A stretch of 42,796 nucleotides of DNA from Candidatus Uhrbacteria bacterium CG_4_10_14_3_um_filter_41_21 (GTDB lineage Bacteria > Patescibacteriota > Patescibacteriia > UBA9934). The stretch lies in the NCBI GenBank assembly GCA_002782865.1, contig PFJC01000046.1, positions 1 to 42,796 of the forward strand, in the 5' to 3' direction. How positions within the stretch are numbered: the stretch's first letter is position 1; every line of letters begins with the position of its first letter. Below, piece after piece: positions 1 to 42,796 of this stretch. A model generated the notes under the pieces. The model saw only the letters and a program-made list of their open reading frames with translations. It was not told where the DNA came from and searched no databases. A program made the position numbers and the translations under genes.

Positions 1-54
1 GGTTCATACCTTGTTGACAGCTTGCCTGTCTCAGGTAACACAATCCAGTTCTAA
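1..54 (+). CDS. 3' end of a gene starting before the window (..GSYLVDSLPVSGNTIQF*); possibly a large surface protein
   Basis: Open frame from base 1 to TAA at 52-54, followed by a strong terminator. Confidence 0.6.
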   Translation, partial: GSYLVDSLPVSGNTIQF

Positions 55-97
55 TCTAGCTTTAGCTTGATTTGAACAAAATGTCCTTCGGGACAAG

Positions 98-125
98 CAA
101 AACCCCCGCGAAAGCGGGGGTTTTG
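98..125 (+). terminator. Rho-independent terminator
   Basis: CAAAACCCCCGC-GAAA-GCGGGGGTTTTG, 12-bp perfect stem with GNRA loop; small UUCG hairpin at 82-95 just upstream. Confidence 0.85.
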
Positions 126-128
126 TGT

Positions 129-159
129 CAGACGGTGGTCACTTAGTGACCACCGTCTG
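129..159. repeat. REP-like palindrome, GTCAC-N3-GTGAC family, single copy (locus A)
   Basis: CAGACGGTGGTCACT-T-AGTGACCACCGTCTG, 15-bp perfect arms; 19-nt core identical to the RAYT flank at 5769-5787. Confidence 0.85.
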
Positions 160-160
160 C

Positions 161-189
161 TTGCAAACGGCTTGTATTTACGCTAAAAT
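161..189 (+). promoter_or_regulatory. sigma70-like promoter, near-leaderless for the TPR gene
   Basis: TTGCAA-17 nt-TAAAAT ending 8 nt before ATG 198. Confidence 0.6.
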
Positions 190-197
190 ATTCACAT

Positions 198-899
198 ATG
201 AAATTAGCAACTCTTACTTTTACTTTGGCAATTCTAGTAATAATTGTGGTAGCGGTTTACGGTATAGATAAAAAAACAAATCCGTATCGAGGACTTGTTA
301 CCAGTATAGAAGTTCAATCAGACGAGGAAACGGTTAATTTGTTACAGACGGAATTAGCTACTTGGTTGGCAGCAATAAACGCCAGTGAGTCTGTGGGTGA
401 AAAGCCGGATCTTAACTTATTTGGTTTAGCTGCGACAAATGCCTACTATCTCGGTGATTTAGTTCAGGCCAGAGAACTGTACGAAAAATATTTCGAATAT
501 CACAGTATCAACCCGGTTGCTTGGAATAATTATGGAAATATTCTAAAGAAAATGGAAGATTACGAAACTGCAGAGGCAGCATATTTGAAAGCCTTAGAAC
601 TTGATCCTCAATTTGAAGAGTATTACCGAGATGTTATCGATTTATATCAAGATGTTTGGCCAGAGGAAAAAAATGATAGAATTTTTGAATTACTTGAAGC
701 CAATGTTGAAATAAATGGTCAGAGTCAATGGAATATGGTTTCTCTAGCTAAGTGGTACATTAGAAATAATGATTGTGAGCGAGCAGTTGATTATTATAAA
801 ATTGCTTTGGCTATCTCGATGAATGCAACTGAGTCTCAAGATATTATTGACAACTTGAAAGCGGATATTGAATCAACTAAAACTGCTTGTACAGAATAA
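198..899 (+). CDS. Membrane-anchored tetratricopeptide repeat protein
   Basis: N-terminal hydrophobic helix; TPR-like segments (AWNNYGNILKKMEDYETAEAAYLKALELDP). Confidence 0.85.
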   Translation: MKLATLTFTLAILVIIVVAVYGIDKKTNPYRGLVTSIEVQSDEETVNLLQTELATWLAAINASESVGEKPDLNLFGLAATNAYYLGDLVQARELYEKYFEYHSINPVAWNNYGNILKKMEDYETAEAAYLKALELDPQFEEYYRDVIDLYQDVWPEEKNDRIFELLEANVEINGQSQWNMVSLAKWYIRNNDCERAVDYYKIALAISMNATESQDIIDNLKADIESTKTACTE

Positions 900-903
900 T
901 CAA

Positions 904-2499
904 ATGCGGAGGAATAAAAAAATATTTATAAAAACAATAGCGGTATTGGTGCTTGTTTCAATGCCGACTTTTGTTTTTGCGGAAGTGCCAAACGACGCGT
1001 TTTACGATCAGCAATGGTATCTGGAGCAAATAGGTGCGCCCAATGCTTGGGACACGCAGACAGGTTCAAATGAAATTATAATTGCAGTTTTAGATACCGG
1101 TGTTGATTTAGACCACCCTGATTTGGTTAATAATCTTTGGAAAAATACTGGAGAAATTTCTCGAAACTCTATTGACGATGATAGTAATGGTTATGTTGAT
1201 GATATTTTTGGCTGGGACTTTATTAATGATGATAATTCACCAACACCGGATACGGGTCTCGAAGCATCAAGCGAAGCAGTTAATCATGGTTCATTAATCG
1301 CTGGTATTGTTGGTGCCGGTGGTGATAATAAGATTGGTGTTTCCGGAATTAATTGGAACATTAGTATCATGTCAGTCAGGATTTTGGATGCTGTCGGCTC
1401 AGGAGATGCAAATACGGTAGCACAAGCGGTTTACTATGCGGTCGACAACGGAGCGGATGTAATTAACATGAGTTTTACTGGAAATGTCAATGATCCAATT
1501 TTACGCAATGCTGTAAAATTCGCTTACGAACAAGGCGTGGTGATTGTGTCAGCTCTTGGTAATGAAGGCGAAGATGTTGATAATTATCCAGTCTTTCCAG
1601 CCTGCTACAAATCAAGTGATGGCAACGATGATTGGGTAATAGGCGTGGCCTCGCTTGGAAAAAGTGACAAGCGTTCAGTTTTTTCAAATTACGGTTCAAC
1701 TTGTACTGATTTATCGGCGCCGGGAGAAGATATATATGGCGTTAGTTATTTTAATCCATCGGATGGGTATGATGATAAATATGTCGGTGGTTGGTCTGGT
1801 ACATCCATGGCCTCACCAATGGTAGCGGGTGCTGCCGGTATTTTACTTTCGCAGTATCCAAATCTCACTCCAACTCAAGTAAGAAACGCTTTAAAATTAT
1901 CAGTTGACCCGGTTAGCCTAGATTCTGAATACACAGGTGAGTTCGGAGCGGGGAGATTGAATATTTCCCAAGCCCTTACAATAGCAAGAAATTTTGTTGA
2001 TCAAACTACAGAAACTGACAATCCAGATGTAGGTGATAATTCTAGCACTACATCAGATTTAGAATATTCAGTTAAGGCGCCATCGTTTGCAAGTGTTTAT
2101 TATGTAACCGGTGAAGGTCGACGAGCTTTTATAAGTAGTGCCGCATACTTTACTTGGTTTGATAGTTTTGAGGAGATAGCCAATGTTCAAGACCAAGATT
2201 TAAGCGCCTGGAGCCTTTCGGGATTGATGTTACCTAAGGCCGGGGTAGTGCTGGTTAAGATTCAAAGCGATCCTCAGGTTTACGCTTTGGCGGAAAACTC
2301 AAGTGACGAGTTTTCACCACTCTTGCGCGCCATTCCAGACGAACAGACGGCAATCGCTCTTTACGGCAACGACTGGGCTGACTATGTAATTGACATTGAG
2401 CCAACTTTTTTTGCTAAATTTAGCCAAGGAGAGCCAATGAGCTCGTCAGAGACGGTAGATAAGTCTATAATGAAGAGACGAGAAGATTTAACAAATTAG
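904..2499 (+). CDS. Secreted S8 (subtilisin-like) serine peptidase with C-terminal accessory domain
   Basis: Signal peptide from M904; catalytic motifs LDTG, NHGS, GTSMA; DDDSNGYVDD loop. Confidence 0.93.
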   Translation: MRRNKKIFIKTIAVLVLVSMPTFVFAEVPNDAFYDQQWYLEQIGAPNAWDTQTGSNEIIIAVLDTGVDLDHPDLVNNLWKNTGEISRNSIDDDSNGYVDDIFGWDFINDDNSPTPDTGLEASSEAVNHGSLIAGIVGAGGDNKIGVSGINWNISIMSVRILDAVGSGDANTVAQAVYYAVDNGADVINMSFTGNVNDPILRNAVKFAYEQGVVIVSALGNEGEDVDNYPVFPACYKSSDGNDDWVIGVASLGKSDKRSVFSNYGSTCTDLSAPGEDIYGVSYFNPSDGYDDKYVGGWSGTSMASPMVAGAAGILLSQYPNLTPTQVRNALKLSVDPVSLDSEYTGEFGAGRLNISQALTIARNFVDQTTETDNPDVGDNSSTTSDLEYSVKAPSFASVYYVTGEGRRAFISSAAYFTWFDSFEEIANVQDQDLSAWSLSGLMLPKAGVVLVKIQSDPQVYALAENSSDEFSPLLRAIPDEQTAIALYGNDWADYVIDIEPTFFAKFSQGEPMSSSETVDKSIMKRREDLTN

Positions 2500-2609
2500 A
2501 AATATGAAATCAGAAATTCTAAACAAATCAGAAATTATAAATTTGAAATTTAATTTGTTATTTCGGAGTTAGTAATTGTTTCGGATTTCTTATTTAAGAT
2601 TTAGTATTT
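2500..2609. repeat. Intergenic inverted heptamer array (GAAATNN / NNATTTC type)
   Basis: A-rich 7-mers (gaaatat gaaatca gaaattc) followed by complementary T-rich 7-mers (atttcgg, atttctt, atttagt); similar to 39095-39206. Confidence 0.7.
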
Positions 2610-2617
2610 ATAAAATT

Positions 2618-3625
2618 ATGCCAAGTGAGAAAAAAATTGTTTTAGTCACCGGCGGCGCCGGTTTTATTGGATCGTTTTTATGCGAGTCATTGTTAAAAGC
2701 TGGTAACAGAGTAATTTGTATTGATGATTTTAGTACAAGTAATGTTCGTAACATTGACCCATACCTGCGCAATCCTGATTTTCAATTTTTAAAAATTGAT
2801 ATTAACGAACCGTTTGATTTGGAATCCTTCCCGGAACTCGAACCATTCAAAATCAAATTTGTTGGAATCAATGAAATTTATCATTTAGCTACTCCAACAT
2901 CAATTAAAAACTTTGATAAATTAAAATATAAAACTCTTTTAACAAATTCGGTCGGTACGAGAAATGTTTTAGATATTGCTGTTAAATATAAATCAAAAAT
3001 TCTTTTAACATCTAGCTCTGTAGTTTATGGCAATAGAACTGATGGTGTCGAAGCTTTTGCAGAGGATCACAAAGGAATAGTTGACCACTTGACTCCGCGC
3101 TCTTGCTATGATGAAGGTAAGCGATATGCCGAAACAATGTTTGAAACATACAGTCAGGTTTTTGGACTTGATACAAAAATTGTCAGAATTTTTAGAACTT
3201 ACGGTCCACGGATGCCACTTTTTGACGGACATCAAGTTCCTGATTTTATCCTTCATGCTCTTAATAACGAAGAATTAACATTAAATGGCAAGGCGGATTT
3301 TAGAACATCAATGGTTTATGTGACCGATATTGTCGACGGCCTTGAGAAGGTAATGGCAGCCAAAAAAGGAATTGGACCAATCAATCTAGGAAGTAACGAA
3401 GACTTGAAACTTTTGGATATTGCGGGCAAGATAATCGAAATGACAGGATCAACATCAAAAGTAGTTACCGGTGAAGAGTTACCATTTTTGACTGAGCTCG
3501 GGTTGCCAGATGTCACCAAAGCTAAAGAACAGTTGGGTTGGATGCCTGTTGTCAGACTTAATGACGGTTTAAGAAAAACAATCGATTACATTCAGGCAAA
3601 TAAGATATTATTAATAGGGGAATGA
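2618..3625 (+). CDS. NAD-dependent epimerase/dehydratase, UDP-glucuronate decarboxylase-like
   Basis: VTGGAGFIGS, SSSVVYG, RSCYDEGKR (YxxxK), RIFRTYGPRM; start moved to ATG 2618. Confidence 0.85.
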   Translation: MPSEKKIVLVTGGAGFIGSFLCESLLKAGNRVICIDDFSTSNVRNIDPYLRNPDFQFLKIDINEPFDLESFPELEPFKIKFVGINEIYHLATPTSIKNFDKLKYKTLLTNSVGTRNVLDIAVKYKSKILLTSSSVVYGNRTDGVEAFAEDHKGIVDHLTPRSCYDEGKRYAETMFETYSQVFGLDTKIVRIFRTYGPRMPLFDGHQVPDFILHALNNEELTLNGKADFRTSMVYVTDIVDGLEKVMAAKKGIGPINLGSNEDLKLLDIAGKIIEMTGSTSKVVTGEELPFLTELGLPDVTKAKEQLGWMPVVRLNDGLRKTIDYIQANKILLIGE

Positions 3626-3654
3626 AGTGATTAGTGGCTAGATATAATTCAAAT

Positions 3655-4323
3655 ATGATTGTTGCGATTATTCCCGCCTACAATGAACAAGGGAGAGTCA
3701 GAGTTGCGATCAAAGACGCAGCGCGGTTTGTTGATCGCGTTGTTGTAGTTGATGATCATTCCACTGATAATACTTTGTCTGAAGCTAAAGACGCCGGAGC
3801 GATTGTTTTGCATCATGTTATTAATCGCGGTCAAGGTGCGGCTTTGCAAACGGGCACAGATTACGCCTTAAATATTTTAGACGCAGAAATAATTATACAT
3901 TTTGATGCTGATGGGCAAATGGACGCGGAGGAAATTCCAATGTTGATTGAACCAATTCTAAATGATGAGTCAGATATTGTTTTGGGATCGCGGTTTTTAA
4001 ATAAAAAAGCAAATATACCATTATTTCGTTGGTTGATTTTAAAGGGAGGAATCATTTTTACAAGATTAGTTTCCGGAATAAAAGTAACAGATACGCACAA
4101 TGGATTCAGAGTTCTGTCGCGCAAGGCTGCGTCTGAAATTAAAATTACACTTGATCGCATGGCACACGCTTCGGAAATTCTTGATTTAATCAAAGAAAGA
4201 GAACTGAGATATGTTGAAAAAGCGGTAACGATAAAGTATTCAGAAGAGACCTTGCTAAAAGGACAATCATCGATCGGAGCAATAGCAATTGTTAAAGATG
4301 TTATTAAAAGTAAGTTTTTATGA
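3655..4323 (+). CDS. GT2 glycosyltransferase (polyprenol-phosphate sugar synthase-like)
   Basis: IIPAYNE, VVDDHSTD, NRGQGAA, FDADGQ, GSRF, DTHNGFR; TATAAT just upstream of ATG 3655. Confidence 0.9.
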   Translation: MIVAIIPAYNEQGRVRVAIKDAARFVDRVVVVDDHSTDNTLSEAKDAGAIVLHHVINRGQGAALQTGTDYALNILDAEIIIHFDADGQMDAEEIPMLIEPILNDESDIVLGSRFLNKKANIPLFRWLILKGGIIFTRLVSGIKVTDTHNGFRVLSRKAASEIKITLDRMAHASEILDLIKERELRYVEKAVTIKYSEETLLKGQSSIGAIAIVKDVIKSKFL

Positions 4324-4655
4324 TTTTTCAAATTGCCTTAATTGCCTTTTCATTATTTGGTATTTTGCATGTTTCTAGGCAGTACAGAAGTCAGAAGGTT
4401 AGCGTGTATTGGTTTTTAATCTGGTTTGTATTTTGGTTGATCGTTATTGCGGTTGCACTTTTTCCAGAGGCAACAGACATTATTGCGGATTATGTTGGTG
4501 TAGAAAAGGGAGCGGACTTAATCGCCTATATTGCGATTGTCGTGCTTTCCTACTCGATGTACCGAGTTTTAGTGAGGCTGGAAAGAATGCGTCAAGAGAT
4601 GACGGACTTAACTAGAAAGATAGCAATAGAAAAAGAAAAAAATAATGAAACCTAA
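4320..4655 (+). CDS. DUF2304-like small membrane protein
   Basis: About 3 TM helices, 'IADYVGVEKGADL' motif and coiled tail; coupled to the GT2 by an ATGA overlap. Confidence 0.75.
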   Translation: MIFQIALIAFSLFGILHVSRQYRSQKVSVYWFLIWFVFWLIVIAVALFPEATDIIADYVGVEKGADLIAYIAIVVLSYSMYRVLVRLERMRQEMTDLTRKIAIEKEKNNET

Positions 4656-5721
4656 AGTTGCAATAATTTATCTTCCATACAATAACCTCCGTTATATTCC
4701 GGAGGTTGCTGATTCATGGGTTGTTCAAGATTATCCGGCTGATAGGATAGCAATTTTAATAATTCCAAACGGAAGTAGCGATGGTTCTCAAGATTTTGTA
4801 AAAGATAATATTTTGCCAAGACAGGAAGTTGATTTGCCAGAAGTTATAATGATTGATGACGGAATAAATCATGGCTTTGCCGGTGGGAATAATTTGGGAA
4901 TTAAATGGGCATTGGAAAATGGTTTTGATTATGTTTTTTTAAATAATGGAGATTTAAAATTACATCCAAATACAATTTCAGAATTAGTAGAAGTAATGGA
5001 ATCAGATAAAAGCATTGGCTCGTCTCAGTCGCAGATTATGCTTTGGAATAATGAAAACACGGTAAACACAACCGGAGGAGTAATCCATGTAGCTGGTTAT
5101 GGTTATGCGCGTGACAACGGTAAGAATATTTTAGATATTAAAGTGCAAGATAAAGAAGAAATAGCTTACTGCTCGGGCGCGGCTGTTATTTATAGTTTGG
5201 CCGCGCTTAAAAAAGTTGGATTTTTGGAAAAAGGTTTTTTCATGTATCACGAGGATTTAGAGCTTGGACTGAGATTACGATTCGCGGGATATAAAAATGT
5301 ATTATCCATAAAATCTTTAGCTTTTCACGATTATAAGTTTGGAAAAAACTCGAAAATGTTTCAGTGGATTGAAACCTATCGTTATGTAGTTCTTTTGTCG
5401 TATATGAGGTTTAGGACTCTAGTTCTACTTTTTCCGCTTTTGCTGATGATTGAAATTGGTGTTTGGCTTATGGCTTTAAAGGGTGGTTGGCTCAAGGCAA
5501 AGTTTAAGGCATTAATCTCTTTTTGGTCACCAAAAAATTTAAGGTTAATAAAAAAAATGCGGAGGCGAGCACAACACCTAAGGGTTATTAAAGATAAGGA
5601 TTGGTTAAGGTTTGTGTCTGGTAGAGTTGAAGATCAAGGTAAAGAGTTACAACTGATGAATATTATCAATGATGTTATTGAGGGCATTTGGCAATTAGCG
5701 AAAAGGAATATTGATTGGTAG
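4645..5721 (+). CDS. GT2 glycosyltransferase (rhamnosyltransferase-like)
   Basis: NGSSDGS, NHGFAGGNN, FLNNGD, FFMYHEDLEL. Confidence 0.88.
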   Translation: MKPKVAIIYLPYNNLRYIPEVADSWVVQDYPADRIAILIIPNGSSDGSQDFVKDNILPRQEVDLPEVIMIDDGINHGFAGGNNLGIKWALENGFDYVFLNNGDLKLHPNTISELVEVMESDKSIGSSQSQIMLWNNENTVNTTGGVIHVAGYGYARDNGKNILDIKVQDKEEIAYCSGAAVIYSLAALKKVGFLEKGFFMYHEDLELGLRLRFAGYKNVLSIKSLAFHDYKFGKNSKMFQWIETYRYVVLLSYMRFRTLVLLFPLLLMIEIGVWLMALKGGWLKAKFKALISFWSPKNLRLIKKMRRRAQHLRVIKDKDWLRFVSGRVEDQGKELQLMNIINDVIEGIWQLAKRNIDW

Positions 5722-5765
5722 TCAGCGTGTTATCCAGTGATCGTTAACATTATTGGATGGATCAG

Positions 5766-5810
5766 AATGTGGTCACTTAGTGACCACATTGGTAACTAAG
5801 TGACCACATT
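5766..5810. repeat. 45-nt REP doublet immediately 5' of the RAYT (locus B)
   Basis: AATGTGGTCACTTAGTGACCA-CAT-TGGTAACTAAGTGACCACATT; 21-bp arms with 1 mismatch, each arm itself palindromic; abuts ATG 5811. Confidence 0.9.
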
Positions 5811-6509
5811 ATGAGGAATATTGAGTTTATCACAAATGAATATTATCATGTATTCAATCGCGGAGTAGATCGGCGCGCTATATTTTTAGACGATCAGGAT
5901 TTATTTAGATTTTATAAGATGATGTACTTATTTAATGATGTGAATTATGAGAATCGTAGGGGTGATGAAGAAATAAATACTTTACTTCTGGCAAATTCTA
6001 ATGTTGATATAGTTTATAAAGATAAACTCATTCGCATATTGGGTTTCTGTCTGCGTCAAAACCATTTTCATTTGTTCGTTGAACAGTTAGTTGATGATGG
6101 AATTTCGAAATTTATGCATAAAATAGGATCTGTTTATTCAAAGAAGTTTAATAAAAAAAATAACAGAAAAGGAACTTTATTTGAAGATACATTTGAAGCG
6201 AGACATATAGATCACGATTCTTATTTTAAACATATTCTGCGTTATATTCATTTAAATGTCCTAGATGAGGAAATGCCTGAATGGCGCCAGGGCAAGATTT
6301 GTGATTGGGAGAAAGCTTTAAATATTTTGAATTCTAATCAATGGTCAAGTCACTTGGCATATGTGGGTATAAAACAGCAATTACCAATCATTGATGAAGG
6401 GTTTATAAATGAATATTTTGAATCAGTGGATGATTACACGGCTTTTTTAAGGGAATGGGCACAAGCAACAGATACAACGTGGTCATTTAGTGACCAATGT
6501 GGTAACTAA
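5811..6509 (+). mobile_element. rayT: REP-associated tyrosine transposase (RAYT; IS200-like Y1 HUH endonuclease)
   Basis: YYHVFNRG, HUH motif NHFHL, RKGTLFE..F, catalytic Tyr in RYIHLN, WSS; flanked by palindromes; no tnpB nearby. Confidence 0.88.
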
Positions 6510-6520
6510 GTGACCACATT
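6476..6520. repeat. 45-nt REP doublet overlapping the RAYT stop codon (locus C)
   Basis: AACGTGGTCATTTAGTGACCA-ATG-TGGTAACTAAGTGACCACATT; arms differ from locus B at 2 positions and the loop is inverted; supplies TAA 6507-6509. Confidence 0.9.
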
Positions 6521-6524
6521 AAAT

Positions 6525-7601
6525 ATGAAAATTGCTCAAGTTACACCAATTTATCCGCCGGCCCCTGGAGGTATGGGGAAGGTGGCAGAGGATTACACAT
6601 TGGCTTTTCGCGCTGCCGGGCACGAAGTTGATGTTTTTTTTCCTGATAAATACCCTGGAATTTTTAAGCACGGCCATGCGGCGATTGTTCCAAGTTTTCT
6701 TTGGAAATTACGCAGTTATGATGTTATTCATCTACATTTTCCATTTTATGGCAGTGATCATTTTATAGCGCTAGCATCATTAATTTGGAAAACACCACTC
6801 GTGATTACCTATCACATGAAAAATCAAGGAAGTGGTTTTTTAAGATTTTTATTTTTGGTGCACAAGCTGTGGGAATGGTTTGTAATGTGGCGCGCTTCAG
6901 CGGTTTTGGTAAGCTCGCTTGATTACGCCCGTTCTGTAAAATTAAAACATAAGAATTTAATATCAATGCCATTTTGGATTGATACTGAAAAGTTTCATTC
7001 AGAAGGAAAGATAGAAAGTCGAAATAAACTTGGAATTTCAATTAATCAAATAGTTTTTTTATTTGTTGGTGCCTTGGATCAAGCTCATTATTTTAAAGGA
7101 GTTGATATTTTGCTTAATGCTTGTTCAAAATTACGACTTGATAATTCTTGGCAATTAATTATTGTAGGAGATGGAAATCTTAAAGTTAGGTTTGAGGATT
7201 TGGCACGAGCTAAAAATTTAGAAAAAAAAGTTTTGTTTACAGGCAAGGTGTCTGATAAAGATTTACCTGATTATTATCGCGCGGCCGACATCCATATTTT
7301 ACCTGCAATTGATCGTTCGGAAGCGTTTGGTTTGGTAACGCTAGAGGCAGCCGCATCTGGCAAGGCATCGGTTGTTAGTGATTTACCTGGAGTAAGAACT
7401 TTGGTTGAGCATCAAAAAACTGGTTTAGTAATTCCGGTTAATGACGCTCAGGCTCTAGTGGTGGCATTGACTTGGTTGGTACAGCATAAAGACAAAATTT
7501 CAGAATTTGGCCAAAATGCGCGAAAAATGGCTGTGGATAAGTATAGTAAACAAATTATTTTACAAAAGTTGCAGCAGATTTATAAAGGCGGTAAGGTTTA
7601 G
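6525..7601 (+). CDS. GT4 glycosyltransferase
   Basis: MKIAQVTPIYPP..GG, FVGALDQAHYFKG, SEAFGLVTLEA; start moved to ATG 6525. Confidence 0.92.
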   Translation: MKIAQVTPIYPPAPGGMGKVAEDYTLAFRAAGHEVDVFFPDKYPGIFKHGHAAIVPSFLWKLRSYDVIHLHFPFYGSDHFIALASLIWKTPLVITYHMKNQGSGFLRFLFLVHKLWEWFVMWRASAVLVSSLDYARSVKLKHKNLISMPFWIDTEKFHSEGKIESRNKLGISINQIVFLFVGALDQAHYFKGVDILLNACSKLRLDNSWQLIIVGDGNLKVRFEDLARAKNLEKKVLFTGKVSDKDLPDYYRAADIHILPAIDRSEAFGLVTLEAAASGKASVVSDLPGVRTLVEHQKTGLVIPVNDAQALVVALTWLVQHKDKISEFGQNARKMAVDKYSKQIILQKLQQIYKGGKV

Positions 7602-7606
7602 TTGAT

Positions 7607-8812
7607 ATGAAAATCGGAATTGTTACAAATCTTTACCCTCCATTCCAGCGCGGTGGTGCTGAATATGTTGTTGTTAGAACTGTTGAGGCATTACTTGATG
7701 CTGGCCATGAAGTATTTGTGATTACCGGAATGCCAAAAAATCCGGTTTCTGATCTTTCAACTTATGTTAGCACGCAGGAACGAGTTTATAGATTTCATCC
7801 AAGAAATATATATTTTATTTTACAGGATAACAGATATTGGTGGCCAGTTAGATTACTATGGCATATAATCGACGCATTTTGTACTTGTGGCGGAAATGAA
7901 GTAGGGCGAATTATTCAGTCAGAAAAACCAGATATAGTAATTACACATAATTTAAAAGGAATCGGAATTAGAATTCCTCAGTTTATTCAAAAAGAAAATA
8001 TTCCACATGTTCATGTAGCACATGATTTGCAATTAATTTATCCATCGGGTTTGCTTTTGGCTGGTGAAGAAAACATTACATTTTATACCAAACCATTTTA
8101 CGCAGTTTACAGAAAGGTTTGTAAATGGGCATTTGGAAAACCAGATTTAGTGATTTTTCCATCAAAGTTTTTGCAAGACGCTTATCAAAAGTATGGGTTT
8201 TTTAAGGATTCAAAAATAGAGATGATACCAAACCCAGCCCCAAAATTTGATTTGGTTGAAAAATCAGAACGCTCACAAGGATCTCTTCGATTATTGTTTG
8301 TTGGTCAGCTCGAAGATCATAAAGGAATCAAAATGCTACTATCGGCTTTTAGAAAATTTAATATTGATTCACAACTAATTATAGCTGGTGAAGGAACAGA
8401 GTTGCCTTACATTAAAAAACATATAAAAGATGATAAGCGCATAACTTATTTAGGTTATATTTCAGTGGAGCAACTTGTAAACTGCTTAGAAATTGCCGAT
8501 GCACTAGTAGTGCCTTCACTTTGTTATGAGAATTCACCAACAGTGATTTACGAGGCCTTGCAGGCAGGAATACCAGTGTTAGCAGCTGACATTGGTGGAG
8601 TAGGGGAACTAGTGGAAAATGGAAAGAATGGATTTTTGTTTAAGCCGGGCGATGAAAAAGATTTAATTGGGGCGATGAAACAAATGAATGATCAAAAAGA
8701 TCGTTTTGGAAAAATGCGCGAAGAAATCAAAAAATCCGTTGCTCCTTATAAGTTGGAGACTTATACGAATAGATTAATGGAAAAGTTGAAGGAAGTTATT
8801 GCTCAAAAATAG
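7607..8812 (+). CDS. GT4 glycosyltransferase
   Basis: YPPFQRGGAE, FVGQLEDHKG, ENSPTVIYEA. Confidence 0.92.
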   Translation: MKIGIVTNLYPPFQRGGAEYVVVRTVEALLDAGHEVFVITGMPKNPVSDLSTYVSTQERVYRFHPRNIYFILQDNRYWWPVRLLWHIIDAFCTCGGNEVGRIIQSEKPDIVITHNLKGIGIRIPQFIQKENIPHVHVAHDLQLIYPSGLLLAGEENITFYTKPFYAVYRKVCKWAFGKPDLVIFPSKFLQDAYQKYGFFKDSKIEMIPNPAPKFDLVEKSERSQGSLRLLFVGQLEDHKGIKMLLSAFRKFNIDSQLIIAGEGTELPYIKKHIKDDKRITYLGYISVEQLVNCLEIADALVVPSLCYENSPTVIYEALQAGIPVLAADIGGVGELVENGKNGFLFKPGDEKDLIGAMKQMNDQKDRFGKMREEIKKSVAPYKLETYTNRLMEKLKEVIAQK

Positions 8813-8814
8813 AT

Positions 8815-9431
8815 ATGAAGACATTAATTTTTGATTTTGATGGGACTATTGCGGATTCTTTTGGGATCTCTATTGAGGCTTATAATAAAGTAGCTCCAGA
8901 AATCTGATCTTTGCAGATACCAGATAATGATTTTGACTTGATCAGAAGTTTAGGTGCTAGCGAACTGATGAAAAGATATAAAGTTCGAAAAACACAGCTG
9001 TTTAAGTTAGCTTTAGCGTTCAGAACAGAACTCAAAGATGGGATCACAGATGCACAACCGCATAATGGTTTAAGTGATGTAATTCGTAAATTAAAAAGTT
9101 CCGGAGCCAGTTTAGGAATAATGACATCTAATTCAAAAGATAATGTAGAGAGGTTTTTAGAAGTTAACAATCTGACAAAAGAATTTGATTTTATTTATTC
9201 TGGAAAAAATGTTCTTGGTAAACATGCAGTTTTGAAAAAGATTTTAAAAAAAACACGGTTTGAAAAAAGAGGATGCGATTATCGGAGACGAGACTCGAGA
9301 TATTAGAGCGGCAAAAAAAGCTGATATTTCCAGCGTTGCTGTCACTTGGGGATTTAATAGTGTTGAAGCATTAAAAAAAATAGCCAGACTTTATAGCCGA
9401 TTCCTTTCAGGATTTATTGAATTTCAATTAG
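8815..9431 (+). pseudogene. HAD-family phosphatase (phosphoglycolate phosphatase-like) pseudogene
   Basis: MKTLIFDFDGTIADS, then in-frame TGA 8905-8907; GIMTSN; frameshift in an A-run near 9250 before IGDETRD and VTWGFN; second shift before PDFIAD. Confidence 0.85.
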
Positions 9432-9447
9432 AAATAGCAAAACTCGT

Positions 9448-9990
9448 TCAGATTTTATTGCTTAGATTTTTGAATTTCATCAAGGGATGGATTACCACAT
9501 ATCTGGCATGGCACATCCCATTTAGGGGGTTCATATTGTGCGCTAGACAAAAGTGAACAGTTTTCCCCATAGCTCTCGCTATATCTTGATTAGTTGTTAT
9601 AAAACAGCCGTCTGTTTTTCCAGAGGCGAAGTCCATAACAAGAAGCATCTTTGAATCTTGAAAGAATTTTATCCCGATCAAATTTCTTTTATTGTCATCA
9701 ACGACTAAAAATTCATAGTCACGTAAAGTAAGTGGTCCAAACTTTAAGTTTGCTTTTCTGATGAAGCCTCTTTTATTTTCTAAGCCACCTCCAATACTTA
9801 TGTCGAGAACTTCGCATACGACTTCCGCACAAACAGCGTCGGCCAACTCTCGATTCAGCACTAAATTAAAAGTACATCCTGTATCTATGTATGCATTAAA
9901 AGAATAAGAGCCGTGGTGATCAAAAATATTACCAGAAAATTTGATTTTATGATTACTGTCTATTTTTAATGTATTTGAATTTACTTCCAT
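9448..9990 (-). CDS. Clan AA (retropepsin-like) aspartyl protease
   Basis: AYIDTGCTFNL catalytic motif and downstream LIG motif. Confidence 0.7.
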   Translation of the reverse strand: MEVNSNTLKIDSNHKIKFSGNIFDHHGSYSFNAYIDTGCTFNLVLNRELADAVCAEVVCEVLDISIGGGLENKRGFIRKANLKFGPLTLRDYEFLVVDDNKRNLIGIKFFQDSKMLLVMDFASGKTDGCFITTNQDIARAMGKTVHFCLAHNMNPLNGMCHARYVVIHPLMKFKNLSNKI

Positions 9991-9991
9991 A

Positions 9992-11944
9992 TTACCGCTC
10001 GTAAATAAACACCGTCACTGCGCCAGCGCCGACGGAAAACCAATCATCTGCCTGGTTTTTGGCGTGCTCAATAATTACATCTGCTTGCCACCAATAATCA
10101 TTTACAACAAAGAATCCTAAATCAACGCCGGCTAAATCCATGGCAGAAATCATTGTTTCTCGCGTCGGTTCATCGTCTGCCATTTCCAAAAAATAGTTAT
10201 AAAGTTCTCCGCCGGTTGGAATCGGATAATAGAAAATGTCATTGTTGTAATATTTTTTAAATCCAAACTCCTGAAGGGCGACTGATGAAACCGCTTGATT
10301 TGCCAGAACAATAAAGTCTTGATCTTTGCCGGCGCTTTCGATCGCATAGGCGACACTGATATCATCTTCGCTAACATTGAAGCCCGCCGAACGGGCGTAG
10401 TTATCATGACGTGGATAGGCGCCATAGATTTGAGCGGTCACTGCCAAAGCAAGAATGGTGATGAACGAAACAGATAAAGCTCTGGAGTTTTTAATTATTT
10501 TTGAAATTTCCGTAATCGCAATCATCGCGTGTGGAATCAAAAATATCATTGTGATTATCAGTAGTCGATCGGCGTAATTTGTTCGTTCGTACTCAATCAA
10601 AAATTCAAACTCAAGCGTCAGCGTCAAAATCAGATAGTTGATGATCCAAATTATCGCGGCGATTAGAAAGAGGTTGAGGTGGTTGGAAATCATTGAGGTG
10701 GTTGAGGTCATTGAGGTCATTTTTCGGACCACAATGAAACCGATGATTGCCAGAATTATCAAAATCCAAAGTAAGTTATCAATTATCAAATACATCCCGT
10801 CAAACCAAGTTGAAAAATTATTAGCAAAGAAAAAACCTAAGTTTAGTTGATTCCAAGCCAAGTCGGTGAGCGAAAAGTTGATTGTTAAATCTGAACTTGA
10901 TGCTTGCAAAACAAAGACAGCCGGGAGCGAGAGTGATCCAAAAATTGCGACTAAAATCAATAACCATCTATGATTTCTGACAAAAATCAAAACAACAAAA
11001 ATCGCAGCCGGAATGCCGGCTAGAGGATGAATGCCAATAGTTGTCAGCGCGATTAAAATTAAGAGCCAAGGCGGAATACTTTTGTCATTAATTAATCTTG
11101 GAATTGATAAAAAAACCAAACACGCCGTTAAGACATATGCCAGTGATTGGGGAGTGGTTGTAATGAAAGCGTCAAGTGGCAACAGAAAGATTGCCAGAAG
11201 TCCCAGTTTTGAATCTGATTTGAGTTTTGACAAACCGATCCAAGCCGAGCCTGTTATCAAAATTGCGGACAGAAAAGGAACCAGCCAAATATCAACAAAT
11301 TTTATCGGTAAAAAGAAAATTTTATTGGCAAAAAGTTCCAGCGCATACTGGCCAATGTAATAGAAAGGTTTTGGTGTAATTGTGCCAAACTCGGCAATGT
11401 GCGCGACAGTGGCGCGATGAATGAAAGGATCAAAACCGTAGCCGAGAGGATAGACAGTGGCCGCCATGGCAACGATGGAAAAGAAAATTATGGCAGTTAT
11501 CCACTTGTCGCTTTGTGACGAGTGGGGCTTTGAATTTAAAATTAAAGCTAATAAAAAAACTCCGATTCCAAGCGCAATAATTAAAATAGGATTAATGATT
11601 TCCCAAGGCGTCCTGACTGACTCCAGAATTTCAACTTTTAGTATGACCGACCACCAAGCAGAGATTGAGATCAGAATCCCCGCGATAGCGAGCCAAGCTG
11701 ATGATCCCCGTTTTTCATGACTAAAAGGAGGTGGGGATTCATTTGGTAATAAAAAATAAACCGACAAGGCGCTGGCAAAAGTGATCAGTCCAATCAATAT
11801 CAGCCACCAAGTTGTCACTTCGCTGAAATAATAAACTAAGCTTCCCAAGATTGAAATCAGACAAATGGCCGTAATAAACGCTAAAAATAGCCTAATTTCC
11901 CGATCATCATTTATCTTTTTTGTTTTAAGTGCTAATAGCGACAT
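9992..11944 (-). CDS. Polytopic membrane protein, possibly GT-C fold
   Basis: Many predicted TM segments; GYGFDPFIH loop; soluble C-terminal domain. Confidence 0.65.
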   Translation of the reverse strand: MSLLALKTKKINDDREIRLFLAFITAICLISILGSLVYYFSEVTTWWLILIGLITFASALSVYFLLPNESPPPFSHEKRGSSAWLAIAGILISISAWWSVILKVEILESVRTPWEIINPILIIALGIGVFLLALILNSKPHSSQSDKWITAIIFFSIVAMAATVYPLGYGFDPFIHRATVAHIAEFGTITPKPFYYIGQYALELFANKIFFLPIKFVDIWLVPFLSAILITGSAWIGLSKLKSDSKLGLLAIFLLPLDAFITTTPQSLAYVLTACLVFLSIPRLINDKSIPPWLLILIALTTIGIHPLAGIPAAIFVVLIFVRNHRWLLILVAIFGSLSLPAVFVLQASSSDLTINFSLTDLAWNQLNLGFFFANNFSTWFDGMYLIIDNLLWILIILAIIGFIVVRKMTSMTSTTSMISNHLNLFLIAAIIWIINYLILTLTLEFEFLIEYERTNYADRLLIITMIFLIPHAMIAITEISKIIKNSRALSVSFITILALAVTAQIYGAYPRHDNYARSAGFNVSEDDISVAYAIESAGKDQDFIVLANQAVSSVALQEFGFKKYYNNDIFYYPIPTGGELYNYFLEMADDEPTRETMISAMDLAGVDLGFFVVNDYWWQADVIIEHAKNQADDWFSVGAGAVTVFIYER

Positions 11945-11970
11945 AATTTGCTATGATTATATCAGCTTTT

Positions 11971-12546
11971 ATGAGCAATAGGGATCCTGAAAAATTATTT
12001 CCGCACGACTACTTGATGAAATATGTTGTCAATTTGGTTCCGGATTTTGTTAGACCAAATCATTTTACTATTGCGCGAATGGTGCTTACGCCGTTTGTTC
12101 TTTGGTTATTACTTATTGAAAACTATCAATTTGGAGTACCGACATTTATTCTTGTTGCTTTTACAGATACAATTGATGGTTCATTGGCGCGCTGGCGCAA
12201 GCAGGTTACAAGTTGGGGAGCATTTTACGATCCGATCGCTGACAAAATGTTAATTGGTTCTGTCATTGTTTTGATTTTAATCCAACATGTTAATCCAATT
12301 ATTGCCATCGGTGTAATTTTACTTGAAGTACTTATGGTTTTTGGCGGCTGGTATAAACGACGACAAGGAACTGTTGTGCATGCTAATGTTTGGGGAAAAG
12401 TAAAAATGTTGTTGCAGTTTTTAGGAGTTTTATTTTTACTAATGTCTCTTTGGTTGGGTATTGATTTATTTGTTGATATTTCTGAGGGCACTTTAATTTT
12501 GGCCATAGTATTTGCAGTTATCGCACTGTTGACTTATAGCTTATGA
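11971..12546 (+). CDS. pgsA: CDP-alcohol phosphatidyltransferase (PgsA-like)
   Basis: PNHFTIAR and DTIDGSLAR..GAFYDPIADK signature; start moved to ATG 11971. Confidence 0.85.
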   Translation: MSNRDPEKLFPHDYLMKYVVNLVPDFVRPNHFTIARMVLTPFVLWLLLIENYQFGVPTFILVAFTDTIDGSLARWRKQVTSWGAFYDPIADKMLIGSVIVLILIQHVNPIIAIGVILLEVLMVFGGWYKRRQGTVVHANVWGKVKMLLQFLGVLFLLMSLWLGIDLFVDISEGTLILAIVFAVIALLTYSL

Positions 12547-14210
12547 AGGGTTGGAATTTGGAATTTGGAAGCTGGAATTTCAAGAAAACTGCTAGGCTAG
12601 TAATATTGGTTATTTATTTTTTATCAACTTTGTCACTCTCGGTTGGTACTTCTTTTTTTAATTCACCAGATGAAAACGCAAACTTTGTTTTTGCTGAGCA
12701 GTTTGCAAACAAACAAACTTTTAAAATTAATGATTCGATCAATTTAGAACTTGCTGGAATTGTTCATCCAAGAAGTTCGATTGCGCTTGCAGATTCGATT
12801 GTTCCGATTAGTTTCTTGGGACTTCCTTTTATTGCCGGGCTAATTGGGTCTGTTTTTGGATCAAATACCATGCTGTGGATAACTCCACTTTTGGCGCTTT
12901 TGTCAATATTAGCTTGGCGATCTTTGATATTAAAGTTTACAGATAATAAACAAATTGCAGATCTTTCCGCATTATTTTTAATGATTCATCCAGCGTTTTG
13001 GTTATATAGTGCCAGGGTGATGATGCACAACGTCGGATTTGTCGCGTTTTTAATTTTGTCACTTTGGTTTGCCTTTGTCGGGATTCGATCTTTTTGTTCC
13101 GGCTATGAGGCGATTAAAGGGGAAAAAATCCTGGATTGGTCAGGTTCAGGAATAATGCTCGGACTGGCTTTGAGTTTTCGAACATCGGAAATTATTTGGT
13201 TAACAATCATTACAATCGCCTTATTAATTGTTTACAGAAAATTTGTCAGCTGGAAAAATCTGGGCACATTTTTAATATCGTTGCTAATCGTTTTGTCAGG
13301 TTTCGGAGCTTTGAATTATTCTACCTATGGTTCGCCATTTGAAACTGGTTACACGATTAAGAAATCTGACATGATCGATTCCCCCCAGTTATGGGAGGAT
13401 CAAGAGGGGCAGATCGATGAAGTCGATGCGATCGATCACATCATTAATGTTATCCCGTTTGCAAATTATTTGTTTCCTTTTGGCTTTCACGAAAGAAATA
13501 TCATAAATAATGTTTGGGCTTACGGATTTTTGCTTTATCCATGGATGACTGTGCTGGCGATTGTCGGTTTGATATTTGTGGTTCGTGAAAAAAAGTGGCG
13601 TGAATATATTTGGATTACACTCGGTTTGTCAGTTTGGTTGGCAATTGTTTATGGTAGTTGGAAGTTTAATGACAACCCTGATGCCGGTGTTATCACGCTC
13701 GGCAATTCTTATGTCCGATATTGGTTACCGCTTTTTGTGCTTGGGTCTGCATTTTGCGCTGTTGGAGTTCAGAAGATTTCAGAATTAGCAAAAAATAAAT
13801 GGCAGATGGTCATTAAAGTGACGATCGTCATTTTAATGACCATTTCGTCAAGTATGCTCGTTTTATATGGCGAAGATGGTCTTGTAAAAACTAGACAGAG
13901 TTTGGTTGATATCCAAGTAAAACACGATATTATTATTGAACAAACATCAGAAGATTCTATAATCATTGTTGACATGGTGGACAAATATTTGTGGCCAGAC
14001 AGAAGAGTTGTTATGCCACTGCGCTCTGAATTAACATATTCATCTATTCCTAAAATGTTAGAACTAGCCGATGTTTATTATTTCGGTATTACTTTTCCAG
14101 AATCTGACATTAATTATTTAAATGATGTTAAACTTAAAAATCTCGGAGCTCAAATAGAAGAAATAGTTGAAATTGGCGACGAAACACTTTATCGAGTTAA
14201 AAATGATTAA
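12543..14210 (+). CDS. GT-C (PMT/ArnT, GT39-like) membrane glycosyltransferase
   Basis: SPDE motif after the first TM, about 11 TM segments, YVRYWLP motif. Confidence 0.7.
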   Translation: MKGWNLEFGSWNFKKTARLVILVIYFLSTLSLSVGTSFFNSPDENANFVFAEQFANKQTFKINDSINLELAGIVHPRSSIALADSIVPISFLGLPFIAGLIGSVFGSNTMLWITPLLALLSILAWRSLILKFTDNKQIADLSALFLMIHPAFWLYSARVMMHNVGFVAFLILSLWFAFVGIRSFCSGYEAIKGEKILDWSGSGIMLGLALSFRTSEIIWLTIITIALLIVYRKFVSWKNLGTFLISLLIVLSGFGALNYSTYGSPFETGYTIKKSDMIDSPQLWEDQEGQIDEVDAIDHIINVIPFANYLFPFGFHERNIINNVWAYGFLLYPWMTVLAIVGLIFVVREKKWREYIWITLGLSVWLAIVYGSWKFNDNPDAGVITLGNSYVRYWLPLFVLGSAFCAVGVQKISELAKNKWQMVIKVTIVILMTISSSMLVLYGEDGLVKTRQSLVDIQVKHDIIIEQTSEDSIIIVDMVDKYLWPDRRVVMPLRSELTYSSIPKMLELADVYYFGITFPESDINYLNDVKLKNLGAQIEEIVEIGDETLYRVKND

Positions 14211-15663
14211 ACGCCTCGCACAACTAATAATCGTTTTGATTCCAGTCACGCTTTTTGTCTGGTTGCTTGTGATTGATATTGCTCCCGGCGGTGAGTTTAT
14301 TGTTCGTCACGAAGTGGCTGAAAAATCAGCTTACATCAATTCAATTTTACCGGAAGATCGAACGTTTGGAATTCAATACAATGCTGACGGCGATGCTTTT
14401 ACAACAATCATTAACGATCCGGTTTATTTTAGCGTTCAACTGCCAAACACGGAATTTGATCAGATTGAGGTTGAACTCGAGTTTGCCAATGGCGGTCAGT
14501 CAATTATCGAGCTCGGCGGTTTGGTGGATATTTTTTCCGAAGGATATGATTTGCAACCGATTCATAATTTGATTATTGAAAATTCGGAATGGACTCGGAT
14601 TGAAGATAGCGGTGTTGTGTTACTGCAACGAGTGAGCAACTTTTTGTCGATCGACAATTTCTTGCTCAACCTACCGGATCGATCAGAAATCGCTACTTAT
14701 CAATTTGATCTTGAAAACGCTTATCGAATATCAAATTACTCAGCGCTTGGATATCAGCAAACTTTTGATGTATCGCTTCGTGGATATCATAAATATCAAA
14801 CATATATTAAAAATGAGAATTTTAATTTGGAACTTACTTACATGGACATGAATCGTACTATTGGTTCAGACGGTGGGGTAATCAGGGTTTGGAATGAGTC
14901 TGATCAGGTGATGTTTGAAACGGAATTTAAAGATGACGGAAATGAAACTGATAATCAGATTTCAAGTAAGCAATCAATTGTGATTGATAAATCTGGTTGG
15001 CCGGAAGGCGTTTACTCAGTTGAACTATCAGGAACCAGTGATATTTTTTGGCGACAAATTAAAACCTCACAGCGCTATTTAACTTTTGTAAATAAACTTT
15101 ACCTTGGCGACGATATTGGTTATTTGGCAGATTCAAAGTCGACTAGTTTTTACACAAATTCTAAAAATCTAAGCCTGGAAACATATCACGCTGACGCCAC
15201 GCAACGCGTAACACTGGGAGCTGACGAAGTTAAAATTCCTTACAGTCACGAAAAAGTAACACACACTGTAGAAGACGCTGGAGTTGTTTATGGCCACACG
15301 CCTGCGGGTGATGTGAAAATTACAGGAGATGGGAAGTTTTCGCTTTCTGCAAATTCATTTTTTGATCCGGACCCGGTTAAGTTAAATGCATTCACAAACC
15401 TTGATGCACTCGGAGTTAACTATATTATTGCAGAATATCCAGGTGTTACAGATGGTGGAGACTGGAAAACTGCAAACGCTACTTTTGATATCGCCGAACT
15501 TTATAAGTTTGATAACTCTATTAAGTTTATAATTTCTTTGCCAGCAATTACAACTTTGCAAGAAACGGTTGATGTTCATGCAATTAATGTTATATTTAAA
15601 AAAGACCCGATGAATATTTGGGAGTTTACAAAAGCGGTTTTAAAATATTTACCAGGTATATGA
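14203..15663 (+). CDS. Membrane-anchored extracytoplasmic hypothetical protein
   Basis: Long ORF with single N-terminal TM and beta-rich acidic body; start overlaps the previous gene end. Confidence 0.75.
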   Translation: MIKRLAQLIIVLIPVTLFVWLLVIDIAPGGEFIVRHEVAEKSAYINSILPEDRTFGIQYNADGDAFTTIINDPVYFSVQLPNTEFDQIEVELEFANGGQSIIELGGLVDIFSEGYDLQPIHNLIIENSEWTRIEDSGVVLLQRVSNFLSIDNFLLNLPDRSEIATYQFDLENAYRISNYSALGYQQTFDVSLRGYHKYQTYIKNENFNLELTYMDMNRTIGSDGGVIRVWNESDQVMFETEFKDDGNETDNQISSKQSIVIDKSGWPEGVYSVELSGTSDIFWRQIKTSQRYLTFVNKLYLGDDIGYLADSKSTSFYTNSKNLSLETYHADATQRVTLGADEVKIPYSHEKVTHTVEDAGVVYGHTPAGDVKITGDGKFSLSANSFFDPDPVKLNAFTNLDALGVNYIIAEYPGVTDGGDWKTANATFDIAELYKFDNSIKFIISLPAITTLQETVDVHAINVIFKKDPMNIWEFTKAVLKYLPGI

Positions 15664-16004
15664 ATAAAATAGCAAAAACCGGTTTTTACATTTCAATCAT
15701 CAGTTATTTTGCTTTTGCGTTTTTTGATTACTTGCGTCCCGGTTTTGTGAGTTATGTTTTTTCAGTTCACTGGTTTTTATTAGCGGCGATTATTTTTGGA
15801 ATTATATGGGCGTCAAATTTAATTTCTGAAAAAAATCAGGGAATTATTAAAAGAATTATCATCGAAATGTCGAAATTCATTATCGGCGTAATTTTATTTG
15901 TCATTATTTGGCGTGAAGGCGAAGTGTTTGGTGATTTCCGAATTCTATTGGCTTTAATTGGATTCTTGATCCCATGGATTTCAATGAAACTCTTGCGAGA
16001 ATGA
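15660..16004 (+). CDS. Small membrane protein (about 4 TM)
   Basis: Hydrophobic ORF coupled by an ATGA overlap. Confidence 0.7.
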   Translation: MNKIAKTGFYISIISYFAFAFFDYLRPGFVSYVFSVHWFLLAAIIFGIIWASNLISEKNQGIIKRIIIEMSKFIIGVILFVIIWREGEVFGDFRILLALIGFLIPWISMKLLRE

Positions 16005-16028
16005 TGAGATTGTTGCAAAGTGAAGTTG

Positions 16029-16090
16029 TTAGCTTATAGCTTGTAGTTATTAGGTTAAGCCTAATTGCTATCAGCTAATAGCTAAAAGCT
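16029..16090. repeat. TAGCTNA inverted heptamer array, copy 1
   Basis: ttagcttatagcttgtagttattagg-ttaag-cctaattgctatcagctaatagctaaaagct. Confidence 0.8.
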
Positions 16091-16094
16091 TTAT

Positions 16095-16499
16095 ATGAAA
16101 GACTGTTTATTTTGCAAAATAATAGCTGGTGAAATTCCGTCAGAAAAAATCTACGAGGATGATCAGATTTTTGTTTTTTTAGATATTCATCCCGTTAGCC
16201 GTGGTCATGCTTTAATCATCCCAAAAAATCATTCACAATATTTAAATGATGATTCAGAAGAGGACGCCGTTGCAATTATAAAAACAATCTATTATCTTGC
16301 GCCAAAAATTATGCAAGCACTTGGTGCAACTGGATATAATTTGGGAATGAATCACGGTGTTTCCGCTGGTCAAGATATTTTTCACACTCATTTGCATTTA
16401 ATGCCTCGTTATGACGGTGAACCTCGCAATTTTGATAAAACAAACACAACGCCGGCGGAGTTAAAAGAGATTGGTGAAAAAATTAGAAAAGAATTATGA
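16095..16499 (+). CDS. HIT family hydrolase
   Basis: DCLFCKII, FHTHLHLMPR histidine triad. Confidence 0.93.
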   Translation: MKDCLFCKIIAGEIPSEKIYEDDQIFVFLDIHPVSRGHALIIPKNHSQYLNDDSEEDAVAIIKTIYYLAPKIMQALGATGYNLGMNHGVSAGQDIFHTHLHLMPRYDGEPRNFDKTNTTPAELKEIGEKIRKEL

Positions 16500-17059
16500 G
16501 TTTAAAACCTTGGAAAAAAGTTTCTGACGAACTCATCAAGAAAAATCCTTGGTGGGAATATCGCTTGATGAAGTTTGATGTTGGTGGAACACAGGTCAAT
16601 TATCATTGTGTTTATGAAACTCCAGGCGTGATGGTTATCCCAGTAAGAGATGATGGTAAAATCTTAATGGTTAAACAGCTGAGGGTTCTGTTGGGTCGAG
16701 AAAGTTTAGAGTTTGTAGCTGGAGGAAGTGAAAACGCGGATTCAAACTTAGAAGCTGCATCTGGCGAGCTCGCAGAGGAAGGAGGGCTGAGAGCGGAGAA
16801 CCTTATATTTATTGGATTTTTTGATGCTTCGCCGGGGCGTTCAAACAAGCAGGTAGAAGTTTTCACGGCAAGCCAATTATCTGAGACTACTGCCGAAGGT
16901 GACGAGGCTCATGAGATAGATCCATTTTGGTTCGCGCCTGATGAAATTGATGAAATGATTAAATCCGGCGAACTGCGTGATGCTTGGTCAATTACTGCTT
17001 GGAGTATTGCAAAACCGCGGGTTTTGGCCATTATTGACGCTCAGCGCCTAAAAGGCTAA
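16496..17059 (+). CDS. Nudix hydrolase (ADP-ribose pyrophosphatase-like)
   Basis: EFVAGG..AASGELAEEGG degenerate Nudix box; SPG motif. Confidence 0.8.
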   Translation: MSLKPWKKVSDELIKKNPWWEYRLMKFDVGGTQVNYHCVYETPGVMVIPVRDDGKILMVKQLRVLLGRESLEFVAGGSENADSNLEAASGELAEEGGLRAENLIFIGFFDASPGRSNKQVEVFTASQLSETTAEGDEAHEIDPFWFAPDEIDEMIKSGELRDAWSITAWSIAKPRVLAIIDAQRLKG

Positions 17060-17100
17060 TGTATAAAGGTAATTCATGAATCATTTGCACAAAATATAAT

Positions 17101-18105
17101 ATGAAAATACTTGTAACTGGTGGGGCTGGGTTTATTGGTTCAAACTTTATCCATCAAATATTACAACAGTATCCAGGTGATGAAATTGTCAATTATGATC
17201 TTTTAACATACGCTGGAAATTTGGAAAATCTAAAAAGGGTCGAAGATGATTCCAGATATTCATTTGTGCAAGGTGATATTTGTAATCGCGAGGCTCTTCA
17301 AGATGCAGCTCGGGGAGTTGACGCGATTGTTCATTTTGCAGCTGAGTCTCATGTCGATAGATCGATTTATTCATCAGATGAATTTTTACAAACAAATATT
17401 ATAGGCACTCAGACTGTAATTGATGTTGTCCGAGAACTTCAAATTCCAAAGCTTGTGCACATTAGTACGGATGAAGTTTATGGTGATGTTAAAGCACCGG
17501 AAAAATCACATGAAAATAGCCGGATATATCCTTCTTCTCCATATTCAGCTGCCAAGGCCGGTTCTGACATGTTGGTGATCGCCGCAATCCGGACTCATCA
17601 AGTTCCAGCTATGATCACTCGTGGCTCAAACAACTATGGACCATTTCAATTTCCAGAAAAAATTATTCCACTATTTATTACAAACGCAATGACCGATAAT
17701 TATTTGCCTTTATATGACGGCGGTACGCAAATCCGTGACTGGCTATATGTTGCAGATCATTGTAGCGGAATTGACACTGTACTTCGAAAAGGAAAAATTG
17801 GTGAAATTTATAATATTGGTGCAGAGCAGTATCCGGAAATCACAAACGAGCAATTGACTCACATGATTTTGGAGCTGGTTGGAAAAGAAAAACATTTAAT
17901 AAAACCGGTTCAAGGCTTGCGCCCCGGTCATGACCAACGCTATTCCTTGAATGCAGCAAAACTGCGAGCACTCGGTTGGCAACCTTCTGTAACTATTGAA
18001 GAAGGGTTAAAAAGAACAGTACAGTGGTATCAAGAAAATCAGGATTGGTGGGAAAGGGTAAAATCAGGCGCTTATCAAGAATATTACAAAAAGCATTATC
18101 GATAA
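17101..18105 (+). CDS. rfbB: dTDP-glucose 4,6-dehydratase
   Basis: TGGAGFIG, FAAESHVDRS, STDEVYG, PYSAAK, RPGHD. Confidence 0.96.
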   Translation: MKILVTGGAGFIGSNFIHQILQQYPGDEIVNYDLLTYAGNLENLKRVEDDSRYSFVQGDICNREALQDAARGVDAIVHFAAESHVDRSIYSSDEFLQTNIIGTQTVIDVVRELQIPKLVHISTDEVYGDVKAPEKSHENSRIYPSSPYSAAKAGSDMLVIAAIRTHQVPAMITRGSNNYGPFQFPEKIIPLFITNAMTDNYLPLYDGGTQIRDWLYVADHCSGIDTVLRKGKIGEIYNIGAEQYPEITNEQLTHMILELVGKEKHLIKPVQGLRPGHDQRYSLNAAKLRALGWQPSVTIEEGLKRTVQWYQENQDWWERVKSGAYQEYYKKHYR

Positions 18106-18108
18106 TTT

Positions 18109-18831
18109 ATGAAAGGAATAATATTAGCCGGAGGTGGTGGAACTCGTCTGCATCCATTAACTAAAATCACCTCAAAACAGCTTTTGCCGATTTATAACAA
18201 GCCAATGATTTACTATCCGTTGGATACTTTAATCAAAGCTGGAATTAAGGAAATTCTAATTATTGTTGCACCAGACAGGGCCGGGGATTTTCTGCGCCTT
18301 TTAGGCTCCGGAAGTGAATTTGGAGTAAAATTTAGTTTTGAAATTCAAGACAAGCCGGCAGGAATTGCTCAAGCTTTTACAATTGGAGAAAACTTTATTG
18401 GGGATGATGATGTAACTTTAATTTTAGGAGATAATATTTTTGAGCAGGATTTTTCTGAGCAAATAAAAAACTTTAAATCAGGTTCGCTTATTTTTGCAAA
18501 AAAAGTTAATGATCCGGAGAGGTTTGGAATAGTTGAGTTTGATGAAAATAAAAAAGCCATTCAAATCGTTGAAAAACCAACAGAGTATATATCGGACTAC
18601 GCGGTTACAGGATTGTATGTGTATGACAACCGCGTAGTGGGGATTGCAAAAAATCTTTCCCCATCTGGTAGAGGAGAACTAGAGATTACAGATGTTAATA
18701 ACGAATATCTTAAATTAAATGAACTAAATGTTAGCGAAGTGTTTGGATATTGGCTAGACGCCGGTACATTTGATTCACTCCTGGAAGCCAATATCTTGAT
18801 TGCCAAAAGAGAAGGGTCAAAGATTGTCTAG
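18109..18831 (+). CDS. rfbA: Glucose-1-phosphate thymidylyltransferase (short form)
   Basis: [37 protein letters not shown]. Confidence 0.93.
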
Positions 18832-18834
18832 GGT

Positions 18835-19374
18835 ATGAAAAAAATAGAAACCAGCATCCCAGATTTATTTGTAATTGAGCCGACTGTTTTTGAAGACGAG
18901 CGTGGTTTTTTCTTTGAGTATTATAATGAAGAAAAGTTTAAAGAATTTGGAATTAATTTTGATTTTAAACAAGCGAATCATTCAAAGTCAGTAAAGGGAA
19001 CGCTCCGCGGTATTCATTTTCAACTACCGCCAAAAGCGCAAGCAAAGTTGGTTCGTTGCTCAGCTGGTAGGCTTTGGGATGTTGCTGTTGATTTGCGACC
19101 AAATTCTCCAACTTATAAAAGATGGTTTGGTATTGAGCTTTCAGCTACGAATAAAAAAATGCTTTTTGTACCGGTTGGTTTTGGACATGGATTTTATGCG
19201 CTCGAGGCTTGTGAGCTTCAGTATCAAGTTTCAAATACATTTGATAAAAGTTTAGACGCCGGTGTGGCTTATAATGATCCGGAGCTTGGAATTGATTGGC
19301 AAATAAGCGGTGATCCTATTTTATCTGAGAAGGACAGGGCATTGCCATTTTTAAGTGACAGCGAAGGTTTTTAG
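18835..19374 (+). CDS. rfbC: dTDP-4-dehydrorhamnose 3,5-epimerase
   Basis: DERGFFFE, LRGIHFQ, DVAVDLR, GFGHGF. Confidence 0.95.
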   Translation: MKKIETSIPDLFVIEPTVFEDERGFFFEYYNEEKFKEFGINFDFKQANHSKSVKGTLRGIHFQLPPKAQAKLVRCSAGRLWDVAVDLRPNSPTYKRWFGIELSATNKKMLFVPVGFGHGFYALEACELQYQVSNTFDKSLDAGVAYNDPELGIDWQISGDPILSEKDRALPFLSDSEGF

Positions 19375-19430
19375 CTTATAGCTTATAGCTTTTAGGAATT
19401 CCTAATAGCTAGGGGCTAACAGCTAACAGC
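19371..19430. repeat. TAGCTNA inverted heptamer array, copy 2
   Basis: ttagcttatagcttatagcttttaggaattcctaatagctaggggctaacagctaacagc; supplies the rfbC stop. Confidence 0.8.
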
Positions 19431-19431
19431 A

Positions 19432-20286
19432 ATGAAAATTATAATTACTGGCGCACAAGGAATGCTAGGCCAACAACTAGTTGAGGTTTTTAAAAATGCT
19501 GGGCATGAAGTGATTTCAGCCAAGCGTCAAGATTTAGATATTACAAACAAGGATCAAGTTTTGAGTTTTGTCCAAAATCAGAAACCCGATGTTATTATCA
19601 ATGCTGCTGCTTATAACTTTGTTGATAAAGTTGAGGATGCAGAATTTTATCCACTTGCTTTAGCAATTAACGCTGACGGTCCTCGGAATCTGGCTTTAGC
19701 CGCAAGGGAGAACGGCGCATTGGTAGTGCATTACAGTAGTGATTATGTTTTTGAGGGCACAAAACAGGATGGATACGATGAAAATGATGAACCGCGACCA
19801 ATCTCAAAATATGGCCAGACAAAGCTTGAAGGTGAGAAGGCAATACAAGAATCAACTGATAATTATTATATTTGTAGAACGGCAAAGATTTTTGGAGCCC
19901 CAGGATCGGGTAGCAATATAAAAGAATCTTTTCCATCTTTGATGTTGCAAATCGCTAAAGAAAAACCAGAGCTGAAGATAGTGGATGAGGAATTTGGGTC
20001 TCCGACTTATGTTGTAGACATTGCCCAAGCTACTTTAGAGATGATTAAAGATAGTGTCCCAAGCGGGATTTATCATTTGGTGAACGAAGGCGAGCCAGTA
20101 ACTTGGTATGGATTTGCTAAGGAAGTTTTTGATATAGCTGGCGTTACTACACCTTACAATCCGATTTCAAGTTCGGAGTTTAATCCTCGTCCAGCTGCCA
20201 GGCCGGTAAATTCAAGTTTAAAAAATACAAAGTGGAAAAAACTGCGCCCTCGACTTGAAGCGTTGCGAGAATTTTTGGAAAAATAG
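19432..20286 (+). CDS. rfbD: dTDP-4-dehydrorhamnose reductase
   Basis: TGAQGMLG, SSDYVF, YGQTK, GSPTY, AARP. Confidence 0.95.
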   Translation: MKIIITGAQGMLGQQLVEVFKNAGHEVISAKRQDLDITNKDQVLSFVQNQKPDVIINAAAYNFVDKVEDAEFYPLALAINADGPRNLALAARENGALVVHYSSDYVFEGTKQDGYDENDEPRPISKYGQTKLEGEKAIQESTDNYYICRTAKIFGAPGSGSNIKESFPSLMLQIAKEKPELKIVDEEFGSPTYVVDIAQATLEMIKDSVPSGIYHLVNEGEPVTWYGFAKEVFDIAGVTTPYNPISSSEFNPRPAARPVNSSLKNTKWKKLRPRLEALREFLEK

Positions 20287-20389
20287 ATGTTAGATCTGAA
20301 ATTGACAAAAACCTACCAATTTTGGGATTTAAATAAATTTCTTATATTTTCGGTCTACACTTTTAGTGCGATCAGGCTAAAATCTCGAC

Positions 20390-20415
20390 TGTTAAATGAC
20401 GATCGTTATTTAACA
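20390..20415. repeat. Isolated 26-nt near-perfect palindrome between convergent genes
   Basis: TGTTAAATGACGATCGTTATTTAACA (one G/T pair, no loop). Confidence 0.6.
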
Positions 20416-20436
20416 TCCATTATTAAATTGTTAGTT

Positions 20437-20871
20437 TTACTCAAATTTTTTGTAACACACTCCTTCTAGATAACAAGATACTCCGCGCTCGCTGGCGTCA
20501 AAATGGGGCACTGGCAGATTGTTTGGATGAGCCCATTGCCAGCTTTCACATTTTTCCGGTTCTAAATTTTGCAGATCACCATCAAAATCGCGTACAAATA
20601 AGATGATTGAAATGTAATGCTGCCCAGATTCTTTAAATGTTTCTAAATTATTTGTGACAGCAATTACTTTTGGATCACGGATATTTAAGTTTGTTTCTTC
20701 TTTTATTTCCCGAGTAGCGGCACTCTCGAATGTCTCTCCAAGTTCTAAATGGCCACCGGGAATTGAGTAATATGGAGCAAGGCTATTCAAGCGTTTTCCA
20801 ATCAAAATTTTACCTTCGTTGTTTTCAATTATCACTCCTACCCCGACTTTTGGCTGATTTGAGTCTGCCAT
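20437..20871 (-). CDS. Nudix hydrolase (NUDT15/MutT-like)
   Basis: PKVGVGV, PGGHLELGETFESAATREIKEET, EPEKCESW. Confidence 0.9.
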   Translation of the reverse strand: MADSNQPKVGVGVIIENNEGKILIGKRLNSLAPYYSIPGGHLELGETFESAATREIKEETNLNIRDPKVIAVTNNLETFKESGQHYISIILFVRDFDGDLQNLEPEKCESWQWAHPNNLPVPHFDASERGVSCYLEGVCYKKFE

Positions 20872-20872
20872 A

Positions 20873-22237
20873 TTAAAGTGAAATAAAAGGTTTTATAAGT
20901 TCTAATTTATATAAACCGTAGGATCCGTTTTGAAAAGCGTAATAATAAAGCATTTGACCATCGCTTGCCACCCAAGCGGTTTTTATTTCATCAACTCCAC
21001 TAACCAGCGTAAAGTTTTTTCTAGAGTCGCCGGCATTATAATGTTCATGGGCGACAATTTTTGTTTCAAGTTGGAATAAGATACTGGTAGCCGATGAATG
21101 CCATAGTAATGATTCAATCCTGTCACCTTGGCGAGTAATAAATTGATTGGTGTGCGGTCCTGGGTCGTAAACATTAACCTCGTAACCGTCGCTATAAACT
21201 AAAAGATTTTTGCTCTCAGTCCAGTCGTAAATAGAAGCCTTTGTTTCAAGCAGTATTGGAATTTCCGCGTGAATATCAAGTAAAATCAATCGTTCGTTAT
21301 CATCGGTTAAAAGCATATAAGAACCATCGCGTTCGGCAATTGTGTAGTTTGACCTTGGTAGAAGCGCTAAAAGAGTTGGTTCGCCATCAATAAGTTGCAT
21401 TAACTCAGTAAAACTACCGTCATCAAAAAAGTTTAAAATGCTGGCATCGAGCGAAATTGAATTTTCGTCTGTGTTTTTGATTATTTTTGATGATTTTGAG
21501 GAAAGATTGATTTCCTCAAGCCCAGTTTCTGAGGCAAGGAATATAGTATTACCGTCGCTTGGATGCCAAAAAGTAGAATCAACAGTTTCAGTTTGTTCAA
21601 TATCTAAATTAATTTCTGTGCCAGATTTTGCAAAAATACTTAGCCCAATTTCATAATTATAAACTGATAAAAATTCACTGTTAGTTGACCACTTTATTTC
21701 TGTGACAATGTCTGATGTTAATCTTTGGGCGATCATTTTATGCTCTTCAGATTTTAGATCATACAACCAAACTTCTTCCCAATCTTCTTCTATGGCTGTG
21801 TAGGCAATCAAGCTTCCGTCTGGACTAGGCACAAATGATTCAGCTTCTTTGTTAAATAACATTTCTGGTTCAGAATCAAGAAAGAGCAAAATTGTGTTCA
21901 TTATAGAAGTTGCACCGCTGAACACTTTTACCTCGCCACTCCAGGAAAGATAACCATCTTTTTCTAAACGCACAGAGTATGTGTCCGGCATTAATCTTTT
22001 AACAACTGTTGGGGTTTTACTTTTCTGTAACTCGTCATTGACAAAGATACTGACACTACGCGGATCGGTCGCAATTGAAATAACACCGGTTCTTAAAATT
22101 TGACCGCTTGCGATGTTGTATCTATAACCTGAGGTATATAAAACTAAAAGAGGTGAAGAAACAGCAAATATTGAAACAAATATCCAAAAAATGGATCGGC
22201 GTAAAGTGCGGTTCATTGCTTTTACTTTATTTGGCAT
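20873..22237 (-). CDS. PEGA-domain protein with C-terminal beta-propeller-like repeats, membrane anchored
   Basis: TM followed by 'YTSGYRY'; PEGA motif (TP..LMPDTYSVRLEKDGY); SPDG/W repeats; extended -10 TGCTATAAT just upstream of ATG 22237. Confidence 0.75.
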   Translation of the reverse strand: MPNKVKAMNRTLRRSIFWIFVSIFAVSSPLLVLYTSGYRYNIASGQILRTGVISIATDPRSVSIFVNDELQKSKTPTVVKRLMPDTYSVRLEKDGYLSWSGEVKVFSGATSIMNTILLFLDSEPEMLFNKEAESFVPSPDGSLIAYTAIEEDWEEVWLYDLKSEEHKMIAQRLTSDIVTEIKWSTNSEFLSVYNYEIGLSIFAKSGTEINLDIEQTETVDSTFWHPSDGNTIFLASETGLEEINLSSKSSKIIKNTDENSISLDASILNFFDDGSFTELMQLIDGEPTLLALLPRSNYTIAERDGSYMLLTDDNERLILLDIHAEIPILLETKASIYDWTESKNLLVYSDGYEVNVYDPGPHTNQFITRQGDRIESLLWHSSATSILFQLETKIVAHEHYNAGDSRKNFTLVSGVDEIKTAWVASDGQMLYYYAFQNGSYGLYKLELIKPFISL

Positions 22238-22315
22238 AGGGGGATTATAGCATGATCTGTCAGCCGGTAGGGAGGTAGGTGGGTAGATAAAAGTATGATA
22301 GAATAATTTCATCTT

Positions 22316-23551
22316 ATGAACAAAATTACAGATTTTATCAAGAATAGAATTACTATTGGAGGCGCTATTATTAGTCTAGCTTCAATTTTAGTAGTTTTTT
22401 CTCTTGGTTTTTTAGCGGGAAACGCTAACGGAATTAAGGTTGCAGGTGAGCAAGGTAGTAGCAGCGCTTTAAGTCAATTTAGACTATTCTCAAGATCAGA
22501 AAGTGTTGATTTTGGAATGTTTTGGGATGTTTGGGATTTAACCAAAGATTTATATTACAAAGACATCACAGACGAGGAAATGCTTAATGGAGCAATCTCC
22601 GGGATTGTTGAATCACTAGATGATCCCTATTCAGTCTATTTTACGCCAGAGGAGGCAGAAGAATTTAATTCTGATTTAAGTGGTACTTTCTCTGGCATTG
22701 GTGCCGAAATTGGAAAAGAAGATGATTATGTGGTTGTCATTGCACCGCTAAGCGGTAGTCCAGCTGAAGGAGCGGGACTTATGATTGGTGATTATATTTT
22801 AAAAGTTGATGGTGCTGACATGATTGGCGCTTCTGTAAACGAAGCAGTCAGTATGATTCGGGGTGAGGAAGGAACAGATGTTGTTTTAACAATTGCTCGC
22901 GACGGCGTTGACGAACTTTTTGACATTACAATTACTCGTGGTGAAATTAATGTTGACAGTGTCACCTGGAAAATACAGGATGACGGAGTGGCGGTTGTAG
23001 AAATTTCAATGTTTAATGACGATACAACCGATCTTTTTCGCCAAGCTGTTCAAGAAATTACTTCTGCCGGCACAACGCAGATGATTATTGATTTACGCGG
23101 TAATCCAGGTGGACTTTTAACCGAAGCTATAAATATCGCGGGATTTTGGATAGACGGTGCCACAGTAGTACAAGAAAAAGTGGGAGATGAAGTCCAGGGC
23201 TTTTCAGCCGGGGGCATTGCCTGGCTAAAAGATATTGAAACTGTCGTGTTGGTTGACGGCGGTTCGGCGTCAGCCTCGGAGATTTTGGCCGGTGCTTTGC
23301 AAGATTATGGCGTAGCTACAGTGATTGGCGAGCAAACTTACGGTAAAGGTTCGGTCCAGGAATATTATGAGTTTGATAGTGGTGCAGCTGTAAAAATTAC
23401 TACCGCTGAATGGTTAACTCCAAAAGGTAGATCGATTCATAAAGTTGGAATCACACCAGACATTATTGTCGAATATACATTAGAAGATTATGAGGCTGGT
23501 AAAACACCACAGCTCGACGCGGCGTTCGATTACCTCGAGGCGTCCCGCTAA
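22316..23551 (+). CDS. ctpA: C-terminal processing protease, S41 family with PDZ domain
   Basis: LDDPYS, FSGIG, DLRGNPGG, SASASEI, TYGKGSVQ. Confidence 0.93.
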   Translation: MNKITDFIKNRITIGGAIISLASILVVFSLGFLAGNANGIKVAGEQGSSSALSQFRLFSRSESVDFGMFWDVWDLTKDLYYKDITDEEMLNGAISGIVESLDDPYSVYFTPEEAEEFNSDLSGTFSGIGAEIGKEDDYVVVIAPLSGSPAEGAGLMIGDYILKVDGADMIGASVNEAVSMIRGEEGTDVVLTIARDGVDELFDITITRGEINVDSVTWKIQDDGVAVVEISMFNDDTTDLFRQAVQEITSAGTTQMIIDLRGNPGGLLTEAINIAGFWIDGATVVQEKVGDEVQGFSAGGIAWLKDIETVVLVDGGSASASEILAGALQDYGVATVIGEQTYGKGSVQEYYEFDSGAAVKITTAEWLTPKGRSIHKVGITPDIIVEYTLEDYEAGKTPQLDAAFDYLEASR

Positions 23552-24017
23552 TACTCAAAAACATAAAACAGAGGTTTCGGCCGGTGGTTTAGTTTTTAAA
23601 AAAACCGGCAACGGTATTATGATTGCCATGTTAAAAGATTCATATGGCAAATGGACATTCCCTAAGGGTCATGTGGAAAAAGGGGAATCGTATATCAAAG
23701 CGGCTGCGCGTGAGATAGAAGAAGAAATGAGTTTAAAAGATCTTCGTCCAGCTGGTAAGCTTGGCGTAATTGATATTTGGTTTCGTGATCGGTTCGAAGA
23801 AAAAGGCGTGTTGATTCATAAATATATCCATTACTTTTTGTTTAAGGTGGATTCCAAGGCATTGCTTGTAAAACCAAAGATTAAAGAAAAAGGCGAGCAA
23901 ATTAGTGCAGTTAAATGGATTTCTATTTCTGAGATAGAAAAACAATCAAGTTATAAAGATATGCGTCCGATTGTTGGATTGGCGTTTAAGAAACTCAATT
24001 TTGACAGGAAAAAGTGA
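23490..24017 (+). CDS. Nudix hydrolase (Ap4A hydrolase-like)
   Basis: SAGGLVF, WTFPKGHVEKGESYIKAAAREIEEE; overlaps ctpA by 62 nt. Confidence 0.85.
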   Translation: MRLVKHHSSTRRSITSRRPANTQKHKTEVSAGGLVFKKTGNGIMIAMLKDSYGKWTFPKGHVEKGESYIKAAAREIEEEMSLKDLRPAGKLGVIDIWFRDRFEEKGVLIHKYIHYFLFKVDSKALLVKPKIKEKGEQISAVKWISISEIEKQSSYKDMRPIVGLAFKKLNFDRKK

Positions 24018-24037
24018 GCAGGTTAAACTAATGGCGT

Positions 24038-24475
24038 ATGAAATTGATTTTACTGGAGGATGTAAAAAATTTAGGTCGTGAGGGCGATATTGTCGAAGTG
24101 AGCGAAGGTTATGCTCGCAATTTCTTGTTCCCTCAACATTTGGCAGTCGAGGCAACTCCGCAAGCGATTGAGCAAAAAAAAGAGCGTGAGCAATCTGCGG
24201 TTCGTAAAATAAAAAAGGCTGATAAGGAGGCTCAAAAAATTGTCCACAGCGTTGACGGAGTGGAAGCGGTTGTTAAAGTAAAGGCAAATAAAGGCAAGCT
24301 TTACGCGGCAGTTACTGATAAAGATGTGCTAGTAGCACTTAAAGAGCAAGGATTTAAACTTCCTAAAGAAGCAGAAGTTGAGTTCTCACCAAAGAAAGAA
24401 ATTGGCACCAGCGACGCCACAGTGTCCATTGGTGACTACGAAGCTGGAATCACTGTCACTATCGAGGAAAAATAA
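24038..24475 (+). CDS. rplI: 50S ribosomal protein L9
   Basis: [27 protein letters not shown]. Confidence 0.96.
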
Positions 24476-24477
24476 CC

Positions 24478-24500
24478 AAACCGCCCCTCGGGGCGGTTTT
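24478..24500 (+). terminator. Rho-independent terminator after rplI
   Basis: AAACCGCCCC-TC-GGGGCGGTTTT. Confidence 0.75.
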
Positions 24501-24514
24501 AAGATTAGAAAATT

Positions 24515-26140
24515 ATGAACCACAAGTATTTATTCATCGTCGGCGGAGTTATGAGCGGAGTTGGAAAAGGAACTTCTAGCGCTGCGCTCGGGCTAACCCT
24601 TAAATCAAAAGGTTACGATGTTACGGCAATTAAGATCGACCCTTATGTAAATCTTGATGCTGGAACAATGAACCCGGTTGAACACGGTGAGGTTTTTGTG
24701 ACAGTTGATGGTGATGAAACAGATCAGGATGTTGGTACATATGAAAGGTATCTTGAAATTGAAATCAGGAAGATAAATTATATGACAACTGGTCGGGTTT
24801 ATCAGTCAGTAATTGAGCGTGAACGAAATTTAGAATACGGTGGAAAATGTGTAGAAGTTGTTCCTGATGTTCCAGAAGAAGTTATAAGAAGAATCAAATT
24901 AGCGTCTGACGAAGCTAAGTCTGATATTACAATAATCGAGGTTGGAGGCACGGTTGGTGAATATCAAAATGTTCTTTTTTTAGAGGCTGCTCGAATGATG
25001 CAAGTAGAAGATCCGGACGGAGTGAGGTTCGCAATGGTTAGTTATCTTCCAGTACCACAGTCAATTGGGGAAATGAAAACAAAACCAACTCAGTATGCTG
25101 TTAGAACATTAAATGCCGCTGGAATCAGGCCAGACTTTATTATTGGCCGTTCGTCTCTGCCGATGGACAAGCCTCGCAAAGAAAAGATAGCGCGATTTTG
25201 TTCAGTGCCTTGGGATCATATTATCGGTGCAGTTGATGTTAAGTCTATTTATGATATTCCTCGTGTTTTTGAAGAACAAAATTTTGCTGGTTTGATTTTA
25301 GAGAGTTTTGGACTTGAAAATAGATCTTCAGAACTTGGTCGTTGGAATGAATTTACTGACAAGATTACAAACGCGACAACTGAAATAAAAATCGGTGTGA
25401 TTGGAAAATATTTTTCAACGGGAGACTTTGTCTTGTCTGATGCTTATATCTCAGTACTTGAAGCAATCAAGCACGCAGCTGCAGAAAACATAGTGAAGGC
25501 AAAAGTAGATTGGTTAAACTCCGAAGAGTATGAGAAAGATCCAGTTAAGATTTCAGAGCTGTCAGATTATAATGGACTTCTAATTCCTGGTGGATTTGGA
25601 TCGCGAGGTATTGAGGGGAAGATTAAAGTTATTGAATATGCCCGCACAAATAATATTCCTTACTTAGGTTTGTGTTACGGAATGCAATGTGCAGTGATAG
25701 AGTTTGCTCGCAATGAGCTTGGCTGGAAGGATGCTCACACAACTGAAATCGACGAAAAGACTTCACATCCAGTTATCCATATAATGCAAGATCAAAAGAA
25801 AAAAATGGAAGAAGAAGACTATGGCGGAACAATGCGACTCGGTTCCTACGACTGTCACTTAGCAGAAGGTACTATTTCGCGCCAAGCTTATGGCCAGTCA
25901 GACATTAGCGAACGCCATCGCCATCGTTACGAGTTTAATAATGATTATCGAAAAGAGCTTGAAGATGCCGGATTGGTAATAGCAGGAGTTAATCCAACAC
26001 AAGACTTGGTTGAGATTGTGGAAATTAAAGGTCATCCATTTTTTGTAGGTGTACAATTTCATCCAGAATTTCAATCAAGGCCACTTAGCCCACATCCGCT
26101 GTTTGTAAACTTCATTAAGGCGGCAAAGGAGAAAAAATAA
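24515..26140 (+). CDS. pyrG: CTP synthase
   Basis: GGVMSGVGKG, KIDPYVN, KTKPTQ, GLCYGMQ, ERHRHRYE, QFHPE. Confidence 0.97.
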   Translation: MNHKYLFIVGGVMSGVGKGTSSAALGLTLKSKGYDVTAIKIDPYVNLDAGTMNPVEHGEVFVTVDGDETDQDVGTYERYLEIEIRKINYMTTGRVYQSVIERERNLEYGGKCVEVVPDVPEEVIRRIKLASDEAKSDITIIEVGGTVGEYQNVLFLEAARMMQVEDPDGVRFAMVSYLPVPQSIGEMKTKPTQYAVRTLNAAGIRPDFIIGRSSLPMDKPRKEKIARFCSVPWDHIIGAVDVKSIYDIPRVFEEQNFAGLILESFGLENRSSELGRWNEFTDKITNATTEIKIGVIGKYFSTGDFVLSDAYISVLEAIKHAAAENIVKAKVDWLNSEEYEKDPVKISELSDYNGLLIPGGFGSRGIEGKIKVIEYARTNNIPYLGLCYGMQCAVIEFARNELGWKDAHTTEIDEKTSHPVIHIMQDQKKKMEEEDYGGTMRLGSYDCHLAEGTISRQAYGQSDISERHRHRYEFNNDYRKELEDAGLVIAGVNPTQDLVEIVEIKGHPFFVGVQFHPEFQSRPLSPHPLFVNFIKAAKEKK

Positions 26141-26148
26141 GATTTTAA

Positions 26149-26174
26149 AAAACCACCCCTGAGGGGGCGGTTTT
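26149..26174. terminator. Bidirectional terminator between pyrG and rpmA
   Basis: AAAACCACCCCT-GA-GGGGGCGGTTTT. Confidence 0.7.
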
Positions 26175-26207
26175 GTTTGGTTTCCGGTCTCCTGTCTCTG
26201 GCCACCA

Positions 26208-26480
26208 TTACACCACACTTACAAAAGTTTTTTGTTTTAGTTTTCCGGTAAAGTTTGGCATAATTTTTTTACTGAATTTAACTTTCCCTTCTTGCATTGC
26301 GAAAATGGTGAAGTCTCTTCCGAGTCCAACGCCTTTTCCTGGATGATATTTTGTACCGCGCTGTCTGATGATAATCTGTCCGGATTTTACTACTTCACCG
26401 TCAGATTTTTTAAGACCCAGTCGCTTAGCAATGGAATCGCGACCGTTACTTGTAGATCCTTGCGCTTTCTTATGTGCCAT
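26208..26480 (-). CDS. rpmA: 50S ribosomal protein L27
   Basis: [27 protein letters not shown]. Confidence 0.97.
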
Positions 26481-26488
26481 ATATGCTC

Positions 26489-26611
26489 GATTTTTCCCAA
26501 ATTAGCGATCTTTCGTTTCACAGGTCTCTGTCATTACCTCACCGTACATTATCGGTACGCCTCGGTGCTGACATCTCGTTTAACGAAATCTCATCAAATT
26601 TGTAAAAAGTC
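26489..26611 (-). other. Long imperfect inverted repeat in the rpmA 5' leader (MITE-like or structured leader)
   Basis: Outer arms GATTTTTCCCAAATT..TTTCGTT / AACGAAA..AATTTGTAAAAAGTC; inner TGTCA/TGACA and CGTAC/GTACG stems. Confidence 0.55.
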
Positions 26612-26661
26612 CATTTTGCTTATGCAACTGTTACTACCAAAGCTCTTTAATTAACGTCAGA

Positions 26662-26690
26662 AGTGTAGCGGATTAGCGTTTTTTCGTCAA
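26662..26690 (-). promoter_or_regulatory. sigma70-like promoter for rpmA
   Basis: TTGACG-17 nt-TACACT on the minus strand. Confidence 0.65.
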
Positions 26691-26734
26691 GTCCACAGAT
26701 TGAATTATGATAGAAATGGAGGTATGATAGTCCT

Positions 26735-27124
26735 ATGAAAAAGCTTTCAGAATTAAGGTCGGCAATCAAGCATATGTTTGCCAAGCGATTTTTTCGCATA
26801 ACTGCAGGTCTTTCTTTAGTTTTTTTCCTTCTGTCAGTCATTCTTCCGCTTTGGCAATTACTCCCAGAAATCAAAGAACAGGTCGCTATTCCTCTTCACT
26901 ATAATATCCATTTTGGCGTAGATCTTTATGGTGTCTGGTGGCGGGTTTTTACAATCCCACTAATTGGATTTATCATTTTAGTTTTGAATTATATTGTGGC
27001 TGGAATAATGTGGCCAAAGGATAAGGTCATCAGTTATTTTTTGTGGACAGCAACCGCAGTGTCCGAATTTATTTTATTAGTCGGAATTACATTTGTTGTA
27101 CTTTTGAATCTTACATATATTTAA
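26735..27124 (+). CDS. Small 3-TM membrane protein upstream of mraY
   Basis: IPLHYNIHFGVD motif and hydrophobic helices; GGAGG ribosome site upstream. Confidence 0.75.
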   Translation: MKKLSELRSAIKHMFAKRFFRITAGLSLVFFLLSVILPLWQLLPEIKEQVAIPLHYNIHFGVDLYGVWWRVFTIPLIGFIILVLNYIVAGIMWPKDKVISYFLWTATAVSEFILLVGITFVVLLNLTYI

Positions 27125-27127
27125 AAT

Positions 27128-28183
27128 ATGCTTGAACCATTTTTGATCGGTAAAATCCTAATGCTATCAACACTGTCCTTTGTGGTCGCTATTTTATGGA
27201 CTCCGGCCTTAACCCATTTTTTATATAAACATAAACTTGGAAAATCTTTGCGTAGCAAAAAACAGGCTCCAATTTTTTATAAACTTCACGAAAAAAAAGC
27301 TGGCACTCCTACAATGGGAGGCGTTTTAATTTGGGTAACGGTTTTGGCAATGGCTTTGTTCTTTTATTTTATTGATATTTCGGATCTCGCCGAAACAGTA
27401 GGAAGAATGAACTTTTTAACTCGTGGACAAACTCTTTTGCCACTTGGAGTTTTAGTGGCTGCTGGACTGGTAGGTTTGGTCGATGATTTTTTAAATGTAA
27501 AACATATCGGTAAAAATGGTGGAGGGATTGATATTAGACACAGACTTGTTTTGTATCTTGGAATTGCGATTGTTGGTGCTTGGTGGTTTTACGAAAAATT
27601 AGACTGGGACTTGCTCCATGTTCCGTTTATCGGTTCGTTTAACATTGGCTGGTGGTATGTTCCACTTTTTATTTTAGTGATTGTAGGAACATCATTTTCT
27701 GTTAATCAAACAGACGGGCTTGATGGATTGGCTGGCGGAACATTAGTACCCGCTTTTGGAGTTTTCGCATTTATTGCTGCGATTCAAGGTCGCTTTGAAT
27801 TGGCTGCTTTTTGTGGAGTAATCATGGGAGCATTGCTAGCATTTTTGTGGCTCAATATTTACCCGGCTAGATTTATCATGGGTGACACTGGCGCAATGTC
27901 GCTTGGAGTAACGCTTGGAGTGGTTGCCATGCTCACCAATATGGCTCTACTACTTCCAATTATTGGTTTAGTTTTTGTAATTGAAGCATTAACTACAATC
28001 ATTCAAATTGTTTCAAAAAAAGTTTTTAAGAGAAAAGTTTTCAAGGTAGCTCCAATCCATCATCACTACGAGGCCGAGGGCTGGCCGGAACCAAAGGTTG
28101 TAATGCGTTTTTGGGTTGTATCTTGGATTACAGCTATGCTAGGGATTATTTTGTTCTTGTTGGATTTCGCGTTAACGGGGTAG
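27128..28183 (+). CDS. mraY: Phospho-N-acetylmuramoyl-pentapeptide transferase
   Basis: KAGTPTMGG, VDD, NQTDGLDGL, MGDTG, APIHHHYE. Confidence 0.96.
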   Translation: MLEPFLIGKILMLSTLSFVVAILWTPALTHFLYKHKLGKSLRSKKQAPIFYKLHEKKAGTPTMGGVLIWVTVLAMALFFYFIDISDLAETVGRMNFLTRGQTLLPLGVLVAAGLVGLVDDFLNVKHIGKNGGGIDIRHRLVLYLGIAIVGAWWFYEKLDWDLLHVPFIGSFNIGWWYVPLFILVIVGTSFSVNQTDGLDGLAGGTLVPAFGVFAFIAAIQGRFELAAFCGVIMGALLAFLWLNIYPARFIMGDTGAMSLGVTLGVVAMLTNMALLLPIIGLVFVIEALTTIIQIVSKKVFKRKVFKVAPIHHHYEAEGWPEPKVVMRFWVVSWITAMLGIILFLLDFALTG

Positions 28184-28246
28184 CTCATAGCTGTTAGCTC
28201 ATAGCTGTTAGAAAAACTAAAAGCTAGTTGCTAAAAGCTAAAAGCT
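28181..28246. repeat. TAGCTNA inverted heptamer array, copy 3
   Basis: tagctcatagctgttagctcatagctgttag-aaaaa-ctaaaagctagttgctaaaagctaaaagct; supplies the mraY stop. Confidence 0.8.
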
Positions 28247-28248
28247 TT

Positions 28249-29340
28249 GTGCTATCAAAACCATCTGACAAATCATTTTTATTTTTTGTGCTAGGCATGA
28301 CCATCTTTGGCCTTGCTATTTTGGCTTCAGCTTCCAGTCCGCTAGGTTATGAGCGTTTTGCTGATAGTTATTATTATTTAAAACATCAATTAACTCTTGG
28401 TGTATTGCCTGGAATTGTGGCAATGCTTATTTTTGCTAAAATTCCGTATCAGTCATATCGCAAGTATGCAACAGCAATGCTGGCTGTTTCAATCGGGCTT
28501 TTGATTTTAGTTTTTGTACCAGGCATTGGAACTGATTTTGGAACATTTGCCCACAGCTGGGTTCAGTTTGGTAGTTATTCATTTCAGCCGGCCGAGATTG
28601 CAAAGCTAACTTTTTTAATTTATCTAGCTGCTTGGTTAGAGCAAAGATCAGATGATTTAAAAACTTGGGAAACTGGGCTTTTGCCGTTTTTAGCGGCGCT
28701 GGGGATAATTTCGATTTTAATGTTACTTCAGCCTGACTTAGGAACTCTTTCAATTATCGTGGCCATTGCCTTTATTATGTATTTTGTGGCCGGCGGGAAT
28801 GTCACCCATTTAATTGGACTCGGCGTGATGGCCTTTGGTGCTTTTATAGTGTCAATTAAAATGTCACCCTATAGGTTTGAGCGTTTTACAACTTTTTTGC
28901 ATCCCGAGTTAGACCCACGGGGAATTGGATATCAAATAAACCAGGCTTTGCTTGCAATTGGATCTGGTGGATTTTTTGGAAGAGGCTATGGCCATTCACT
29001 CCAGAAGTTTCAATATTTACCAGAAGTTGTCGGGGATTCAATTTTTGCCGTTATGAGCGAGGAGCTTGGTTTTATTTTTACTGCCGCCTTTGTGATATTA
29101 TTTTTATTGATGTTACTTCGAGGAATCAAAATCGCAGAAAATTCAACTGATAATTTTGGTAAGTATTTGGTAATCGGCATAATCGCCTGGTTTGGTGTGC
29201 AGGCATTTGTGAACATTGGCGCAATTGTGGGACTGATGCCACTGACCGGTGTGCCGCTTCCATTTCTTAGTTACGGCGGAACTGCTCTCACGGTTTCACT
29301 TGCAGCGGCCGGAATTGTTATGAATGTTTCAAGAAAATAG
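28249..29340 (+). CDS. ftsW: SEDS peptidoglycan polymerase FtsW
   Basis: SFQPAEIAK, QPDLG, GYQ..Q.L.AIGSGG, GVPLPFLSYGG; GTG 28249 chosen because the upstream part is repeat. Confidence 0.92.
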   Translation: MLSKPSDKSFLFFVLGMTIFGLAILASASSPLGYERFADSYYYLKHQLTLGVLPGIVAMLIFAKIPYQSYRKYATAMLAVSIGLLILVFVPGIGTDFGTFAHSWVQFGSYSFQPAEIAKLTFLIYLAAWLEQRSDDLKTWETGLLPFLAALGIISILMLLQPDLGTLSIIVAIAFIMYFVAGGNVTHLIGLGVMAFGAFIVSIKMSPYRFERFTTFLHPELDPRGIGYQINQALLAIGSGGFFGRGYGHSLQKFQYLPEVVGDSIFAVMSEELGFIFTAAFVILFLLMLLRGIKIAENSTDNFGKYLVIGIIAWFGVQAFVNIGAIVGLMPLTGVPLPFLSYGGTALTVSLAAAGIVMNVSRK

Positions 29341-29411
29341 CCTTTAGCTTATAGCTTATAGTTATTAGATCGATCTAAAAGCTAACGGCTAACAGCTAAA
29401 AGCTAATAGCT
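29338..29411. repeat. TAGCTNA inverted heptamer array, copy 4
   Basis: tagcctttagcttatagcttatagttattagatcgatctaaaagctaacggctaacagctaaaagctaatagct; fills the gap from the ftsW stop to the murG ATG. Confidence 0.8.
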
Positions 29412-30479
29412 ATGTCAAAACATATTCTAATGACTGGTGGCGGAACATTAGGGCCGGTAACACCACTACTTGCCATAGTTCGAGTTTGGCAAAAAAGAGA
29501 TTCAAATATTCAAGTTTCTTGGATTGGTACACCTGGTGGAGCTGAACGAGCTTTGGTGGAATCAATGCATATTCCTTTTGAAACTATTTATGCTCCTAAG
29601 TTTGACAGGGATAGGCCTTGGCTTTGGCCATTTATTCCATTTTTCTTGATAGTAAGCTGCATCCAGGCGTTCGCATATCTAAAAATGAGTCGGCCAGATA
29701 TTGTTTTTACAGCCGGTGGTTATGTAAGTGTACCTGTTGTTTGGATAGCTTGGTTGCTTAGGATTCCTTCCTGGGTACATCAATTGGATGTCAAACCTGG
29801 ACTTGCAAATAAAATAATGGCGCCTTTTGCTAAAAAAATTAGTGTAACTTGGAGTGACTCTGCTGAAAGTTTTTCATCGAAAAAGACTTCAGTTGTTGGC
29901 GGAGTTGTTCGGCCGGTAGTTTTAGACGGTGATAAAGAACGAGCGCGCGATTTGTATCAATTGGATGCAAGTAAGCCAACTTTACTTGTGATTGGTGGCG
30001 GAACAGGTGCTCAATCAATCAATGATGCTTTGGCAGTAATCGGGCCCGAGTTAATTGGCAAAATGAACGTTATCCATTTGACCGGTAAAGACAAAATGAC
30101 CGATGAATTGCAAAATATTGCTGAAAACTATGTGGCTTTAGAATTTTTAGGTGAAGGCATAGCTGATGTTTTTGCCTTGTCGGATTTTGTTGTCTCACGC
30201 GCTGGTATGGGAACATTGATTGAGTTAGTGGCGCTTAAAAAACCGTGCATAATTATTCCGCTTCATAATTTTGATCAGTTGCATAACGCCAAGATGTTGG
30301 AAGATCAAAGCGCGGCTGAAGTTTTGTGGAGTATAAATCCGCAGATTTTAAAACAATCAATATTAAATTTGAGCGAGGACGACATTTTACAAAAGCAACT
30401 CTCTCGTAGACTAAGTTTATTATTTCCAACATATGGCGCAGAGGAGATTGTGACAAAGGCTTCGGAGATGATTAAATAA
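29412..30479 (+). CDS. murG: MurG N-acetylglucosaminyl transferase (GT28)
   Basis: TGGGTLGPV, GGYVS, GGGTGA, SRAG, DQLHNA. Confidence 0.93.
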   Translation: MSKHILMTGGGTLGPVTPLLAIVRVWQKRDSNIQVSWIGTPGGAERALVESMHIPFETIYAPKFDRDRPWLWPFIPFFLIVSCIQAFAYLKMSRPDIVFTAGGYVSVPVVWIAWLLRIPSWVHQLDVKPGLANKIMAPFAKKISVTWSDSAESFSSKKTSVVGGVVRPVVLDGDKERARDLYQLDASKPTLLVIGGGTGAQSINDALAVIGPELIGKMNVIHLTGKDKMTDELQNIAENYVALEFLGEGIADVFALSDFVVSRAGMGTLIELVALKKPCIIIPLHNFDQLHNAKMLEDQSAAEVLWSINPQILKQSILNLSEDDILQKQLSRRLSLLFPTYGAEEIVTKASEMIK

Positions 30480-30527
30480 ACCCTCCTTCGTGAAATACTC
30501 TGGCGGGTATTAAAAAATCAGAGTATA

Positions 30528-30559
30528 CAAAAAACCCGGCTGTCTGACCGAGTTTTTTG
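30528..30559. terminator. Bidirectional terminator
   Basis: CAAAAAACCCGG..CCGAGTTTTTTG between murG and a convergent micro-ORF. Confidence 0.7.
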
Positions 30560-30568
30560 ATCGTTTGC

Positions 30569-30697
30569 TTACGCCATTGGAGTTTCCTCTGCTGGAGTTG
30601 CCTCTTCTGCAGGCATTTCAGCTGGAGCCTCTACTGTTGGCTCTACAGGAGTTGCTATTGTGTCATCTCCTGTTGGCATTGTTGCGTCATCATTCAT
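30569..30697 (-). CDS. 42-aa acidic Pro/Ala/Glu-rich microprotein (not in ORF track)
   Basis: MNDDATMPTGDDTIATPVEPTVEAPAEMPAEEATPAEETPMA*; has its own promoter and terminator. Confidence 0.7.
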   Translation of the reverse strand: MNDDATMPTGDDTIATPVEPTVEAPAEMPAEEATPAEETPMA

Positions 30698-30727
30698 AGA
30701 ATTGTGCCTTAATAGTTAACGAATTTC

Positions 30728-30756
30728 ATTTTAGCTTATTTGAGCTGATTTAGCAA
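30728..30756 (-). promoter_or_regulatory. sigma70-like promoter for the 42-aa ORF
   Basis: TTGCTA-17 nt-TAAAAT on the minus strand. Confidence 0.6.
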
Positions 30757-30783
30757 GCATTTATTTGAGATTTTTGTAAAAAG

Positions 30784-30813
30784 CAAAATTCCAGCAGTTT
30801 TGCTGGAATTTTG
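30784..30813 (-). terminator. Terminator of the 41-aa ORF
   Basis: CAAAATTCCAGCA-GTTT-TGCTGGAATTTTG, 13-bp perfect stem with U-tract on the minus strand. Confidence 0.75.
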
Positions 30814-30842
30814 TCTCCTCGTGCTAATGCTAAGTGTGAAAT

Positions 30843-30968
30843 TTAGAATTCGTCGTCGTCCCCGTCTTCGTCATCATCGCTATCGTCACTGTCGTCGGTA
30901 GCTACAACATCAGTCTCTTCTGCATCGTCTTCCCATGACTGATCGTTGCTCATCATATCATCTTCCAT
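30843..30968 (-). CDS. 41-aa hyperacidic microprotein (not in ORF track)
   Basis: MEDDMMSNDQSWEDDAEETDVVATDDSDDSDDDEDGDDDEF*; 23/41 Asp or Glu, no Lys or Arg. Confidence 0.7.
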   Translation of the reverse strand: MEDDMMSNDQSWEDDAEETDVVATDDSDDSDDDEDGDDDEF

Positions 30969-31002
30969 ATGATAAAGTTTAGTATTAAGAATTAGCCTGT
31001 AA

Positions 31003-31030
31003 ATTGTATCAAGGGAGATAGAAAAGGCAA
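31003..31030 (-). promoter_or_regulatory. Promoter for the 41-aa ORF
   Basis: TTGCCT-16 nt-TACAAT with extended TG on the minus strand. Confidence 0.5.
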
Positions 31031-31046
31031 GGGCGTGTCAAGAGGG

Positions 31047-31075
31047 TTGATATTCTTAGGGGTTTATGCTATATT
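31047..31075 (+). promoter_or_regulatory. Promoter for tRNA-Lys
   Basis: TTGATA-17 nt-TATATT with extended TG. Confidence 0.6.
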
Positions 31076-31106
31076 GCTGACGCAACAAACAAGCACAGGT
31101 AGCTTT

Positions 31107-31134
31107 CGCCTACGCTTTTTGCTACGGCGGACAG
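31107..31134 (-). repeat. Small hairpin repeat CTGTCCGCCGTAGC..AGCG(T/A)AGGCG; second copy at 40614-40643
   Basis: Reverse complement shares 14 exact nt plus AGCG.AGGCG with 40614-40643. Confidence 0.7.
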
Positions 31135-31179
31135 GCAGCCCTTATGGCTTCGCTACCGGCAAGAAAAATAATTTAAGAT

Positions 31180-31256
31180 GCACCGGTAGCTCAGCCCGGT
31201 AGAGCAAAGGCCTTTTAAGCCTGTGGTCGTGGGTTCGAATCCCACCCGGTGTACCA
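31180..31256 (+). tRNA. tRNA-Lys(TTT)
   Basis: Acceptor GCACCGG/CCGGTGT, anticodon loop CTTTTAA, T-arm GTGGG-TTCGAAT-CCCAC, encoded CCA. Confidence 0.95.
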
Positions 31257-31290
31257 GAAAAATCACACGATAAAATCGTGTGATTTTTCT
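31256..31290 (+). terminator. Terminator after tRNA-Lys
   Basis: AGAAAAATCACACGAT-AAA-ATCGTGTGATTTTTCT, 16-bp perfect stem. Confidence 0.75.
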
Positions 31291-31297
31291 GTCTGAG

Positions 31298-31324
31298 GCT
31301 CAGTATCACCCGGTGATACTGAGC
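31298..31324. repeat. REP-like palindrome (locus D)
   Basis: GCTCAGTATCACC-C-GGTGATACTGAGC, 13-bp arms, core ATCAC-CCG-GTGAT. Confidence 0.75.
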
Positions 31325-31362
31325 ATTTTCATGAGTCGATGCATTTAATATGATTTATAAAT

Positions 31363-31721
31363 ATGGAACCAATCAATCTAGAAAAATTGCTTGCTAAAAT
31401 TAAGAGCGAGTTTTCGGAGTAAAATTTTCTAAGTGGCGCTATATTGATAAAGGGGAGGATAATCATATAATTGTTTTGGATAATAAGATTGTTTTTCGAT
31501 TTCCGCGAAGTAAATCAATTGCCATGCAGCTTGCGGGCGAAATTAAATTGATGTCTGCGATTTCAAAAAAAGTAAAAGTTGGCGTGCCTGTTTACAAGAT
31601 AATTGGACGATCGTCGACTTATGTCGGATATAGTAGGCTACCAGAGAAAGAACTGATACCAGCTAGATTTAATAAAATGTCAGTAGCCGATAAGAATATT
31701 TTTTTCCGTGTCACCCGGTGA
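31363..31721 (+). pseudogene. Truncated, frameshifted aminoglycoside phosphotransferase (APH)-like gene
   Basis: MEPINLEKLLAKIKSEF, frameshift, GVKFSKWRYIDKGEDNHIIVLDNKIVFRFPR..EIKLM..GVP; ends at palindrome E; no catalytic HGD lobe. Confidence 0.7.
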
Positions 31722-31728
31722 CACGGAA
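31704..31728. repeat. REP-like palindrome (locus E)
   Basis: TTCCGTGTCACC-C-GGTGACACGGAA, 12-bp arms, core GTCAC-CCG-GTGAC. Confidence 0.78.
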
Positions 31729-31891
31729 TTATGTTCCGGCTTATTTAGAAAAAGTTGCTGTCTCCTGACCACTCGAATACCTGCATACCTGTCCACTCCG
31801 TGTTATAATTATTATGTAAACATTTAGTGAATTAAGAAAATTAGATGGATTTCTGACGCAGCAAGCCGCTAATTTTCTAAGTGAAGAATAT

Positions 31892-33004
31892 ATGAAAATC
31901 GCCATGATTGGACAAAAGGGAATCGCTCCGGGTGAACGCGCGGGGGGAATAGAAAAGCATGTTGCTGAAATATCCGAGCGTTTGGTTGGGTTTGGCCATG
32001 ATGTCACGGTTTATGCTCGAGCAAAATATATGCCGGAAATGCCTCGGACTTACAAAGGCATTGATTTGATATTTCTGCCAACGATTTATAGCAAAAATCT
32101 TGAGGCGATTTTGCACACTTTTGTTTCAACCATCCATTGCTTGTTTCAAAAATACGATATCATCCATTATCACGGCGTTGGTCCGGCAACACTTGCTTGG
32201 TTACCAAAGCTATTTTCTCGAGAATCAACCGTAGTTGTAACTTTTCATTCACAAGACAGATTTCATGCAAAGTGGGGACTGTTTGCTCGACTCTATCTTC
32301 ATTTTGGCGAATGGGCGTCAGCTGTTTTTGCTGACTACTGCATTTCAGTTTCACACACAATGCAGGTTTTTATTCGCGATCATTACAGGCGCGAAGCAAT
32401 TTATATTCCAAACGGGGCAGAAATTAAGGACGAGCAAGGTGTTAATTTGATTGAAAAGTTTGGACTTTCAAAAAAGGGATATCTAATTAATGTCGGTCGA
32501 ATTGTTCCGCAAAAAGGTTTGCAGTTCTTAATTGAAGCTTTTCAAAAATTAGAAACTGACAAACATTTAGTGATTGTTGGTGCGCCAAGTTTTTCTGATG
32601 ATTATTATGCTCTCTTGCGTGAGCTTGCAAACGAAAATGATAAGATTCATTTTTTAGGATTTCAGAACGGTAAAACTCTAGATCAACTTTACGCCAATGC
32701 TTATTTGTATGTTCATCCGTCCGAGGCAGAAGGTTTGCCACTGGTAATTTTGGAAGCGATGAGTTTTGGTTTAGCTCCACTGGTTTCCGATATTGAACCA
32801 AATATCGAGGCAATCCATGGCGTTGGTTTTACTTTTCCGTCTGGTAATGTTGAGGAGCTAAGACAAAAACTTGAATATTTAGTTAATAATCCAGCAGCTG
32901 TTAAAAATGAAGGGGAGGAAGCACTGGCAACTGTGGATATTCATTTTAATTGGGATAAAATTACGGAACATATTGAAGCCGTTTATATAACAGCTAGACA
33001 TTAA
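31892..33004 (+). CDS. GT4 glycosyltransferase
   Basis: MKIAMIGQKGI..GGIE, GRIVPQKG, EGLPLVILEA. Confidence 0.92.
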   Translation: MKIAMIGQKGIAPGERAGGIEKHVAEISERLVGFGHDVTVYARAKYMPEMPRTYKGIDLIFLPTIYSKNLEAILHTFVSTIHCLFQKYDIIHYHGVGPATLAWLPKLFSRESTVVVTFHSQDRFHAKWGLFARLYLHFGEWASAVFADYCISVSHTMQVFIRDHYRREAIYIPNGAEIKDEQGVNLIEKFGLSKKGYLINVGRIVPQKGLQFLIEAFQKLETDKHLVIVGAPSFSDDYYALLRELANENDKIHFLGFQNGKTLDQLYANAYLYVHPSEAEGLPLVILEAMSFGLAPLVSDIEPNIEAIHGVGFTFPSGNVEELRQKLEYLVNNPAAVKNEGEEALATVDIHFNWDKITEHIEAVYITARH

Positions 33005-33012
33005 TTGAATCA

Positions 33013-33076
33013 TGTCACCGGGTTACCACCAAAGCCGACGGTTGCGATTTTGGCGGCTGGTGGTAACCAGGTGACA
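33013..33076. repeat. Spaced REP doublet, REPIN-like (locus F)
   Basis: TGTCACCGGGTTACCACCA ... TGGTGGTAACCAGGTGACA, 19-bp arms with 1 mismatch, inner AGCCG/CGGCT. Confidence 0.78.
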
Positions 33077-33081
33077 ATCTT

Positions 33082-35700
33082 ATGAACAATCAAAAACAAA
33101 TCACTTGGCATGCCCAGAGCGCAAAAGATGTTTTGCACTCTTTTGAAGTTTTACAAACCGGTCTTTCCGAAAATCAAGTTAGAGACCGACTAAAGGAATT
33201 TGGAAAAAATCAATTACCACAAACATCGCCAAAATCTACGGTGGCGATTTTTTTGGCTCAATTTGGAAGCCCACTAATTGCGATTTTAGTTGTAGCAGCA
33301 TTTATCAGTGTTGGTTTTAAGGAATGGTTAGACGCTGGTGTGATTTCATTTGCAGTTCTTATTAATGCTGTTTTAGGTTTTGTTGAAGAATACAAAGCAG
33401 ATAGATCACTTAGAAAACTTCAATCTTTTTTGCCAGATAAAGCCAAGGTTCGTCGAGGAGGCGCTGTTTTAAATATCGATTCCATAAACATTGTTCCAGG
33501 TGACATTATTATTTTAGGCACCGGTGACAAAATTACAGCTGATGGCCGTATTATCAGCTCTAGTTTTTTGCAAGTTAACGAGGCAGCGCTTACCGGAGAA
33601 TCAATGTCAGTTAAAAAAGATGTTGTCCCAGTTGATATTGGTGCGAGTATTGCAGACCAAACCAGCATGGTTTTTGCTGGCACTGTGGTTGTAAATGGTC
33701 GCGCTGAAGTGATAACGGTTGAATCTGGCGAAAGAACGCAAATCGGTCAAATATCAAGATTAGTTGCAGATGTTGAAGATGAAAAAACGCCACTGCAACA
33801 GCAGTTAGCAGTGTTTGCGCTTTGGCTGGGCGGTGCGGTTTTGATTATATCCTCGATTGTTTTTGTAGCTGGCTTGCTCCGTGGTTTTGCGTTTTTTGAT
33901 ATGTTTAAGATTTCGATAGCGATTTCAGTTTCGGCAATTCCAGAAGGGCTGATTGTCGCCACGACAGTAATTTTGGCAATCGGGATGCAAAGGATTTTAA
34001 AAAAGAAAGCCCTGGTCCGTCGTTTAGTAGCAGCTGAGACTTTAGGAAGTGTGTCTGTAATTTGTATGGACAAAACCGGTACGCTCACGACCGGCGAAAT
34101 GAGCGTGACTGAAATCAGATTTACGAATGGCGAGTTATTGGAATCAAATCAAAGATCAGAAATCAGACAAATTTTGGGAGTAACCAGCGCAGCTCTGGTT
34201 GATGAAAATGGAGAAAATCCAGTTTTTTCCGGATCACCGACCGAGATAGCACTAGCAAAAGAGTATTGGCCAGACAGGGAAAAAATTGGAATAGAAAAAT
34301 ATGCAGAATTATCAGAACTTCCATTTGATCCGGCTTTTAAATTCAAAGCCGGAGTTTATAAACAAAATGGATCAACTGTTATGTTTGTCGTCGGTGCGCC
34401 CGATATTTTGTTGGAAAAATCAGATTTAAGCGATCAGCAAAGAAAAAAAATGCAAAGCGTTTTTGAAGAAATGACTGAGCGCGGGTTACGGGTTTTGTTG
34501 ATTGCCAAAAAGGATTTAAACGGCCAACAAACGGAAATTACATATGACGGTATCACTGATATTTCGGTTGTCGGTTTTGTCGGTCTGCAAGATCCGTTAC
34601 GAAGCAATGCTCGACATACAGTTGAAACGGCCGGAGAAGCCGGATTAAAACCGGTGATGATTACCGGCGACCATGTCATAACCGCCACGCTTGTTGCTCG
34701 CGAAGTTGGATTGCTGATTGATGAAAGTGGAATTATGACCGGATTGGAGCTTGATAAAATGAGTGATGCCGATTTGATTGCTCATATAGATAAAATCAAT
34801 GTTTTTGCGCGCGTCCTTCCAAGTCATAAACTTAGAATTGTTCGCGCCTGGCAAGATAGCGGCGCATCAGTGGCGATGGTAGGCGATGGCGTTAACGATG
34901 CTCCGGCAATGAAAGCGGCTGACATTGGTGTAGCGCTTGGGTCGGGAACTGAAGTTACTAAGGAAATCGCTGATATGGTTTTGCTGGATAATAATTTTCA
35001 AACAATTGTTGAGGCAATCCGCGAAGACAGGACCATTTTTGACAATATCCGCAAGATGATTGTTTATCTGTTGTCAGACAGTTTTAGTGAAGTGGTTTTA
35101 ATTTTTGGGGCGATTATTTTAAGCCTGCCTATTCCTATTTTGCCAGCGCAAATTTTGTGGATCAATTTGATAACCGACGGATTTCCGAGCGTTGCTCTAA
35201 CATTTGAACCGCCGGAAAAAGGGGTTATGAAAGATCCGCCACGCAATAAAAAAGCGCCGTTGTTAGATGCGGAAATGAAAGTTTTGATTTTTATTATCGG
35301 ATTGTTTACCGACGCTTTGCTCTTTGGAATTTATTTTTATTTACTTGGCCAAGATTTAGCGATACATCACATCAGAACATTTATTTTTGTGGCGCTGGGC
35401 ATCAATTCACTAATTTATATTTTTGCTGTTCGTAAATTCAGATCAAGTATTTTTCGATCAAATCCATTTGAAAATTTATATTTGATCGCCGGCGTAGGAA
35501 TAGGTTTTGTATTTTTGTTTATTCCGTTGGTGGTTCCTTATTTTAGAAATTTATTTGAATTTGAAGCTTTGTCAGTTACGGAATGGTTAGTGTTGTTGAC
35601 GCTGGCGTTATTCCAATTGGTTTTGATTGAAATTGTTAAAGAGATATTTAATTTGAAGAGAAACCGCCAGCTCGGCGAATATCAGATAAAAGTCCTATAG
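33082..35700 (+). CDS. Cation-transporting P-type ATPase (P2A, Ca2+-like)
   Basis: TGES, IPEGL, DKTGT, MITGD, GDGVNDAP, QILWINLITD. Confidence 0.95.
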   Translation: MNNQKQITWHAQSAKDVLHSFEVLQTGLSENQVRDRLKEFGKNQLPQTSPKSTVAIFLAQFGSPLIAILVVAAFISVGFKEWLDAGVISFAVLINAVLGFVEEYKADRSLRKLQSFLPDKAKVRRGGAVLNIDSINIVPGDIIILGTGDKITADGRIISSSFLQVNEAALTGESMSVKKDVVPVDIGASIADQTSMVFAGTVVVNGRAEVITVESGERTQIGQISRLVADVEDEKTPLQQQLAVFALWLGGAVLIISSIVFVAGLLRGFAFFDMFKISIAISVSAIPEGLIVATTVILAIGMQRILKKKALVRRLVAAETLGSVSVICMDKTGTLTTGEMSVTEIRFTNGELLESNQRSEIRQILGVTSAALVDENGENPVFSGSPTEIALAKEYWPDREKIGIEKYAELSELPFDPAFKFKAGVYKQNGSTVMFVVGAPDILLEKSDLSDQQRKKMQSVFEEMTERGLRVLLIAKKDLNGQQTEITYDGITDISVVGFVGLQDPLRSNARHTVETAGEAGLKPVMITGDHVITATLVAREVGLLIDESGIMTGLELDKMSDADLIAHIDKINVFARVLPSHKLRIVRAWQDSGASVAMVGDGVNDAPAMKAADIGVALGSGTEVTKEIADMVLLDNNFQTIVEAIREDRTIFDNIRKMIVYLLSDSFSEVVLIFGAIILSLPIPILPAQILWINLITDGFPSVALTFEPPEKGVMKDPPRNKKAPLLDAEMKVLIFIIGLFTDALLFGIYFYLLGQDLAIHHIRTFIFVALGINSLIYIFAVRKFRSSIFRSNPFENLYLIAGVGIGFVFLFIPLVVPYFRNLFEFEALSVTEWLVLLTLALFQLVLIEIVKEIFNLKRNRQLGEYQIKVL

Positions 35701-35795
35701 GTTCTAAATGACTTATATTAAAAAATCCACGCATAAGTGAGGATTTTGATTTGTATATTCAGTCAATTGGCAATTCCTGCTATAATTGGATCACT

Positions 35796-37253
35796 ATGGA
35801 TTTATCAAAAATCGAAAATTTTCAAGACGCTATTGTTACCGTAATGGGTCTGGGCAGATATCAACAAGGCAGCGGAATTGGTACGGCCAAATGGCTTATT
35901 CGTCATGGCGCTCAAATCATAATCACTGATCTTAAAAACGAAGTTGAATTGGAAGAGTCAATGGATTTGATTATGGGTTGGTATGAAAAATACCGTGAGT
36001 TGTACCCAGAGCGAACAATCTACTCCCCGGTTTTTGTTTTAGGTGAGCATCGCGAAGAAGATTTTATAGAAGTTGATTGTGTGGTTCAAAATCCGGGCGT
36101 GCCAAGTGAATCGGAATTTGTTCGAGCGGCGCAAGAAGCAGGCGTTTCAATAGAATCAGATGTCAGTTTATTTTGGCGTTATTGCAAATATCCAATTATT
36201 GCTGTTACCGGAACAAAAGGAAAAACAACTACAACAAAAATGATCGGAGAGATGTTAACCGCCACAGACGAAAAAGCAATCATTGCCGGCAACATCAATG
36301 TTTCACCACTGGAGTTTTTGGATGATCTTTTGCAAGAAAATCAACCACATCCAATTGTGCTGGAGCTTTCTTCTTGGATGTTAGAAAGTTTGCCACCAGC
36401 GTTTCGCGAAATTAAAAAAGGTCCAGACATTGCAGTACTTACCAATGTTTATCCAGACCACTTAAATCGCTATCACTCTTTTGGTGACTATGTTCACTCC
36501 AAAGAAATTATTTTTGAATGGCAGTCACCTGAGCAATACACGATTTTAAACTGGGATCAGGAAACAGTAAGGTTGATGGGTGAACGCGCCAAGGGAAAAG
36601 TGTTTTGGTGCTCTAAAACCTATCAAGAAGCAGATGGTTGTTATGTTAAAGATGGCCAGGTTGTTTTAAGACAGGATGGCAAAGATCAGATGATTATCCC
36701 GGTAGCCGAACTAGGCCTAAAAGGTGATCATAATTTAGAAAATGTTTTAACATCAGTAGCAGTAGCGATATTGTGGGGGATTAGTTTGGAAGTAGTTCAA
36801 AAAATTGCTCGAGAGTTTAAAGGAGTTTCCGATAGGCAAGAGTTGGTGCGCGAGGTCGATGAAATTACATATGTAAACGACACAACTGCCACCAATCCGG
36901 ATGTGGTGATGGCGGCACTAAATAGATTTGGAGCGGACGGGGATATCATTTTGATTGCTGGTGGTGCTAATAAAGAATTAAGTTACAGTGATTTAGGAGA
37001 TGCAATTGCAAACACCTGCAAACATTTGATTTTGTTTAATGGTGACGCTTCGCAGATGATAGAAGACGCAGTGGCGGACAGAGTACCAACAACATCAGGA
37101 ATTGATTCAATGAAAAAGGCGGTCCAAACAGCAAAGTCTTTGGCAGCGTCAGGGGACATTGTGTTGATGTCACCAGGGGCAGCCAGTTTCAATATGTTTA
37201 AGAATGAATTTGATCGTGGGGAGCAGTTCCGTGAGGAAGTGAGGAATCTGTAG
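35796..37253 (+). CDS. murD: UDP-N-acetylmuramoyl-L-alanine--D-glutamate ligase
   Basis: VMGLG, NPGVP, TGTKGKTTT, ELSSW, DHLNRY, NDTTATN, SPGAASF..F..RG; TGCTATAAT before ATG 35796. Confidence 0.94.
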   Translation: MDLSKIENFQDAIVTVMGLGRYQQGSGIGTAKWLIRHGAQIIITDLKNEVELEESMDLIMGWYEKYRELYPERTIYSPVFVLGEHREEDFIEVDCVVQNPGVPSESEFVRAAQEAGVSIESDVSLFWRYCKYPIIAVTGTKGKTTTTKMIGEMLTATDEKAIIAGNINVSPLEFLDDLLQENQPHPIVLELSSWMLESLPPAFREIKKGPDIAVLTNVYPDHLNRYHSFGDYVHSKEIIFEWQSPEQYTILNWDQETVRLMGERAKGKVFWCSKTYQEADGCYVKDGQVVLRQDGKDQMIIPVAELGLKGDHNLENVLTSVAVAILWGISLEVVQKIAREFKGVSDRQELVREVDEITYVNDTTATNPDVVMAALNRFGADGDIILIAGGANKELSYSDLGDAIANTCKHLILFNGDASQMIEDAVADRVPTTSGIDSMKKAVQTAKSLAASGDIVLMSPGAASFNMFKNEFDRGEQFREEVRNL

Positions 37254-37278
37254 GGGCGAGGCGTTGCCTCGCCCGTAC
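37250..37278. repeat. GTAG-type REP between murD and murE
   Basis: GTAG-GGGCGAGGC-GTT-GCCTCGCCC-GTAC; supplies the murD stop TAG. Confidence 0.75.
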
Positions 37279-37291
37279 GACGAATGTGGAT

Positions 37292-38608
37292 ATGATTTCA
37301 TTATTAAGAAAAATCACACCAAAACCTATAATCCAGCTTTACCATCTTATTCTTTCAAAGCTGGCTGTTTTATTGTACGCAAATCCATCAAAGAAAATGA
37401 TTGTGGTAGGAATAACCGGTACAAACGGAAAATCATCCACAGTACAGCTAACTTCTCAGCTTTTAACTTTACTTGGCGACAAAGTTGGCTACACAACAAC
37501 GGCTGGTTTTTGGATTGATGGCGAAAAGATTGAAAATAAACTTAAAATGACAATGCCGGGCAGGTTTTTGTTACAAAGTTTAATGAGCAAGATGGTGCGA
37601 AAAAAATGTCGAGTGGCGATTATTGAAACAACTTCACAGGGTACAGTGCAATTTCGTCATTTAGGAATAAATTACGACACAGTAGTTTTTACAAATTTAA
37701 CACCAGAACATATTGAGTCGCACGGCGGTTTTGAAAATTATAAAAAAGCAAAAGGTGAATTATTTCGACATTTAACAAAACGAAGAAAGAAAAAAATTGA
37801 TAGCGAAATTATTCTAAAAACATCAATTGTTAATTTTGATGATGAACATTCAGAATATTTTAATAGTTTTAAAGCTGACCGAAAATTTGGATTTGGTTGG
37901 TCAGGCGAAGCGTCGGATTATAAAATCGTGGCTCGAAAATCAATTTTAGATTTTGATGGTTTACAAGTATCGATAAACGGCGTGCAGATGAAAATTCCAT
38001 TCTTGGCTGATTTTGAACAAAAAAATACGCTTGCGGCAATTTCCATCGCTTACTCACTCGGTTACAGCTTAAGTAGAATTGCCAGCGTAGTTTCAGATTT
38101 AAAACCAATTCCCGGGCGTTTTGAAAGAATAAAAAAAGGTCAGCCGTTTGAAGTGATAGTGGATTATGCTTACGAGCCCTTTGCGATCGAGGCGTTACTT
38201 AATGCAGTGGATCAGCTAAAACCAGCAAGAATTATTGGTATTCATGGTTCTGCCGGCGGTGGGCGCGATGTTTCCAGGCGTGAAAAAATTGGACGCTTAG
38301 CGGCAAAACGAGAAGAGATTGTAATTGTTACCAACGAAGATCCATATGACGAAGATCCTCGTAAAATAATTGAGGCAGTTGCGGACGGCGCCAAGGCTGA
38401 AGGAAAAATTGATGGCAAAGATTTGTTCTTAATCGATGATAGAAGTGATGCAATTAATTTTGCGATTAATGGCGCAAAGGCGGGAGATGTTGTTTTAATT
38501 ACCGGTAAAGGGAATGAACACGGTATCGCGGTTGCAAATAGAAAACAAATTCCATGGAATGACACCGAGGCGGCTCAGTCTGCTTTGGTAAGGTTAGGTT
38601 ATGTCTAA
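37292..38608 (+). CDS. murE: UDP-N-acetylmuramyl-tripeptide synthetase
   Basis: GITGTNGKSS, TMPG, ETTSQG, TNLTPEHIE, PGRFE, DYA, GGGRD, TGKG. Confidence 0.92.
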   Translation: MISLLRKITPKPIIQLYHLILSKLAVLLYANPSKKMIVVGITGTNGKSSTVQLTSQLLTLLGDKVGYTTTAGFWIDGEKIENKLKMTMPGRFLLQSLMSKMVRKKCRVAIIETTSQGTVQFRHLGINYDTVVFTNLTPEHIESHGGFENYKKAKGELFRHLTKRRKKKIDSEIILKTSIVNFDDEHSEYFNSFKADRKFGFGWSGEASDYKIVARKSILDFDGLQVSINGVQMKIPFLADFEQKNTLAAISIAYSLGYSLSRIASVVSDLKPIPGRFERIKKGQPFEVIVDYAYEPFAIEALLNAVDQLKPARIIGIHGSAGGGRDVSRREKIGRLAAKREEIVIVTNEDPYDEDPRKIIEAVADGAKAEGKIDGKDLFLIDDRSDAINFAINGAKAGDVVLITGKGNEHGIAVANRKQIPWNDTEAAQSALVRLGYV

Positions 38609-39116
38609 GGAGAAAAATATTTTACATTTAAATGATGGTGAGAAGATTCTGGGAATTGTCAGAAGGAGTTTTGTGAGTGAGTTATTTAAAATAATTTTTG
38701 TTTGTATTTGGATTTTATTGCCATTTTTCTTTTTCTTTCCACTTCTGCGACTTGGACTTTTTGGATTTTTCTTGTTTGCGATTTTAGCAGTCGGCGGATT
38801 ATTGTATGCTTTTAAAATTTGGATGAATTTGTCATACACGATGCTGATTGTAACTAGTCAGCGCGTGATCGATGTTGAACATCATGGTCTTTTTGATCGT
38901 GACATTGCGGAAGCTGGGCTTTCATCTGTCAGTAGTGTAAAAGTATTAAAAAGAAATATCTTTCAAAGAATCATAAACATTGGCACAGTAAAGGTTAAAA
39001 CAAAAAAATCAGATAAGTTTGATATTGAAATTGATGGCGTACGCAAGCCGCAAACAGTGCGTCAATTTGTCGAAGATGTAAAAGAATTAAGTTCTAAATA
39101 TGAAATTAGAAATTAG
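38601..39116 (+). CDS. Membrane protein with bacterial PH-like domain
   Basis: Two TM segments, then IVTSQRVIDVEHHGLF and INIGTVKVKT. Confidence 0.75.
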   Translation: MSKEKNILHLNDGEKILGIVRRSFVSELFKIIFVCIWILLPFFFFFPLLRLGLFGFFLFAILAVGGLLYAFKIWMNLSYTMLIVTSQRVIDVEHHGLFDRDIAEAGLSSVSSVKVLKRNIFQRIINIGTVKVKTKKSDKFDIEIDGVRKPQTVRQFVEDVKELSSKYEIRN

Positions 39117-39206
39117 AAACAAATCCGAAATACTAAATCCGAAATTCAATTTCATGCTTCTTATTTCGAATTTGTTTCTAATTTAGGATTTCTAATTTCG
39201 TATTTA
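39095..39206. repeat. Inverted heptamer array (GAAATNN / NNATTTC type), second copy
   Basis: taaatatgaaattagaaattagaaacaaatccgaaat ... atttcgaatttgtttctaatttaggatttctaatttcgtattta; supplies the PH gene C-terminus and stop. Confidence 0.75.
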
Positions 39207-39212
39207 AAATCT

Positions 39213-39623
39213 ATGTCTAAAAATAAAAACAAAATTAAATGGTTTATATTAATCAATTTTGTTATTTTATTTTTTTTGGTAATTGCATTTGGTAAGGAAT
39301 ATGTAGGAAATATTCAAGTTGAGCGCGAGATTGCGCAGTTGCAACAGCAAAGAAGCGAATTTGAAAACGAACAGCTTGATACTCTTAATTTAATCTCTGA
39401 TTTATCAAGTGAGTATTATTCAGAACAGGAAGGCAGAACAAAGCAAGGATTAGGGCGCGAGGGTGAAACATTAGTAATAATTCAGTATGAATCCAACACA
39501 GTCACAGACGGCGAAGATTTAGCAACTTTGGGAAGTTATAGTTTAGAAAGTTTGGGTAATCCGGCTCGTTGGTTTTTGTATTTTTTTGCTAACGATACTT
39601 TTGCGAAGTTTGAAAATATATGA
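39213..39623 (+). CDS. Septum formation initiator (FtsB/DivIC-like)
   Basis: TM plus coiled coil, 'E.EGRTKQGLGREGETLVII' motif. Confidence 0.7.
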   Translation: MSKNKNKIKWFILINFVILFFLVIAFGKEYVGNIQVEREIAQLQQQRSEFENEQLDTLNLISDLSSEYYSEQEGRTKQGLGREGETLVIIQYESNTVTDGEDLATLGSYSLESLGNPARWFLYFFANDTFAKFENI

Positions 39624-40489
39624 GTGTAATTCATCGGGGCGAACAATTGATGCCTCAGGTTCGTTTGCATTTTAGTCATGTTGCTACCTTTATTTTTTTA
39701 ATCTTAATTTCTTTTGTATTTTTTATTGGCGTTCATGGTTTTTATTTTCAAAATTGGCACACGGGCGCAGCTCGAGTAGCAGCTAAATTTTTACCTATCC
39801 CGGCCGCTATAGTTGAGGGTGACATTATTTGGTATAAGCAGGTTTCTGAAACTGCAAATTTATTAATTGCGGCCGAAGAAGAGTCTGAAGGGGCTTTTGA
39901 TATGGCGCTTGAGGCCGTGATTCGGCAGGTGTATGTTGAACATTTAGCAGAGGAGTTGGGTGTTTCTGTCACAAGAGATGAGGTCAGTGCTTATGAAGTT
40001 GATATGATTGACGGCTTTTTGGAAGAAGTGGGTTGGTCGGAAAGGGAGTACAGGAATTATGTTGTCAAACCTTTGCTTTTAGCTCAAAAAACCGAGGAGG
40101 CGTTGTTGAATTCTTACGATTATCAGGCAATTGCTCGGGATGATCTTGCTAAAGTTTTATTGGATCTTGAACTTGGTATCCCGTTTTCCGATTTAGCCGA
40201 GCAATATTCGGAAGACGGTTCAGCTGTCTTTGGCGGTGATATCGGATTATTTGAGAAGTTTAAGCTTCCGGTCGGAATGGAGCCGGTTTGGGATTTGGAA
40301 GTTGATCAAGTATCAGAGATTTTGGATTTGGGAGACTCGTATGCTTTGGTCAAAGTTTATGATAATGTTGTCTTGGAAGGAGAAAGAACTCATGTGGCTT
40401 TACAGGTGATTTTGGTAAAAAAAGCTACACTGTCTGAAGTGCTTGAAGATTTTGCCAGAGCGCAGGAAGTAAAGGTATTTGTGCGTTAA
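39620..40489 (+). CDS. SurA/PrsA-like parvulin peptidyl-prolyl isomerase
   Basis: PAAIVEG, FSDLAEQYSED.SA..GGDIG, VSEI. Confidence 0.85.
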   Translation: MSVIHRGEQLMPQVRLHFSHVATFIFLILISFVFFIGVHGFYFQNWHTGAARVAAKFLPIPAAIVEGDIIWYKQVSETANLLIAAEEESEGAFDMALEAVIRQVYVEHLAEELGVSVTRDEVSAYEVDMIDGFLEEVGWSEREYRNYVVKPLLLAQKTEEALLNSYDYQAIARDDLAKVLLDLELGIPFSDLAEQYSEDGSAVFGGDIGLFEKFKLPVGMEPVWDLEVDQVSEILDLGDSYALVKVYDNVVLEGERTHVALQVILVKKATLSEVLEDFARAQEVKVFVR

Positions 40490-40517
40490 ATCCGGTTGTG
40501 TTAAAAGTAGCGCGAGT

Positions 40518-40593
40518 GCCGATGTAGCTCAGTTGGTAGAGCAGTCCCTTCGTAAGGGAAAGGTCGCCAGTTCAAGTCTGGCCATCGGCTCCA
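40518..40593 (+). tRNA. tRNA-Thr(CGT)
   Basis: Acceptor GCCGATG/CATCGGC, anticodon loop TTCGTAA, T-arm GCCAG-TTCAAGT-CTGGC, encoded CCA. Confidence 0.95.
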
Positions 40594-40668
40594 GTTATCG
40601 CTAAGTCGGCGGTCTGTCCGCCGTAGCTTAAAGAGCGAAGGCGGATTCGAGTCCGCCTGGTGGCTCCA
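40594..40668 (+). pseudogene. tRNA-like remnant: T-arm, acceptor 3' strand and CCA, with a hairpin repeat in place of the D and anticodon arms
   Basis: GGCGG-A-TTCGAGT-CCGCC-TGGTGGC-T-CCA at 40640-40668; no canonical D or anticodon arm. Confidence 0.55.
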
Positions 40669-41088
40669 GATTATAAAGAAGTTAAGTTCTATTCGGACTT
40701 TTTTTGTTTTTAGCAACTAACAGATCCGGAACGTAATTCATTCATCGGAAATTATACCTTCGTCGATTGGTGGAGATCAGCCTTAGAGGGCATTATTACG
40801 TTTGTTTCGGAAAGTGAGGAGCGGAGAGTCAAAATCGCTTTTCCTGATGGCATTATATAAGAGGAGTTGTTGCGATATTTTTTCTTCTTTTTAATCTCAC
40901 AAATTAATCCAAATGGTATATAACGTTTCAATATATGCGATGTTGCGACCGTACAGGGGCAATATGGGTGGAGTGAAGCGGAATCGCATAGCTAGTGTTA
41001 TACAATATAATAATATATTCTTAATCCCGAGCTATAGCGAGGGGTGTGTAATCAAGGCAATTTTATAAATTTTTTAACAATAATTTCC

Positions 41089-41141
41089 ATAAAGTGAGGC
41101 AACTTGGTTACCTCATTGGTAACCAAGTTGCCTCACTTTAT
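41089..41141. repeat. REP doublet (locus G), diverged homolog of the RAYT flanks
   Basis: ATAAAGTGAGGCAACTTGGTTACC-TCATT-GGTAACCAAGTTGCCTCACTTTAT, 24-bp perfect arms; 33/45 identical to locus B without gaps. Confidence 0.85.
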
Positions 41142-41315
41142 CCATCGCTCACCCGCTCACCGGTCGCGAAATTATTTTCAAACCAAAATCCCTGCTTACC
41201 CGCAGGGATTTGAGTGGTCTCAAGCATGGGGTTTACCATCTGAAGTTCAGTGAGCGATAAACGGTGCGTTTATTTTACCAAATCCGAACCTATTTTCAAA
41301 ATCGGTAATGTATCG

Positions 41316-41643
41316 CACGCGCGGAGCGCGTGGTGGCTCTGACCTAAATCGTATGCTCCACGAAAGCCACGCCACCGCCTCGCTTCACTCGGCAACCCCA
41401 AAAAGAAAAAATGTTCCTTGCTCTTTTGATTTTCGCGGGGGTGGATTTTTTCTAAAATGGAAAGGACATTTTTCTTTTTGGGGTTCTACCCTCCAAGTAT
41501 TCGGGCAGTGTGGCGGGGCTTAAATTCGGACTCGGTTTTGCGAAAACTATTTTCTGGGGATATGGATTTTCGCAAAACCGAGACTAATTTGTTTTTTGCA
41601 TTTTGTCCGCGCGGAGGAGGGGTCTGGGGAGGAATCCGCGCGG
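41316..41643. other. Hairpin-dense non-coding tract (possible mobile-element end, origin or ncRNA)
   Basis: Inverted repeats at 41316-41332, 41394-41485, 41531-41582 and 41607-41643. Confidence 0.55.
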
Positions 41644-41678
41644 GCTTTTGGATTTTTATTTTTGCGACATCAGAAATT

Positions 41679-42796
41679 CTAACTCTCTGGCTTTATCAAA
41701 TCTGGTCTGACTTTTTTCAATTGATCTAAAGCCATTTTGCCAAGCGCAAAACTGAGATAATTTCTAAAATCTTGACTTGCGTCTTGTGCTCCGCCGGTAT
41801 TGTGATGGGTTTTTTCGTGAACATACACATCTGCTGCGCGAGTAAAATCAGAAAGTGTTTCGCGTAGCAAATGGATGTTTACACCATCAGCAAAACCGGC
41901 TGCGACTTTTTGACCATCAGTTTTGCGCTTGTAAACTTTAATTTCAGATGGCTTGTTGTTTGGTAAATACTCGTCAATCGCAGTTAAAACTTCTATTAAC
42001 GCTTTTTCCTCTGCCGTAAGTTCTTTATTAGGAATATGCTCAACATCAGTCATTTCTGATAAACGAGATTCGTATGTTGGCAATCCCAATCTTTGCAAAA
42101 CTCGATAAACGGCAGATGGAAAAGAAACAAGCTCTAAACCAACGTGTATATTTTGTTGCATAGCGTCATAATCTTCTGAACGCATATCACGGATAGCAGT
42201 ATCTTTTCCAAAAACTTCTTCAAAAATCTTTTTCCAATTCTCTGTGTCTTTTGGTGTGAAATCCATCGCAAATTCTACTTTATCTTTTCCACCACCTTTT
42301 TGTGCTTCCAAATTTGCTTTGAATAAAAAGCTTTTAATAACTTCGGAATTTTCTGCCTGTGACCAAACTCCCGCAATTGCCGGAGAAAGTTCTTGTTGAT
42401 CAACAAAACTTCTATCTCGGTTTTTTATTTCCAATCTCGGCAAATGATAAGTAAAAAGTAAGTTATGATCTCCGGGTATTAAAAGTTCTCGCACATAAAC
42501 CATACCACCATCAAGCGAAAGCACATCTCCATTTGAAGTACTTTCCACTGGTCTTGTTTTTTCTATTGCGAGAACTTTTTTGTTAATCTGTCTAAACTCC
42601 TGCAATAATTCTGGTGTAGGATTTGCAAATGTTGTTGAGCTACTTTGATAAATTCCTTTATCATCATCCATTTCTTGTTTTTTTACAGCGTGGGTCACAT
42701 CGAAAACTAGCTGGTCAATTTGCTTTCCATCAACATCTTGTCTCAATGCCCTAGGTTTTGATGACCAATTTTGTGAGCGTAAAGTCATATCAACTC
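41679..42796 (-). CDS. C-terminal part of a large protein with an HExxH (zincin-like) motif; 5' end lies outside the window
   Basis: Frame open to the window edge; VYVHEKTHH..HNTGGAQDASQDF. Confidence 0.75.
   Translation of the reverse strand, partial: VDMTLRSQNWSSKPRALRQDVDGKQIDQLVFDVTHAVKKQEMDDDKGIYQSSSTTFANPTPELLQEFRQINKKVLAIEKTRPVESTSNGDVLSLDGGMVYVRELLIPGDHNLLFTYHLPRLEIKNRDRSFVDQQELSPAIAGVWSQAENSEVIKSFLFKANLEAQKGGGKDKVEFAMDFTPKDTENWKKIFEEVFGKDTAIRDMRSEDYDAMQQNIHVGLELVSFPSAVYRVLQRLGLPTYESRLSEMTDVEHIPNKELTAEEKALIEVLTAIDEYLPNNKPSEIKVYKRKTDGQKVAAGFADGVNIHLLRETLSDFTRAADVYVHEKTHHNTGGAQDASQDFRNYLSFALGKMALDQLKKVRPDLIKPES

Follow-up and report, generated by a model that had tools for sequence, protein, structure and literature searches.

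REPtrons, described from E. coli and Pseudomonas, consist of RAYT (TnpA-REP) genes flanked by REP or REPIN repeats (PDB 4ER8; PMC2817692, PMC3116915, PMC3337134, PMC5581495, PMC6006769). TIRtrons and their TIRYT genes (Di Nocera et al. 2013, PMC3733652) correspond to TnpAY1 subclass 2.1 (Bertels group 1) in Table 1 of Quentin et al. 2018 (PMC6006769), whose account of subclass 2.1 reports no REP-like sequences near these genes. Template switching within inverted repeats, in turn, is described as homogenising their arms, inverting their spacers and maintaining hairpins (PMC8604942, PMC8794818, PMC7202029).

The window analysed here, a 42,796-nt stretch of DNA, comes from a tiny-genome groundwater bacterium of the CPR type. 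It carries a low-copy system of the REPtron/TIRtron type, that is, a known kind of repeat system in a little-studied lineage; a literature search found no published description of such a module in CPR. In the explanation that we consider highly probable, the gene RAYT1 and the palindromic loci B and C make up a complete module of this type, A and G are solo copies of two hairpin families (REP1 and REP2, respectively), and D, E and F are other repeats that match a loose 13-bp pattern for separate reasons. The features, as assigned from the sequence, are as follows.

129..159, no strand assigned: locus A, REP1 as a solo copy; perfect palindrome (arms 14 bp, loop TTA)
5722..6524, plus strand: whole module, 803 nt: unique DNA (44 nt) followed by B, RAYT1, C and AAAT
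5766..5810, plus strand: locus B, REPIN-like REP1 doublet immediately 5′ of the RAYT1 start codon
5811..6509, plus strand: RAYT1, RAYT-like HUH/Y1 transposase gene, 232 aa
6477..6520, plus strand: locus C, second REP1 doublet, at the RAYT1 3′ end
31298..31324, no strand assigned: locus D, singleton; perfect palindrome (arms 12 bp, loop CCG)
31704..31728, no strand assigned: locus E, perfect palindrome (arms 11 bp, loop CCG)
33013..33076, no strand assigned: locus F, long hairpin of 64 nt from a separate repeat with six loci
41089..41141, no strand assigned: locus G, REP2 as a solo copy; perfect palindrome (arms 24 bp, loop TCATT)
C53:8852-9562, on another contig: RAYT2, flanked by hairpins at C53:8805-8851 and C53:9563-9605

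Palindromic loci of the window

A preliminary description of this DNA had placed palindromes at seven loci, all at gene boundaries, and each of the seven is indeed intergenic or overlaps the last codons of a gene. The pattern GTMACNNNGTKAC matches seven times in the window (positions 138, 5772, 5792, 6502, 31710, 33014 and 33063), against 0.01 matches expected from 100 shuffles, and the four remaining cores of the earlier description are present one or two letters away from it (6482-6494, 31305-31317, 41099-41111 and 41119-41131). Perfect arms span the whole of A, D, E and G as listed above, as well as a short form of B (B1, 5766-5790, with 11-bp arms and a TTA loop), and B, C and F fold into long hairpins of 45–64 nt. 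All seven loci have folding energies far better than those of shuffled sequences (z from −4.8 to −12.9).

Genome-wide, the motif count that had been proposed as a check gives 13 sites against 1.6 ± 1.4 in 30 Markov re-simulations, so the motif is enriched in this genome; a reversed-pattern control gives 4. The contig makes up 4.8% of the genome, yet it holds 7 of the 13 sites. The cores had also been taken as a single family of 11 copies whose symmetry was created or maintained locally rather than by copying of a fixed repeat. Neither part stands as worded: A, B and C, with further copies on contigs C33 and C14, are to judge from their alignment plainly one copied repeat, and D, E and F lie outside REP1 and REP2, each separate from the other two.

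A transposase gene bracketed by its own hairpins

RAYT1 matches the Pfam family Y1_Tnp (PF01797) with 38.5 bits against a cut-off of 23 (E = 1.4e-9), and RAYT2 does so with 28.6 bits in a six-frame search, which finds three Y1 genes in the genome. The HUH motif of RAYT1 is H85-F-H87 and its tyrosine motif Y145-I-H-L-N; an alignment of 29 homologues shows no variation at H85, H87, Y145, H147 and N149, and a proline after N149, as in the Y[IV]HLNP of TnpAY1 subclass 2.1, is found in shorter homologues only. In a structure model of RAYT1 (pLDDT 91), Y145 lies within helix 136-152, and the best Foldseek match (E = 8.4e-6; target-normalised TM score 0.63) is 4er8_A, the complex of the E. coli REP-associated transposase (TnpA-REP) with a REP hairpin, followed by 2a6m, 2vjv and 2xma, transposases of IS608 and ISDra2. 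This match, together with the position of B and C, which abut the start and stop of a Y1_Tnp gene, bears out the connection to HUH enzymes that had been suggested for the palindromes.

Compared by eye with Table 1 of PMC6006769, RAYT1 appears closest to TnpAY1 subclass 2.1: its motifs NHFH and YIHLN agree with the NH[YF]H and Y[IV]HLN of that row, and its length of ~232 aa is near the median of 238. Unlike the enzymes of REPtrons, it stays under the NCBI cut-off for REP transposases (NCBIfam REP_Tyr_transpos, NF047646, an equivalog model), scoring 40.5 bits, and RAYT2 28.3, against a cut-off of 80. Pfam detects no helix-turn-helix in the C-terminal part of RAYT1, where subclass 2.1 has an HTH-like domain, which, like the lack of a GGGGWSAS motif, distinguishes the system from TIRtrons. 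It resembles them in its low-to-moderate-copy flanking repeats, some of them self-complementary or double palindromes, which differ by paralogue, and departs from subclass 2.1 in that clear cognate palindromes bracket the genes.

RAYT1 and RAYT2 are 56% identical and each adjoins its own hairpin on both sides. At the 5′ end of RAYT1, B has a long form with ~20-bp arms and one mismatch, at the base of which TCA (5762-5764) pairs with the TGA of the ATGA at the start codon (−21.8 kcal/mol, z = −9.09). At the 3′ end, the last 11 codons of RAYT1 and its TAA stop (6507-6509), which forms the loop of the second unit, lie inside C (−13.3 kcal/mol, z = −4.84); the ATG of a glycosyltransferase gene follows at 6525. 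A start codon that abuts one hairpin and a stop codon inside the other are not features of REPtrons. The arrangement is otherwise that of REPtrons, with a low-copy HUH/Y1 enzyme, divergent paralogues each flanked by its own palindrome family, gene and repeat that co-vary, and copies that are intergenic and occasionally in frame inside genes.

Two families of hairpins, REP1 and REP2

On sequence comparison, A, B and C represent a single repeat, REP1: they have 19–31 identical bases in common and share their 5′ flank. A (−17.1 kcal/mol, z = −8.65) stands between a terminator-like hairpin (98-125) and a promoter-like site followed by the start of a TPR gene (198); it has TCAGA and a 19-nt core in common with B and differs from it at two compensated pairs. 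In all, REP1 occupies seven loci (A, B, C, C33:5718, two on C14 and one on C57) and REP2 four, one of which lies in frame inside murI. These numbers, for 883 kb of assembly, are lower bounds, because copies and further Y1 genes may be absent from an assembly of 59 contigs; REPtron families, by comparison, have dozens to hundreds of copies (classically >100), and the host genome here is a CPR-type one of ~0.9 Mb. No sequence variants, insertions or deletions were seen at A, B or C in contigs of four metagenome runs.

G (−27.6 kcal/mol, z = −12.89) matches the hairpins beside RAYT2 on contig C53, and by this resemblance it is the cognate of that paralogue. REP1 and REP2 hairpins align collinearly, with a mean column identity of 72%. 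The conserved 5′ tetranucleotide GT[AG]G (GTAG/GTGG) at the foot of REPtron hairpins is absent from REP1 and REP2: three REP1 copies, namely A, B and the left-hand one on C14, have TCAGA(A)T at the foot, and REP2 has AAAGTGAGG. The AT-rich stems and the C-TTA/TAA-G centre set these hairpins further apart from those of REPtrons, whereas the pairing of inverted units into one long hairpin with compensated changes is as in REPINs.

An empty site in a genome of the same genus

In G001, a genome of the same genus, the site of the module is empty: the stop of GT2 and the start of GT4, both glycosyltransferase genes, lie one base apart. A module that is missing exactly between two abutting genes could be an autonomous, recently inserted insertion sequence of the IS200/IS605 type, with the solo hairpins as its miniature derivatives. 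PATEs are such miniature derivatives of IS200/IS605 elements. The Y1 fold and the hairpins at both gene ends, as at the left and right ends of IS608, agree with this, as do the patchy distribution of the family (homologues in 36 of 61 genomes of the order, with at most ten matches per genome) and an 837-bp cassette on C14 that has a REP1 copy at each boundary, like cargo between two hairpins. We nonetheless find such an origin improbable. Identical or near-identical copies are lacking, the two paralogues being only 56% alike and those of other genomes sitting on long branches of the tree; there is no tnpB; the tyrosine motif is Y-x-x-x-N, against the Y-x-x-x-Q of the IS200 subclass; and RAYT1 is ~80 aa longer, with a helical C-terminal extension. 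Neither RAYT1 nor RAYT2 matches the IS200 model NF033573, to which a genuine IS200-type gene of the same genome, on contig C48, scores 111.7 bits. As this genome and G001 are only 65–76% identical in DNA, the insertion need not be recent.

Hairpins change with the gene among relatives

The association of hairpin and gene extends beyond this genome. Both flanks were available for 60 distinct full-length homologues. Of these, 36 carry a perfect hairpin with a 3-nt loop (arm of at least 7) in at least one flank and 18 carry one in both, against a background of 93 in 1,670 tiles; 24 have no such hairpin in either flank, some of these having longer-loop hairpins instead. In 17 of the 18 homologues with hairpins in both flanks the same apical 7-mer occurs upstream and downstream, and 17 distinct 7-mers occur among the 18, so that the hairpin differs from gene to gene. 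Similar hairpins accompany sister genes: RAYT1, RAYT2 and a gene of genome G025 form a clade (support 98/92) with the cores GTCAC, GCAAC and GTAAC.

That the same palindrome lies on both sides of its own Y1 gene and changes with that gene argues against ordinary regulatory sites (operators of dimeric proteins, terminators or RNA stabilisers) unrelated to the transposase genes, an explanation to which we give very little credence. Its attractions are the intergenic setting of the loci, the promoter-like site (161-189) just downstream of A, the REP1 copy on C33 that abuts the start of a small HTH_17 gene, and stems that would be stable in RNA. An operator, however, does not need a compensated stem of 14–24 bp, and one repeat copy is translated in frame inside murI. 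An intrinsic terminator scan of positions 1-7000 lists neither the A nor the B hairpin, neither of which is followed by a T run; the sole palindrome unit that it lists is a minus-strand one with a weak tail, the first of C (6480-6496).

Loci D, E and F

The remaining three sites belong to other, unrelated hairpin repeats. D lies downstream of tRNA-Lys and of the terminator-like hairpin of that tRNA (31255-31291), and a genome search that allowed up to 3 mismatches in 16 nt gave no sibling of it. E lies where an orphan open frame of 96 codons ends; this frame has no Pfam family, and none of 40 relatives has a homologue of it. Siblings of E that share its outer arms occur at C33:30117-30139 and, less close, at C18:14009-14039. 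F (−25 kcal/mol, z = −6.76) belongs to a family of 60-nt hairpins with six loci in this genome, for which no Rfam family was found and which, in 60 relatives, has no match apart from one with 1 mismatch. The consensus of this family starts with GCCAC where F itself has GTCAC, and is thus without the palindromic core. F also forms the left edge of a 2.8-kb stretch, comprising F and a P-type ATPase gene (33082-35700), that is missing in G001.

These loci could be united with the others by one HUH-linked process for which the apical core alone (G-Y-M-A-C, three bases, G-T-K-R-C) would be needed, the outer arms being free or locally created. Several observations lean this way. Of 168 hairpins with 3-nt loops in this genome, 8 are of the apical class G[CT][AC]AC, against a mean of 0.66 per class (rank 4 of 2,304), and five of these lie outside REP1 and REP2 (E, C1:16227, C9:14427, C18:14009 and C27:5914); hairpins closed by AC...GT number 18, against 0–5 in five shuffled genomes. 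E is separated from its siblings by compensated changes, and in the metagenome relatives L122-L124 and L175 the two hairpins that flank one gene differ in their outer arms, each still being paired. We nevertheless hold a single process to be rather unlikely, as the F-family consensus has no palindromic core, D has no sibling and the genome has no third RAYT for D, E or F. Moreover, A and B share the outer frame TCAGA, so that the arms of A were inherited, not made on the spot.

The spread of the motif points in the same direction. Among 61 genomes, a clear excess over the control is found only in this genome (13 against 4), G027 (17 against 5) and G044 (27 against 2), with a weak one in G026 (9 against 5). 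The mean is ~2.2 sites in the other 32 genomes with a homologue and 1.9 in the 25 without, and G007, in which no homologue was found, is raised at 8 against 3. For the expected co-occurrence of motif and RAYT clade the outcome is therefore mixed: the motif is enriched in this genome but is at background in most carriers of the gene family, so that the core tracks particular transposase sub-lineages rather than the whole clade.

Maintenance of arm symmetry and a proposed mechanism

Within the low-copy REPtron/TIRtron-type system that we favour, the arms stay complementary while they change, and the earlier proposal that symmetry is maintained locally is upheld in this respect. In eight long hairpins of this genome, both sides have changed in 12 of 24 pairs and 88% of cells are paired; none of 500 shuffles attains either figure, and slid controls give 2–3 changed pairs. 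Of eight doublets in G027, six have loop triplets that complement each other, although the triplets vary from one doublet to the next.

We propose that, where DNA is single-stranded, for example at a replication fork, the palindromes may fold into hairpins, of which the cognate enzyme would recognise and bind the shape and the apical bases. The catalytic tyrosine would then nick the foot of the hairpin, and hairpin-bounded DNA could occasionally be moved or copied, also in trans. Such events might account both for the few dispersed copies and for the fact that related genomes differ in having or lacking the whole module. Arms may stay complementary because unpaired variants would no longer be recognised.

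Template switching during replication of these quasi-palindromes may also homogenise the arms and invert the spacer. Arm homogenisation, apparent compensatory multi-base changes and spacer inversion, as described for this kind of mutation (PMC7202029, PMC8604942, PMC8794818), are all present here. It is a general replication error that needs no transposase, and would account for the maintained symmetry but not for the position of each hairpin family beside its own Y1 gene. Inverted spacers occur here as three pairs, namely ACATT and AATGT, which are the central spacers of B and C and reverse complements of each other, GAC and GTC, and CCGGA and TCCGG.

A low-copy system of two enzyme–hairpin pairs

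The genome carries a low-copy REPtron/TIRtron-type system, in which a transposase gene has its own flanking palindromes: two enzyme–hairpin pairs are present, plus three unrelated hairpin repeats. It comprises 883 kb in 59 contigs (the window being the entire contig C29) with about 40% G+C, and the genomes of relatives span 0.5–1.2 Mb. There are three Y1 genes, an IS200-type gene on C48, RAYT1 in the window and RAYT2 on C53, the last 56% identical to RAYT1.

Genes and hairpins of the system (window positions unless a contig is named)
129: locus A, REP1 copy
5766: locus B, REP1 copy
5811–6509: RAYT1, Y1 transposase gene, 232 aa, between B and C
6477: locus C, REP1 copy
41089–41141: locus G, REP2 copy
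C14:34464–34490 and 35301–35342: two perfect 27-bp REP1-type hairpins (L200), with a half-copy after the second
C33:5718: REP1 doublet, abutting a small HTH_17 gene
C57:20269: diverged REP1 inverted doublet with perfect 21-bp arms
C56:21184: doubtful REP1 copy
C20:5378–5416: REP2 hairpin inside murI, glutamate racemase (L203), translated in frame
C48:8125–8645: IS200-type Y1 transposase gene, 138 aa (L001), between two CCCCAATGC-TTG-GCATTGGGG hairpins

RAYT1 matches Pfam Y1_Tnp (E 1.4e-9), and H85, H87, Y145, H147 and N149 are invariant across 29 aligned homologues. The NCBI REP-transposase model scores RAYT1 at 40.5 and RAYT2 at 28.3 bits, both under its cut-off of 80; the NCBIfam IS200 model scores the C48 gene at 111.7 bits, and its hairpin occurs in six copies across five contigs (C7, C13, C40, C42 and C48). 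A search of solved structures by RAYT1 sequence gave no meaningful match. For the AlphaFold model of RAYT1 (pLDDT 91), the best match is 4er8_A (E 8.4e-6), the REP-associated transposase of E. coli in complex with a REP hairpin, and the IS608 and ISDra2 transposases follow. In its NHFH and YIHLN motifs and its length, RAYT1 resembles TnpAY1 subclass 2.1 as tabulated in PMC6006769 (Table 1). Its authors (Quentin et al. 2018) report this subclass to be without REPs and identify it with the TIRYTs (Di Nocera et al. 2013, PMC3733652); if the placement holds, the published picture is incomplete.

The hairpins are fitted closely to the genes that they frame. The last base of B immediately precedes the RAYT1 ATG, and at the base of the long B hairpin TCA pairs, in the minimum-energy fold, with TGA of ATGA. 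At the other end, the last 11 codons of RAYT1 lie inside C, the TAA stop forming the loop of its second unit, and the B spacer ACATT is the reverse complement of the C spacer AATGT. RAYT2 is framed in the same manner by G-type hairpins, one further REP2 copy lying on C20, and the REP1 hairpins can be aligned collinearly with those of REP2 at a mean column identity of 72%. Within REP1, A and B have TCAGA and a 19-nt core in common and differ at two compensated pairs. The murI hairpin and nine flanking bases add 16 residues that are absent from the orthologues in three relatives (G001, G003 and G007).

Enrichment and sorting of the hairpins

The pattern GTMACNNNGTKAC matches seven times in the window, where 0.01 matches are expected, and the other four cores in the preliminary description are also present, each 1–2 letters off the pattern. 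The genome-wide count proposed there shows enrichment: the 13-bp pattern has 13 sites, compared with 1.6 ± 1.4 in 30 Markov re-simulations and 4 for the reversed control pattern. Seven of the 13 sites are on the window contig, which makes up 4.8% of the genome. All seven loci are intergenic or overlap the final codons of a gene, and all fold far more stably than shuffled sequence (z from −4.8 to −12.9). Perfect arms measure 14 bp in A, 11 in the first unit of B, 12 in D, 11 in E and 24 in G; the folds of B, C and F are long hairpins of 45–64 nt.

The palindromes and the HUH enzyme class stand as first described, and the grouping of the seven loci as one family falls, since it merged several: A, B and C are REP1, G is REP2, F represents a separate family, E has siblings of its own and D stands alone. 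F belongs to a 60-nt hairpin family of six loci, the others being on C8, C33, C22, C1 and C47, and the consensus of this family, GCCACCGGGTTACC..., lacks a palindrome at the 'core' position. When sought in 60 relatives, this family was absent except for one hit with one mismatch; in Rfam, F scores under the family cut-offs, and the whole window yields two tRNAs only. E has arms in common with C33:30117 and resembles C18:14009, and D is without siblings. A broader superfamily, in which some of the further hairpins, E among them, would be old diverged relatives, is suggested by an excess of hairpins with G[CT][AC]AC apices (8 versus 0.66 per class, five of the eight outside REP1 and REP2) and of AC...GT-closed hairpins (18 versus 0–5 in shuffled genomes); we consider such common descent rather unlikely.

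Symmetry of the arms

Pairing within eight long hairpins of the genome exceeds that after shuffling, at 88.1% of cells versus 77.1%, and 12 of 24 pairs have changed on both sides versus 6.5 ± 1.5; neither value was reached by any of 500 shuffles. Slid controls gave 24–44% pairing and 2–3 both-side-changed pairs. Doublets of a related genome, G027, have complementary loop triplets in six of eight cases (TTG/CAA twice, TCG/CGA once and TTA/TAA three times) and not in the other two. Among metagenome relatives (L122–L124, L134 and L175), the copies on the two sides of one gene, upstream and downstream, differ in their outer arms or in one pair, each copy being perfectly paired and the loops often inverted.

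Template switching in quasi-palindromes is described in three papers as homogenizing arms, inverting spacers and maintaining hairpins (PMC8604942, PMC8794818, PMC7202029). These marks of symmetry are expected from structural constraint and are expected too from such template switching. A symmetric 2-nt deletion in the right-hand RAYT2 hairpin, considered as proof of arm-to-arm copying, was dropped because the alignment fits a compensated substitution equally well.

Generality of the layout across relatives

To our knowledge, work on REP/RAYT systems is almost confined to Proteobacteria and a few other phyla, and our literature search found no paper describing one in CPR/Patescibacteria. Of the 61 genomes of the order, 36 have homologues of RAYT1, with at most ten matches per genome. 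A search of metagenome contigs with RAYT1 returned full-length relatives of 26–47% identity and a few short N-terminal fragments of 71–73%; no sister strain was among them, and module polymorphism could not be seen there. The metagenome loci from this search entered the flank statistics.

The flank test covered 120 nt on each side of 60 distinct full-length homologues. Their sources were 30 loci of relatives, 10 additional regions and 80 metagenome loci, after removal of partial genes, contig-end genes and duplicate proteins. A perfect hairpin with a 3-nt loop and arms of at least 7 bp is present in at least one flank of 36 homologues and in both flanks of 18, compared with 93 of 1,670 background tiles from the same loci. 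The upstream and downstream apical 7-mers agree in 17 of the 18 two-flank cases, which together carry 17 different 7-mers. The 54 flank hairpins have a C–G closing pair in 33 cases and a TAA or TTA loop in 16. Several of the 24 homologues without a perfect 3-nt-loop hairpin carry hairpins with longer loops.

In a tree of 35 homologues, with hairpin labels assigned by reading the flanking sequences, RAYT1, RAYT2 and a gene of G025 form a clade (support 98/92) whose hairpin cores are GTCAC, GCAAC and GTAAC. Sister paralogues in G044 have GTCAC-GAC-GTGAC and GTAAC-GAC-GTTAC hairpins.

In the test of co-occurrence between motif and gene that the preliminary description proposed, only three genomes show a clear excess of the motif over its reversed control: the source genome (G000, 13 versus 4), G027 (17 versus 5) and G044 (27 versus 2). 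The core therefore marks certain sub-lineages rather than the whole gene family. The excess is weak in G026 (9 versus 5), and G007, in which a homologue was sought and none found, has 8 sites versus 3. By hand sums, the 36 genomes with a homologue total 135 sites (control 124), 57 of them in three genomes, and the 25 without total 47 (control 66).

The exact REP1 core, sought in 596 Gb of other genomes, gave 63 hits, with no enrichment and none beside a RAYT1 homologue; by rough estimate, this number is at or below chance. A few hits (L059, L067, L084, L091, L093 and L100) fall in long palindromes with unrelated arms; these were judged to be expected, since searching with a palindrome favours hairpin apices, and genomes contain many hairpins. 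Those of L059, L067, L091 and L093 (Actinomycetota MAGs) and L100 (Kaiserbacteria) are long perfect palindromes with unrelated outer arms and a common apex, TGGTCAC-TGA-GCGACCA or TGGTCAC-TAA-GTGACCA. This sharing is probably a chance outcome of the palindromic query; a recurring A–C mismatch in the actinobacterial apices is odd.

Presence, absence and mobility

G001, a genome of the same genus (82% complete, 65–76% DNA identity), has an empty site at the RAYT1 module. There, a single base separates the GT2 stop from the GT4 start (TGAtATG); the source genome has 803 nt at this point, consisting of 44 unique bases followed by B, RAYT1, C and AAAT. The two paralogous enzyme–hairpin pairs can be compared within one genome below 1 Mb; with their low copy numbers, evident covariation and a relative that has an empty site, they form a compact natural system in which to ask which features of its hairpin a Y1 enzyme recognizes and how palindromic symmetry is kept.

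G001 also lacks 2.8 kb comprising F and a P-type cation ATPase gene (33082–35700, within the stretch 33005–35795), the spacer from the glycosyltransferase to the next gene being about 43 nt in G001 versus 2,791 nt in the source genome. At A, G001 has no synteny and a different upstream gene; the heptamer CCAGACG occurs about as far from the TPR start, probably by chance; at the C14 cassette, D, E and G it likewise has no synteny.

Contigs of four metagenome runs, compared with window positions 1–9000, showed no variant at A, B or C and gave no support for excision. In one contig from run X19, the DNA upstream of B and the 5′ half of RAYT1 is not that of the window; this junction may be an artefact of assembly, given an exact 31-nt match between B and the C33 copy. 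Three further joints (693/6147, 801/8250 and 2730/7075) were disregarded, having sides of 20–21 nt. In three of the four runs (X19, X21 and X24), sequence through base 128 runs on into different DNA where the window has A; this DNA, which may be the terminal part of a 5S rRNA gene, is absent from the source assembly.

The two C14 hairpins, which are of the RAYT1-cognate family, enclose a compositionally foreign, higher-GC cassette of 837 bp that has two small membrane-protein open reading frames and adjoins a tRNA gene. This cassette, the similar bracketing of RAYT1 and the position of F at the edge of the 2.8-kb ATPase insertion are the facts cited for a further role of RAYT-cognate hairpins, as sites at which gene cassettes land or are captured, an HUH-based counterpart of integron attC hairpins, which we hold to be distinctly improbable. 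Because a palindromic site shows the same hairpin on both strands, nicking of the foot on each strand would leave a break staggered by the hairpin length, and fill-in after DNA capture would duplicate the hairpin. The link between REP1 hairpins and the C14 cassette offers a lead, open to testing, on the route by which these very small genomes gain accessory genes.

Other features of the window

Minor features (window positions)
31431–31718: 96-codon open frame between D and E, ending inside E
37254–37274: GC-rich GGGCGAGGC-N3-GCCTCGCCC palindrome
40518–40593: tRNA-Thr

The open frame between D and E had no Pfam hit up to an E of 10 and no homologue in 40 relatives; an impression on reading that it is kinase-like was unsupported by either. 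After the tRNA-Thr, about 40600–40680 resembles the 3′ half of another tRNA, and beyond about 40680 comes roughly 1 kb without long open reading frames, which contains G. Rfam and ARAGORN found nothing within 40594–41680, an interval that may be the remains of integrated DNA. The GC-rich palindromes, with further copies on C14, C26, C32 and C52, are a separate GTAG-type REP family of the same genome, and CGTAGG precedes the copy on C26.

Follow-up and report, generated by a model that had tools for sequence, protein, structure and literature searches.

A RAYT-like gene bracketed by head-to-head palindrome doublets: a probable compact REPtron/REPIN-type system in a CPR-type bacterium

To our knowledge, work on REP/RAYT systems has been confined almost entirely to Proteobacteria. 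The REP hairpins of those bacteria are long, bulged and very numerous. We found no literature on REP/RAYT systems in CPR bacteria (Patescibacteria), and the only paper we found that touches both topics mentions just a K07491 match in an archaeon; the supplementary lists of Bertels 2017 and Quentin 2018 may hold such genes. As described by Quentin et al. 2018 (PMC6006769) and Corneloup et al. 2021 (PMC8266576), a REPtron has one RAYT per hairpin type, inverted pairs of that hairpin flanking the gene, dispersed copies elsewhere and co-evolution of enzyme and hairpin, and classical REPtrons are said in the former to not transpose as a unit. The closest known enzyme is E. coli TnpA-REP (RAYT, YafM; PDB accession number: 4ER8), in which H59/H61 form the HUH motif and the catalytic tyrosine Y115 is followed four residues on by an asparagine, N119 (Messing et al. 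2012, PMC3479197). In the Pseudomonas REPIN-RAYT system, two inverted REPs form one long hairpin that acts as the mobile unit, and RAYTs are single-copy genes that each have their own REPIN family (Bertels and Rainey 2011, PMC3116915; RAREFAN preprint). Other published hairpins include GTGG variants and dimers with 1-2 bp between the partners that can adopt a single large hairpin or two small ones (Di Nocera et al. 2013, PMC3733652), "double foot" REPs with a 5' GT[AG]G and a 3' C[TC]AC on one hairpin (TnpA-Y1 subclass 2.4), and the non-GTAG hairpins of RAYTs in subclass 2.6 and class 3 (both Quentin et al. 2018). For RAYTs that act on short perfect palindromes, loop positions are reported to be decisive (Corneloup et al. 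2021).

We analyzed a 42,796-nt stretch of DNA (hereafter, the window), which is contig C29 of an 883-kb genome (G000) that is 98.6% complete. We observed a RAYT gene, RAYT1, bracketed by two 45-nt doublets of palindromes (Table 1). The same layout is seen again in a paralog and in relatives, where hairpin and protein vary together; solo doublets are dispersed in the genome; and the RAYT1 unit is a secondary insertion between formerly abutting glycosyltransferase genes. We propose that this is probably a compact REPtron/REPIN-type system of a CPR-type bacterium, in which the RAYT gene is bracketed by its own substrate, a 45-nt head-to-head palindrome doublet, because it combines one RAYT per hairpin type, inverted hairpin pairs at the gene, copies elsewhere and enzyme-hairpin co-evolution.

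Table 1. Coordinates of the RAYT1 locus and of related palindromes in the window and the rest of the genome.
Feature	Position	Strand	Remarks
Upstream GT2-family glycosyltransferase gene	4645..5721	+	Pfam PF00535 (Glycos_transf_2); synteny with 7 relatives
Spacer, GT2 stop codon to left doublet	5722..5765	.	44 nt, within the inserted segment
Left REP doublet (REPIN-like)	5766..5810	.	Two 25-nt palindromes, 20-nt register
RAYT-like HUH/Y1 gene (RAYT1)	5811..6509	+	232 aa; Pfam Y1_Tnp
Right REP doublet	6476..6520	.	Direct copy of the left doublet, 89%
Downstream GT4-family glycosyltransferase gene	6525..7601	+	Pfam PF00534/PF13439 (Glycos_transf_1/Glyco_transf_4)
Single palindrome, type-A 19-nt core ACGGTGGTCACTTAGTGACCACCGT	132..156	.	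Intergenic
Solo type-B doublet, cognate to RAYT2	41090..41140	.	Centre mirrored: CTTGG / CCAAG
Type-A doublets in the genome	Both RAYT1 flanks; C33:5720-5765; variant at C57:20268-20314
Type-B doublets in the genome	Both RAYT2 flanks; C20:5372-5420; window 41090-41140

By its sequence and its predicted structure, RAYT1 is a RAYT-like HUH/Y1 protein, in agreement with the first-pass annotation, which had assigned it as an HUH/Y1 gene from the motifs NHFHL, RYIHLN and WSS in its ORF. RAYT1 passes the Pfam model Y1_Tnp (PF01797; 38.5 bits, gathering cutoff 23). Its best NCBIfam match is REP_Tyr_transpos (NF047646), which at 40.5 bits misses the equivalog cutoff of 80, and it also misses transpos_IS200 (NF033573; 14.8 bits, cutoff 55). 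A protein database search returned 116 homologs, the nearest non-self ones at 46-48% identity, which are named either "transposase", in Uhrbacteria, Wolfebacteria, Paceibacterota and Campbellbacteria, or "REP element-mobilizing transposase RayT"; remoter homologs occur in sulfur-oxidizing gammaproteobacterial symbionts. When 31 homologs were aligned, none departed from H85, H87, Y145 or N149. Searching the PDB with the single RAYT1 sequence gave a chance match only, so that a profile was required, and the profile of the 31-homolog alignment found E. coli TnpA-REP (4ER8) as its best match (E 0.0014), with the HxH and Y-x3-N motifs aligned, followed by ISDra2 TnpA. An AlphaFold2 model of RAYT1 (pLDDT 90.1) likewise placed 4er8_A at the top of a Foldseek search (E 2e-5), ahead of IS608 transposases. 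RAYT1 thus has the HUH and Tyr-x3-Asn set described for the E. coli enzyme (Messing et al. 2012; Quentin et al. 2018) but is only ~14% identical to it in the fold alignment and is longer (232 aa versus 165 aa).

The two units that bracket RAYT1, each with two palindromes as the first-pass annotation had described them, were evident both in the sequence and in a repeat search of the window, which delimited them as 45/46-nt repeats at 5766-5811 and 6476-6521 with a direct-repeat identity of 89%. Compared as inverted repeats, the same two doublets are 91% complementary, because each doublet is itself nearly palindromic. The first palindrome of the left doublet (5766-5790) reads AATGTGGTCACT-T-AGTGACCACATT, its two 12-nt arms pairing perfectly across a single central T; the second palindrome begins 20 nt after the first, and the two 25-nt palindromes therefore overlap by 5 nt. 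Allowing up to 3 mismatches, the 19-nt core of this hairpin, which we call type A, has 10 matches at 5 window sites, counting both strands, where 0.00 were expected (100 shuffles). The doublets are fitted closely to the genes around them. As first described, the left one ends at 5810, immediately before the RAYT1 ATG at 5811, and the right one supplies the RAYT1 stop codon and ends at 6520, 4 nt before the ATG of the GT4 gene at 6525. The right doublet also encodes the last 10 codons of RAYT1, and the TAA (6507-6509) forms the loop of its second hairpin.

Each doublet had also been proposed to fold either as one long or as two short hairpins, and both states could be computed. As ssDNA, the long hairpin has a free energy of -21.8 kcal/mol in the left doublet (z -9.1; 0 of 200 shuffles as good) and of -13.3 kcal/mol in the right one (z -5.0), against -12.0 and -10.5 kcal/mol for the respective best two-hairpin states. 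The long hairpin is the MFE structure of both doublets and is preferred over the two short ones, and that of the left doublet is predicted to pair the RAYT1 start codon as well. The "palindrome of palindromes" of the first-pass annotation is a head-to-head REP dimer (REPIN-like), and the ability of such dimers to form one or two hairpins is in print. As in the Pseudomonas system described by Bertels and Rainey 2011 (PMC3116915) and in the RAREFAN preprint, two inverted REPs make one long hairpin; the doublets here differ in that they have no spacer, their halves overlapping by 5 nt within a total of 45 nt.

A similar qualification applies to the foot of the hairpin. The GTAG tetranucleotide had been reported as absent, and literally it is missing from the RAYT1 doublets, but the type-A hairpin has GTGG at its 5' foot, albeit paired with CCAC; GTGG fits the published GT[AG]G consensus and may be a likeness to the E. 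coli REPtron as described by Quentin et al. 2018. As the hairpin begins with GTGG and ends with CCAC, it matches the REPs that Quentin et al. 2018 call "double foot". The further proposal that a non-GTAG hairpin implies a distinct recognition core is not supported in that form, because GTGG variants and non-GTAG RAYT hairpins are already in the literature. The "double foot" REPs and close head-to-head dimers described by Quentin et al. 2018 (PMC6006769) and Di Nocera et al. 2013 (PMC3733652) resemble the doublets in their paired feet, close spacing (1-2 bp in those families), one- or two-hairpin folding and intragenic in-frame copies; unlike those studied here, they are described as GC-rich, abundant, and present in Cyanobacteria, Bacteroidetes or Opitutus. 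Compared with the hairpins of the E. coli REPtron as presented by Messing et al. 2012 and Quentin et al. 2018, that of RAYT1 differs in being short and perfectly palindromic, with 3 nt in the loop, no bulge and a base-paired foot.

The RAYT1 unit lies in a conserved gene order (GT2, small membrane protein, GT2, GT4) that the window has in common with 7 relatives. In all 7 syntenic relatives, the GT2 stop codon is followed by 1 nt and then by the GT4 ATG (the GT4 start at 6525 was set by aligning MKIAQVTP with the relatives), while the GT2-GT4 junction of the window spans 803 nt, made up of the 44-nt spacer, the left doublet, RAYT1, the right doublet and AAAT. Because the GT2 and GT4 genes abut in 7/7 relatives, we conclude that the whole RAYT1 unit is an insertion, as had been suggested when it was first seen inside a glycosyltransferase operon. 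By eye, the 44-nt spacer has no resemblance to the flanks of other copies. The genome contains a second RAYT gene, RAYT2 (C53:8852-9562), which is 53-55% identical to RAYT1; at this locus ~1270-1330 nt, comprising RAYT2, its flanks and a small GC-rich ORF, are missing from the syntenic site in four related genomes (G001, G005, G010 and G011). The stretch is present in 23 public read runs, and in contigs from the four that were examined (X18, X20, X22 and X23) we found no joint skipping the insert, contigs being blind to rare variants and mute on present-day mobility. In one X23 contig, the left flank of the solo doublet on C33 runs into the RAYT gene; this contig may be an assembly chimera, because the C33 and RAYT copies have an exact 31-mer in common.

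Two discrete inserts with empty counterparts raise the alternative that RAYT1 is an autonomous IS200/IS605-like element, in which the 45-nt units are the end hairpins, the 803-nt insert moved by single-strand "peel and paste" transposition, and the solo doublets are leftovers or MITE-like derivatives. Like IS608 and ISDra2, RAYT1 combines the same fold with hairpin ends that would be recognized as ssDNA, a discrete small insert (~800 bp, with an exact empty site in 7/7 relatives) and no obvious target duplication. The RAYT2 copy is likewise an insertion, the hairpins stand at both ends in direct orientation, their spacing from the ends (44 nt left, at most 4 nt right) resembles the subterminal ends of the IS608 type as given in Quentin et al. 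2018, and presence is patchy, with RAYT homologs in 36 of 61 related genomes, frequently more than one in the same genome, and none in the same-genus genome G001, which is 82% complete. Set against this are the IS200 model, far below its cutoff; an Asn four residues after the Tyr, as in TnpA-REP, in place of the Gln of IS608; a 232-aa protein with a RAYT-type C-terminal WSS region; and left and right ends that are the same symmetric doublet and not a distinct LE and RE. Nor are there multiple near-identical copies: RAYT paralogs within a genome are 32-67% identical, none of 41 such pairs reaches 70%, and RAYT1 and RAYT2 carry different hairpins. We therefore regard an IS200/IS605-like element as unlikely. 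That both RAYT loci are insertions, which is more IS-like, and that the RAYT1 insert contains the 44-nt spacer were nevertheless counted against the REPtron reading, and insertion of the whole unit is also a difference from the E. coli REPtron as published.

RAYT2 has the same layout as RAYT1 with a different hairpin, type B (GGCAACTTAGTTACC / GGTAACTAAGTTGCC), and its upstream doublet is a perfect 23-bp long hairpin that ends one base before the RAYT2 ATG. In total the genome contains 8 doublet loci of the two types (Table 1), plus ~4-6 single palindromes: the one at the start of the window, three on other contigs (two on C14, one on C56), and less convincing candidates on C7 and C9. At ~3-5 loci per type, copy number is far below that of classical REP families, a handful versus the hundreds of copies described for E. 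coli (Quentin et al. 2018) and the tens to hundreds described for Pseudomonas (Bertels and Rainey 2011; RAREFAN preprint). Among the 21 pairs of the long hairpin, the 8 doublets have 0-4 mismatches. In the C57 doublet and in the solo doublet of the window, changes in one half have mirror-image counterparts in the other, so that the long hairpin is kept perfect or almost perfect as the short palindromes erode; mirrored compensatory changes that keep the long hairpin are likewise described for the Pseudomonas REPINs. One type-B doublet lies in frame within murI (glutamate racemase), where it adds 15-19 residues that are absent from 9 of 9 relatives. Given the empty GT2/GT4 junctions, the empty RAYT2 sites and the murI doublet, we conclude that doublets have moved without the gene and that the gene and its doublets have arrived as a unit.

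We then surveyed 51 gene copies (30 automatically retrieved loci and 20 further full-length ones, of ~130 matches), keeping homologs with tblastn matches of E 1e-20 or stronger. Flanks were compared by the longest exact word found both in the 150 nt preceding the gene and in the 245 nt that span and follow the stop codon, with 279 random ORFs of the genome as controls. A common word of at least 12 nt was found at 44 of the 51 RAYT loci versus 10 of the 279 control ORFs, and one of at least 14 nt at 40/51 versus 5/279; the remaining 7 loci have no common word of at least 12 nt, and a few of the common words stem not from hairpins but, for instance, from duplicated ends of host genes (L009, L014 and L055). 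Under a stricter test that demanded perfect arms of at least 7 bp on both sides, 23 of the 51 loci pass; this test misses the RAYT1 locus itself, hence our use of the longest common word with controls. Within these 23 loci, the downstream hairpin begins before the end of the stop codon in 14. The expectation that cognate hairpins flank the RAYT gene is thus borne out well beyond this locus, and close homologs, whose lack of such flanks was to count against it, retain them in the large majority (44/51).

The hairpin sequence varies from locus to locus, even between paralogs of one genome, and its arms follow the protein phylogeny (Mantel r 0.25, a value reached in 5 of 5000 permutations), where the tree is a Biopython NJ tree without support values, so that its clades are only indicative, and the hairpin labels were transcribed by hand. 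The genome of the closest homolog (G027) contains 14 sites of its own hairpin (CGTCACTWAGTGACG), of which 6 are paired doublets that keep the 20-nt spacing; in a seventh, the partner differs at 2 positions. Two other genomes have 8 sites (G044) and 3 sites, all at the RAYT gene (G038), of their own hairpins. A helicase gene lying between two doublets in G027 was considered as captured cargo and was judged to be next to an ordinary intergenic doublet. Up to six or more divergent RAYT paralogs occur in these ~1-Mb CPR genomes, a further difference from the Pseudomonas system as described.

The GTGG foot is not kept in most of the homolog hairpins. A perfect hairpin centred on C-T-W-A-G is present at 16 of the 51 loci, on both flanks in 12 of them, against a background of ~0.01 per 400 nt. 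Across the CPR family, the recurrent feature is the triloop centre and not the foot, in line with the decisive loop positions of Corneloup et al. 2021. The Group-3 RAYTs of S. maltophilia and Marinomonas treated in that study (PMC8266576) resemble the present system in their short perfect palindromes, the loop specificity that is expected and the co-evolution of enzyme and hairpin; the CPR protein differs in belonging to another subfamily, in its conserved C-TWA-G loop and in that a GTAG foot is not kept across the CPR family. What appears particular to the CPR RAYT family is the recurrent C-T-W-A-G centre, a 20-nt register in which the palindromes overlap, and how few copies there are. CGTC-tagged REPs (Di Nocera et al. 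2013), brought to mind by CGTCAC arms in two relatives, were set aside, because in the published type the stems begin with AT, the loops are 4-5 nt long and the tail is CCA. We likewise dropped restriction-site-like cores (CTNAG, GCTNAGC), with nothing found in their support.

Contig C14 contains an 810-bp GC-rich cassette of two genes, without a mobility gene, between two copies of a 27-nt type-A-like palindrome (23 of 25 positions match the type-A unit in a count by hand). This cassette suggests that hairpins could be duplicated by whatever lands on them: a solo doublet would have been first at the GT2/GT4 junction, and the RAYT gene would have landed later by another, hairpin-duplicating mechanism. 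RAYT1 fits such a target duplication in that its right unit repeats the left one in direct orientation. Cognate hairpins on both flanks at 44/51 loci that follow the protein phylogeny would be unexpected, however, if the hairpin were whichever target was struck, the right unit is part of the RAYT1 reading frame and gives it its stop codon, and in 14 of the 23 loci that pass the strict test the downstream hairpin begins before the stop codon ends; we consider this origin very improbable. The same cassette, together with the RAYT gene at two loci, provides candidates for a different idea, that the RAYT/hairpin pair, besides spreading repeats, is a hairpin-to-hairpin cassette mover by which a segment between cognate hairpins is excised and reinserted as a unit at another hairpin or gene junction. 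We consider this idea unlikely. If true, its logic would be like that of integron attC recombination, run by an HUH enzyme; it would explain the cassette free of mobility genes and would run counter to the published statement that REPtrons are not transposed as units.

Hairpins of this kind might alternatively act mainly at the RNA level, as stabilizers, attenuators or translation blocks, with the Y1 protein domesticated for an unrelated host function. The left long hairpin pairs the RAYT1 ATG, and domestication is favoured in the RAYT literature (Bertels 2017). When we searched 185,579 species genomes for the exact type-A 19-mer, only one further genome had it, a Kaiserbacteria MAG in which it forms a terminator-like A-run/hairpin/T-run 3' of a tRNA, with no RAYT within 8 kb. 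A scan for promoters and terminators showed no enrichment (5 promoters found versus 6.5 expected), which fits a role of this kind. In the window, on the other hand, no T-run follows the RAYT1 doublets, and an Rfam search of the hairpin (E <=1) gave sub-threshold microRNA-like matches only, none above chance. An RNA-level role would also leave the co-variation of hairpin and protein, the in-frame murI doublet and the insertion of the whole unit unexplained, and we give it the least credence of the readings considered.

We return to the compact REPtron/REPIN-type system as the probable interpretation. Counted against it were also the missed REP_Tyr_transpos cutoff, the low copy number, the lack of a polymorphic empty site in the contigs of four read runs, the 7/51 loci without a common flank word and the 23/51 result of the strict test. 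By homology to E. coli TnpA-REP and IS608 TnpA, RAYT1 would bind its hairpin on ssDNA, probably reading the C-TWA-G triloop and the stem. It would then cut near the hairpin with Tyr145 and a metal bound by H85/H87 and rejoin the strands, by analogy with the same enzymes, and such cutting and rejoining could move doublets, and occasionally the gene with both doublets, to new sites. Expression of RAYT1 itself may be weak and depend on read-through of the glycosyltransferase operon, because the gene lacks its own promoter-like signal and its start codon would lie within the paired base of the left long hairpin.

These findings describe a stripped-down CPR system, with 25-nt perfect palindromes in few copies, in genomes of <1 Mb that hold many divergent paralogs, each with its own hairpin. 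The 51 natural enzyme-hairpin pairs form a panel that could make the recognition code of these putative ssDNA nucleases directly testable. For genome annotation, the doublets matter in that they add peptides to housekeeping proteins such as MurI and supply stop codons. Finally, the exact empty sites show that a RAYT gene can reach a new locus together with its hairpins, a point of relevance to how REPtrons spread.

Under a strict definition (perfect arms of at least 7 bp in both flanks), 23 loci share a hairpin between their two flanks. In 14 of these, the downstream hairpin begins before the RAYT stop codon is complete and overlaps the 3' end of the ORF. At the window locus, the stop codon of the RAYT-like HUH/Y1 gene RAYT1 (positions 6507-6509) is provided by the hairpin loop, and here and at the homolog loci TAG or TAA is contained within the CTTAG or CTAAG hairpin centre.

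Other features associated with these hairpins or with RAYT genes occur elsewhere in the genome that contains the window, G000 (see table). The segment on contig C14 (56% GC versus about 45%) encodes two small membrane-protein ORFs. On each side of it lies one copy of a 27-nt palindrome, a slightly altered form of the type-A hairpin flanking RAYT1; a partial third half-copy is also present. In murI, the type-B doublet, of the type that flanks the paralog RAYT2, contributes 15-19 extra residues (about ERGNLVTNEVTKLPQ) to the protein, and these residues are missing in the MurI proteins of all nine relatives (9/9). The ORF that follows RAYT2 encodes a Cys-rich product with a signal-like N-terminus and, like RAYT2 itself, is missing at the syntenic site of relatives; a copy with 69% identity is carried on contig C51.

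Features associated with hairpins or RAYT genes in genome G000
Feature	Contig and positions	Locus	Setting
GC-rich 810-bp segment	C14:34463-35326	L006	adjoins tRNA-His
Small GC-rich ORF (about 56% GC)	C53:9607-10113	L067:3357-3863	immediately after RAYT2
Type-B 45-nt doublet	C20:5372-5420	L073	in frame in murI (glutamate racemase)

In one public sequencing run (X23), a single 5.2-kb contig, aligned to window positions 5766-6300, links the left flank of the solo type-A doublet on contig C33 to the RAYT1 gene. Because this solo doublet and the RAYT1 doublet have an exact 31-mer in common, the contig may reflect either a chimeric assembly or genuine recombination.

The 19-nt core of the type-A palindrome is embedded in a longer palindrome both in the window (125-165) and in a Kaiserbacteria MAG (L066:1690-1740), and outside this core the two palindromes differ in paired fashion (GACAG...CTGTC versus GACGG...CCGTC). 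The Kaiserbacteria copy lies downstream of a tRNA, where its A- and T-runs resemble a bidirectional terminator.

At two loci in relatives, L009 (G025:C20) and L014 (G044:C2), the host gene upstream of the RAYT unit has its 3' end repeated downstream of that unit. This repeat is a 30-nt exact word at L009. L014 contains a tandem pair of RAYT paralogs (67% identity), and one short host-like segment is found ahead of both.

Among many of the more distant RAYT-like homologs, an ACTCCC-(loop)-GGGAGTTTTAT hairpin recurs ahead of the start codon, about 20-60 nt upstream of the shorter genes (about 200 aa; loci L021-L036); its appearance suggests a conserved element of leader or terminator-like type. 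A second Y1 family, more distant and with open frames 281-312 aa long, is also found in many of the same RAYT-bearing relatives (G018-G057). Its members align with residues about 75-155 only (E 1e-9 to 1e-12). This family may correspond to a longer RAYT subclass, one of those that carry a C-terminal domain.
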